DNA of 64,000 nt from Heptranchias perlo. Its lineage: Eukaryota. The position numbers and the translations under genes are program-made. Below, piece after piece: positions 1 through 64,000 of the stretch (its first letter is position 1; each line of letters starts with the position of its first letter). The stretch is taken from the NCBI RefSeq assembly GCF_035084215.1, contig NC_090336.1, positions 36,766,001 through 36,830,000 on the forward strand, written 5' to 3'. Below the pieces are notes generated by a model, which was given only the letters and a program-made list of their open reading frames with translations, was not told where the DNA came from and did no database searches.

Positions 1-105
1 CAGCTGACCTTCAAGGCCTCCTCCTCTGCCCATGTCAGGGCCACTATTTGTGGTGGACCCCCCTCCAGTCCTACTCCTCTCCCGTGCATTTTGCGCTTTC
101 TTCTC
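1..105 (-). CDS. Harbinger Myb/SANT-like protein, exon 2 (partial)
   Basis: Pyrimidine tract plus tgtag|EKKAQNARERSRTGGGPPQIVALTWAEEEALKVS; the RTGGG motif is typical after the Myb/SANT domain of Harbinger proteins. Confidence 0.8.
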
Positions 106-431
106 CTACAAGGGGAGAAAGAACAGATGTGTGAGTGAGTGAGGGTGACAGGGTCAGCTGATGGATGCATTGCTTTGGGTGAGGCAGCCTATGAAAGAGA
201 TGCATCAGAAGGTGAGTATCAGACAGATTCATAACATTGCATCGGGATTGGGGCGAGTGGGAATGGTCTGATCACAAATGGGGAGGTGAGGAAGTACACA
301 GAGTGACGGCAAGTTGATAATGAGACTTAAGTGGTATGAGGAGTGATGTGATGGAGTAGACTTGGCAGGACAGTGTGAGAGGGGAGGTAATGTACACCAT
401 AGCATGTAGGTGAATCAGTAACTGTACTCAC

Positions 432-671
432 TTTTCCTGACCTGGTTAGGTCATTAAAGCGCTTCCTGCACTGCACCCACGTCCTTGCCAACGAGCTCCT
501 GCTGCTCAGCTCCAGTGCCACCTCCAGCCAGGCCTTCTCGATGGCTGGCGCAGGACACTTCCTCCAATCAGCTGGGTAGAGTATGTCCCTCCTGCTCCTC
601 ACACTGGCCAGTAGCAACTCAAGTGAAGAGTCACTGAACCGGGCTGCTGGTTTCGTCCTTTGTTGCTCCAT
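432..671 (-). CDS. Harbinger Myb/SANT-like DNA-binding protein, exon 1
   Basis: MEQQRTKPAARFSDSSLELLLASV...AWLEVA...RTWVQCRKRFNDLTRSGK|gtgagt; 240 nt, phase 0. Confidence 0.85.
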
Positions 672-1375
672 GTCTTTAAATTCCTTCTTTCTCCCTCAAA
701 ATCCATGGTTGCAATGTCCCTTTAAATACTCCAGCTCCCAGCACATCATTCGGGTGCTCAGTACACCCGCTGGGCAGCTTGGCGACGCAAAACCCGGAAG
801 TCACATTAAGGGCCATCAATTTAGCTGTGATTGCTTGAGAAAACGCAAAAAAATTTTCCTGGTGTCCCACCCACGTACTGATCTAGCCACTGAGATCCCG
901 CCGGTATATTAAAATTTACCCCATGGTTTTCAAAGCTTTCCACCAATGGGAGTATTCCTTGCCTGATGTCTGGGTCTGTTGTAGACTTATTGATAGAGAT
1001 TGATTGCTATGATTAGTTAACAACTCCATTATTGTTGCATTATGCAATGACCAGGATGGTAGAACGCGAACTAGATACACAGTGATCCTTTTCTTCATCT
1101 AGCAATTCCTAAGAAATGCATGTAATTGCTTTAATGTGATTGAAGTCATTTCTTCAGGCTTCTTGTCAAATGTTGTGCACCATCCAATTTAATCACCCAG
1201 CCTAAGGTATAATGACATTTCAGATAGGTTTCTTCTGATTCCAACACCAATGCAGTTGCAAAATGAAAGCTATTGGAACTTAACTGGATTATAAACACTC
1301 CCCCTTGCATACTCCCCTACCACTTCAGTAACAGAATGCCCAGCCTTTGAATTTGATATCAACATATATTTATGT

Positions 1376-1831
1376 TTGTAAACAATTTTACAACACCAAG
1401 TTATAGTCCAGCAATTTTATTTTAAATTCACAAGCTTTCGGAGATTTTCTCCTTCCTCAGGCAAATGTTTCAAGATCTCCTTGAAGCCTACGCATTTATA
1501 CATATTGAACAATAATACATGGTGTTTACAGACTGCCCCTGCAACTGCCTGTTGCCAAGGCAATCACCGTGTTCAGACAGAGAGGTGTTACCTGCAGAAC
1601 CTCCGAATACACATTCAACAAAAAAACAAACAGGGAAAAAAAAACAGAGAAAAAAAAAACACAGAGAGAGGCAGAAACATCCGGAAGGCAGAGAGAGCCA
1701 GCAAATGACCCATTATATTAAAAACAGATAACATTTGTTCGCTGGTGGGGTAACGTGTAGCGTGACATGAACCCAAGATCCCGGTTGAGGCCGTCCTCAT
1801 GGGTGCGGAACTTGGCTATCAATTTCCAAGT
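1376..1831 (-). mobile_element. Penelope-like element, 5'-truncated copy (end of GIY-YIG ORF plus 3' pLTR region)
   Basis: Reverse complement of ~38597-39038 with few changes; flanked by atatttatgt (1366-1375 and 1833-1842). Confidence 0.92.
1426..1466 (-). ncRNA. Minimal type I hammerhead ribozyme motif in Penelope pLTR
   Basis: Minus strand ATTTGC-CTGAGGA-A-GGAGA-AAA-TCTCC-GAAA-GC-TT-GTGAAT. Confidence 0.7.
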
Positions 1832-1944
1832 AATATTTATGTAGCATTTCTCACATGGAACAATACTGCAGAGCATTTTGCAAGGGGGGGCAGGTGGACA
1901 CTAAGCAGGAATAAAATGAACTGAGAGGGAAAAGCTGAAGGCAC

Positions 1945-2250
1945 ATAAGAACAAAAGAAGGAGAAATAGGCCATACGGTCCTTCGAGCCTGCTCCACCAT
2001 TCAATAAGATCATGGGTGATCTTCTACCTCAACTCCACTTTCCCGCCCGATCCCCATATCCCTTGATTCCCTTAGTATCCAAATATCCATTGATCTCAGC
2101 CTTGAATATAGGAACATAGGAACAGGAGTAGGCCATTCAGCCCCTCGTGCCTGCTCCGCCATTTGATAAGATCATGGCTGATCTGAATATACTCAACGAC
2201 TGAGCATCCACAGCCCTCTGGGATAGAGAATTCCAAAGAATTCCACAGTC
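1945..2250 (-). mobile_element. CR1-type 3' end fragment with a nested second CR1-tail insertion (2111-2183)
   Basis: cataagaac/ataggaac tail repeats and ggccattcagccc...gatcatggctgatct; nested piece flanked by tgaatata (2103-2110, 2184-2191). Confidence 0.75.
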
Positions 2251-2869
2251 AAAGGGATACGTTTTAAGGAAATTTTTGAAAGCAGGTTAAGAGGTAACAA
2301 GGCACAGTGATCTTGGACTAGACTTCCAGAGAAAAAGAGCATAGCGTCTGAAAGATCACCTACAATGGTGGAGTGGAAGGAGCAGGAAAGAAGCAGTGCT
2401 CCAGAGACAAAAGAATAGAATGTGCTCACTTGTAAGAATGATTGATTCAAGTCTGTAGTATTTACATCCTAAACTGAAACAGTGCTGCAGATTCAATGGG
2501 AAGACTGCATGATGTAATTGCTGCCCAAATATCACTAACATAGCTAATTCATAGAATCTGCAAAATTCCCAGGTGAAAAACAGTCGAATAACCATAACCT
2601 AATCACAATGCATAAACTTGTCATGGATTAATAACATCTAATATAAAACAACTTGCATTTATGTAACATCTGTAGCATAGAAAAATCCAAAATCATAGGA
2701 TATAGGCGTGATGAAAAGAGTCATTGAGCCAGGAAGTAAGAGGTTAAACAGGTGACCGAAGTCAGGGTCAAAGAGAAGGGTTTTGAGGAGGTTCTTTGAA
2801 AGGAGAGAAAGGTGCAAAGGCGTGGGGGGATGCATTGGAGGCCATAGTCAGAGGAAAGAAGTGTTTAGG

Positions 2870-3830
2870 ATGAGATATTTATCGATCTCAGTCTTGAAAA
2901 TTTCAAATGACCTAGCAACCACAGCCCAAGAGGTCCAAACTTCCACTACCCTTCATGTAAACAAGTGCGTCCTCATTTCACTCCTAAATTTCTTCGCTCT
3001 AATTTTAAGATTATGACCCCTTATTCTGGATTCCCCCACCAGACAAAATAGTTTCTCCATATCTAACCGACTGAATCTCAATCATTTTAAACACCTCGAT
3101 TATAATCACCCCCTCAGCATTCCAATCTCAAGGGAATAAAGCCAAGTTTATGTAACCTGGCCTCATAAATTAACCCTTTAAGCTCCAGTATAGGTGAATC
3201 TGCACTATATATGGCCCTCTGCAACCAATATATCCTTCCTGAGGTGTGGTGTCCAAAATTGAGCAGTACTCCAGATGGGGTCTGACCAAAGCTCTGAACA
3301 ACTGATGCTTCACTTTCTCCCTTTTGTATTCTTGCCCCCTTGAGATACAGGCCAACATTCCATTAGCCTTTTTGATTACTTTTTGTACCTGTCTACTAGC
3401 TTTTAGTAATTTTGGGTACATGGACACCCAAATCTCTTTGCTCCTCCACAGTTCCTACTTTCTCACCATTAAGAAAATATTTTGCTTTTTCTTTCCGGGA
3501 TCCAAAGTGGATGACCTCTCACTTCCCCACATTGAACTTCATCTGCTACAGTTTTGCCCACTCACTTAGTCTGTCTACGTCCCTCTGCCCCCATTTGCAC
3601 AACTTACTATGCCTCCTAACTTAGTGTCATCTGCAAACTTGGATATACAACTCTCTACACCTTCATCATTGATACATACGGTGAAAAGCAAATCACTGGA
3701 GACCACCACTTGTCACATCCTGCCAATCAGAGTACTTTCCCTTGATTCCTACTTTCCGTTTCCTACCGCTCAACCAATTACCAACCCATGTAATAAGGTT
3801 ACCTGCGATTCTGCGCACTTTCATTTTTGC
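2870..3830 (-). mobile_element. Degenerate CR1 LINE, RT C-terminal part
   Basis: ORF 3170-3427 QVQKVIKKANGMLACISRG...LVRPHLEYC; KFADDTKL motif near 3620-3640. Confidence 0.85.
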
Positions 3831-3839
3831 TAACAAAAG

Positions 3840-5460
3840 ATCAGGAAGAGGAGGGAGCCAAGGATAGATCCTTTGTGTACCCCGGAGGTGTCGCTACAGG
3901 GGGGTGAAGAGAAGCTATTGCTGGAGATGCAGTGTTTGCGTTTGGATAGGTAGGAATGGAAGGGCAGTCCTACAGAGATAGACAACAGAGAAGGGCCTTT
4001 GGAGGAGGATAGTCTGGTGAACCACACTGAATGCTGCGGAAAGGTTTAAGAGGTCAAGGAGGTATAGTGCATTATGGTAATGTAGGGTGTTGTTTTTGGT
4101 CTTGACTATGGCCACCTTAGGGCTGAAAAGCGTAGAAGCTGGACTTGAGGGTCCATTACCTATCTCTTTAAATTACCCTCCCTTGCCTCCTCCACCCTTA
4201 CCTCTAACAACAGATGCGAGGAGTTCATGGACTTCTTTGTCACCAAGAAAGACCTTCCATTCAGCTGCCACTGCTACTTTCTCCCCATGGCCTTGCCCGC
4301 CAAGCCATACCCCACTTATGGCCCCCTATCCCAGACCTGAACCCTTGTGTTTCTCTAGTTTCTCTCACATATCTTCATGTCCTCGCCGAGCTTATCATGT
4401 CCATGAGATCCACTCCTACTGCCTTGACCCCATCCCCATTAAACTTCTGACCACCCAACTTCCCCCATGCTATCTGACATTGTAAAAGGCTCCCTCTCTT
4501 CATGCACTGTCCCGCTCCCTTTCAAAACCAACATCACCTTCCTCCTCAAAAAAACAGCCCCTCTGTCCCTGTAAATTACGTCTCCATCTCCCTTTCTTAT
4601 CCAAAATCTTTGAACATGCAGTTGTCTCCCAAATTTGTGCCCATCTCATCGCAACTCCCTGTTTAAATCTTTCCAATCAGGTTTACACCCCACCCACACC
4701 ACCAAAATAGCCCTAACCAAAGTTATAAATAACATTCTCTGTAACTGTGACCATGGTGCATTGTCCCTCCTTGACCTCTCTGCATCATCCTCCAAGTTCC
4801 AGTTCAGTGAGATTGCCCCTGCTTGATTCCACTCTTGCCCTTCCAATCGTATTTAAATCATCTCCAGAAATGGATTCTCTTCCCGCCCCACACCGTTAAC
4901 TCCCATCCTTGGTCCCCTCCTCTTCCTCATCTACATGCTGCCCCTTGGTGACATCATCTGCAGACATGGGATCACCTTTCACATATGCGCTGATGACACC
5001 CACCTCTCCAACATCCCTCTCAACCCCTCCACTGCTTCTATGCTGCCAGATTGCTTGTGCATCATACAGTCTTGGATGAGCCACAATTTCCTCAGCTAAA
5101 CATCAGGAAAATCAAAACCACTGTCTTCACACCTCAAATTCCACCGACTCCATCACCTTCCTGGCTACCGACTCAAGCTGAATCAGATTGTTCATAACCT
5201 CAGCATCCTATTCAACCCAGATGTGAGCTTCTGACCCCATATCCTCTCCATCATAAAGACTGCCTATTCCCACCACTAACATTGTCCGCCTCCTCCTTGA
5301 CCTCAGCCCATCTGCCGTTGACACTCATCCATGCCTCCCATCCTCCACCCCCTGCAAACTTCAACTCATCCAAACTTTGCTGCCCATGTCATATTCTGCA
5401 CCAAGTTCCACTCACCCATTACGCCTGTCCTTGCTGGACTACTTTCCCCTAATGTCAGTC
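3840..5460. mobile_element. L2-type LINE fragments (3840-4140 minus; 4170-5460 plus)
   Basis: LFKSFQSGLHPTHTTKIALTKVINNILC..D.G.LSLLDLSA and YADD (tatgcgctgatgacac) motifs typical of L2 RT. Confidence 0.8.
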
Positions 5461-6154
5461 CCAGTCCCCTAATCCTCACCAAGTCTTGTACATTTAGACC
5501 TGCGCAACCTTTTAAACACTATAACGTTAAACCTGTCATTCCTAAAAAATGTCACAATATCACAGCAATAGCATTTATTTAAGAGTTGTTAATTTGCCTC
5601 TTCCAATTTTCTCTCCTTACCTCTTTTCTTCTGAGAGCACTCTGTGATGTTGGCATACAGTTTCAACTGCAGGAGCTATCATTGCTGAGCAATGTTCTGT
5701 CCTTACCTGGTCTCTATACATGCACAATTCCAACAGAGATTTCCAATAGCAGTCAAGATTTTATCCATTACTAGCTTTGGGATCTGATGACAATTGCTAG
5801 GTTGAATAGGTCAGGACCATGCCATGTGTTATATTTTCACAGGAATCCCACACTTAAAATTTTCCTTTTACAAAACAAAAAAAAAAAGTCTATATAGCTG
5901 GTAGGAATAAAACAATTACTTTGTTGTTCCAGGTTTACTTTAAAATTCCTTTACCAAATTTGCTCGATTTCATCAGTGTACAATTTGTGTGTATTAGCAG
6001 CCATGCCTTTTCATGCAAGCAAATGGTTGTGCAGGGTCAGGGATTTCCTCTGAGTGCCCAACAATGCCAGGTTTAAATCCTTGAGGGGCTTTTTTTTAAA
6101 AAAATAGGTTTTTCTAATTTTTTGAAATAAAATGTAAGAGCCGGAAGGTTAGTC

Positions 6155-6685
6155 TAGAACATTGGTTAGGCCACAGCTTGAGTACTACATACAGTTCTGG
6201 TCACCATATTACAGGAAAGATGTGATTACACTAGAGAGAGTACAGAGGAGATTTTGCCATGGCTGGAGAATTTGAGCTATGAGAAAAGATTGGATAGGCT
6301 GGGGTTGTTTTCTTTGGGACAAAGGAGGCTAAGGGGAGATTTAATTGAGGTGTATAAAATTATGACGGGACTAGAGTGGATAGGGAGGACCTATTTCCCT
6401 TAGCAGAGGGGTCAGTGACCAGGGGGCATAGATTTAAAATAATTGGTAGAAGGATTAGAGGGGAGCTGAGGAGAAATTTTTTCACCCAGTGGGTGGTGGG
6501 GGTCTGGAACTCACTGCAGAAACCCTCAACTCATTTAAAAAGTACTTGGATGTGCACTTGAAGTGCCGTAACCTACAGGGCTACGGACTAAGTGCTGGAA
6601 AGTGAGATTAAGCTGGATGGCTCTTTTTCAGCCGGCATGGACACAATGGCTTTCTTTTGCGCTGTAACTTTCTATGACTCTATGA
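6155..6685 (+). mobile_element. CR1 LINE 3' fragment
   Basis: [32 protein letters not shown], ends in ttctatgactctatga tail. Confidence 0.9.
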
Positions 6686-7550
6686 AAACAAGTAATAGAA
6701 ACCTAATTTAAAGTTACTTAAAATTCTTTCACACCAAGTTTGCTACTTACACTAAAAATATACCAAAACAATCTCAGAAATTGGGGCTACATTGGGAATA
6801 TTTTTATTTTTATTTTGTTACAGCTCTTTTGTCTTGATTGTGCATTTTAACGTGGTATTTTGTAATACAAATCAACTGTGAATAACAACTTAAGGAACAT
6901 TTAACAGAGGGTATTTATTACTTTTGAGAACACACAGGAAAATGTTTAAAGCTATACAGGAACAATTCAGTAAATGGATCAATCAGGGTTTGGAGCCTGC
7001 CTCTTATTTCATACACTTCTGAGACGCTGTATTCATTATTCCTCCATGTCCTTTTACCTTTCTGATTGAGTACCTGGGGAATGACGTTCACATGGCCTCT
7101 GTGGATCACTCCCTCCCAATTTATATTATGATCGCTCTCTCCCTGCAGGCCTGCTGGAGACCAATTCATGGGATTGAAACTTGATGTCATGATGCAAATG
7201 CATGCCACATCATGGGCACGGAGGCGAGGTGGGCATTTAAATGGTGAAAAACTGGTTCTGTTCACCTTCATGCTAGCATCAAGACTCTGTTTTGCATCCA
7301 AACGCAAGCCAGCAGAGGCACAGAATCAGCACACAGCCACCAAAGGAGGCACCTAATCTGACGACACATCATAAGAGTGGGTCTCCGATGCTGCTGAAAC
7401 TCCAGACATTTCCTCACTGCATGGTGGAAGAACTGCACATCTGCTGTCAACATCATTCACTCAAGGTAAAGATTCTTATACTCACTCAGTAGCCCTCTGC
7501 TTGGTAGTAACACATCAAAGATTGGCCTGGATCTTAATTTTCTAATTTAA

Positions 7551-7712
7551 TTTTGCGCTGGATACTCAACAGGAACTTAATTAAGACTTTCTAAATTTAT
7601 TTCACAAAGAACCATTAGATGAAACTCTCATCCACGCTGAACGCGATTAAACTCAGGTTCTTACACTGAAAGATGAGTGTAACCCACTACATTTTGACTC
7701 AATCCCTGTATA
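7551..7712 (+). repeat. ~160-bp direct repeat, copy 1 (copy 2 at 13649-13815)
   Basis: Shared gctggatactcaac...agactttctaaatttatttcacaa...ccattagatgaaactctcatcca...cactacattttgactcaatccct with scattered substitutions and small indels. Confidence 0.85.
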
Positions 7713-7939
7713 AATCTGGGTTTTCGATTGAGTGAATAGTAGCCTTGAAAGTAATTTATTCACCAATGCAAACCCAGTTTGTTTGAACATCCTTGCACCT
7801 CCAAAACGGGCAATGGGAGCCAGAAGAAGAAATTGGTAAATAATAATTTAAACTTTTTTTTTGATAGTAAAAAAAAAAGGTTAAATATAAGAGAGAAAGA
7901 GAACGGGAAAGAGGAACGTATTGAAAAAAAAGTTGCTTA

Positions 7940-8784
7940 AAATTTCCTCAGATGTTCTCCCAATCAGCTGTTATAACTTTGGTGGAAGGTGTTGGCTAGG
8001 GGCTGCGGTGACCTGAGACGTCGGCAGCTGATATACACAGGCAGGAATGACTTTTGAACTAAAGTAACCTGAGTTCAGTCCTGGCCTTAGCTGGCTGGAA
8101 CCGGTTTGAATTAACCAAGTTTTGTGAAAGACAAAGGAAATGTGATAAGACGCAAGTCCTTATTTAGAAAAGGAGTAATGAGGTAATGCTACCTAAGTCC
8201 TTGGGACAGAGCCAATGAGGAGAAGACCCAGGCAAAAGCGAGCAGGCCTAAACCAAACGGAGAGAGACAGCACAGCTTGAAGAGATAAGATTCAGAATAA
8301 GAATGAAGGATCTGGGGCATGGAGCCAGAGCGAAGACTCCGGACACCAACCATCGCGGAAGTGGAAGACCCTATGTCAGGGACGTAGAGACGACGTTGAA
8401 AGAGAGAGAGAACGGAATGCTGGCCAGCGTCAGCTCTCCTTTTCGGGTATTATCCTTTATATTCTGTGACCGCTCAGGGAGTGTCAGAGAAACCTAGTGG
8501 GTGTGCGTTTAGATCTTAGTTTGGGTACAAGACTGTATAACCTGGTGTAAACTGCATGCCTATATCTAACCAGATGTATAAGCTATATGTATATGATCTA
8601 ACGGTGTGAATAAAGTGAATTGAGAGTTAAGAGAGAATTGACTCTTCTCTGTGTACTAAGCCAGTAACTGTAACTGGTCAACAAAGGTCAGCAAAAATCC
8701 TACTTAAGTGGTGTATCTGGGGTTTCCACCAATCTTCTGCTGAACTTATAGTAGCCGATTGGAAGAAACCCTGAGGAAATTTCC
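7940..8784. mobile_element. Short MITE-like inverted-repeat element interrupted by a solo LTR
   Basis: Left end aaatttcctcagatgttctcccaatcagctgttataactt vs reverse complement of right end aaatttcctcagggtttcttccaatcggctactataagtt. Confidence 0.7.
7990..8683 (+). mobile_element. Solo LTR (probably Gypsy/Ty3 or ERV class), 694 bp
   Basis: Termini TGTTG...CAACA, 4-bp TSD AAGG (7986-7989, 8684-8687), AATAAA at 8609-8614, no internal gag/pol. Confidence 0.85.
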
Positions 8785-8849
8785 GACGAGGATTAACAAA
8801 GGGGACAGAATTAAAATGTTTTAAAACTTTTACTTTTAGTTCAAATTGT

Positions 8850-11800
8850 GTTTAAGTGCTTTTTTTAGTTGCATTGGGTTACACGGTGTGCGGATATTAC
8901 ACAGTGTGCTGAGAGTTCGGTAAGTGTGGGAGTTTGGTGAAGTGGGGGAAGGAGGTGCTGCTTTGCCTTGCTTTTCCATACTTTTCCTGCAGAGCGGTAG
9001 TGGACCTGAGAGTAGAAGACTGAGATTGTGGAATAAAAGCAGCAGCAGACCTGCACCAAGAGACAACTACTGTGCGACATCACAGGGACTTTACTCCTGG
9101 ACCTAAGATAAATAAGAAGCAAAAAGTAATCCAAGTGGGACGTCACCAAGGAAGAGGTAAGTGATTGGCTGGTGAGTATTTTCCTGCTGAATTTGTCTAA
9201 GGTTAGAGTTTGTGGATTCTCGGGTCTCTGTTGTGTAGTGGGGGACTGCTGTTCAGCAAGGGCCCTTGAGTATACCTTTTAATTGAAGTGAAATTGGTTG
9301 GATTCATTTAATTTGAATTAATTAGTTAAAGGGTAAGTCATGTCAGGACAGCCCAGCCCGTGTTATGCTCCTCCTGCTCCATGTGGGAAATCAGGGACCC
9401 TTCCGGTGTCCCTGACGACCATGTGTGCGGGAAATGTATCCAGCTGCAGCTACTGACAAACCGCATTGCGGCACTGGAGCTGTGGATGGATTCATTAAGG
9501 AGCATTCGCGATGCTGAGAACGTCATGGATAGCACGTTTAGTGAGATGGTCACACCGCAGGTAAAGGTTGTCCAGGCAGGAAGTAATTGGGTGACCACCA
9601 GGCAGAGTAAGAGGAGCAGGCAGGCAGTGCAGGGGTTCCCTGTGGCCGTCCCCCTCTCAAACAAATATACCGCTTTGGATATTGTTGAGGGGGATGACTT
9701 ATCAGGGGAAGGCAGCAGCAGCCAACTTCCTGGCACCAGGGGTAGCTCTGCTGCACAGGCTGGGAGGAAAAAGAGTGGAAGAGCTATAGTGGTAGGGGAT
9801 TCTATCGTAAGGGGAACAGACAGGCGTTTCTGTGGCCGTAAACGTGACTCCAGGATGGTTTGATGCCTCCCTGGTGCCAGGGTCATGGATGTCACTGAGC
9901 GGCTACAGGGCATTCTCAAGGGGGAGGGTGAGCAGGCAGAGGTCGTGATCCACATTGGGACCAACGACATAGGTAGGAAGGGAGATGAGGTCCTGCATCA
10001 AGAATTTAGGGAGCTAGGTAGCAGATTAAAGAGCAGGACCTCAAAGGTTGTAATCTCTGGATTACTCCCAGTACCACGGGCTAGTGAGTATAGAAATAGG
10101 AGGATAGAACAGATGAATGCGTGGCTAAAGAGTTGGTGCAGGAGGGAGGGTTTCAGTTTCCTGGATCACTGGGCCTGCTTCTGGGGAAGGTGGGACTTGT
10201 ACAAGTCGGACGGGTTGCACCTGAACCAGAGCGGGACAAATATCCTTGCGGGGAGGTTTGCGAGCACTGTTGGGGGGGGTTTAAACTAACTTGGCAGGGG
10301 GATGGGATACAGAGTGGAGCTACAATAGGGGGTGATGTGCAGCCAAATATAGAGAAAAAAACAAGTCAGCTTGGAAGACAGGGCAAATATGTACGGGCAA
10401 GGCTGGATGGCATCTATTTTAATGCAAGGAGTCTTGCGAATAAGGTGGATGAACTGAAGGTGTTGATAAACACATGGGAGTATGATATTGTTGCTGTCAC
10501 AGAGACATGGTTGAGGGAGGGGCAAGACTGGCAGCTCAATATTCCGGGGTACAGAATCTTCAGGTGAGACAGAGGGGGAGGTATAAGAGGAGGGGGGGTC
10601 GCAATATTAATTAAAGAATCAATTACTGCCATAAGGAGGGATGATATATTAGCAGGTTCCTCTAATGAGGCCATATGGGTGGAGCTTAAAAACAAAAAGG
10701 GGGCAAGCACTTTGATGGGAGTGTACGATAGGCCCCCAAACAGTCAGGGGGAGATAGAGGAACAGATCTGTCGGCAAATCTCAGAAAATTGTGCAAATAA
10801 TAGGGTAATAATAGTGGGGGATTTCAACTTCCCCAATATTAACTGGGATACTCAGAGTGTAAAAGGCTTAGAGGGTACAAAATTCTTAACGTGCATCCAG
10901 GAGAGCTTTTTGAGCCAGCATGTAGAAAGTCCTACAAGAGAGGGGGCGGTACTGGACCTAATTCTAGGGAATGTGGCCGGCCAAGTGGAAGAAGTGCTAG
11001 TAGGTGAGCACTTTGGTGACAGTGACCATAATTCGGTGAGATTTACGGTGGTCATGGAAAAGGACAGGGAGGGGCCGGAAATAAAGGTTCTAAATTGGGG
11101 GAAGGCCGATTTTAATAGGATAAGGCAGGATCTGGCCAAAATGGACTGGGATCAGCTGCTTGTAGGAAAATCTGCATCGGAGCAATGGGAGTCTTTCAGA
11201 AGGGAGATTGAGACCATACAATGGCAACATGTTCCCGTAAAGGTCAAGGGTGGTTCCAAGAACTCCAGGGAACCTTGGATGTCAGGGGATATACGAGAAT
11301 GGATTAGGAAAAAAAGGAGGGCTTTTGGCAGATACAAAAGGCTAAAGACGGAGGAAGCCCTAGAGGAGTACAAAAAGTGCAGGGGGATACTTAAAAAAGA
11401 AATTAGGAGATCAAGGAGGGGCCATGAAATAACACTGGCGAGCAAAATAAAGGAAAATCCTAAGATGTTTTATAAGTATATTAAGGGTAAGAGGATAACT
11501 AGGGAAAAAATAGGGCCCATTAGGGACAAAAATGGCAATGTGTGTGTGGAGCCGGCAGATGTAGGAGGGGTTCTAAATTAATTTTTTGCATCTGTTTTCA
11601 CTATGGAGAAGGACGATGTAGACATAGAAATACGGCAGGGGGACTGTGATATACTCGAACATATTAACATCGAGCGGGAGGAGGTATTGGCGGTTTTAGC
11701 AGGCCTAAAAATGGATAAATCCCCAGGCCCGGACGAAATGTATCCCAGGCTACTGTGTGAGGCAAAGGAGGAGATTGCGGGGGCTCTGACACATATATTC

Positions 11801-13292
11801 AGAACCTCTCTGGCCACAGGGGATGTGCCAGAGGACTGGAGAACCGCTAATGTAGTACCATTATTCAAGAAGGGGAGTAGGGAAAAACCGGGGAACTACA
11901 GGCCAGTGAGCCTAACATCAGTGGTAGGAAAATTATTGGAAAAAATTCTGAAGAACAAAATTAGTCTCCACTTGGAGAAGCAAGGATTAAATCAGGGATA
12001 GTCAACATGGCTTTGTCAAGGGAAGATCATGTCTGGCTAATTTGATTGAATTTTTTGAGGGGGTGACTAGGCGTGTGGATGAGGGTAACGCAGTGGATGT
12101 GGTATACATGGATTTCAGTAAGGCCTTCGATAAAGTCCCCCACAGGAGACTGGTCAAGAAGGTACGAGCCCATGGAATCCAGGGTGCCTTGGCACTTTGG
12201 ATACAAAACTGGCTTAGTGGCAGAAGGCAGAGGGTGATGGTCGAAGGTTGTTTTTGTGACTGGAAGCCTGTGGCCAGTGGGGTACCACAGGGATCGGTGC
12301 TGGGTCCCTTGCTGTTTGTGGTCTACATTAACGACTTGGATATGAATGTAAAAGGCATGATCAGTAAGTTCGCTGATGATACAAAAATTGGTAGGGTGGT
12401 AAATAGCGAGGAGGATAGCCTCAGTCTGCAGGACGATATAGATGGGTTGGTCAGATGGGCGGAACAGTGGCAAATGGAATTTAACCCGGAAAAGTGCGAG
12501 GTGATGCACTTTGGAGGGACTAACAAGGCAAGGGAATACACAATGAATGGGAGGACCCTAGGCAAGACAGAGGGTCAGAGGGATCTTGGTGTGCAAGTTC
12601 ACAGATCCCTGAAGGCGGCGGAACAGGTAGATAAGGTGGTAAAGAAGGCATATGGGATACTTGCCTTTATTAGCCGAGGCATAGAATATAAGAGCAAGGA
12701 GGTTATGATGGAGCTGTATAAAACACTGGTTAGGCCACAGCTGGAGTACTGTGTGCAGTTCTGGTCGCCACACTACAGGAAGGATGTGATCGCTTTGGAG
12801 AGGGTGCAGAGGAGATTCACCAGGATGTTACCAGGGCTGGAGCGCTTCAGCTATGAAGAGAGACTGGGAAGATTGGGTTTGTTTTCCTTGGAGCAGAGGA
12901 GGCTGAGGGGGGACATGATTGAGGTGTACAAAATTATGAGGGGCACAGATAGGATGGATACGAAGGAGCTTTTTCCCTTCGTTGAGGGTTCTATAACAAG
13001 GGGACACAGATTCAAGGTAAAAGGCGGGAGGTTTGGAGGGGATTTGAGAAAGAACTTTTTCACCCAGAGGGTGGTTGGAGTCTGGAACTCACTGCCTGAA
13101 AGGGTTGTGGAGGCAGGAACCCTCACAACATTCAAGCAGCATTTGGATGAGCACTTGAAATGCCATAGCATACAAGGCTACGGACCAAATGCTGGAATAT
13201 GGGATTAGATTAGACAGGGCTTGATGGCCGGCGCGGACACGATGGGCCGAAGGGCCTCTATCCATGCTATATAACTCTATGACTCTATGACT
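8850..13292 (+). mobile_element. Near full-length CR1 LINE (ORF1 zinc-finger/coiled coil + SGNH esterase; ORF2 APE endonuclease + RT), inactivated
   Basis: ORF1 CSSC...CGKC, VVGDS, HIGTND, DGLH; ORF2 NARSL, TETW, GDFN, SDH, GVPQGSVLGP, FADD; (CTCTATGA)n tail. Stops at 9861, 10565 and 11579, frameshift near 11990. 5' boundary approximate. Confidence 0.96.
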
Positions 13293-13648
13293 AATATTGC
13301 AAATTATAAAGCTGTCCCTGATGCTGGAGTAGCTTTTCTAATGTAATATATTGACATTTATTTTGGGATCACAAATGAACCAAAAACAAACAAAAATGGT
13401 TGGCCTAGGAACCCAGGAATTTTCTTAAACTTGTTGGTTTTCTACAAATTAAATATTATCAGAGAATTGTACCCAACTAAAACATGCATTAAATTAGTAT
13501 TAAAAACAAGCTTACAACAATGCTCAAAAGCATTTATCCGATTCAAACTTGGAAAATTCCCTCTGCTCGGCCTGAGCAGCACCCCCAGCAGCACAAGCGT
13601 GACATTACCCATTTCCACACTGGCCGATTTGTGCTTAATTCTGGATAG

Positions 13649-13815
13649 TTTTGTGCTGGATACTCAACGGGAACTTAGTTGAGACTTTCTAAATTTATTT
13701 CACAATGGACCATTAGATGAAACTCTCATCCAACAAGCTGGACGAGATTAAACTCGGGTTCCTGCACTGAAAGATCTGAGTGTCACTCACTACATTTTGA
13801 CTCAATCCCTATATA
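13649..13815 (+). repeat. ~160-bp direct repeat, copy 2
   Basis: Aligns by eye to 7551-7712. Confidence 0.85.
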
Positions 13816-14079
13816 TATATTTATCTGGCAACAAAGATAAAACTATGCTTCCTTTTTGCATAAAAAATAAGTTCACTGTAAAAATTTACCGTGCTCTTCA
13901 TGAATTTATTTAATAAAACGTATTGATAGGTCTTTACTTAAATCAAACCATTTAATAACTTTCTGGTAACGTACTGAATTCTTATTGTATTCCTGGGATG
14001 ATACAGGGAATTTGTTGAGAATACATGTTGCAAGTACACCTCTCCTGGGCCAGTCATCTTTTTTAATGGGACAGGGAAT

Positions 14080-15080
14080 AAACATCCTTGAAATGGCTGA
14101 CCATTCCATCCTCCTGCGCAGTCTCTTCTCCATGGTCCACCTCCACAAGCCCACTCTTACATGGTTCCATTCCTTCTTGTTCCAAATAGCTCATCTCCAG
14201 CAATGGCTTCTCCTCCTGCCCTCAGTCAGTCAACTCCAATATACCCCATCCTCAGCACCCTGCTTTTCCTCATTTACATGTCCCTTGATGACTGTATACC
14301 ATAGGCATGGACCAGTTTACATATGAAAACAAACATCCAGCTCTACCTCTCCACAACTACCCTTCACTCCATGACCATCTGTATGTTATCAGACCATTTG
14401 TCTGACACGAAGTCATGGTTGAGTCAGAACTTCCTCCAATTGAACAGTGAGAGAAATGAAGTCAACTTGTCCTGCTTCTATAATAGCTCTATCTTTACTC
14501 CTGACTCCATTACCCTCCCAGGTTGCTCAATCATCTGGGATGATGCACAAGCTTGGCCTGAACTGTGCTTCAAACTCCATGTTCTATTTATCACCAAGAC
14601 CACATACTTCCACCTCCATAATGTCCATCTTTTTGCTCACCTCATTTCCACCGCAGCTGAAACCTATATCAACGCTTTCCTTATTTTACCTTCTATTTCA
14701 ACAGCATCTTCACTGTTCTCCCTAGCGCCATCTTACACAAACTCCAACTTTTATCCCAATCGGCCATCACAATCTTGCCAATTTCCATTTTCTCACTGCT
14801 GCCCGCCACCCCCCCCCCCCAACCAAAATCAAATACAGAATCCTTGGCCTCATTTACAAGTCATTCCAAGATCTCTCACCCTACTTCTGCAACCGCTTCC
14901 AGACCTATATCACACTCCATGTCCTTTGGTCCTCCAACTCTGGCCTCCTGAGCACCTCACTTCCCTTTGCCCAACCATCTATAGACAGCATTAAGCTGTC
15001 TCGACCATAACCACTAAAACTTACTCCCTAAATCCCATCATCGTACTACTTTTCTTCCTGTTTATAGAAGTCTCCTCAAA
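14080..15080 (+). mobile_element. Degenerate L2 LINE 3' portion
   Basis: QLYLST...LSD.KSWLSQNFLQLN motif; C/T-rich L2 composition. Confidence 0.75.
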
Positions 15081-15084
15081 ACAT

Positions 15085-15560
15085 TTTATAAGATATTAAG
15101 GGGAACGGATAGGGTGGATAGAGAGAAACTATTTCCGCTGGTTGGGGATTCTAGGAGTAGGGGGCACAGTCTAAAAATTAGAGCCAGACCTTTCATGAGT
15201 GAGATTAGAAAACATTTCTACACACAAAGGGTGGTAGAAGTTAGGAACTCTCTTCCGCAAACGGCAATTGATACTAGCTCAACTGCTAAATTTAAATCTG
15301 AGATAGATAGCTTTTTGGCAATCAAAGGTATTAAGGGATCTGGGCCAAAGGCGGGTATATGGAGTTAGATCTGTGATCTAACTCCATAATGGAAATGAGG
15401 TGAGCAAAAAGATGGACATTATGGAGGTGGAAGTATGTGGTCTTGGTGATAAATGGAACATGGAGTTTGAAGCACAGTTCAGGCCAAGCTTGTGCATCAT
15501 CCCAGATGATTGAGCAGGCACGAGGGGCTGAATGGCCTACTCCTGTTCCTATGTTCCTAT
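15085..15560 (+). mobile_element. CR1 3' fragment whose 3' UTR contains a templated insertion (15372-15516)
   Basis: DREKLFPLVGDSRSRGHSLKI...; tail ggctgaatggcctactcctgttcctatgttcctat. Confidence 0.88.
15390..15516 (-). repeat. 127-bp inverted duplicate of 14524-14650
   Basis: Reverse complement matches the source with one mismatch seen (gttctattt vs gttccattt). Confidence 0.93.
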
Positions 15561-17279
15561 ATATTTTTGGCCATGCTTTCAGTCAACTCTCCTAATTCTT
15601 CTGCTACAGCTCCATATCTGTATCTGCTTTTCTATCTGTTACTAATGCTTTGAAGAGAAACATTTAAGTGCACAGTTTGTTATTTTCATTTATTCAGTTT
15701 TCATGAGCAGAATTCCATAAGCTATATTTAGACAATATATTCTCAGAGGTCAGCAGAGTCTTCCGTGCAATACTAGAGGATAAACTTTAGCTGCAACACA
15801 CTGACACAGCTTCTTTGCAAGTCAGAGCCAATGATCTGCGAGGCGTCATTTTTCAATTAAACAAATCAAATCAATCGTGCTGTCAGTCATGATGCCAGAC
15901 AAACAAATGGAACATCTACCGGACAAATTTTAATCACAGAAACAATGAATCAACAAGATTAACTGCATTGTGTCAGTCAGGTGAGGATTATGTCAGCATT
16001 ATTGCTTAGTACATGTGTGATTTCTATCTTTTCCATCTCACCAGCTAAACATACAAAGAGTATTTTAGCTTTAGCAAAGCATTCAGCAGATGACAGGGCT
16101 TCCAATTTTGTACTGGAAAAGTAAACATCTTGTATATTATGAATTCTCCATAAATAGCTTTTACAAATAATAAGCTTTAATAATCAAAATTTCTGAAATA
16201 CTAAGGGTTTGTACAACAAGTTTTTGGAATGATGCAATACATTTATAAATGTTGGCCAAAGCAACAATATTTCTGCATTTGCTATTAAAATACTGCAGTC
16301 AATAAATTTTTGTTTTATTGTACCCTGGGACTAAGGAGTCTTCCATAATTATCACCTTTTTCACAAAGTATTGAATATTTTTATGGTTACCCCTCCCAAA
16401 AAGCACACTGCAAAATAATAATTTGAATATATATTTTTTTAAAAAGCAGACGAAGTATTATCCTCTCTTTCCCTTCCCCAAGAATTCTGTCCATTCTTGT
16501 AAAAACAATTATGATGCTGAAATGCAACAAAATTAGACAAATGTTTTTAAGTTACTTTACCATGTTATGCTATATTTTTGAAACTAAGATAAAGAAATCC
16601 TTTAGAAATCTGTTCCTAAAAGTGTGTTCCTGGGTATCAAGCCAACACCATATGCTGTTAAAAATGAGACCATCTCCAAATAGTGGTCTCACTGTATTTT
16701 CACTTTATGTCAGCTACAGTTGAGTTGTGTAGAACTATTGGCTACAGGTCAATCTTGCAAATTCTGCAATTATCTGAAGTCCAGGATCATGAAACATGAA
16801 TGTGGAAAAACAAAGGTCAGTTTTCAGAATAAGGGTTTAATTTTACATTTGAGACAGCACTGCACTTTCAGTTTAGTGTATGCAATTCAGCAAAGTTTAC
16901 CTTAGCCCACACGAAGAGGAGCGAACTCCACTGATTAATCACAATTCTCCCATACCAGTGGAAGCAGACACTATAACTAGTCTAACCACAGAAGATCAAT
17001 TTTTAAGAATTCAAAGTAGAGAAGGTATTAAATCTCTTTTATAAGTATAATGCCACAAGTTGATGAAGCTCCATAGCGGAAAGGCTCTACTCTGTGCCAT
17101 CATATGGCACCAGCCTTAAGTTTACTGTTCAGTAACATCATGAATAGAAGGCTGTAGATTCCCAAGTCAATTAGCAGACAAAAAACATTTTTTCCAACTT
17201 TTTAAGAAGGTGCATAAAGTAGTCTTTAGTGTCTGCACATGACTTTTTCCATAGAAAAAGGAAGATTTAAAGAAAAGAT

Positions 17280-18060
17280 TACAAAATTTTGTCCCCCAGG
17301 ATCCATCCACCTTTTTGTCCCTCCCTGCTGAATATGTTATGGCTGGTGGAGTGGTGAAGGACAACTGTATCGCAAGCACTTCCCCAGTGCTCTAAGTTAA
17401 CATGCAGGATCCTCAGTTGGGCATCACAGATAATTAGCAAGTGGTAACCTTTCCTGTTGATGAAAGGGACAGGCTCAAGCAGAGCCTTCAGTCGCACGTG
17501 GGTCCCATCGTTAGCCCCTTACAATCTAGAAAAGCCAGAAATTCTGTGGAAATTGATGGAGCCGTCTCTTTTCTATGCAGGGGACATGTTGTATTCAATG
17601 AAGTTGGATGCCCTGCAGAAGAGTCCATCTGTCACCGGTTGATTATCGATCCTCACAATTCCTTGACAGGTGTACAGAGGTCTCCAGCACCTGACTGGAA
17701 GGAACTATATCCGTAGACACTGAGGGCCATTGTCACCTTTATTGTCACTGACAAGGCCCTGCGGGAATTAGATGGCTGATTCATGTCTCCATGGAGCATC
17801 TCACAGAGGTGGTCAATTTCTTCCTTGGTGAAGCGCAGTCTGCGCACGCACAACTCCTCCGTCAGTGCCTCAAATGACATTCATTCCCTGTATGGTCATA
17901 GTTCAGTCTCCAGCCATAGTGCCTCAAGCAACGCACCTGCTCCCTCTGCTCCTGCTCCAGGGATCCATGATAATCAAGAACAGGGGAATGTCCACTGGAT
18001 AGGCCATTACAATGCTTTCACCTTCCTAACACATAGAAAGAGGTGGGGGTCCTGAAATTA
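17280..18060 (-). mobile_element. Degenerate, internally deleted Harbinger transposase (HARBI1-like DDE)
   Basis: CVRRLRFTKEEIDHLCEML...ALSVTIKVTMAL...SSFQSGAGDLC (17653-17880) and FINRKGYH...ICDAQLRILHVN...GSACD (17279-17497). Confidence 0.85.
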
Positions 18061-18844
18061 ATTGTTTTTAGCCACGAACAGGACTCTGGATGGCAAAACT
18101 GGGAAGAAAATACTGTCAAAACCGAAAGAATTATTAAAAGAAAACTGAATACATGTTCCAGACGCTGGGGTATGGCTCCACAGCTTTAATGGTCCCTTTG
18201 TTGGCCTCCCAGGCTGAGAGTCATATGAGGGTCATAAATCACATCAATGCCAACTCACTCGTGTAATAAATTGGATAGCCAAAGGGTAGAATACTAGAGC
18301 CTAGTTTTCAGTTGCTTCCAAGCCTTTATTCACAGAGATCCACATTACACCCACACCACACCCTAGATCAGCTCTCTTATAAATGGATGAGAGTTCCCAA
18401 TTGTTACACACCACCCGAGTACAATTAACACTAATTGATACAAATCACATGGATACAATTCACAACACGCACCATTATTTTTCAGTCTAAGTGGCTGTGG
18501 TGCAAATAATGATGTAATTCCAGCAATTGGCGATTGCCATTGACTGCACTGGAGGGCTGAGCGACGAGATTTAACTTTTATAGGCTTAGATGAGGCTATC
18601 AGCAGAGAAGTGCAAATATCCCAGCAAATTATGGAGCAAAGCAAATAATGGCATAACTTGCTCCATTATTTCCTGGAACTTTTACGTATTAATAATGGTG
18701 CATGCCGTTAATGCATCATTACTATGGCACAAGGTTCAAGCAACTTCAGGCCAATCAAGTCTCTGAGCAGACTACCTTAGCAAAGGAATAGTTAAGTTGT
18801 TTCACACTTTAAATTATCTAGAAAAATAGCCATGTTTTTCTTAC

Positions 18845-18955
18845 CTGAGATCCGCCAGCAACTGGCACCAAACACGTAAAAAGATTGGCAATCACATTTT
18901 CCAAGTTCACATTGAGACTGTCGACATACACCGTATAAATGAGGCCAAGGCAAGC
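18845..18955 (-). CDS. SBF2: SBF2/MTMR13 coding exon (corresponds to human exon 5)
   Basis: ttttag|[37 protein letters not shown]|gtaaga; 111 nt, phase 0, in frame with the two upstream exons. Confidence 0.95.
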
Positions 18956-19379
18956 CTAAAAAGTGAGGGTAGTGGTTAATTTTCACATAGCTCATTTCAA
19001 AAATCTTCTCGAAAAACAATATCAAATGCCAAGTACAACCCAATTTGCATTTATCTTAACCCTTAACCCTGTCCTAAACAGAAATTAACCTAGCTCTTTC
19101 TTTAAAAAAAATGATTGACTGCAAGTCTTCCACACAGCCACAAATTTGTTGGGGGGGCGGGGGGGGAAACCATTTTACTCCAGTATTGTTTGTTAACCGG
19201 CACCTAACCAGAGTTTTGTCCACTTATCACTACCATCCAATTTTATTGTTTTGCATCCAATTCATTAATTTTCTATTAATTCTGTGTACTTTAATCTTTT
19301 TAATACGTCTCACTACTTGAACTCCCATTCCACTGCTTATGGACAAAAATATTAAAAATGTGTTCACGACAAAATTACA

Positions 19380-20410
19380 AATAGGGAAGGCCATTCGGCT
19401 CATTTTGGTATGTCCCTCGAGATAGATCCTACAGTCCCACCATCATGGCATCCAACCGATTCCACGGTTTTCGGGTTCATTAGTCTACCCCAAGATCCAT
19501 TCTACGGGTTGGTCATTCTTTGTGTGAAGAAGAACTTTCTGATATCAATCCCAAATTTGCATTTTACTATTTTGAATCAGTGTTCCATCTTCCTGTCATG
19601 TTTTGGTTTGAATTAGTATTCTGAATTTAGCTTTACAATTTAGTATCTTGTATATCTCCATACTAAATTGCATCAAGTCCCGTTCACCCATCACCCGTGT
19701 TCACTAAACTATATTGGCTCCCGGTCCGGCAACGCCTCAATTTTAAAATTCTCATCCTTGTTTTCAAATCCTTGTTTTCAAATCCCTCCATGGCCTCACC
19801 GATCCTTACTCTGTAACCTCCTCTAGCCTTAAAACCCTCAGAGATCTCTGCGCTCCTCCAATTCTTGCCTCTTCCACTTCCCCGATTTTAATCGTTCCAC
19901 TATTGGCGGCCATGCCATCAACTGCCTAGGCCCTAAGCTCTGGAATTCCTTCCCTAAACCTCACTGCCTCTCTCTCCTCCTTTAAGATCCTCCTTTAAAC
20001 CTACCTTTGACCAAGCTTTTAGTCACCTGTCCTAATATCTCCTTATGTGGCTCGGTTTCAAATTTTGTTTGATAATGCTTATGAAGTGCATAGGGGCATT
20101 TTACTACATTAAAGGTGCTATATAAATACAATTGTTGTTACTACTTCTTACAAGGCTCACAACCTCTAAAGTTTCTCAAGTCTTTCCTCATAATTCAGTC
20201 TTCTGATTCTTGGAATCAGTTTCATGGCTCCTTTTTGAACTGCCTCTCGGGCATTGTGTTTGGGTGACTAGAACTGAAGGTGCACTCAAGATGTAATCTG
20301 ACCGCAGCATTATATAGTTTGAGCATGAATTCCTCAGACTTGTACTTTACTGTTTTGGCTATATAATCCAGCATTCTATTTTCTTTGCTGATTGTTGCAC
20401 TGCAGTGATT
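19380..20410. mobile_element. Minus-strand CR1 fragment interrupted by a plus-strand L2 3' end (~19665-20140)
   Basis: ENRMLDYIAKTVKYKSEEFMLKLYNAAVRLHLE; L2 tail ttttaaaattctcatcc...aaaggtgctatataaat. Confidence 0.75.
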
Positions 20411-20414
20411 GGAC

Positions 20415-20882
20415 ATTGATTCCTGGGATGAGAGGGTTGTCCAATGAGGAAAGATTGAGTAGAATGGGCCTATATTCTCTGGAGTTTCAAAGAATGAGAG
20501 ATGATCACATTGAAACATATAAGATTTTGAGAGAGTTTGACAGGGTAGATGCTGAGAGGATATTTCCCCTGGCTGGAAAGTCTAGAACTAGGGGACATAG
20601 TCTCAGGATAAGGGGTCGGAGATTTAGGACTGAGATGAGGAGGAATTTCTTCACTCAGAGGGTTGTGACTATTTGGAATTCTCTACCCCAGAGGGCTTTA
20701 GATGCTCAGCCATTGAGTATATTCAAGACTGAGATCGAGAGATTTTTGGACTCTAAGGGAATCAAGGGTATGGAGATCGGGCGGGAAAGTGGAGTTGAGG
20801 ATGAAGATCAGCCATGATCTTACTGAATGGCAGGCTAGGTTAGAGGGGCCATATGGCCTACTCCTGCACCTATTTCTTATGA
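20415..20882 (+). mobile_element. CR1 LINE 3' fragment
   Basis: IPGMRGLSNEERLSRMGLYSLE...RTRGHSLRIRG...FFTQRVV; CR1 3' UTR. Confidence 0.9.
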
Positions 20883-22104
20883 CATGTTGAGAGTCAAGTA
20901 TTTATTGTGCCATTTTTCCTTCCTGTGTATAGTACTTGTCCATATTAAATTTCATCTGACCATTTCACCTATTTATATATTCTGTCTAACTCGTTTTGTA
21001 GTTCTACAGCTGCCTCTCCTACTTTGGGATTATCTAAGATTTTGGCCAGTATCCACTGAGCTTCTGAATCCTGATTTGTATTTTGCTCTCTATAGTAAAT
21101 TATTATTTAAAAAATTTCTTTCTTTTCTATTGGCTTTCAATCCTTAGTTTACTATTGTCCTCAGTGCAATTATTATTCTTTCAGGATTTCTTTCTCTCGC
21201 TTTAAAATATTTACTTGTGCAAAATTAAATTTATCTTTATATTCAGCAGCTTGTGCATATATGTTTTTGAATTATGTACTCATTCACAATATACGTACAG
21301 CATAAACCGTGGATGGAGTTGAGATTTTTTTTAAAAAGGCAGAGAAAACAGCAAGCAGTGAAGCAAATGTAGGGTTGGGAGGGAGGCAAGGGATTGAGCA
21401 ATGTCTGAGGTTAAAATTGGGCCAAAGATCCAAGGAGGAAGCAGGCAGTAGTTCCGCTGTAACTTCCTTCTTTAGGACTCATGAGTATTGAGTTGGACCT
21501 GTAAATCGCAACACCTTGCTTGGGAGCAAAAGGCAGACAGGTCAGTGTTGGCGCCAGGAGGAAGTGGTGAAGACTACAGAACCAATAGGAGCCAGAAAAG
21601 TGACAGCTGTTTACCATGTTCATTACAGATAAAATTTCTTGTGAAACAGATAGAAAATATGGAACTTTTTGAGTGCCTTCTGGAAATTGAAGTAGATTTA
21701 TGCCAGTGATTTGTCATTATCAACTAATGATTTTTTCAATGAATGCGTGTGAAATGATCTATTTAAATTCATGCTGGCAATTCTTTATAGTCTTTGTCTT
21801 CTAAAATTGATGTCAACAATTTGGCTAGTAAATTCAAAGGATATGAGTTGGCTTCATTTTAACACAAGGAAAAAGAATGTTTTCACTTTGCTTTTGGTGA
21901 TATGATTAAGGACTCCCTAGATAAGGCACAGTACTGGCCAGAAGCAATGTCTGACATTCCCTAAATTCTCCTAACAGCAGCAGCCTCCATGTAAAGTTTA
22001 TGATGTGTATCAGGTGACATTAATATTCTGCAAATCTGCTCAGTTAGGATCTTTCACGTTGTGGCACACTTCCTAAATCATCTCGACTTAATATTTATTG
22101 GAAC

Positions 22105-22880
22105 AATTTGCATTTATATAGTGCCTTTCACCTTATAAAATGACCTAAGGTGCTTCAAAAAGGCAAAACTGGAACGAACAGTGCTAGGGAAATGACTAAA
22201 GGCATTGTCAAAGAGGTAAGCTGTGAGGAACCTTTTGCAGGAATGGAGAGTGGTAGCTAAGTGGAGGGATGCAGAAAGAAAGAACTTGCATTTATACAGC
22301 ACCTTTCTTGTACTCTGAATGTTCCAAAGTGCTCCACAGCCAATGATTTACTTTTCAAGTATAATATCACTGTTATTATGTAGGCAAACATGGCAGTCAA
22401 TTTACGCACAGCAAAATCCCACAAACAACAAGATTAACGACTGGTTAATCTGTTTTTTGGGGTTTGGTCAAGGCATAAATGTTGGCCAGTATACTAGGAG
22501 ACCGCCTCTGAACAGGTAGACAGGGTTTTAGTTTAACATCTCATCCAAAAAACAGCACCTATTTATTGAGGATATCAGTGATAAGGCAGTGGATGAATGT
22601 TGGGTCACCAGTTTGGAGTGCGTCATGTAATTGAAATTGGATGCAACAAAGGAGTGGTCGAGAGTTTCAGCAGGGGAGTGAGTGTGGTAAAGGAAGACTA
22701 TATTGCAGACGTGGAAATAGGCACTCGATGGTGGTTAGGATATGGGGTTTGAAACTGAGTTGAGGGTCACAAATGATACCAAGGTTGCGCATTGTTTGAG
22801 CAAGCTGGATGGAATCTGGCCTAGGATGCAATGTTTGGTGAGAACTGAACAGGATGGATTCAGTTTTGATAGATCTAATT
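22105..22880 (-). mobile_element. L2 3' fragments with a nested DeuSINE (SacSINE1-like) remnant (~22280-22560)
   Basis: ttgcatttatatagtgcctttc tails; cacagccaatga...cccacaaacaacaag similar to the 45679 SINE. Confidence 0.65.
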
Positions 22881-24116
22881 TCCAATAACTAATTCTTAAC
22901 TTGCAATAACAAACACACGTTGAAAATTAGGGAATTTGAACTGTTGGAAGTTAAAAGGAAATCAAGGCAGAGTCACACCCCAAATTTATTAAATTCCTGG
23001 ATCCCGCTGAGTTACTTAAAGGGCAACTTCCTTAAAAGTGTCAATTAGCCTGATTATATGAGGGAGCTAGATTGTCAATAGTGGTACAATTAACCAGAAT
23101 GTATCAAAGAATCTAGAATCCCAATGAAGAAATTCTTTGATTTAATGCTAGATTAAGGACTTTTCTTTGATATGTTAATTGATGAATCCAGTAATCGTAG
23201 CTACGTTGTTGAACAAAATTATATAGTCTCTCAAAAATTATCTAGACTGTAAAAACTCTCCATAGACTTTAAACTACATCATTTTTTAATCTATTATAAA
23301 TCCAGGGATCAAAGACCTGTGAAAGAGTAGATGAATTCAATCAATCAGATTTGAATAGGTCAAAGTAGAATGTTTTGATTAGCTGTTTCTATTTTGCTGT
23401 GCTACTACTCAGGACTGCTTAGTTCCAGGAGACTACTATATTTTTGAAAAAGAGCTTCAAGCAGTTAGCTCACTGGTGGACTTTTGGAGCTCTACATGTA
23501 CAAATACTACATTGTGCTCTATGTATAAGCTTTATTTTGATGCTTCATTGTACTTCAAATTTTAAATTAATACGGTTGTAATTTTAGCCTGTACAAGCTT
23601 TGATCTGTATTGTCATATTCCATCTATCAAGGAGTTGAGAAAGTAGCTCCAATCTATGTAAAGTCCAGTACACTGGCCCAGATTTTCCTGCGATGGTGAG
23701 ATAGTCAACGTACACTGCAAATTCCGTCATGTAGCGCACCAATCTCGCTGTTGATAACATCCTCCATATTTTCCTGCAATTCTAATTAGAATATGCTGCA
23801 GCAAGCATTGCAGTGAAGCCAATGACTAATGTATTGATCCTGCTGCTAACGAAGCAATTTCATAGTCATTGTCAGAAAATGCTACAATTTAACAACTCAG
23901 TGACAATTTTGAATGAGACCGATCAGAGATAACATAAAAATTGGATTTTATACATTTTTTAAAAAGTTTTTAAAGTTCTGTTTCTGTAAAACAAATAAAA
24001 TATCGATGCTTCTATAAAATGGATCAGTACAACGAAACCCAATTCTTATTTAAGTTGATTGTGAGCTGGTTGGGTGGGTTCTTTAATCATCTCAAATATC
24101 CTCAAAGCTTACAACA

Positions 24117-24395
24117 ATTTAAGGTGATCAGCAAAAGAGCCAGAGGCGACACGAGGGAACAGTTTTTTTATGCAGTGAGTTGTCATGATCTGGAATGCAC
24201 TGCCTGAAAGGATGGTGGAAGCCGATTCAATAGAAACTTTCAAAAGATAACTGGATAAATACTTGAAGGGAAAAAAATTACAAGGCTATGAGGAAAGAGC
24301 AGGGGAATGGGACTAATTGGATAACTCTTTCAAAGAGTCAGCAGAGGCACGATGGGCCGAATAGTCTCCTCCTGTGCTGTACCTACCATATGATA
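24117..24395 (+). mobile_element. CR1 3' fragment
   Basis: tttaaggtgatcagcaaaaga...tggaatgcactgcctgaaag...gatgggccgaa. Confidence 0.8.
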
Positions 24396-25128
24396 ATGTG
24401 GGGGGGAAGTTTTGCACCTATCTGATTTTTTTTCCCCCTATTTTAAACATCTTTGCTATTAAATTAATGACAAAATATTAGTAAACATGAGCATTTAAGG
24501 GGCTTGTAAATTTCCAAAATGTTTGTTTGAACCCATGATTGGTCAGAGATCCGCGTTCTGTTAGCTATTGATCAAAATATTTGAACAATTGGCCCCCACA
24601 ATCGGATTCCTCCATACCACATGGAAATTCATAGATTTCAAAAGAGAGGGGAGGCAGATGACAAGGCTGATCTTCATGTGCCTCACTGCCGAATCAGTGA
24701 TGTCAATTCCTAGTACGGGATCATGAGAAGAATCAGAACTAAATTAAGTGTTATTTATCATGCACTGCTAACAACGATCAATTGGTTTAGATTGCACTAT
24801 GGATTTTACGTTGCTCATTAAAACATGGTTATCAACTAATTTATCAACTACTTAAGATAAATTCCAGCTGTTTTAAGGATAATTGACAAAATTAGCTGTG
24901 TGAATACTTCAAGCAGGGCTGGGCACCAATAGTGTATTCAAAATACAAGTAGGGAGCATTTATATGACTATGGATGAATGTAATTGTTGCATACGCATAA
25001 CTATGTACTACGCTATCAATTATACACCAATTGAATCCTGATAATGGCAAAATTTGTTTGCCAAGAAATATTGGACTGGGATTGTGCTGTAGATGATAAA
25101 TGTTGCAGTTGCAGTTTTAATAATTCAG

Positions 25129-26021
25129 TTGTAAACAATTTTACAACACCAAGTGATAGTCCAGCAATTTTATTTTAAATTCACAAGCTTTCGGAGGCTT
25201 CCTCCTTCGTCAGGTGAAAATGTGAAAATGAAATCCTCGAAATGAAATCGCATTTATAATTCACAGAACAATGCTTGGTGAGTACAGACAGTTTTTTCAA
25301 CTGCCCGTTGCCAAGGCAATCAGTGTGCAGACAGACAGGTGTTACCTGCCAGGTCTCACAGAATATACAAATCACCAAAAAAAAAACAACAAACAAAAAA
25401 AACAGAGATAGAGAGGTGGAAACATAGAAAAGACAGCAACTGACCCGTTATATTAAAAACAGATAACATTTGTTCGCTGGTGGGGTAACGTGTAGCGTGA
25501 CATGAACCCAAGATCCCGGTTGAGGCCGTCCTCATGGGTGCGGAACTTGGCTATCAATTTAGCCAAGTTCCGCACCCATGAGGACGGCCTCAACCGGGAT
25601 CTTGGGTTCATGTCACGCTACACGTTACCCCACCAGCGAACAAATGTTATCTGTTTTTAATATAACCGGTCAGTTGCTGTCTTTTCTATGTTTCTACCTC
25701 TCTATCTCTGTTTTTTTTGTTTGTTGTTTTTTTTTTGGTGATTTGTATATTCTGTGAGACCTGGCAGGTAACACCTGTCTGTCTGCACACTGATTGCCTT
25801 GGCAACGGGCAGTTGAAAAAACTGTCTGTACTCACCAAGCATTGTTCTGTGAATTATAAATGCGATTTCATTTCGAGGATTTCATTTTCACATTTTCACC
25901 TGACGAAGGAGGAAGCCTCCGAAAGCTTGTGAATTTAAAATAAAATTGCTGGACTATCACTTGGTGTTGTAAAATTGTTTACAATTGTCAACCCCAGTCC
26001 ATCACCGGCATCTCCACATCA
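25129..26021. mobile_element. Penelope-like element as a fold-back palindrome (425-bp arms, 6-nt loop, 37-nt unpaired tail)
   Basis: Arms 25129-25553 and 25560-25984 are reverse complements (2 mismatches seen); TSD ttaataattcag (25117-25128, 26022-26033); centre matches the GIY-YIG ORF end of the 37390 copy. Confidence 0.95.
25895..25933 (+). ncRNA. Minimal type I hammerhead ribozyme motif (mirror copy at 25180-25218, minus strand)
   Basis: TTCAC-CTGACGA-A-GGAGG-AAG-CCTCC-GAAA-GC-TT-GTGAA: stem I TTCAC/GTGAA, core CUGANGA and GAAA, stem II GGAGG/CCTCC, palindromic AGCT in place of stem III. Confidence 0.78.
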
Positions 26022-27410
26022 TTAATAATTCAGGTGAGACTCTTCATTCAGATCAATTTGATTTTGGCTCTCCGCTTTCCATCATAATCTTGGAGCAATA
26101 AATCAGACCCCTGCCAGGCAACTTAGACTATTTTGAAGTCTAGGTGGCAGCAGCGTGAAAACTGCCTTAAATGTAGGAAAATCACGATCACCATTGATTT
26201 TGATGGGGAGGGCGGATTTATCCTAATTAACTTCTAACTGTTTTCAGTGAGGGCAACGGTAGAGAAGTCCCAGGAAAAAATGGAGTGGCATAATTAATGG
26301 CGTAAGTCACTTACTCCGTAATTTCCTCGTTCTTTTGTGCCGTTCAAGGATCCCTACAATGTAAATGCGCCATTTTAATGACGCAAGTCCCCAGAAAAAT
26401 CTGGGCCACAGTTTGCAGCAAGTACAAATAATTCTTATCCCTGGATCACAACTGCAAGGACAAATTACATAAAAAGTAGTTTCTGGATCCTGAGGAACTT
26501 GGTCTGCTTATGGGAATTGCTGTGAAACTGTTGAAAGGGAAAATAGTATTTTAAAAACCTAAATCATAACACATTGCATAGACTCTACATTTCATATGCT
26601 AACAGCGTACTGCAATTGGGAATGATCGCTAGACCTGGCTCATTCAACCACCATAAGGGCAGATCACATAAAAAATACATCATGAGGAATTAGGTCTGCT
26701 TACAGAACATATGTGAAACAGTTGGAAAAGGATTGTAGCTATTTGAAATACAATTAAAACCTCTACTATAATGCAATATAACCACACACAATAATTTTAG
26801 GTGAAACTGGATTTGAGGTAAAAGGTTATTGTTCATTCCACTGCACCAGAGGCCCCCAGTGCCTTTCATTTTTAGAAATGTGCACTTAATGTTCTGAGAA
26901 GATAAAATAAGGCTGCTGTTCAGTCCAAACCAGCTCCTCTCCCTTAGAAACTGATAACCGCCTGCCATCCACTATCACTTGGAAGTGTTCATCACAACAA
27001 ATTGCTACTAGATACTTGAAGTATGACCTCCAGCAGGTCGCAACATCCCACATTGATTGCAAAACATGCCTAACATAGGCTGAACTCCATTAGTATATTA
27101 ACTAGCTAGCAAGCAACTTTCCACATGTAACAATAGAAAGTATTGAAATGTCTTATGTTTTTAATACACTATTTTTATTACTAGTACTATATGAACAGAG
27201 CGCAAAAAGAGTAATGTTAAATTATCTACTTTGTTCAACTCTCAAAGAAAACACTTACAATCATCACTCATGAGAATCAGGGTTTTCATCATCTGTGTAG
27301 CCTCCAAGGATTCAATAAGTGAATGAATTAAATAATTAAACACAAGCACTTTCAGAAAATTATATATTTTTAAAATGCAGAAAGATAACAATCATAATAG
27401 ACAAATTTAC

Positions 27411-27533
27411 CTTGAATATTTCTGGGTGATCCAGTTGGGACACCAGCACCAAACTTTTAGGTGCAAACACCTGTGCTGGTTGGATTAACCCTGTATCCTC
27501 CTCTTCACCTTCTGTTTCATCACATTTAGCTCC
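27411..27533 (-). CDS. SBF2: SBF2/MTMR13 coding exon (corresponds to human exon 4)
   Basis: ctatag|GAKCDETEGEEEDTGLIQPAQVFAPKSLVLVSQLDHPEIFK|gtaaat; 123 nt, phase 0; DENN motif FAPKSLVLVS. Confidence 0.95.
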
Positions 27534-27874
27534 CTATAGCATATTGAAGAGATTGAAATAAATGTGTGTCTACACACAAAGAAAGCCCAAGTGCATACAG
27601 TATCAACTTGCATTTTTCCACATTCAGGAAATATAAATTCAAATTTAAAGCCAAAAAAATATCAACACATTTTCTTCATGCTTTGTCAAAATCCTAAAGC
27701 TGTGAAACAAAGTAAGTCATGATAGCTTGCCACACGGTACTATGATGAAGTAGGCTATATCAACGTTTCTAGAAATAATTTTGTCAATTATATCTATTCT
27801 GATGCATCAATCACATCAAATTGAAATTTTAATAGTTTCCTTTTGACCACAGATGACCAATCAACACATAAAGG

Positions 27875-28160
27875 CAGATTTGCATTTACATTGCACCTTA
27901 ACACCTCCCTCTACTTTTTGAAGTAGTCATTACTGTTATGTAGGCGAATAAGGCAGCCAAGATTTCAGAAGTTGTACTGAACTGAATGACCAGTTAATCT
28001 GGGTTTTTTTGGTGGTGTTGATGGAAGAAAAAATATTACAACATCAGTAGAACTCGCTGCTCTTTTTTACGTCCACCTGAACAGGCAGACAGGCCTTAGT
28101 TTGACCTCTCATCTGAAAGACGGCATCACCAATTACCAGTACTCCCTCAGTACTGCATTA
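27875..28160 (-). mobile_element. DeuSINE (SacSINE1-like) remnant
   Basis: gtccacctgaacaggcagac...tcatctgaaagacggcatc...ctccctcagtactgca is homologous to the reverse complement of the 45679 SINE. Confidence 0.7.
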
Positions 28161-28169
28161 AGGTGTCCA

Positions 28170-31100
28170 GTCCAAGAGTAGGTGCCCAATCACATATGCA
28201 AGAGGCAAGAGCCATATTGGTGCTCGTGCCTCATTTGATTAAAATTGCCAAGCTGCCAGCGCTATTCATGCTGTTCATTGGCAGTCCACCAATGGGGGGG
28301 GGGGGGGGGGGGGGGGGAGAAATCAGGTATCACAGTTGCCATTTAAAGGCAGCCCGCACCACTTAAAAGGGTGCACTCAATTTCAATTCAGTTAAACAGT
28401 CAAAATGGCAGGCGGAGGTAATGAAGGGTTCCGATTGTCCAACGTTGCTCTGGAGGTGTTGGTGAAGGAGGTCAGCAAGAAGAGCGAGGTCCTCTTTTCA
28501 TACAGCAGCAGAAGAGTCTCCTAGGCAAGTTTCCTGGCAGCAGTGGGCAGAGGTGGCACAGTTAGCCATTGCAAGAAGCAGTGCACCCAGGTCCTGGTTG
28601 CAATGCAGAAAGTTTAATGATCTGACAAAGAAATCTAATGCATACCTCTCATTACTCTCTGATTAGTCCTGCACCACCTGTAGCCCCAGCACTCTCAACC
28701 CTTCCCTCCCTCACTTCCTATCACTCTCCTGCAATTACTGCAGCAGATTTCATCGACCACCTTCTACTCCTACTGCAGCACTCTGCCTCTGTTACTGTCC
28801 TCACAATTACTTCCCTCACACCTTTGCCATCTTTCACACACCATCCACAATATCCTACCCTGACATACACATACTCAAAACATCTCGGTGGGCCAAGACT
28901 AACACACTGCATTCTTTTTTGCAGAACAAGTTGGCACACAATACAAGGGAGCAGGCAGGACAGAAATATGGCTACTGTCAATCCATGTACTGTCCCAACC
29001 ACAAGAGCAGGTTTTGGACATTGTGGGCGGGGGCACATCAGGAAATTAGCAACTGGCGAGACTCAAGGATACGTACCCCAAGGTTTTGGGCCATCTTACC
29101 CTCTTTCCCTTCTCACTGAAATCTCATCCCGAACGCACTATGCATGACATCTTTCTCTGCTTACCCTAGCCATTAAATGCTAACCCTTGTCCCTCTCTTC
29201 CATTTCGGGAGCAGCATATGTAGATGGCCCAGTGGGAGCAGTGGAAGAGAAGGACAGCCCTCCAGAAGATGAAGCATCACTCGACCTTAACCTAGCAAGC
29301 ACCAGCTCAGAGACTGGCATCCTGCAGTTTAGAGGGTCAGGTAGAGGGGTCTGCACTGGAAGATTCACCCTGCACAAGTGCACAGGAGCATTGGCAGGTA
29401 GATAGGGCGGTCAAGGAACCGGCTCACCGGAGGATGAGCTTGCATTTACTCCTGCTGTAGGGGGCACAAATGTCAACTTCGAGGGCCCAATCTACAGAAG
29501 ACCGACGGCTATACATCAGGAACTTCTAAGTGCCTGTGAGCTTGCACACAATATCAGAGAACATGGAGTAGTTCAGCACCAACTGTGTGGGGTCTTCACA
29601 CACAGCATCAAAACCATGTAGACACCATGGAGCAAGTGGTCAGCTCGATGAACACTGCAGTGGGGCCCACAGTAAGCCTCTGACGATAGCTTTGATGGGA
29701 GCCTGCTGCCATCTTGGGTCTGGAGTCAAGCATATCCTCTGACTTTCAAAGCATGAAGGAGAGCATGGATAGGAGAGCACCACATCACATCTGCACTCTG
29801 TTCTTGCGCAGCACGATAGGAGTGCTTAGGCACAGCCCCACGAGAGTGGCATTGGCTCCATGGGCGAGGCATATGCTGTACCCTCTCAGGATGACAGCAC
29901 ACCTGCTTCCCGCCAGCCTCTCAACCAGTGCCCTTGTTGGCGACAGACAACCAGCTGAGCCAGACTGCACTGGCCGCGCCAAGATACTGCAGCCTGTAGC
30001 CAGGCACCTTGCAGCTTGAGCTCCTTGAGGTCATCCACCACAACCATCTCAAGTGCCTTCCGTGGATGATCAGCAGCCTTCCACCTCCCTTGCCATAGCC
30101 ACTGGGGAACCACCTCATCGGTGCACCAGAATAGGCAAACCAGCATAGGAGTTGGGCACTCGGGGTTTGCAAAAGGGTGATTTTTGGTTCACTATGTTCA
30201 ATATATGCAATTATCAAAAGAGTGATGAAGTATCTTAGTGTTGTAAACTTTTTTTTGGGATTACTGTTGGTCTTAATATTCCTAGTAATGTAAGTGCAAC
30301 ACCCATGAATATTTGAGGGCATTCAAATGGCAGGTGTAAGGATGGTAGGAGAGACTGTTGGTGCATTGGGGGATGGAGGGATTCTTCAAGTGAACCTCTC
30401 ATCAATAATTTGCTGCCTTCGAGCTCTGGCAGCTGGCAGCACTGTTGGGCCTTGCTCTTCCTCTGGACCCTCTGCTTCCTGATCATCTTGCTGTTGTTCC
30501 TCCTCTGGCAGCTCCAAGGTTTGCCCCTTCACATAGCAAAGTTCTGCAGCATACAAATATGATGATAAATTTTGAGACTCGCTCAGGACTGCATTGAAGG
30601 ATGTTTCCAGAGCTGTCCAGACGGCGGAACCTATGTTTTAAAATCACAATTGCCTGCTCTATCAAGCTCTGGTGGAGGCTTGGCTCTGATTGTAGTACTT
30701 CTTAGCATCTGTGTTCGAGTACCTAACAGAAGTCATGAGCCAGGTAGTGAGCAGATATCCCTTGACTCCAAACAGCTAGCCTGACACCCGGTGGTCTGGG
30801 TGGAAGAAAGGGACATTGTGGGCTGGCGCAGAATGAAAGCATCATGACTACTGCCAGGAAACCAAACACAGACCTGCATGATTCTCTGCCTGTAATCAGA
30901 CACGAGTCGCACGTTCAAGGAATGGAAGCCTTTCCTGTTATAGTGCATTGCTGGTTGTTCAAAGCGAGCATACAGGGCGACATGGGTCCAGTCTATGATC
31001 CCTGCACCTGAAGAAATCCAACAATTCAGGCAAATCCCACAGTCTTTTCTCTTGCTTGGCAGCCTCCATGGGGAAAGTTGATGAAATCCTGCCACTTAGC

Positions 31101-31210
31101 AAAGAGTGCATCGGATGGAACTGTGCACAGCAAACTCACTTGTAATGCTTATGTCACCTGTTGCAGTCTGGAATGAACCGGGGCAGAAAAGTTGACAGCT
31201 ATAGTGATCT
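28170..31210. mobile_element. Degenerate Harbinger transposon with convergent Myb/SANT gene (+, ATG 28405) and DDE transposase (-, ~30400-31210)
   Basis: Plus: FRLSNVALEVLVKEV...WAEVA...RSWLQCRK.FNDLTK. Minus: IIDWTHVAL...YNRKGFHSLNVRLVSD...FPGSSHDAFIL and IEQAIVILKHRFRRLDSSG..LQ.SPERVSKFI. Many stops and frameshifts. Confidence 0.88.
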
Positions 31211-31249
31211 CAACAGCCACACTCAGTGCTGTGCATTCCTAGTGCTGGG

Positions 31250-31633
31250 CTCCAATTCTTGGATGTGGGTGTCGCTGGCATGACCAATATTTTTTGCCCA
31301 TCCCTAGTTGCCCTGAGTTGGTGGTGGTGGGCCGCTTCCTTGAACCGCTGCAGTCCGTGTGATTTATTGTAGCATTTCGATACAACTAAGGCCACTTCAC
31401 AGGGTAACTAAAAGTCAATGGCGTTGGTTGAAACTGGAGTCACATATAGGCCAGATCGAGTAAAGACAATATTTTTCTTTCCCTAAAGGACATGAATGAA
31501 TCATGTTGGGTTATTATGAGATTCTGACAGCTTCATGGTCACTTTTACTGATACTAGCTTTTTATTTCCAGATTTTAACTGAATTCAAATTCTCAAACTG
31601 CCACGGTGCGATTTGGATTACTAGTCCTGTAAC
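31250..31633 (-). mobile_element. Internally deleted, SINE-like derivative of the tRNA-headed LINE (5' region joined to 3' tail)
   Basis: 31260-31360 matches the 3' tail of the 48441 element; 31390-31633 matches its 5' region (51260-51546). Confidence 0.75.
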
Positions 31634-32097
31634 CAGAGATTTACCTCAATTGAGGTGAGGAACCCTTTAAAGGCCGCTAATGCATCCTGCCTCAATTGGA
31701 AAGCATGAGGTTTCCTTGTCTGATTGCAGAACCTTTCAAAGCATTTGTATCCAACCCAATAACATCAGGAGCTTCTTCTGGATTGTACCACAGGTGGAGT
31801 TCACAAACCAGCAGCTACTGTCTCATCATTATTGGTCATCGTTCTTCATTCCCACAATGCTTATGTAATTTTTTTCTGGAGAAGCGGATGGAACTCTAAG
31901 CTCCCATTTCTCAGCTCTTCTTTTGTATCAGGCAACATTTATTTCTTTTTTTATTTTGTCTTCAAAGTGAGGGTTGCAATTTTTTTTAACCCAAATCATA
32001 AACTTGCCACTGTTTCAAGAATTTGTATTCAGCGGTATTTAAAGGGTTTCATACCTCAACTGAGGTAAATCTCTGGTTACTGGACTAGTAATCCAGA

Positions 32098-33158
32098 GAA
32101 ATTCTGCTGCTGATGACTCACAGCGCCTCATGAATGCCCAGTTTTGAGCTGCTAGATCTGTTCTGAATCTATCCCATTTAGCACGGTTGTAGTGCAACAC
32201 AACACGTTGGATAGTATCCTCAGTGTGAAGACGGGACTTCGTCTCCACAAGGACTATGCGGTGGTCACTTCTACCAATACTGTCATGGACAGATGCATCT
32301 ACGACAGGTAGATTGGTGAGGACAAGGTCAAGTCGGTTTTTCCCCTCGTGTTGGTTCGCTCACCACCTGCCGCAGGCCTAGTCTGGCAGCTATGTCCTTC
32401 AGGACTCGGTTAGCTCGGTCAGTACTGGTGCTACCGAGCCACTCTTGGTGATGGACATTGAAGTCCCCCACCCAGAGTACATTTTGTGCCCTTGCTACCT
32501 TCAGTGCTTCCTCCAAGCGGTGCTCAACATGGAGGAGAACTGATTCATCAGCTGAGGGAGGACAGTAGGTGGTAATCAGCAGGAGGTTTCCTTGCCCATG
32601 TTTGACCTGAAACCATGAGATTTCATGGGGTCCGGAGTCAACGTTGAGAACTCCCAGGGCCACTCCCTCCTGACTGTATACCACTGTACTGCCACCTCTG
32701 GTAGGACAGGACATACCCAGGGATGGTGATGGAAGAGTCTGGGACGTTGGCTGAAAGGTATGAATCTGTGAGTATGCCTTTGTCAGGTCCGGTGCCTCAT
32801 GGTCCGATGCCGGGTGGTCCATTCGGTTTTATTCTTATTGTGACTTTCTGTAGCGAGATTGTACAACTGCGTGGCTTGCTCGGCCATTTCAGAGGGCAAT
32901 TAAGAATGAACGACATTGCTGTGGGTCTGGAGTCACATATTGTCCAGACCGGGTAAGGACGGCAGTTTTCCTTCCCTAATGAACATTAGTGAACCACATG
33001 GGTTTTTACGACAATCCGATTTCAGATTTAATTTAATTTAATTAATTGAATTTAAATTCACCAGCTGCTGGGGTGAGATTTGAACTCATGACTCCGGATT
33101 ATTAGTCCAGGCCTCTAGATTACTCGTCCAGTAACATAACCACTGTGTTAACATACCC
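32098..33158 (-). mobile_element. tRNA-headed single-ORF LINE, 5' part only (head + APE endonuclease)
   Basis: LLITTYCPPSADES...VLWVGDFNVHHQEWLGS...EPTRG; head taacacagtgg...gagttcaaatc. Confidence 0.88.
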
Positions 33159-33164
33159 TTTATA

Positions 33165-34122
33165 TTAAGTGACTTGGACTTGGTTGTGCAGGGCACAATT
33201 TCAAAATTTGCAGATGACACATAACTTGGAAGGGTAGTAAACGGTGAGGAGGATAGTGATAGACTTCAAGAGGATATAGACAGGCTGGTGGCATGGGCGG
33301 ACACGTGACAGATGGAATTTAACGCAGAAAAATGCGAAGTGATACATTTCAGTAGGAAGAACAAGGAGAGGCAATATAAACTAGAGGGCACAACTCTAAA
33401 AGGGGTACAGGAACAGAGAGATCTCGGGGTATATGTGCACAAATCGTTGAAGGTGGCAGGGCAGGTTGAAAAAGTGGTTAAAAAAGCATACGGGATCCTG
33501 GGCTTTATAAATAGAGGCATAGAGTACAAAAGTATGGAAGTCATGATGAACCTTTATAAAACATTGGTTTGGCCACAACTGGAGTATTGTGTTCAGTTCT
33601 GGGCACCGCACTTCAGGAAAGATGTGAAGGCCTTAGAGAGGGTGCAGAAGAGATTCATTAGAATGATTCCTGGGATGAGGGACTTTAGTTACATGGATAG
33701 ACTGGAGAAGCTGGGCTGTTCTCCTTGGAACAGAGATGGTATTTGAAAGAGGTATGCAAAATCATGAAGGGTCTAGATAGAGTAGATAGAGAGAAACTGT
33801 TCCCATTGGCGGAAGAGTCAAGAAACAGAGGACACAGATTTAAGGTGATTGGCAAAAGAACCAAAGGTGACGTGAGGAAAAACTTTTTTTTTACACAGCA
33901 AGTGGTTAGGATCTGGAATGCACTGCCCGAGGGGGTGGTGGCGGCAGATTCAATCACGGCCTTCAAAAGGGAACTGGGTAAGTACTTTGAAGGAAAAAAT
34001 TTGCAGGGCTATGGGGATAGGGCGGGGGAGTGGGACTAGCTGGATTGCTCTTGCATAGAGCCGGCGCGGACTCGATGGGCCGAATGGCCCCTTTCCGTTC
34101 TGTAACCTTTCTATGGTTCTAT
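33165..34122 (+). mobile_element. CR1 LINE 3' fragment
   Basis: ISKFADDT, MEFNAEKCEVIHF, LEYCVQFWAP; ttctatggttctat tail. Confidence 0.93.
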
Positions 34123-34684
34123 TTTGTTGTCAGGGTAGCAGCTAAATATTTCTTAAAATATTAGAGAAAAAAATCCTCAAAAATACCCATTGGAGGAATA
34201 CACTGCAACTTCAAGCGGTTGAACCGAACTAAGATATGGCAGAGGATGTTAAATTTTCCATCCCCATATGCACTTACTTTGCAAATGTAAACAGATGTTT
34301 GAACTACTGATTGTTTGGGGATATATTATTCATCTATGTTGTGAGGTTGTTCCTAAGGCACATCATAAAAGTTAGTGCTCGAGAGAATCGAGTAGTAATG
34401 ACAAATCTGCTGCCATCTGCTGGACTACTGTATTATTTTGAACAAGATCATGACTTATTGATTTGTTTTTGCTGAGACAACCACAGGCGAAGCCACATTA
34501 TTGCAAATATCACCGTACATTTAATAATGGAAATATACTTCAATAAATTCAGTTTTATAATATTTAGAAGCACTGTAGCTTTAATACTTTTCAAAGGATA
34601 TAACACAAATTAATCTACCAGACATTTGTTTTTCAATAGCTGTTGGTCAAGTAAAGTATTAATCACACACCCTGAAAACACTAT

Positions 34685-35423
34685 GGGGGTAATTTTAACC
34701 CTCAAGAACGGTAAGCTGGGGGTGGGGAGTAGTAAAAATTGTTGAATTCTTCAGCGGGACCGCTTCCTGGCTCCAACTTCCGGGTTTAACCCAGGTGCGC
34801 TAGAATGCACGCATAACAGAAACCCGGAAGTCCCGTCCCCACTTCAAGCCGGTGGGCCGATACTTAAAGGGACAATGTACCTCATTGCGGTAGTTGAGGC
34901 ACTCAATTTTTTGTGCATTAGAAATGTAAAATGAACTTAACCTTACCTGTTTGGGTTTCCCATCGTTTCTGATTCACGTCAGGCACAAGCAGGCAAGAAG
35001 GGCCGGATCCATGAGATAAGCCCAATAAGCTCACCTGACGCGACAGGACCCCCGCGATCAGCTGACACCCCCCCCCCCCCCCCCACTGCAGCTGTTAACG
35101 TTCCCCACCCCCTCCGATTTCTTCCAAAGCCCAAGATAGCACTCTCCCTCCCTCCTCTCCGATTTGCGGCTCCTATCCCTCCCGACAGGCAACCAGCCCA
35201 TCAATCTGGCTGCCTGACGTGCGGGAAACTCAGAAGCACAAATACTTACCTTCAATTGAGTTGCAATTGCAGAATGCGACGCACTCACTTGACTTCTGGG
35301 TTCCCCCTCCGAATAGCTACCAACCCGCTGGGTTCCTGGCTCCGAGCTACAATCATGCCCTGTGTGTCAGGTGGGTGCAATTCCCGCTCCTCCTCCCGCC
35401 ACTTCCAGATTGAAAATCTATCC
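34685..35423. mobile_element. Non-autonomous Harbinger-like element/MITE
   Basis: Starts GGGGGTAATTTTAACC, imperfect inverted end (tgaaaatctatcc); first ~330 bp homologous to 41147-41510. Confidence 0.65.
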
Positions 35424-35449
35424 TACAGTGTTCATCATAAGAAGTGAAC

Positions 35450-37386
35450 AGAGCGGTTAGGAGAAATTTCTTTACGTAGAGTTGTTGGAGCATGGGTTAC
35501 TTTGCAGTAGACAGTGGTAGAGGGACAGACCATTTCATGTTTTGTAGGAAACATGGATAAACCTTTGAAGCAAAGAAAGGGCAGGGCCATGGGGAGAGCA
35601 GGGTAGTGGGATTCGTTCTGAATTGGTCAAGAGCCGTCACAGCATGATGGGCCAAATGGTCTCCTTCTGTGCTGTAAATGTCTATAGTTCTAAGGCATTG
35701 AAAAAGAAAGAAACAAATGAAAAGCTGAAAAGCTAGAAGTTATATAAAATTCAGTTAATCAAGTAATTGAAAGGCTGAAAAGACACTAGAAAGGTGGATG
35801 AAGAAAACACAAATTAGGAATTATAGACCTACTAGTAAAATATTCATAGTGGGAAAAACAATCAAAAGCTTTTTATGGAATGCATCTAAGTAGTACAGAA
35901 GCCTTGGGCATAGCTTAGCAAAAATCTACCTGTATCCTTTGAGAAGGTAACTAAAATAATAAATGAAAGATATCCAGGTGTGATAATTTACTTGACAGAG
36001 AACATTGATAAAAAAATCCACAAGTGAAGTTGTGATAAGGTGAAATATAAATGCAATTATTTTTATTGAAGAGGATCAATGTCCATGGAATTAATCTTGA
36101 ATAAACCAGGTGGATTAAAAACCATCCTTGCAATAGTTAACAGGAGATGACAAAAATTGAACAATTTGGTGTCATGGGCCACTGAAGTTAGGAATCCATT
36201 CTGTGCCTCCTACTGTTTGAATTATTCAATATGGAAGTGCATCCATGATGGCATCAAATAGCACAGTGAATAAGAGGAACAGAAACATCCAAGAGAGTGG
36301 GCGGGAAAGTGGGTTGAAGGAGGGGGAGAGAGAGAAAAAAAAGAGAAAAAGAAAGAGAGAAAGGAATCCCAAAGCGCTGCACAGCCAATGAATTACTTTG
36401 CAGTGTAGTCACTTGTTTTTTAGGCAAATGTGGGAGCCAAATTGCACATAATAAGGTCCCACAAACAGGAATAAGATGTATGCCTGTTTAATCTGTTTCT
36501 CAGTAGTGTTGGTTGATACATGAATATTGGCCAAGGCAGTTTTGAATTCGAAAAGATTATTATACTTAGTTCATCCATACAAAGAACTCCCATGCTGTTC
36601 TTCAAAAAAAAGCCAAACGATCTATTATGTCCACCGAAACAGGCAGAGAGGGCCTCAGTTTAATATCTCATTCAAAAGATAACACCTCAAGTGTCAGCCT
36701 AGATTATGTACTCATGTCATGGGAATGGGGCTTGAACCGACAACCTTCTGGCTCAGCTGTGTGTCACCACTGAACCAAGCTGACATTGATGAGTTAAGGA
36801 ATTTAATGTCAGCAAAAAATAAGGTAATGTATACAGAAACACAAAACAAAAGGTACACAATGAATGGCTATGCATTAGCAAAGATGGAAAGTATTACTGG
36901 GGTGTATCTTGAAAATATTCAACTGTAAGCCAAAACAAGATAATTTAACTCTGCATAATGCACTGGCCACATTTAGAGCCCTGTGTACAAATTTGGTTCT
37001 GCATTCAAACGGACTTTGATGCACATATGAAAGTTCAGAGAAAAGTGCACAAAAGGAAATTCACATATTGTATCTCATTTGATTGGAAAACAAAAAGATT
37101 GTAGAAAAGAAGATTGAGAGGATAGGTTCCGGGACTTTATAATGGAAGGTTTGAATGTAAATCTAAATAAAGTTATTTAACTTAAATTGTGATTGTAGAA
37201 TCAGAGAAAGCCATTGTAAAATTAACAAGGCTCAAGTAGGACTAAAATTACCATTCCTTACTTACTCAGAAGCAGTGGACATGTAAAACAGAGGGTTGTT
37301 AAGGTATGGAATGCCCTACCGGAAGCAATGGTGTAATCGCGTTTAAAAGGTAACTGGATAAATATTTAAATATGAAGAAATTATGA
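35450..37386 (+). mobile_element. Old CR1 fragments (last one resumes at 39076-39195 after the Penelope insertion), with a minus-strand DeuSINE at ~36365-36785
   Basis: aattatagacct (NYRP), cacatttagagccctgtgtacaaatttgg, tggaatgccctacc; SINE head ggggcttgaacc...accactgaaccaagctgaca. Confidence 0.7.
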
Positions 37387-37555
37387 ATTTTGTAAACAAT
37401 TTTACAACACCAAGTTATAGTCCAGCAATTTTATTTTAAATTCACAAGCTTTCGGAGATTTCCTCCTTCCTCAGGCAAATGTTTCAAGAGCTCCTTGAAG
37501 CCTACGCATTTATACATATAGAACAATACATGGTGTTACATATAGAACAATACAT

Positions 37556-38704
37556 GCACAAGACCTCCAACCAACACTATACACCAGATACATCGACGAC
37601 ATTTTCTTTCTATGGACCCACGGCAAGGAATCACTAAAGAGACTACACGATAACATCAACAAGTTCCATCCCACCATCAAGCTCACCATGGACTACTCCT
37701 CAGAATCAGTTTCTTTCTTGGACACACGAATCTCCATCAAAGACGGGCACCTCAGCACCTCACTCTACCGCAAGCCCACGGACAACCTCACGATGCTCCA
37801 CTTTTCCAGCTTCCACCCTAACCACGTCAAAGAGGCCATCCCCTATGGACAGGCCCTGCGAATACACAGGGTCTGCTCAGACGAGGAGGAACGCGATGGA
37901 CACCTACAGACGCTGAAAGACGCCCTAGTAAGAACGGGATATGACGCTCGACTCATCGATCGACAGTTCCGACGGGCCACAGCAAAAAATCGCATAGACC
38001 TCCTCAGGAGACTAACACGGGACGCAACCAACAGAGTACCCTTTGTCGTCCAGTACTTCCCCGGAGCGGAGAAACTACGCCATGTTCTCCGCAGCCTTCA
38101 ACATGTCATCAATGAGGACAAACACCTCGCTATGGCCATCCCCACACCTCCACTACTCGCCTTTAAACAGCCACCCAACCTCAAACAGACCATCGTTCGC
38201 AGCAAACTACCTAGCTTTCAAGAGAACAGCGTCCACGACGCCACACAACCCTGCCACGGTAACCTCTGCAAGACATGCCAGATCATCGACACAGATACCA
38301 CCATCACACGAGAGGACACCACCCACCAGGTGCATGGTTCATACTCCTGTGTCTCGGCCAACGTTGTCTACCTCATACGTTGCAGGAAAGGATGCCCCAG
38401 AGCATGGTACATTGGCGAGACCATGCAGACGCTGCGACAACGGATGAACGGACACCGCGCAACAATCGCCAAACAGGAGGGTTCCCTCCCAGTCGGGGAA
38501 CACTTCAGCAGTCATGGACATTCATCCACCGACCTTCGGGTAAGCGTACTCCAAGGCGGCCTTCGAGACACACGACAACGCAAAATCGTCGAGCAGAAAT
38601 TGATAGCCAAGTTCCGCACCCATGAGGACGGCCTCAACCGGGATCTTGGGTTCATGTCACGCTACACGTTACCCCACCAGCGAACAAATGTTATCTGTTT
38701 TTAA
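37556..38704 (+). CDS. Penelope-type polyprotein, C-terminal part (RT motif C and thumb + GIY-YIG endonuclease); open but 5'-truncated
   Basis: Frame is open from 37556: YTRYIDDIF (YIDD 37589-37600), SVSFLD, LYRKPT, SSFHP, C..LCKTC, NVVYLIRC...WYIGET...LRQRMNGH, VGEHF, E...I......GLN. Confidence 0.93.
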   Translation, partial: AQDLQPTLYTRYIDDIFFLWTHGKESLKRLHDNINKFHPTIKLTMDYSSESVSFLDTRISIKDGHLSTSLYRKPTDNLTMLHFSSFHPNHVKEAIPYGQALRIHRVCSDEEERDGHLQTLKDALVRTGYDARLIDRQFRRATAKNRIDLLRRLTRDATNRVPFVVQYFPGAEKLRHVLRSLQHVINEDKHLAMAIPTPPLLAFKQPPNLKQTIVRSKLPSFQENSVHDATQPCHGNLCKTCQIIDTDTTITREDTTHQVHGSYSCVSANVVYLIRCRKGCPRAWYIGETMQTLRQRMNGHRATIAKQEGSLPVGEHFSSHGHSSTDLRVSVLQGGLRDTRQRKIVEQKLIAKFRTHEDGLNRDLGFMSRYTLPHQRTNVICF

Positions 38705-38947
38705 TATAATGGGTCATTTGCTGGCTCTCTCTGCCTTCCGGATGTTTCTGCCTCTCTCTGTTTTTTTTCTCTGTTTTTTTTCCCTGTTTGTTTTTTTGTT
38801 GAATGTGTATTCGGGGGTTCTGCAGATGACACCTCTCTGTCTGAACACGGTGATTGCCTTGGCAACGGGCAGTTGCAGGGACAGTCTGTAAACACCATGT
38901 ATTGTTCTATATGTATAAATGCGTAGGCTTCAAGGAGCTCTTGAAAC

Positions 38948-38988
38948 ATTTGCCTGAGGAAGGAGGAAATCTCCGAAAGCTTGTGAAT
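38948..38988 (+). ncRNA. Minimal type I hammerhead ribozyme motif (mirror copy at 37440-37480, minus strand)
   Basis: ATTTGC-CTGAGGA-A-GGAGG-AAA-TCTCC-GAAA-GC-TT-GTGAAT. Confidence 0.72.
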
Positions 38989-41146
38989 TTAAAATAAAAT
39001 TGCTGGACTATAACTTGGTGTTGTAAAATTGTTTACAATTGTCAACCCCAGTCCATCACCGGCATCTCCACATCAAGAAATTATGAGTATGGGGAAAGGA
39101 CAGGGGAACGGGACTAAATGAATCGCTCGTTCAGAGAGCCAACACAGGCACAGTGGGCTGAATAGCCTCCTTATGTAGTATACAATGATACGATTTTACT
39201 AATTTTACAATAGCATCCCCCAACAGGCTTGCTTTAAAGTCCTCTTACTTCTTAAACTCACTACTCTCTGGGTACTGATGAAGAAAACTTAATAGCACTC
39301 AGTCGGAAAAAAACTATACGAAAAACTTGTACTGTCTGACACAACCTTGTTCAACAAAAAGCTTAATAAAGCTCATCGATACAAGACACATAATGTGAAT
39401 TTTTCATTGCTCCCTCACTGTTACATAACTCACAGAGAAGCACTGGCTTGTATAACTCCCAGTCTTATAAAATGGCCATGCTGTATAATGGATATTGATC
39501 TTTCAGCATAGTGCAGCAAAAAGTAGGATGGAGATGTCCTTTTAATATTTTTAGGTAAATAAAGTGGTATAATGGAAAAAATTGGTTTTGGTAAACAACC
39601 TCCATTATATAATTTGTAAATAAATGGCACTGTACTTGAACTCTGTCCTCTGAGCTTTGCAGTTTAAGCTCCAACTACTAGTATGGGTAACATACTACAT
39701 GTGTTTCATCTCACTGGCTCCCCATCATGTGATGTGGTTATAACTAAGAGATCAAAAATCTTTCTCTTTCTAAGTTTACTTGTACTGGTTAAATTATTTG
39801 AATATTAATTTTTTTTTTACTAAGTCACATTTCTGACTACATTCTTTCATGTTGTAATCTTTATGACTGCTGTTTATGCAAAATGTTCTGTTTTTTCATG
39901 CAATATAAGGACAACAATAGAGCTTGCCATACTATTTGGTCATTAGAATGGAATTCAATACATGCACTTTATCTTAATAAATTCATAATTGTGGTGTCTA
40001 ACCAGAAGAACCTTGAACTTTATATGTTTAGCAACTGATGTCCATAAGACTGATTGTCCAGCAAGAGAAGGAAATGAGAGCTATCTATAAAGGTTACCAG
40101 GACTTCAAAATTCAGGGGTAACTATGCAAGAGGAAAATCAGTCTGCTGATAACAGTACAGCAATATTATAATTCAAAATTGCCTTTTATGATTTAGTATA
40201 GAGATAACAAACTAAAGGCCTTAACCTCAGATTTACATTTGCAAAACACAGGCTTTTGCGTAACATTGTGTTTATAATTACCATCTGAAGAAATATTCTG
40301 GAATGACAATTTAACCCAGCCTTGGCTTGAACTTGTTTTGATGCAATTTTATGAAGTATTAAGTCAGCTGCCAAAAATTTTTTCTGTAGAAATGGACTAT
40401 AGTAAAGTTTTTGGGGCTCTATTAACATTGATTAATTAAAAATCTATTACAGTTGGTAACTAATTGTATGTAATGGCTGCAACCTTGGTCACAGTGCAAG
40501 CCTCTTGGAATTGTACTGCATTCTTCTCGACTGAAAGTGCATCACTCCCCAGTAGCAGACATGAATATTTTAGAGAAGAATGAGAAAATTATTTTTAAAG
40601 TTCTGATCTAAACAAAATACGTTTTATTTATCCAAGACAAGCTGCAGCTAGTAGCGCATCAAATAATTTCACAGAGTTATTTGCATTGCTAGTATACATA
40701 CTTTAGTGTATGGAAATTCTGTACATGGGATAGCGCACAAAGATTAACCAATGCCTAAAGTGTACTGTGCTCAAAGTTCTCTATTGGTACACTAACAATC
40801 ATCTAAATGAGAATGGACCACGTCACAATAACTTATATATTGCCTGCCCACTGAACAAGTTCACTTGGCGATGTTTTGAAAGGAAATAACAAATTACATC
40901 GAGATGAGCCAAAGCTGACACCAGATTACGCAATAACAGGCATTGAAAATCAACAGAGCTATTTGTGCCAGTGTTGTACCCCAGAGGTGGCAACGATCCT
41001 CTTCAACACTGACCTCACCATAAATCACAGAGTCAGCTCATTTGCATATCCACTGGCGTTGGTCTGCCCAATTCCCATGTAACATGGGAGTACTGCAGTG
41101 GGGGAACGGAAATTGCAGATACAGGCCTTTAAAAAGCTGAGTCATA

Positions 41147-41750
41147 GGGGTAAATTTTAACCTCCAAGAACAGGTGGGTTGGGGGCAGGTGGGGAGTGAA
41201 AATACTCCGTTTTCAGAGCAGGACGGCATCCTGGTTCCAACATGCCTGCTTCTGGGTTTAACCCAGGCAGGTTTGTCTGCGCGTGGAAAGCAGACGCCAG
41301 GGCAGACACCAGGAAGTCCTGCCCCCACTTAAATCCGGCAGGCCGATACTTAAAAGGGCAATGTACTTCACTGAGATACTTGAAGTACTTAATATTTTGT
41401 GCATCAGAATAATAAAATGAATTTAACCTTACCTGTTCAGGTTTCCCATTCACGTTGGGTGAAAGCAAGCGGGGACGGACCATGAGGCGAGTGCCTTTAT
41501 TGCACTGCTTGTGGGCTGTCCTGCTCACCCATCACTCCTTTCATTGCTGAACTACATTCGCTCCCAGTCCCCCAATGCCTCAAATTTAAAATTCTCATCC
41601 TGGTATTTAAATCCCTTCATGACCTTGCCCCTTCCTACCTCGGTAACCCCTCCAGCCCTAGACCTGCCCTCAGAGCTCTTCATTCCTCCGACTCTGTCCT
41701 CCAGCGCACCCCCAGTGGTGGCTGTGCCTTCAGCCATCTCGGCCCCACGT
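41147..41750 (+). mobile_element. Truncated Harbinger-like MITE (41147-41515) followed by an L2 3' fragment
   Basis: GGGGTAAATTTTAACC start, homology to 34685 element; then cacccatcactcc...atttaaaattctcatcc L2 motif. Confidence 0.7.
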
Positions 41751-41795
41751 TATAAGTAATATGAAGTAAATAGAAAATTCTCTAAATGCACTTAC

Positions 41796-41933
41796 TTGTA
41801 AATCAATTTCCGCTTCATAAAAAGTTAGACACGCACAGTAATGGCGATCGGAGTCAATGTCTGTCAGAACCACCACAAAATACGTCGGCTGCTTTCGTTC
41901 AGTGGACAGTTGCCAACCACAAGGTTGACAAAA
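41796..41933 (-). CDS. SBF2: SBF2/MTMR13 coding exon (uDENN region; corresponds to human exon 3)
   Basis: Minus strand reads ctctag|[46 protein letters not shown]|gtaagt; 138 nt, phase 0. Matches recalled human SBF2 ([46 protein letters not shown]) better than SBF1. Confidence 0.95.
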
Positions 41934-44288
41934 CTAGAGTTAAAAACAAATAATGAAAACAGTTACAACACAATTTTATTCTTCCAAAACATCCAAAAAT
42001 AATTTCAAGAGTTTCAAATAACCCAGAATGTCAAACATTATATAGTGCCTCGGCAACTTTTTATTATGAGAGTGAAAAATACTAGTGTGTGGATTAATTT
42101 GCCATTTTTAAACTCACGGCCTTTCACTTCCTCTCTCCTTCCCCAGGCCAGCAATGCAGTTTTTACACAAATGGTTCGTATAAATCTTCCCAGCCATCAG
42201 GGAACTTCCAACATTTGGAATTGAAAGTTGAGATTCATGATTTTCAAACTTCCTAATTTGCTGCCAGTGGTGTGCAACCTTCCCAGCATAAACGGAACAG
42301 TTTCCACAACACCAGGGGCCAAGATTATCATGGAACTATTTCAAGTAACAGTATGGTGATATAAATGCAACTTATCTTAAGTACAGAAGGAAAGCTCGAA
42401 CATGCGACAGTTTGACTAGAAATCAAGTATCTTATAACAGTTAAGGTACTAATGACATTCTCCTTTCACTTCAGCGTAGGGTCAACACTAGATAAATGCA
42501 TATTGACCACATTACTTCTATTGCAGATAAATTAAGATCTAAAAAATGATGCCCACTGTTGGTCTGCACAGGACTGTATATGATAGTTAAACCGCAACTA
42601 AATTTCACCAGCAATACAAATTTAGAAATCTGATCACTTCTCTGTATCACATACTTTTAAATGTTTTCTGTTTTTGTTTAGATTGCGTGGCTGAATGAAT
42701 AATTACAGCAAATGAGCTGTCACCCAGAAATTTGCAAATTGGTTATTTTTATCGATGGTTAATAGAAATCTTGATTCAAGTACATTTCTTGGCAAAACAG
42801 ATGATGGGTTTAATCAAGATTCAACTGTAGCACTTCTTAAAATCAGGCATTATTGAGTAGAATGACATGCAAGTTACCAACCAAGTTACATTTATCAAGT
42901 ACATTTGTAAAACAAAGCACAATTTAATATGCATAACTCATTAATAGCATTTTGGTGAAAACCTAAAACAATGGTATAAATAAACCTTAGTTAAGTTCTC
43001 AGATATAAGTAAAGATTTCTGAAAATAACTGAAGTCTCTTGCTTAATTTAGAAGAAAAAGGACAGTCTGCAATAAAACATGTTCCAAAACACTACTTGTG
43101 AAAGTTCACCATGTTCCTTTCTACTCTCTACTGTCCACTTCATCGAAAAATTTGGAAGTGTCTTATATGGAATTGTTATTTTAAAATACTTAAACAATGC
43201 AATGGGTTCACGTGCTGGCAAATTTCATCAGGGAATGATAGGAACCAGGTTCAAATTAGAGCAGTGTTATAACCCCATCAAACTGATGATGTCAGCATAG
43301 GACCAACGCCATTTGTATCACAGTGCAAGCAGCGAATACCCAGTTGGACAGAGTGTTACCCCCTTTTTCCCTGTAGAAGTGTAACAAAACTCCACTCGAG
43401 CACTCAAATGCAGAGTCCAAGATATCAGACTCATGCATCTATTGAATGAGAAGAGTTTAACATTCCTGTCAGCTCATTTCAATTAAAAGATAAGTTAGCA
43501 GTGTTAAACTAAGATAGAATAATGTGCATTGTATTCTTCAGTGACAATATGAAGAAAAATATCTTAGAGACTATCTTGTAAGTATCAGTTAGTCAAGCAC
43601 AGCCGAATGCTATACTGCAAGCTGGAATAAGGAAGATCATGCCTCAGCACCAGGTCTGAAACTGCAATATTGCAGGATAATTAACTGTTAGGGGTGTGGA
43701 AACAATAACAGATAGTAATTATAAATAGGGTCTTTATGACAGATTTCACTATATAGTAAATATAAATTCTTAATACCTACTCAAACATGATTTTGCTTTT
43801 ATTAACAAGTTTTAGTTTTTCTCCTTATAAAGTAGGCAATAGCATGAGTGTTTTATTTTATACACCGTTTTACCCACTCTGACATAGCATATAAGGTAAA
43901 TAAAAAACAGCTGTTGCATAGGTTGCAGAGACAAATTCATGTAAGTGGTCTTTGTTAAGGTCCCTTAAGATTGAGGTCGAGCCCACAATGAAATACAACA
44001 GTTTGGCAGGGGGCTAGTGGCATTCTGTGAACATCCTCATGCTGCCCTGACCTTGACTTCGGCATTTCTGAGCTTGGGTGAGGTGAGCATTCCATGACAC
44101 CAGTTCCAAAAGTGCACTACAACAGGAGTATTTAGAGGCAACAAATGAAAATATACCACTTCCCCTAAGACAAAAGGGAAGGAAAATCAGATGGTTAAGT
44201 AGATTCATGTTGCTCAGATGCACCCCCACTGGTGATTACAGAAAAATATTGGCAGGGGCAGAAAGCCAGTCATTACCCATCCTCTTGC

Positions 44289-44332
44289 AGGGGAAAACAA
44301 TACATGAAAGAGGGGAAAACAATACATGAAAG
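44289..44332 (+). repeat. 22-bp perfect tandem duplication
   Basis: aggggaaaacaatacatgaaag twice. Confidence 0.9.
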
Positions 44333-45342
44333 AGGAGAAAAAATTTCAAGCACTGTACTTCCAAGTACTTCAGTGGGCAATATATTGAACAGTTAATTTC
44401 CAAATATCTGTTACATATTGCTCATTCTACAATACGATTGTCAGTTTGTAGCTGTTATTCAAACACATACAAAAGAGTAAAGACAATGGAAAGATATTTT
44501 AAACAATGCCCTGATACTGTTTAAGAAATTAATCACACACCACACTTTCTCACAATTGCAAACTAATTTATGTAAATATACTTGTGGTAGTGCAAAACTA
44601 AAAAGGTAGAAAATAAGTTACCCATATGTGCAGCCATTATAAAGCATATTTTTCAAACATATCCCTCATATTGAAATTTTTTAAATTATCAATTTTGTGC
44701 TTAAATCAAAATTATGCCACAAAAATAGATAGACCAATATACACAATAATGGACGACAAGGAGTGGAGGTAGGGTTTGAAAATGTTTAATTTGTTAACGT
44801 GGTCATTGTAGATTTTTTTTAAAACAGAAGTACATTTGTTTTTTGTGCACAAGAACAAGCCTGGAAATGATCTCCCATCACCTTGTCAGAATGAGCTGAA
44901 TACTTTTTATCAATTTCATGCCGTGCTCATGGCAGTCCCCAGCCATCACTCCTTCAGTTCTTTGTGTAAGTACCCAATCAGACTTTTTTTTAATTTTCCC
45001 TGATCTTCAGTGGTCTAAGTCACTCCCCTGGATCCACCTGGTGCGGCCCACTTGCACCCATCTTGACGCGAGTACACCTCATCTCACCAGCCTCCTGACC
45101 TATGCTAGGTCCCATCCGAGCCAGTGCAAACTCCTTAAGTCACTCGCCTCGTGAGGGGCTAGTGGAGATTCCACCCCTTACAAAGCCAACCGGAAAAATC
45201 CCAGAAACTGCAGGGATCCAGTTGTGCCATTTTCCAGCGGGTTCCACTAGACTCCCGCAGGAATTATGGCAAATGTGCTGTAGAACTCCCAAGAAAATTG
45301 AGGACCCCAAGTCCTGAAAGTTAGTGTGTGTTCATGAAACAG

Positions 45343-45486
45343 TTGTAATCAATTTTACAACACCAAGTTATAGTCCTATCCTTTCCACTGTGAGCCGGCA
45401 GTTTGTGGTGTCGATGGTAGTCATGATGTGGAGATGCCGGTGATGGACTGGGGTTGACAATTGTAATCAATTTTACAACACCAACA
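45343..45486 (-). mobile_element. Miniature Penelope-like insertion: two pLTR end pieces in tandem around the probable ORF start
   Basis: TSD ttcatgaaacag (45331-45342, 45487-45498); both pieces carry the private variant ttgtaaTcaatt. Confidence 0.9.
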
Positions 45487-45678
45487 TTCATGAAACAGGT
45501 GTTTGAAACTAGGAAGTGAACAAAAGAGATGCTCTGAAGGTGAAATACATTAAAGTTAGTAGGGCAGGATTTTGTAATTTAAAGAAATATTACAGAAACT
45601 AGCCAAAATTAATATTTCAATGATTGCAGTCCATTCCATTTTCATTTTCAGACATCAGTTTGAATTCATCTACCAGAT

Positions 45679-46135
45679 GTCAGCAGTAGCTCAGTGGTAG
45701 CACTCTCAGCTCTGAGGCAGAGGTTGTGGATTCAAGTCCCAGTCCAGGACTTCAGCACATAGTTTAGGCTGACTCTTTGATGCAGCATCGAGGGAGTGCT
45801 GTAGTGTTCGGAGGTCCCACCTTTTGAATCAGACATTAAATCAAGGCTCCATCTTCCCTCTCAAATGGACAGACAAGATATCATGGCATTATTCAAAGAA
45901 GAGCAGGGAAGTTCCCCTGGTGTCCTGACCAATATCTATCCTTCAACCAACAAAAACAGATTAGTTGGTCAATTATCCCACTGTTGTTTGTGGGACCACG
46001 ATGTATGCAATTTGGCTGAACCATTTCCCTTCATTATAACAGTGACCACACTTTGAAAATACTTCATTGGCTGTGAAACATTTTGGGACGTCATGAAGTC
46101 GTGAAAGGTGCTATATAAATGCAAGTTCTTCCTTT
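45679..46135 (+). mobile_element. Full-length tRNA-derived DeuSINE (SacSINE1-like) with L2-type tail
   Basis: A box tagctcagtgg, B box ggattcaagtcc, Deu-like ggtgtcctgaccaa...tgtttgtgggacc...tggctg, tail gaaaggtgctatataaatgcaagtt. Partial copies at ~46690-46915, 54150-54365, 54385-54570. Confidence 0.8.
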
Positions 46136-46936
46136 CACCAATGAACAAGTCACACAGGCAGTGAAGGAGTTTTATCTCGATCGGCTATATATTATTACCT
46201 GCTTTTAATTACCATCCGAGGATTGCTCGTTCTGTAGTTTTCCCAATTAGGTGTATATCTCAAACTGATAAAACAAAGAGCTATAACCATCTCTGGTTTC
46301 AACACTTGTCCCGTACAAACAAAAGCTTTTAGCCATTATTTCGCAGCTGGGAAAACATCAAAAAGGGAGCATTTTGCAACTCTTCTGATAACAGTATATG
46401 TTGGTGTCTTGCATAATTCTGGTAAGTGAAATGTATTTTCAGGTCACATTTACAGGAGACAGACTTTGGACAGCAAAATTAAATGTCAAACATAAATACT
46501 ACATTTAAACATTTGGCAATTTGCACACAACTTTCCCTTTCAAAATACTTAATGCAACAACCAAACAAATATCAAGCTAATATCACAACTCTCATGCACC
46601 AAATTGGAAGCAAGGTTCTCCTCTAAGTGGGAGTGAAAATTCAATGGTGATCACGACAGATGATGCTTCCACTGACCTCTTAAACTGGGAACTTCTTTCA
46701 TTGTCCTGGCCAACATTCCTGACTCAATCAATACACCATAAACAGATTAACCTTTCATTTATCTCACTGCTGTTTATGGGATACTGCTGTGCACAAAATA
46801 CTTACTGCATTTGCCCATGTAACAGCATCACTGCATTTTAAAGCAATTAATTCTATGTCAAGTGCTTTGAGGTGTTTGAGATGATATAAGGCCCTTTATA
46901 AAAGCAAGTCCTTTTGCTCTTAAATTATCTTATCTA

Positions 46937-47103
46937 TGATGTGGAGATGCCGGTGATGGACTGGGGTTGACAATTGTAAACAATTTTACAACACCAAGTT
47001 ATAGTCCAACAAATTTATTTTAAATTCCACAAGCTTTCGGAGGCTTGTGGAATTTAAAATAAATTTGTTGGACTATAACTTGGTGTTGTAAAATTGTTTA
47101 CAA
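46937..47103. mobile_element. Miniature Penelope-like hairpin (37-nt tail + 61-bp perfect arms, 8-nt loop)
   Basis: Arms 46974-47034 and 47043-47103; TSD ttatcttatcta (46925-46936, 47104-47115). Confidence 0.93.
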
Positions 47104-47169
47104 TTATCTTATCTATGGGAGAGTATTTCATACTTAAACTGATCCATCCCTTTCCCCTTGGATTTTTCC

Positions 47170-48440
47170 ACAAGATAATTACAGATGAGGATGGCCATTC
47201 AGCTCTTCATAATTCATCCATCTGGGGAGATCCTAAAAACTCCCTTTTCAGCATCCAATTGATTCTTAAAAGCTCTCCCTGTCCATTTCATACATTGATC
47301 ACCCTTTCTGTGAAAAATTTCCTGACATCAGTCCTAAATTTGTCTTTGATCAGTTTGAACCCGTTTCCATTTGTCCCAGTCTCACAATTTAATTTAAAGT
47401 GATATTTTTGATTTACCCTCTCCATTCCCCCATCATAAACAGCTGTACAAGATTACCACTCAGTCATCTCCTTTCCAGGCTGAAAAGCCCAAGTATCTTG
47501 AACCTTTCATTATAACTCAGATCTTTGAGACAAGAGATCAGTCTCATGGCTCTTCTCTGCACTGACACGAGCACTTGAACATCTCGTGTCTCAGCGATCA
47601 GAACTGGATTGTACTGAAGGTGCAGTATTACCAGAGCACTATACAGTTTGGTCACAACTTTCTGATTATATTTTACTCTTTTGGCTATGTAGTTCAACAT
47701 TCTATTGGCTTTGTTCATTGCTGCTTTGCATTGGTTCAATATGTTGAATTACTTGAAGGAACTAATCATTCAGAATATTTACTATTTTGTCTTCGTCCCC
47801 AGTTTTAAGATCATTTGCATCTTTTAGGGTTTCAATTCTTCTCTGACTGACCTCTTATGGTTGCATTACTGAAAGAACATTTTGCTGTTATCTTCAGCCT
47901 CTGATGCTTTGTTTTTTCTCCAGATCCCTCTTTGTCCCTCTCCCCACTCTCATTATGTTTCTGCATTTCCTCGCATTCATTTCAATGAGCCTCTTCATCT
48001 TTCTTTCTGCAGGATCTGTAGAGGTTGTTGAACATCTTTATTTCATTTTTAATTTGTTTGTTAATCCATTCAGGGTCACATTTATTTAGACTGCGTTTGT
48101 TGGTTTTAGGAACATATTTATTCTGAATGCTGAGCGTTATTCCTTTAAACGTTTTCTACTGCCCTTAAACAACATACCCCAATTCATTAGTTTTAGTTGT
48201 TCCCTCATTTCTTTGAATTTCACCCTTTTGAAGTTATAAAGCTGGCTCCAAGTGTCAAGTACCTCAGACTCCCAGATTATATTGAATTTGATCATTCTGT
48301 GGTCATTGTGCTCCAGGAGTGCTACGACTTCCATTTCTTTTACATTGTCTGGGTCATTAACTGACACTCAGTCAAGATGAGTAGCCATGATGACACACTG
48401 GGTCACAAAGCAGTCATGCATTACATTTACCAACTCTGAC
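47170..48440 (-). mobile_element. Degenerate CR1 fragments (host continues at ~51580 after the nested LINE; further CR1 remnant ~51900-52450)
   Basis: QCKAAMNKANRMLNYI...LGLFSLERR; LEHNDHRMIKFNI...YNFKRVKF. Confidence 0.75.
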
Positions 48441-51400
48441 TTTTTTTTATTTGTTCATGGGATGTGGGCGTCGCTGGCAAGACCAGCATTTATTCCCCAT
48501 CCCTAATTGCCCTTGAGAAGATGGTGGTGAACCGTCTCCTTGAACCGCTGCATTCAGTGTGGTGACGGTTCTCCCACAGTGCTGTTAGGAAGGGAGTTCC
48601 AGAATTTTGACCCAGCGACGATGAAGGAACGGTGATATATTTCCAAGTTGGGATGGTGTGTGACTTGGAGGGGAACATGCAGGTGGTGTTGTCCCCACGT
48701 GCCTGCTGCAGTGCATCCTGTGGATGGTACACACTGCAGCCACAATGCGCCAATGGTGAAGGGGGTGAATGTTTAGAGTGGTGGATGGGGTGCCAATCAA
48801 GCGGGCTGCTTTGTCCTGGATGGTGTCGAGCTTCTTGAGTGTTGTTGGAGCTGCACTCATCCAGGTAAGTGGAGAGTATTCCATCACACTCCTGGACTTG
48901 TGCCTTGTAGATGGTTGAAAGGCTTTGAGGAGTCAGGAGGTGAGTCAATCGCCGCAGAATGCCCAGCATCTCACTTGCTCTTGTAGCCACAGTATTTACA
49001 TGGCTGGTCCAGTTAAGTTTCTGGTCAATGGTGACACCCAGGATGTTGATGGTGGGCGATTCAGCGATAGTAATGCCATTGAATGTCAAGCGGAGGTGGT
49101 TAGACTCTCTCTTGTTGGAGATGGTCATTGCCTGGCGCGAATTCAACTTACCTGGATGTTGTCCAGGTCTTGCTGCATGCAAGCATGGACTGCTTCATTA
49201 TCTGAGGGGTTGCGAATGGAACTGAACACTATGCAATCATCAGCAAACATCCCCGTTTCTGACCTTATGATGGAGGGATGGTCATTGATGAAGCAGCTGA
49301 AGATGGTTGGGCCTAGGACACTGCCCTGAGGAACATCTGCAGCAATGTCCTGGGGCTGAGATGATTGCCCTCCAACAACCACTACCATCTTCCTTTGTGC
49401 TAGGTATGACTCCAGCCACTGGAGAGTTTTCCCCAATTACCATTGACTTCAATTTTACTAGGGCTCCTTGGTGCCACACTCGGTCAAATGCTGCCTGGAA
49501 TTCAGCGCTTTTGTCCATGTTTGGACCAAGGCTGTAATGAGGTCTGGAGCAGAGTGGTCCTGGCGGAACCAAACTGAGCATCGGTGAACAGGTTATTGGT
49601 GAGTAAGTGCCGCTTGATAGCACTGTCGACGACACCTTCCATCACTTTGCTGATGATTGAGAGCAGGCTGATGGGGTGGCAATTGGCCGGATTGGATTTG
49701 TCCGGCTTTTTGTGGACAGGACATAACTGGGCAATTTTCCACATTGTCGGGTAGATGCCAGTGTTGTAGCTGTACTGGAACAGTTTGGCTAGAGGCGCGG
49801 CTAGTTCTGGAGCACAAGTCTTCAGCACTACAGCTGGGATGTTGTCGGGGCCCATAGCCTTTGCTGTATCTGGTGCACTCAGCCGTTTCTTTATATCACA
49901 TGGAGTGAATTGAATTGGCTGAAGACTGGCTTCTGTGATGGTGGGGATATCGGGAGGAGGCCGAGATGGATCATCCACTCGGCACTTCTGGCTGAAGATG
50001 GTTGCAAATGCTTCAGCCTTGACTTTTGCACTCATGTGCTGGACTCTGCCATCATTGAGGATGGGGATGTTTACAGATCCTCCTCCTTTCGTTAGTTGTT
50101 TAATTGTCCACCACCATCCACGACTGGATGTGGCAGGACTGCAGAGCTTTGATCTGGTTGTGGAATCGCCTAGCTCTGTCTATAGCATTTTGCTTCCGCT
50201 GTTTAGTATGCATGTAGTCCTGAGTTGTAGCTTCACCAGGTTGGCACCTCATTTTTAGGTACGCCTGGTGCTGCTCCTGGCATGCTCTTCTACACTCCTC
50301 ATTGAACCAGGGTTGATCCCCTGGCTTGTTGGTAATGGTAGAGTGAGGAATATGCTGGGCCATGAGGTTACAGATTGTGCTGGAATACAATTCTGCTGCT
50401 GCTGATGGCCCACAGCGGCTCATGAATGCCCAGTTTTGAGCTGCTAGATCTGTTCCAAATCTATCCCATTTAGCACGGTGATAGTGTCACACAACACGTT
50501 GGATAGTGTCCTCAGTGCAAAGACGGGACTTCATCTCCACGAGGACTGTGCGGTGGTCACTCCTACTAATACTGTCATGGACAGATGCGTTTGCGACAGG
50601 TAGATTGGTGAGTACGAGGTTAAGTAGGTTTTTCCCCCGTGTTGGTTCGCTCACCACCTGCCGCAGGCCCAGTCTGGCAGCTATGTCCTTCAGGACTCGA
50701 CCAGCTCGGTCAGTAGTGGTGCCACCGAGCCACTCTTGAAGTCCCCCACCCCAGAGTACAGTCTGTGCCCTTGCTTCCTCCCAGTGGTGCTCAACACGGA
50801 GGAGGAGTGATTCATCAGCTGAGGGAGGACGGTAGGTGGTAATCAGCAGGAGGTTTCCTTGCTCACGTTTGACCTGATGCCATAAGATTTCATGGAGTCC
50901 GGAGTCAATGTTGAGGACTCCCAGGGCCACTCCCTCCTGACTATATATCACTGTAGTGCCACCTCTGGTTGGTCTGTCCTGCCAGTGGGACTGGACATAC
51001 CCAGGGATGGTGATGGAAGAGTCTGGGACATTGGCTGAAAGGTATGGTTCTCTGAGTATGGCTATGTCAGGCTGTTGCTTGACTATCCCAATTTTGCCAC
51101 AAGTCCCCAGATGTTGGTGAGGAGGACTCTGCAGGGTCGACTGGGCTTTGTTTGCCTTTGTCGTGTCTGGTGCCTAGTGGTCCAATGCCGGGTGGTCCGT
51201 CTGGTTTTATTGCTATTATGACTTTTTTTAAGCAAGATTTTACAACTGAGTGGCTTGCTAGGCCATTTCAGAGGACAATTAAGAATCAACCACATTGCTG
51301 TGGGTCTGGAGTCACATAGGCCAGACCAGGTAAGGGCGGCAGGTTTCCTTCCCTAAAGGACATCAGTGAACCAGAAGGGTTTTTACGACAATTCGTTAGT

Positions 51401-51570
51401 TTCATGACCACTATTACGGATTCTAGTTTTTTAAAAATTCCAGATTAATTTAATTAAATGAATTTAAATTCCCCAGCTACCGTGGCGGGATTTAAACTCA
51501 TGACTCCGGATTATTAGTCCAGGCCTCTGGATTACTAGTCCAGTAACATAACCACTATGCTACCGTACCC
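48441..51570 (-). mobile_element. Single-ORF APE+RT LINE (CR1/L2/Jockey group) with tRNA-like 5' head and A-rich tail; near full length, mutated
   Basis: TNIWGL, YRPPS, SDH, CAPELA.PL, PISLLS, VPQGSVLGP, MFADD; head tagcatagtgg / gagtttaaatccc; possible TSD actctga (48433-48439, 51580-51586). Confidence 0.9.
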
Positions 51571-54500
51571 GAACCACTGACTCTGAACCACTTCGGTTTT
51601 CCCAGTTTATAACTTGCTTGTTTTCGCATACCATTCCAATCTCCACATGGAGCTATCCTATCTTTTCAACATCTTGAATTAATTACAGCTGAAATGTGTT
51701 AATATGATGTCATTTCCAGTGCAGTCATTGCTCTTGCGAAGTTCTGGTGCAGTCATTATGACTGCTGTGCACAGTGCAAGCAGATTACAAAAAATCACTT
51801 CACAACGGCAATGACAACATTGATCATTTCTAAATCTTTATGCTTTACCTTTTGTAATCCTGTCTAAACAGCAAGTGCAGGATCTTTCCAAATATAGAAG
51901 CACAGAAAATCTCAAGGCCAGAAAAGACCAGAGGTATATCTAGACCACTCTCCTGCTATCCTAGCAATTGTAACTAATGATATGTTTTTGTTCAAGATAC
52001 TTGTCTAATATGAGATCTAGAAGAGATCTGAGCCTTATAACCTCCCTTGGTAAGCTGTTCCAAAAAACAGCCACTCTCTCAGTAAACTAATGCTTTCTTA
52101 CCTCCCACTTGAAACTAACCCGTCTCAGGTTATGCGCAGGTTCCCTTGCACTGATAACCTGTATCAAATCAAATATCCAGACTGATACTGTATGTACTTG
52201 AGCCTTACTAGTTTAAATACCACCATTATATGCCCCCTCAGTCTTCCCTTCTTCAATGAGAAGAGTCTCAGTTCTGTAAGTCTATCTTCATACGCTTTAT
52301 TCTCCAGTTGCCTCATAATTCTCGTTGCTCTTTGCACTTTTTCCAGTTTAACTACATCTTTCCTGTACTGAAAGTTCCAGAACTGAACACAATACTTCCA
52401 GGTGTAGCCTACCTAATGCTCTATACAACGTTAAGAACACAAACTTTAATTGATACACAATTCTCTCTATGGAACTGAACAACCCAAAATTGCTTTCAAT
52501 ACCAGAAGACCATTTCTTGTCTGTAATTCCAGCAGGTTCGTGTCTGTGTTTTTATCCTCACTGTTCTGTGAAGCATCTTGGGATGTTTTTCCATTTGAAA
52601 GGAATATTATAAATGCAAATTGCTGTTGTTGTAGTCACTTTCAATTTAAGGTATTTGAATTGAATTAATTTTATAATACAGAAGGACAAATAACTGGACA
52701 CTTCTATACATTAAGCTTCTAATTCATTGCATATTATTTTATGTGTCCTTATTAATAAATAGCTATTTTCATTCAATTTAATGCAAAACTACATGTTCAG
52801 TACAGCAGACTTGCAACTATTCACATGTTTATTAAAACTAAATTATCCTATTTATAAAAAAATGCAATAGATGTATTAACAAATACATTCACTGAACACA
52901 TTTTGATTTTTGGCAACAATGAACAAATGTCTGAGGAGAAATTAATAAAAGATAGATATTAAAATGTCAGCTTATTTGGCTCATTATTGTTTGTGTTCAG
53001 CCTGGGGGAAAAACTGTAAATAAAATTACAGTAACAGTGTCAACTTATGACAAAAAAAAAATCAATATATCTTGCAAAAAGCATGGATTAATCCCCTAAC
53101 AGGCTAACCAACAATAATTGCTGGAGTTTATAACTGCAACATATTAGTTAATTTTGCAATATTTCTGTAACATGCCCATCAGAGCACACTGGTGATTTCC
53201 CTTTAATATTCCAAATTTTGAATAGGAGGTCTATCCTGTACCATCAGCTCAACTATGATAATATTGACTGTATAAGGAGTGTGAGGAAACCTAGTAACGT
53301 AGATTACAACATATGCATGTACTGTACAGTAAATTATAGTGGTTGGAAAAAATAGCTCATAAGTTTAATTATGATTTTAGGAAACAGTTTGTCCGTTCCT
53401 TAAAACAAGCACTGATATACTTGTAGAAGACGATGCAGAAGTTAAAAATGTAAGCAGGGTTTCTGAGGTCGAGTTAGTTCCAACCTGACAGACCTAGCCA
53501 TGGGAGTTTGGAACTGTATCAATCCTCCATGGCACACTATCTGAGACAAGTCTGCAGTACTCTGTAGTCCTGTTCGTTACTAAGCAGCCAGCTTGGCTCA
53601 CTGTTATAATGTGAAGAAGTACACTCGTCACTGGAGTTGGGATTATAACTCTGCAAACCGATGTCCCAACAGATAGGGTAAGCCTACCTGGTCAAGCAGT
53701 AGAAAGCTTACCAGAGCTCTGTGCTGATAAGATGCGCGGTTTTAGCCTTGTAAATCCCGGCAGTGCCCCATCACATATTTGGTGTCCAGTTTGACCCAGA
53801 GGTGGTTACATAGCTCTAGCAGAGTAAACTTTCATTCACTACAGGGGCCCTTACCAGCTAATGTGATTCACAACACAAGCTTTTGGGAAAGCTATTTTGT
53901 AACTACTTTCTGCAATAAACTCAGCTGGGCTGAATGTTGTCCCAGTGATTTGATAAATAAAAACGGAGGTCCAGATACCCAAGCAGTGTACAGACTTTCA
54001 GATTCTGACTTAAGAAAAAGACTTTAAATAATGCCTGATCACATTTTTCATACACAGCTCACATAAAATGTATTGCTTTAAAGTGCAGTGATTATTTATA
54101 GGCAAATGCAGTAGTTCTTAATGCGCATTGCAAAATCCCATAATCAACAAGTATCCTGGCCAATATTTATCCCTCAACCAATACCCAAAACAGATTATCT
54201 GGTCAGTTATTTCATTGCTGTTTGTGGGATCTTGCTGTGCGCAGACTGACTGCTCCATTTCCTATATTACAACAGTGACTGCACTTCAAAAGTACTTCAA
54301 TGGCTGTAAAGCGCTTTGAGACATCCCGAGGTCATGAAAGGCGCTATATAGATGCAAGTCTTTCTTTAAGTGAGATGACTATGAACTTATTCTGTTTTCT
54401 GGTGATGGCAGTGGAGCAAGGAATTCTGGTCAGGATTCAAGATGACCTCCTTATTCTTCAAATAGTGCTATAGGGTCTTTAATATCCACCTGAACAAGTA

Positions 54501-54864
54501 CGCAGGGCCTCAATCTAAAATCTCATCTGATGGATGGCACCATCAATAATGCAGCTCTCACTCATGCTGACTGTACGAACAGCTATTATCATAATCAACT
54601 GATATTACAGATTCAACAAATGCTCAGTTCTACTGTGCTCACCAGCACTGAATTCAAACTTTATGTTTTAAAAGCAGTGTTGGTAAGAAGCTGGAGCTAA
54701 GCAAGTGCTGACTGTATGATCAACTGTGTTAGCAACTGGTTTGAAACTTCTTTTATTGTTGGCCAAACTGAGAGAGGTAGAATACCGACACTGTAAAACA
54801 TGCTGTTGAAACCTGAAGTATTCTGCACACCTCTTACCATGAATACAACCACCACTACATGAAA

Positions 54865-55330
54865 AAACTTGCACTTAGATAGCACTTTTAATATAGAAAA
54901 ACATCTCAATGCATCTCAAGAGAGGCATGAGAAAAAATAGGCAATGAGTCAAAGGAGGAACAATTCGGAAGGATGAGTAAAAGCTTGGTCAAAGAGGTGG
55001 ATTTAAGGACGAGAGGGAGGTGGAGAGGCAGAGGGGATTAAGGATGGAATTCCAGAGGATAGGTCTTAAGCAGCTGAAGGCGCCGTCGCCAGTAAAGGGG
55101 CAAAGGCAGAGGAGTGTGTGCACAAGAGGCTGGAGTCAGAGGAACAGAGACTTGAGAGGAGTTGTGAGGCTGGAGGAAGATCCAGGGATAGTGAGGAATG
55201 AGGCAATGGAAGGATTTAAACGCAAGAATGAGAATTTTAAATTTTGAGGTGTTAGGAGATCGAGAGCCAATGTCGGTCAATGATGTGATGAGCGAGCACG
55301 TCTTGGTGTAGGATAGGATACAGGCAATAG
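54865..55330 (-). mobile_element. L2 3' fragment
   Basis: FKILILAFKSFH; aacttgcacttagatagcactttt tail. Confidence 0.75.
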
Positions 55331-57470
55331 AGTTATGGATGAGCTGATGGATGTTATTCCAAAATCTTTCAAGAGCATTTGCATAGCATAAATAATTTAA
55401 TCAAATGTCTACATATCGTCGGAGTTTATTTTGTTTTAGTTATACTTCAACATAATTTCAAATTATAGAGACGAAATTGAACAGAACTATATACATTCGG
55501 GTAAAATGTTGCTCAGAAAACGTAATTGAAGTAACGATTTAGTAGCTCTGATGCGGCTCCTGGGTAATAATCTTGGAACCTGTATAGTACTTAACTGGAT
55601 CTTTCTTTAGAAAATGCAATCAAAATTAAAATAAAAAACACAAATAAATCAAATCTGTTGCTGTCATTACACAATATCTATCCATAGTGCAGTGCATAGA
55701 AATAGGAATTTTTCATCATCATTAGCCACGCATTTCCATTAACTTTGATGAGATGAACGGCAACTGATTTTTTACAATATTGAAAATACATCTAGAGCAA
55801 AACACATTGAAAAAAAAAATCAAAATTATTTAGAATCTAAGTTCTATTAATAACTACTCAAAACTAGAATGTGCAGAACAAAATAGAATTCAAATTCACA
55901 TATCTTGAGGCCTCAGTGAAATATATGATCAAACTGCTGTGGCAACACAATGTCACCCTTTTGATTAAATGACACTTAGCCAATTGGACATTTAAGCCAA
56001 TCAACATGGTTACAGGCACATGATGCTTTTTCAGTGTGGTACTATGAATCAGTGCCACATTCCTACATAGTTATCGAGACATAATACGATATGGATCTTA
56101 GAATAAATTTTTTAAAAACTTACTGCAGATAAAACATCAAAGGTGCAAAGTAAAGAAAAAAAACTTGCTTCTTTGGGTTATCATAGTTGCAAGTGTATGT
56201 TTCATTTTAACAGGCTAGTTAAGGCCTTATGTTCTCACAAAAGGTTTAAACCAAAACGTTAACCCATTTTTTCTCTTTACAGATGCTGATAGATCTGCTT
56301 TGTACTTATTTTTACAACAGTTAATACTTTGTGCGTCTTAAACTCTTGCAAAGTCCTGTCTTTGGGACTGTAACTGCATATATTTCAACATAAAAGGGAA
56401 GTTCAGTGTAGTGTCAAATTATTAAGACACAAAAATTAAAAATATTAACCAGCACATGCATCTACCATCTAGATTATTTAAAATAATCTGTGATTGGAAT
56501 ATCCAAGATTTACAATAATATTTTTTATTGAAACCATTGTTTGTCCAATAATTGACATTTAGAATACATTTATTAGTACAATTGAAACTTCTTGGCTCAA
56601 CACACCTCTTAAGATGTTCCAGCTTGGTATCAAATTGCTTGCTGATCGATAATGTGAAGTGGATCCTCAATCCACTTCATACACATCTTTACATAGCAGC
56701 AACCTTCTCTAAACATTCATTACCTAAAAAAATGTCAAGAGAACAACCTCCCTGCACCACTTTCCTCTTTTCACACTTCTGTCTGTTGCCAGTCTCTGTA
56801 GTGCAGTCCATCACTTAGCTACTTTAGGAGGCGGATGCTGTTTCTACAGGATAACGTACATTGTAAGACACCTTGCAAATTACTACTCTACTTGCTTTGA
56901 AAATGACAAATTCATACAGAAAAAATATGGTTTCAAGACCCCCATCTAGCACTTGATTTAATTTGATGGAATGGGTTCACTCTGTTGACTTGTATACTAA
57001 AACAAGTAGTACTTAAATAGAACTGAGCTGGCTTATCAAATAAAGCCTATATTTATAAGAATGTTTAAATAACATATATATTGCATGTAGCTTACCTGTG
57101 TTAAAGCATCAGACACAATGCAGCAACAACAGCAGAATTAAACAACAGAATTTAAACAATAGCAAAATTTAATGGGGAAAGACAGACATTGCAATGTGGT
57201 AATTTCATGAGAGGTTACCTAAAAGAATCACCTAGTACAGAGGCTCAAACTTTTTTTGCTGAGCCCCCGTCCCCCCATCAGAGATTCATGTCCTATGCAT
57301 GCCCCTTCTTTCCAAGAAACAGTATTTTTGTGTAATTAATGTTAGTGTACATATAGCTGGAAACCCAGAATACTTTAGCAATTTTGTCACTTCAGCAGTT
57401 TTAATTCTGCCCCTTTACACTTCTGGGTTTTAATACAAAGTCCAATCATATCATTAGAACTCACTGGATG

Positions 57471-57574
57471 GGAAATTCCTCTGATCTGCTCCCACTTCAG
57501 TGGCGTTACTTTGCCGGAATGCAGCAGAAGCAAAGTAACGCCAGCGAAGCGAGAGCCTATCCAAGGAATTTTCC
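57471..57574. repeat. 104-bp imperfect palindrome (MITE-like)
   Basis: ggaaattcct...aggaattttcc ends; perfect inner 14-bp stem tggcgttactttgc/gcaaagtaacgcca. Confidence 0.75.
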
Positions 57575-60500
57575 GGCCAGCATGACAGAGTAAGCATCTT
57601 CACTGAAAAGAAAACTGCAAGCCTCTTCTCTCTTCAGGTTGGGAATGCAAGCCTAGTGCAGGATGAACAATCCACTGCAGACAGAACTAGAATGGGCCTA
57701 CAGTCAGTTTGTTTGGGGGTGAAACAGGGAGTAATGAATCATTGGGTTAATTTGGGAGGTAAAATATGTCTGATTTTTTATTGTGCAAACATTGAGGCCC
57801 AGGAGAACAGATGCCATTATTACTTTATTTCTCAATTTAAGATTATGCCAATCAAGCAGCAACATGAAATCCAAGCTGGGCAAAATAAACTTTCCACAAA
57901 GATGCAGAGTAATTTTTGAGGCCAAGGCAAGTTTTTAAAAGGAGGGCTGTTTATCTATTCCCTCGAAACATCCCAGGGACCCAAGGGCAAAAAAAATGGA
58001 TGTTCCACAGAACTCAGAGCAGGGAACATTTCAAAAGATGTTTAAAGCAGAGTGGGGGGAGGCTGCTATTTATTTATTTATGACAACGGGGACTCCAGGG
58101 CTCATGAGCTTTCCCAAAAAGAAATTTATGCTGCGGAGGTATAGACCAGAAGGTAAACAACTTTTTAAAAACTGAATAAAACACACTTAAAGTGAGTAGT
58201 GCCCACTGAAAATACAGTACCTCCAAAGTGGAACTGTTTGCAGAGAATGACTGAGTTTTGGAGACAGCAGGTTTGGGAATCAGCCTGAGAGTTGAGAGGA
58301 GGGCTACAGCGCCACTAATGGCGTAAATATGTATTGCACGCATTACCTGTTCATGAGCTGCAGCTGGCATCCTTAGTGTGTTAGCGAGTTTACATTTTCT
58401 CTCCTTTTCTCTTCTCTTGCTCCCCCCCCCCCCCCCCCGCAAAGGTTCTATGTAAAACAAATTAGTCTAAATCCAGCTCCTAGCCAGCACAGACCCACAA
58501 TGCAAAATTATGACTAATTCAGTACAAATTGTCAATGTTAGACCCACAAGAACAATTTAGTGTAGCAAAGAGAAAAATTTATACTGATGCAATAAGAGGT
58601 GCTCTTCAAACACTGCGCTTCAAGCATTTTGATGATCATGGTAGACAGAGCTTTAGTCTGCACTTGGTCACATTACTGGCTTGGGAATGCTTGACTCTGG
58701 CAAAAAATCCAAAGCTTGTATAGCAAACTGTATTGTAAATAAAAATAAAACTTGTTCCCAGCCCAACAATTCTGGAACCTCAACAAGGGACAGTGGCAGA
58801 GTACTACAATACTTGCTTCAAATCTTCAAAATCAATATATTCTATCCTTTTAATATGAACTTTTAGATCAGCCAGTATATTGTGAACTCAAAATGAAACT
58901 GTTAGCTATTTTCTGAAAGAAATTCTTTTGTCTTAGAAAGGTGACAGCACGGAAGGAGGCCATTCGGCCAATCGAGTCCGAATCTTTGTGTGGGAGGAAA
59001 CAAAACAATACGCAAATTTGTGTAAAGATAACCACTAGTTTTAAGAGTAGGTAGCCAGCCGGTTCCCCAAAAAGATGTTAATTGTCTGTATTTATAAATT
59101 AGTTGCATCAGAAATTACCTCAAAGTTTTTGAGATGTTACGGCAATGCAGACTTGCAGCTTAAATCTGTGTCAAACTATCTGAGTAGAATCAAGGTATTT
59201 GATAGTATCAAGTGTCAGAAATAATCAAAATTCATTAAATACCAGAAACCTGACTTTTTTAAAAATTAGATTAGTCTGAAAGCTGAAATTGCCTCGTGTA
59301 AAAAGATCGCTTTGACTTCAGGTGTCAAAAGCTGCCTTAGAGTAGTATAATTGTGGATGACTCTCGCTATCCTGAAGTTCATTTGCTTGAACTATTAGTT
59401 TCATGCTGCGACAGTATGGTGGGACTGTTACTATCTTCAAAAATTCAGTTGAAATATTCTGAAAAGGACCAAGGTTTGTTTGAATGTTTAAAGCATTGTG
59501 TAAGTAAAGTATTATACTGATTTATTTACTGCATTACTTTTGCTTCTGTGCAATTATATATCTTGTATATAAACTTGATTACTAGTTTTAGCCTAAGCAA
59601 TACAGTGAGACTGGGTGTTTTAAGCCTTTCAGAATGGAGTGGAGAGCATGATGGCCAGCCCATGCTATCTCCAGAACAAAATATTGCAGTAAAAGGATAC
59701 TAATCAATCCTGTGGCACATTACACCAATTTACAGCATACATAAAGTGTAAGTGCTCGATCATAGGAGACGCGGGTCTGCCTATGGAAACTCGACTTTGC
59801 TGTGAACACAAATGCAGTTTAGGAAACTGCCCAAATTGTAGCTGGCAAATCTCAATGTTCTTCTGGGAAGACAAGAGGCTGCAAATATATCTCAAACACC
59901 TGCAGTTCCCTCAGCTAAAATGGGGCTCCGACTCAGTTGTCTCAAACACAATTGGTTGGTCTGACTCTGTGGGATCATGGCTGGGAATCTTACCACCCAA
60001 CATAACCTGTCATTGAGCATGGAAAACTGATTCTGACTGCCAAATCCCCAACACAGCCTACTCCACAATGTCCAAATGCAGTCCATAAGTACCCCATTAT
60101 AGCATCAGCCTGAAGGATGGTTTTTACCTCCCTGAAGATCTGTGTCATCTGTCCTCTCCCTAATATGGAAAAATTGGGAAATGTCAGGACCATTTGCCTA
60201 GGGAAGATTCTGACTCTGGCATGAGCATATCACCAGTTTAGGCCATGAAGACCACGATATCTAACATCAAGCTGGCAACTGTGCCTCATCCACCATGACC
60301 TAGCCACTGCCTCCAAATTAGATACTGACTCTAGGATCAGGCATTATTCCATAAACTCCACTGATTGGCAACTCCCCATCACATCGCTATTTTGCGCATC
60401 ATATTACAGACAGCCTCAAGCGAGCCTACAAGCAAGACTAAGGGTTCTAGATTGCAGAGGAGGAGTGCCAAAGTACAGAATTAAAAGCAAAATGTCCCCA

Positions 60501-61184
60501 GCATGTGCAAAGCCATGGCAGCAATCCCAATGTATTCTCTTTCAGGTATCATGAGATGAAACTGCAAAACTATGTCACAAAATACATGCATGTAAATTTT
60601 TATTTAAAATGTTTTTTTTTATTCAAGTGGAAAAAGGGTTTGATCCCCATCTCTTGTGTCACATCTCAATGAGTATAAAAACTGTAATTACTCAAAATGT
60701 AAGTGCCCAATAAAATTCCAGTGTACTCTGCTCTACAACAGTGTCTGAGGTCCATAAACATTTCAGATTATATCATGTTGACATCCATTAATGAGCACTG
60801 GCAGAATGCCATTCTCTGTCCAGTAATAGGAATGTGTTTTAGGAACAATTTGTAAAATTTCCTCGATCTTTGAGACGATGCAGAAAGAAACAAAATGAGC
60901 AAATGGATAAATAATAACTTACATTTATTTGGAATTTTAATGTAGTAAAATGTCCCAAGGCACTTACCATGTAGGTATATGTTGGACCCTATTAAAACAT
61001 TTTTCCAGAAAAATTAACAGATCTTCAATCATGGGCAAAAGCCCAATATTTCTCCAACCATTACTAAATAGGTCTTACCATTAACCAACCTAAATGTTGA
61101 CCCTTTTTTTGCACACAAGTTTATATAGCACATAATGGCATTTTTGCGCCTAGTATTGTTACTAATTTTGGGCTGCACTAGTTA

Positions 61185-63135
61185 TTCAACAACAACTTGC
61201 CATTAATACAGAAAAACATTCCAAGGGGCTTCACAGAGTCGTAATCAGACAGAAAAGGCCATTGAGCCAAAGGAGGACATATCAGAAGGGGTGAGAGGTG
61301 GGTTTTATGGAGGCTTTAAAAAAGGAGGTAGAGAGGCAGATGGGTTCAGAGAGGGAATTCCAGAGAGTGGGACCTAGTTGGCTGAAGGCACAGCTGCCAA
61401 TGGTTGGAGAAGGTTGAGAGGAAGAGGGAAGAGTTAGACAAACAGACAGTTCTGTGAGGTGGGAGGGGAAGGGGGTTTAAGGCTAGAGATGGTTAGAGAG
61501 ATAGGGAAGGGCAAGGCCATGAAGGGATTTTAAGCCGAGGATAACAAGGGAACATAAAAAGAGAGTAGGCCATTCAACCCCGCAAGTCTGTTCTGTCATT
61601 CAATCAGATCATGGCTGATCTGTACCTCAACTCCATTTACCTGCTTTTCATCTATATCCCTTGATATCCTTCCGTAACAAAAATGTATTGATCTCAGTCT
61701 TGAAAATTTCAACTGACCCAGCAACCAGAGTTGGGGGGGGGGGGGGGGTGGGGAGGAAAGAGTATTTTGGATTTCCACTACCCTTTATGTGAATTTTAAA
61801 TTGAGGGCGCTGAGGGACAAAGGACCTGTCAGCAAGGTCAGAAGTGGTGTGTGAGCGGGATATGGTGCAGGATAGGATGTGGGCAGCAGTGATTTGGATA
61901 AGCAGAGGTTTAAGGAGGGTAGGGGATGGCCAGGAGAACATCGGAATAGTCTAATCTGGAGGTGACAAAAGCATGGATGGGCTGAGGCCGAGATGAAAAT
62001 AGTCAGTCTTTGTGATGGAGAGGATATGAAGTCGGAAGCTCAGCTCAGGATTCATAGGATGTCAAGGTTGCGAACAGTCTGGTTCAACCTGAGATAGTGG
62101 CCAGGGAGAGGGGTGGGATCAGTGGCAAGAGTACAGAGTTTGTGGCAGGGACCAAAGACGATGGTTTCGGTCTTCCCAATGTTTAACTGGAGGAAACTGA
62201 GGCTCATCCAAGAATGGATGGCAGACAAGCAGTCTGACAATACAAAGGCAGTAGAGAGGTTGAGAGAGGTAGTGGAGAGATAGAGCTGGATTTTGTCAGC
62301 TTACATGTGAAAGCTGACTCAATTTCTTTGGGTGATGTGGATGAGGGGCCATGAGAAAGAGAAGGGGGCAAAGGATAGATGCTTGGAGGGCTCCAGAGGC
62401 AAAGGTGCAGGGGTGGGAAGAGAAGCCATTGCTGAAGCTGCTCCAACTACGATTTGATAGGTAGGAGTGGAAGCAAGCGAGGACAGTCCCACTGAGCTGG
62501 ACAACTGAGAAAAGGCGCTGGAGGAGGATGGTTTGGACAAACATGTCAAAGGCTTCAGACAGGAGGAAAAATGCACCATGCTCACCGTCACAGATGATGT
62601 AATTTGTGACTTTGATTAGGGCTGTTTCAATGCTATGACAGGGGCAGAAACCTGATTGGAGAGATTCAAACCTGGAGATGTGGGAAAGATGGGCACAGAT
62701 TTGGAAGGTGTCAACATGTTCAAGGATTTTGGAGAAGGGAGGATGAAGATGGGCAGTAGTTTTCAAGGACAGAGGTGGGTTTTTTGAGGAGCGGTGATGA
62801 TGATTGTTTTGAAAGGAGGGGAACTGTACCCGAGGAGAGGAAACCATTTACAATGTCAACTCGCATGCGGGTTAAGAAGGGAAAATGACTGATCAGCATT
62901 TTAATGGGAATGGGCTGAGAGAGTGTGTAAAGGGAGATAGGAAAGAGAAGGATGTGGGATCAGTGCTAGGATGGGGGGTAGCTTGGGGGGAGACTTGGCT
63001 TGGCAGGCAAGGGGAAGTGGGGGAAGCAGCAGAGGCAGCTGAACAAATGGTCCCAATCTAAGAGACAAAGTCGTCCATAACATCCTCACATTTGTTGTTA
63101 GAGATGAGAGAGTAGCGGAGAGGAGCTTAAGAAGA
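61185..63135 (-). mobile_element. L2 LINE (RT to 3' end) with nested CR1 3' end (~61550-61790)
   Basis: FESLQSGFCPCHSIETALIKVTN, LSDCLSAIHSWMSLSFLQLNIGKTE. Confidence 0.88.
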
Positions 63136-63139
63136 GTTG

Positions 63140-63213
63140 ATGTGACTCCAGACCCACAGCATTGTGGTTGATTCTTAATCGCCCTCTGAAAAGGCCTAGC
63201 AAGCCACTCAGTT
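63140..63213 (+). mobile_element. Short fragment of the 5' region of the tRNA-headed LINE family
   Basis: tgtgactccagacccacagca...gattcttaat...ctctgaaa.ggcctagcaagccactcagttg is the reverse complement of ~51243-51316. Confidence 0.75.
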
Positions 63214-63299
63214 GAGAATAGAACCCAGGGGTTATCTTTGTCTCCGGGATCATCCAAAAGTAGTGGGCAGGCTGGGTCAGAGTCACCAGTTATTCCTTT

Positions 63300-63590
63300 A
63301 AGTTATTGGCATTCTTCCTGTCTGCGTTGCTCCTCCTCCTGCTTGCATCATTCTCAATGTTTCTTTTTCTCAGCCTCCAAGTTCAACATTTCTAACTAGA
63401 ATGCTGTTTCCTTGTCATTTTGCTTCCGAGCAAGTTATGAAAACTCAATGCCTTTGCCTTTTTTGATCTGGTCAACATTTTTAAATACCAGTTTCTGTTC
63501 AGTTCACTTTTAAATTTTAAACATTTAAATCACCTTCATGCCACCAGTGCAAATCAGAATCCATGGTGGTTGCTACCAATTGTTCCAAAT
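63300..63590 (-). mobile_element. Possible decayed LTR-retrotransposon gag start
   Basis: Minus strand aacaaTTGGTAGCA (partial tRNA-iMet PBS-like), ATG shortly after, then E/K/R-rich coiled-coil-like remnants (LEMLNLEAEKK, EEEQRRQEE). Confidence 0.3.
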
Positions 63591-64000
63591 TTTTCGTCTG
63601 CACTAGATATTCTCTCAGGCTTAGAATCACTGGTAATTCCCATGAGCATCCCCTAAGATCTGGAGTACCTCTACCGCTCAATATCCAGTTACACAATAGC
63701 ATGACCCGGTACCGGAACAAATGAGAACCCTAGATGTGTGTACTGGATACTTCAATCTCGCACATGGGCCGCCCCTCCCACCCCCCACCACCCATCCCGT
63801 GCATTTCACCTTCAGGAAGCTGGACTCAAACTCTCTAATGAGATATGGTCCATTCTAAACCAAGAAGTTGGTTTATTTTGAAGTGTTCAGCAAAATTCAA
63901 TCTATTTCAGCAAGAGAGGAAGTCTTTCTATGTTGCCGACTGGCTCACTGAGCTGCCAATCAAAACTGAAACCTTGAATCAGAACCCCTCCCCACTAGCC

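What the first reader, a model, noticed from the sequence alone, without database searches (positions are those of the whole stretch)
1376..47103. Five insertions of one Penelope-like family share fixed, asymmetric ends and 10-12-bp TSDs
Seen: copies at 1376, 25129, 37390, 45343 and 46937 all have one end at exactly the same base (TTGTAAACAATTTTACAA, itself a small hairpin). The three fold-back copies end on the other side 37 nt further out (...CATCTCCACATCA). Each copy has an AT-rich direct repeat: 12 bp exact in three, 10-11 bp in two. Private variants occur in both arms of a given copy (aagtGatag at 25 kb, ttgtaaTca at 45 kb, aacaaatttatt/ccac at 47 kb), so both arms came from one template. 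Established: PLEs form tandem or inverted pLTRs. Inference: a stereotyped integration route with two fixed start points and a ~12-nt staggered GIY-YIG cut.
Basis: partly seen in the sequence, partly recalled or inferred. Interest (0 to 1): 0.7.

Follow-up and report, generated by a model that had tools for sequence, protein, structure and literature searches.

The report
Shark Penelope element primes both strands
These five inserts are copies of a known kind of jumping gene (a Penelope-like element), and across this genome its mirror-image copies almost always have one long end and one short end inside a 12-letter duplication of a loosely mirror-symmetric landing site, which likely means that both cut DNA strands start copying the element's RNA.

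Summary
Real, and a known kind. The five copies belong to a young Neptune/Nematis-type Penelope-like element (43,803 exact arms genome-wide; intact 902-aa RT+GIY-YIG ORF elsewhere). The inverted arm, the one-sided 30-40-bp tail and the two RT start sites are published (PMC3846280, PMC8557442, PMC11167929). Genome sampling sharpens them into rules. 151 of 159 head-to-head insertions have exactly one tail end and one tail-less end, and none has two tails. Repeat lengths fit a fixed 12-bp duplication. 54 of 56 testable empty sites hold one copy. Targets carry a loose dyad motif on both sides. Starts are not one base: they slide a few nt to pair with the target's 3' end. Best model: a 12-nt staggered cut, both strands prime RT 37 nt apart, probably on one RNA, and the cDNAs join head to head. 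I did not find the fixed stagger or dyad in five paper searches; this scan noted both before on this genome.

The parts
1366..1375 (+). Copy 1 left target repeat (10 bp exact; right copy 1833-1842)
1376..1826 (-). Copy 1: single antisense arm from the tail-less start (unit 3045) back to unit 2601; 6-7 extra bases before the right repeat
25117..25128 (+). Copy 2 left TSD, 12 bp (right copy 26022-26033)
25129..25559 (-). Copy 2 tail-less arm (about 431 nt), second subfamily; 2 differences from the other arm in 425 columns
   Evidence: (as L128)
25560..26021 (+). Copy 2 tailed arm; hammerhead core 25900-25928, tail 25985-26021
37375..37386 (+). Copy 3 left TSD, 12 bp (right copy 39075-39086), followed by 3 non-templated bases; the site is a CR1-type 3' end whose paralogues hold one copy
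37390..37537 (-). Copy 3 tail-less arm, 148 nt, identical to the other arm
37538..37554 (.). Copy 3 central joint, 17 extra nt re-copied from the arm
37555..39075 (+). Copy 3 tailed arm: 5'-truncated ORF (residues 520-902: YIDD, thumb, CX4CxxC linker, GIY-YIG; stop at 38704), TATA-like box 38914-38923, hammerhead core 38954-38982, tail-less start at 39038, tail 39039-39075
45331..45342 (+). Copy 4 left TSD, 12 bp (right copy 45487-45498)
45343..45376 (-). Copy 4 first arm, 34 nt from the tail-less start
45377..45484 (-). Copy 4 second arm, same orientation: ORF nt 1-48, tail, and a re-copy of the first arm's start (template jump on the RNA, inferred)
46925..46936 (+). Copy 5 left TSD, 12 bp nominal (right copy 47104-47115); 16-bp repeat with microhomology
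46937..47042 (-). Copy 5 tailed arm, third subfamily
47043..47103 (+). Copy 5 tail-less arm; the joint lies in hammerhead stem II

Best explanation
These are insertions of a Neptune/Nematis-type Penelope-like retrotransposon whose endonuclease likely nicks both target strands 12 bases apart at a loosely symmetric site, so that both freed 3' ends likely prime reverse transcription of the element's RNA, one at the tail end and one 37 nt upstream, and the two copies are then likely joined head to head. Shown in sequence: one tail per insertion; 12-bp duplication; single-copy empty sites; dyad motif C-n-C-T-G-n-Y | T...12 bp...A | R-n-C-A-G-n-G; 1-4 nt of pairing at both outer ends; either arm may be the longer; centre joints by microhomology or patch. 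Inferred: 12-nt 3' overhangs; a protein dimer; one RNA molecule serving both starts (my odds about 0.6); joining by end-joining repair. Both starts lie in the 5' UTR just before the ATG. RNA beginning about 30 nt after the TATA-like box would give the common 200-250-bp mini palindromes, and read-through RNA from tandem units the long ones. When one priming fails, a solo arm results (copies 1 and 4), often still with the 12-bp TSD.
For: One-tail rule: 151 of 159 pairs are one tail plus one tail-less end, 0 tail/tail; the single tail-less pair is two nested insertions; 7 have an end outside the class limits. 87 of 88 called ends in a sample anchored upstream of both starts fall at one of the two sites. 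Repeat lengths 12/13/14/15/16 = 80/38/12/6/2 against 79.7/38.3/13.8/4.4/1.8 for a fixed 12 plus chance extension (one parameter fitted by hand); 9 of 147 are 10-11 bp. Empty sites: 54 of 56 with paralogues are collinear with one copy; 91 of 147 were untestable. Dyad: both halves match 2 or more of 4 positions in 45 of 79, against at most about 25% if the motif were one-sided (p 1.5e-9); the score collapses when the boundary moves 1 bp. Primer pairing: mean 1.73 and 1.53 nt against permuted 0.66 and 0.57 (p<0.001, n=75 each); the start slides to match the primer's last base (29 of 30 A at the modal tail start, 7 of 8 G two bases earlier). Arm lengths: tail-less longer in 61, tailed longer in 44, within 3 nt in 42 of 147. 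In vitro, PAc nicks and extends both strands from two starts that bound the tail (PMC11167929).
Against: No biochemistry on this element. In PAc no difference in start site between strands was seen, so the strict one-tail rule is not explained by the in vitro data. Arms longer than 150 nt end within 30 nt of each other in 19 of 39 cases (permuted mean 2.6); this fits a shared RNA 5' end but fits fold-back copying equally. Alleles private to one insertion and shared by both arms are few (6 in 17,352 columns against 90 one-arm differences), and 19 cells are discordant at common polymorphisms, so one RNA molecule is not proven. The motif is loose (each position about 47-70%) and was derived from the same 79 sites; the five window targets match it poorly (0-2 of 4 per half). 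9 of the 159 pairs came from a search that required a tail.
Confidence: 0.75

Rival explanations
1. Fold-back (self-priming): one cDNA is primed at the tail end, folds back and copies itself, and the endonuclease trims the second end at the tail-less site.
For: Proposed in print (self-priming, PMC3846280; tail from EN-mediated resolution, PMC8557442). Arms match in length in 118 of 147 and in 19 of 39 long ones; arms share alleles; the tail-less end is a 7-bp hairpin.
Against: In 12 of 147 the tail-less arm is 30 nt or more longer (L082 3001 vs 171 nt; L081 3043 vs 452), so neither arm contains the other. Overall the tail-less arm is longer more often (61 vs 44). The tail-less end shows primer-RNA pairing and slippage like a priming site. 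Solo tail-less arms carry 12-13-bp TSDs (L291, L295, L321).
Confidence: 0.1
2. Both strands prime, but on two separate RNA molecules from the same active source, one per protein subunit.
For: Fits every end, TSD and target feature. 19 discordant cells at common polymorphisms, for example L110 and L115 at the hammerhead N7 base and L175 at two subfamily sites.
Against: It gives no simple reason why the two starts always differ, nor why long arms end together (19 of 39). The rare 25-kb variant is in both arms of only this one of 17 insertions. No insertion among 147 clearly joins two diverged subfamilies over long arms.
Confidence: 0.12
3. The arms arose as separate insertions or by later rearrangement, and gene conversion made them alike; the repeats were there before.
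For: Nested insertions occur (L248, L091); inverted repeats can be homogenised (general knowledge).
Against: One TSD encloses both arms in 150 of 159; empty sites hold one copy in 54 of 56. Most rare alleles are in one arm only (39 vs 13; 90 vs 6), so conversion is not sweeping.
Confidence: 0.03

Closest known systems
Poseidon_Ac (PAc) of Anolis carolinensis, in vitro (Frangieh et al. 2024, PMC11167929; parts 1-2 of 4 read: main text, legends, part of Methods; supplement text searched, figures not seen)
   Same: Both target strands nicked and extended; two internal RT starts bounding the tail; no homology to the target needed; AT-rich cuts; tandem units; hammerhead; predicted dimer.
   Different: PAc is Penelope/Poseidon clade, with starts 111-118 nt into the ORF; here both starts are in the 5' UTR up to the ATG. 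The paper has no TSD, stagger, overhang or palindrome statement and reports no strand difference in start site; here the two ends almost always use different starts.
EN+ PLE insertions with inverted pLTR and tail: Adineta Pen2/Pen2a (Arkhipova et al. 2013, PMC3846280; passages read) and general PLE layout (Craig et al. 2021, PMC8557442; passages read)
   Same: Inverted 5'-truncated copy, 30-40-bp tail at one end, TSD, partial tandems, microhomology joints.
   Different: TSDs there are 8-10 bp or absent in a few copies and the tail is called optional; here the TSD fits a fixed 12 bp and the one-tail rule is near absolute in 159 cases. Those papers explain the shape by self-priming or EN resolution.
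Neptune/Nematis clades of C-terminal EN+ PLEs (features as in PMC8557442)
   Same: RT with DKG and YIDD, CX2-5CxxC linker, GIY-YIG with CCHH and catalytic R, H, E, N; minimal hammerhead (PMC4209133, passages).
   Different: No reference sequences were available to separate Neptune from Nematis by tree; linker-bearing PLEs are described as often targeting microsatellites, whereas this one has a loose dyad motif.
LINE-1 twin priming (recalled, not read)
   Same: Both target ends prime on one RNA and give an inversion.
   Different: L1's second primer anneals internally at variable places and the arms do not overlap; here both arms copy the same RNA stretch from two preferred starts 37 nt apart.

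Membership tests
Penelope-like element, C-terminal EN+ | Single ORF with telomerase-like RT | tested here: met
   902-aa ORF in L097/L081; Pfam RVT_1 E 3e-10; model pLDDT 90, top nine fold matches are TERTs
Penelope-like element, C-terminal EN+ | C-terminal GIY-YIG EN with CCHH motif and catalytic R, H, E, N | tested here: met
   Y792, C796, C800, Y805, G807, R816, H820, H836 in 60 of 60 aligned homologues; E866, N881 in 59 of 60. Pfam GIY-YIG did not score on this protein but is listed for many homologues
Penelope-like element, C-terminal EN+ | DKG motif | tested here: met
   D296-K297-G298, 60 of 60
Penelope-like element, C-terminal EN+ | Tandem or partial-tandem units, pLTR, inverted copy, 30-40-bp tail | tested here: met
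   3081-bp tandem units; 159 inverted pairs with a tail of about 37 nt
Penelope-like element, C-terminal EN+ | Minimal hammerhead in the pLTR | tested here: met
   CUGA-N-GA, stem II, GAAA, palindromic AGCU; stems I and II form in the predicted fold of 3 of 6 subfamily representatives and of window copy 3. Rfam found nothing at gathering score; cleavage untested
Neptune/Nematis clades | CX2-5CxxC motif between RT and EN (absent in Penelope/Poseidon) | tested here: met
   C753-X4-C758-X2-C761, 60 of 60; criterion from PMC8557442
Neptune (as distinct from Nematis) | RT phylogeny with named references | not testable with these tools
   Homologues are unnamed; no Repbase set held
Penelope/Poseidon clade (PAc) | No linker Zn-finger | tested here: not met
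   Linker present; works like PAc but is not a member
Naiad/Chlamys | N-terminal EN | tested here: not met
   EN is C-terminal
MITE / TIR DNA transposon | Equal terminal inverted repeats, fixed internal part, DDE partner | tested here: not met
   Ends differ by about 37 nt, centres vary between copies, arms run into an RT ORF

The most novel reading that the evidence does not exclude
PLE integration is a concerted, two-fold symmetric reaction unlike that of LINEs: a protein dimer reads a dyad target, makes a fixed 12-nt staggered cut, and loads both 3' overhangs onto one RNA at two registers 37 nt apart, so the inverted arm and the one-sided tail are obligatory products of a double TPRT. The 12-bp spacing and the 37-nt offset would be direct rulers of the unsolved PLE ribonucleoprotein.
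Probability: 0.5. Interest if true: 0.7.

Novelty: new member of a known kind. Interest (0 to 1): 0.5.

Why it matters
How PLEs make their inverted arm and tail is a long-open question; only one PLE has been studied in vitro. A young family with over 40,000 arms and intact ORFs turns vague descriptions into exact predictions: a cut offset of 12 nt, a target motif, two starts and a pairing rule. These can be tested directly with the published assay. It also tells annotators that the many 200-250-bp palindromes with 12-bp TSDs in shark genomes are PLE products, not MITEs.

Tried and rejected
Rfam: no family at gathering score. Pfam on the window's ORF fragment: no hit. PDB by sequence: no hit. 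Dimer prediction of residues 1-135, two copies: no verdict, score 0.00, alignment not used; counted neither for nor against. RNA fold of the end region: not better than shuffles (z -0.41), so no claim about a start-site stem-loop. One-sided target motif in random orientation: rejected (no negative correlation between halves, rho -0.12; 45 of 79 match on both). Motif as an artefact of a few repeated targets: rejected (79 clusters from 80 sites); positions -1 and +13 are partly biased by requiring exactly 12 bp and were left out of the score. Link between the better half-site and which end gets the tail: none (p 0.20); offsets of the two starts are uncorrelated. A-to-G editing marks shared by both arms: none among 37 long two-arm insertions. 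MITE reading: rejected. Searches for a fixed 12-bp TSD, palindromic target, twin priming or PLE structure in print found nothing relevant (passages of PMC9977147, PMC12910113, PMC8969392 and bioRxiv 10.64898/2026.07.22.740005 read). [quoted passage not shown] Empty orthologous sites in related species could not be fetched; paralogous repeats were used instead.
Full report
Observation. Copies 2, 3 and 5 are head-to-head pairs of arms; copies 1 and 4 have one orientation, and copy 4 re-copies its own start after jumping to ORF position +48. Each lies in a direct repeat of 10-12 bp (16 with microhomology in copy 5).

The element. Copy 3 carries residues 520-902 of an ORF that is intact elsewhere: 902 aa in 3081-bp tandem units. 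It has an RT whose predicted fold is closest to telomerase, the DKG motif, a CX4CxxC linker and a GIY-YIG domain with CCHH. By the criteria of PMC8557442 this is the Neptune/Nematis type. The nearest named proteins are from sharks (80-96% identity). A 34-mer of the end region occurs 43,803 times, in at least four subfamilies. In unit coordinates a TATA-like box is at 2921, the predicted hammerhead cut after 2989, the tail-less end at 3045 and the tail end at 3082, the A of the next ATG. Only 652 arms run 25 nt or more into the ORF.

What is published. Inverted pLTR, one-sided 30-40-bp tail and short TSD are the standard PLE layout (PMC3846280, PMC8557442, PMC8969392; passages). PAc nicks and extends both target strands and starts RT at two internal sites that bound the tail (PMC11167929, parts 1-2 of 4). 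That paper says nothing on TSD or stagger.

Ends. I held 328 genome loci plus the window: 30 chosen for a perfect tailed end, the rest anchored upstream of both starts or taken as neighbouring DNA. They gave 159 head-to-head pairs: 151 with one tail and one tail-less end, none with two tails, one tail-less pair that is a nested double insertion, and 7 with an end outside the class limits. In the least biased set (90 of the 100 places listed; 88 called), 54 ends are at the tail site, 33 at the tail-less site and 1 between. After removing duplicates and pairs without a repeat of 10 bp or more, 147 remain. Among the 80 with exactly 12 bp, the start is 3045 in 35 and within 3042-3046 in 66; it is 3082 in 35 and within 3079-3085 in 71. 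The spread follows the primer. Target 3' ends pair with the RNA just beyond the start by 1.73 and 1.53 nt on average, against 0.66 and 0.57 when primers are permuted. Off-mode starts are mostly those where the mode would not pair.

TSD and target. Exact repeats of 10 bp or more flank 150 of 159 pairs and 0 of 791 shuffled controls. Lengths 12-16 follow a fixed 12 plus chance extension almost exactly; 9 of 147 are 10-11. Where the target is itself a repeat, paralogues hold one copy in 54 of 56 cases, including window copy 3. Targets are AT-rich inside (71% against 58%) and flanked by a dyad: C at -7, C at -5, T at -4, G at -3, mirrored on the other side. Both halves carry it (45 of 79), and it is lost if the boundary moves one base. 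A duplication made by priming from both 3' ends implies 12-nt 3' overhangs (inference from TPRT geometry).

Arms. The tail-less arm is longer by more than 3 nt in 61, the tailed arm in 44, and 42 are equal; by 30 nt or more, 12 and 17. Where the tail-less arm is longer, each arm has sequence the other lacks, so neither is a copy of the other. Centres show 1-8 nt overlap in 70, blunt joins in 11, 1-20 extra nt in 42, more than 20 in 15 and longer overlap in 9. Arms agree at common polymorphisms (1206 vs 19 cells), so they come from one lineage. Long arms often end together (19 of 39), which favours one RNA but also fits fold-back. Solo arms exist with either start and often keep a 12-13-bp TSD; several 'unpaired' arms have a tiny opposite arm.

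Verdict. The element is a new member of a known kind and its layout is published. The quantitative rules (strict one-tail rule, fixed 12-bp duplication, dyad target, primer-guided slippage) were not found in five paper searches, with older reviews and Repbase unseen. They support double priming from both target strands over fold-back. A dimer and a single RNA remain inferences. The one-tail rule, the 12-bp fit and the dyad were obtained before I looked up earlier notes; those notes report the same on this and other shark genomes and are not independent evidence.

Noticed in passing
G000:C2:21273031-21276302: Nine or more matches 404 bp apart, each holding the tail and ORF start: a tandem array of a short PLE piece, possibly retrozyme-like. 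Not fetched.
   Followed up: no
L118:2560-2740, L040:1568-1613, L088:9447-9508, L240, L131, L192: 15 of 147 two-arm insertions have more than 20 extra nt at the central joint; some look like host DNA, in L088 like the neighbouring satellite.
   Followed up: partly
L095:2444-8724: Two near full-length units joined head to head inside one 12-bp TSD.
   Followed up: no
L060 and L115; L158 and L170; L206 and L284: Independent insertions at the same position of a host repeat, with the same or nearly the same TSD: hot spots.
   Followed up: partly
unit 2955-2977 (window 38948-38970): Hammerhead N7, stem I and stem II vary among subfamilies while the core stays fixed; G-U pairs of stem I become Watson-Crick pairs in other subfamilies.
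   Followed up: partly
window 1826 and 25560: Copies 1 and 2, of different subfamilies, stop within about 20 nt of each other near the ORF's 3' end; copy 1 has a few extra bases resembling the start of a second arm.
   Followed up: no
window 14524-14650 and 15390-15516: 127-nt, 99% inverted repeat of an old LINE-type fragment around a CR1-type 3' piece; unrelated to this family.
   Followed up: partly
window 9330-13270 (+); 32040-33160 and 48490-51570 (-): A near full-length CR1-type LINE with broken ORFs, and two related copies of another LINE (family names recalled).
   Followed up: no
window 30733-31095 (-) and 327-695 (-): Fragments resembling a Harbinger-type transposase and a Myb-like partner (recalled from the translations).
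   Followed up: no
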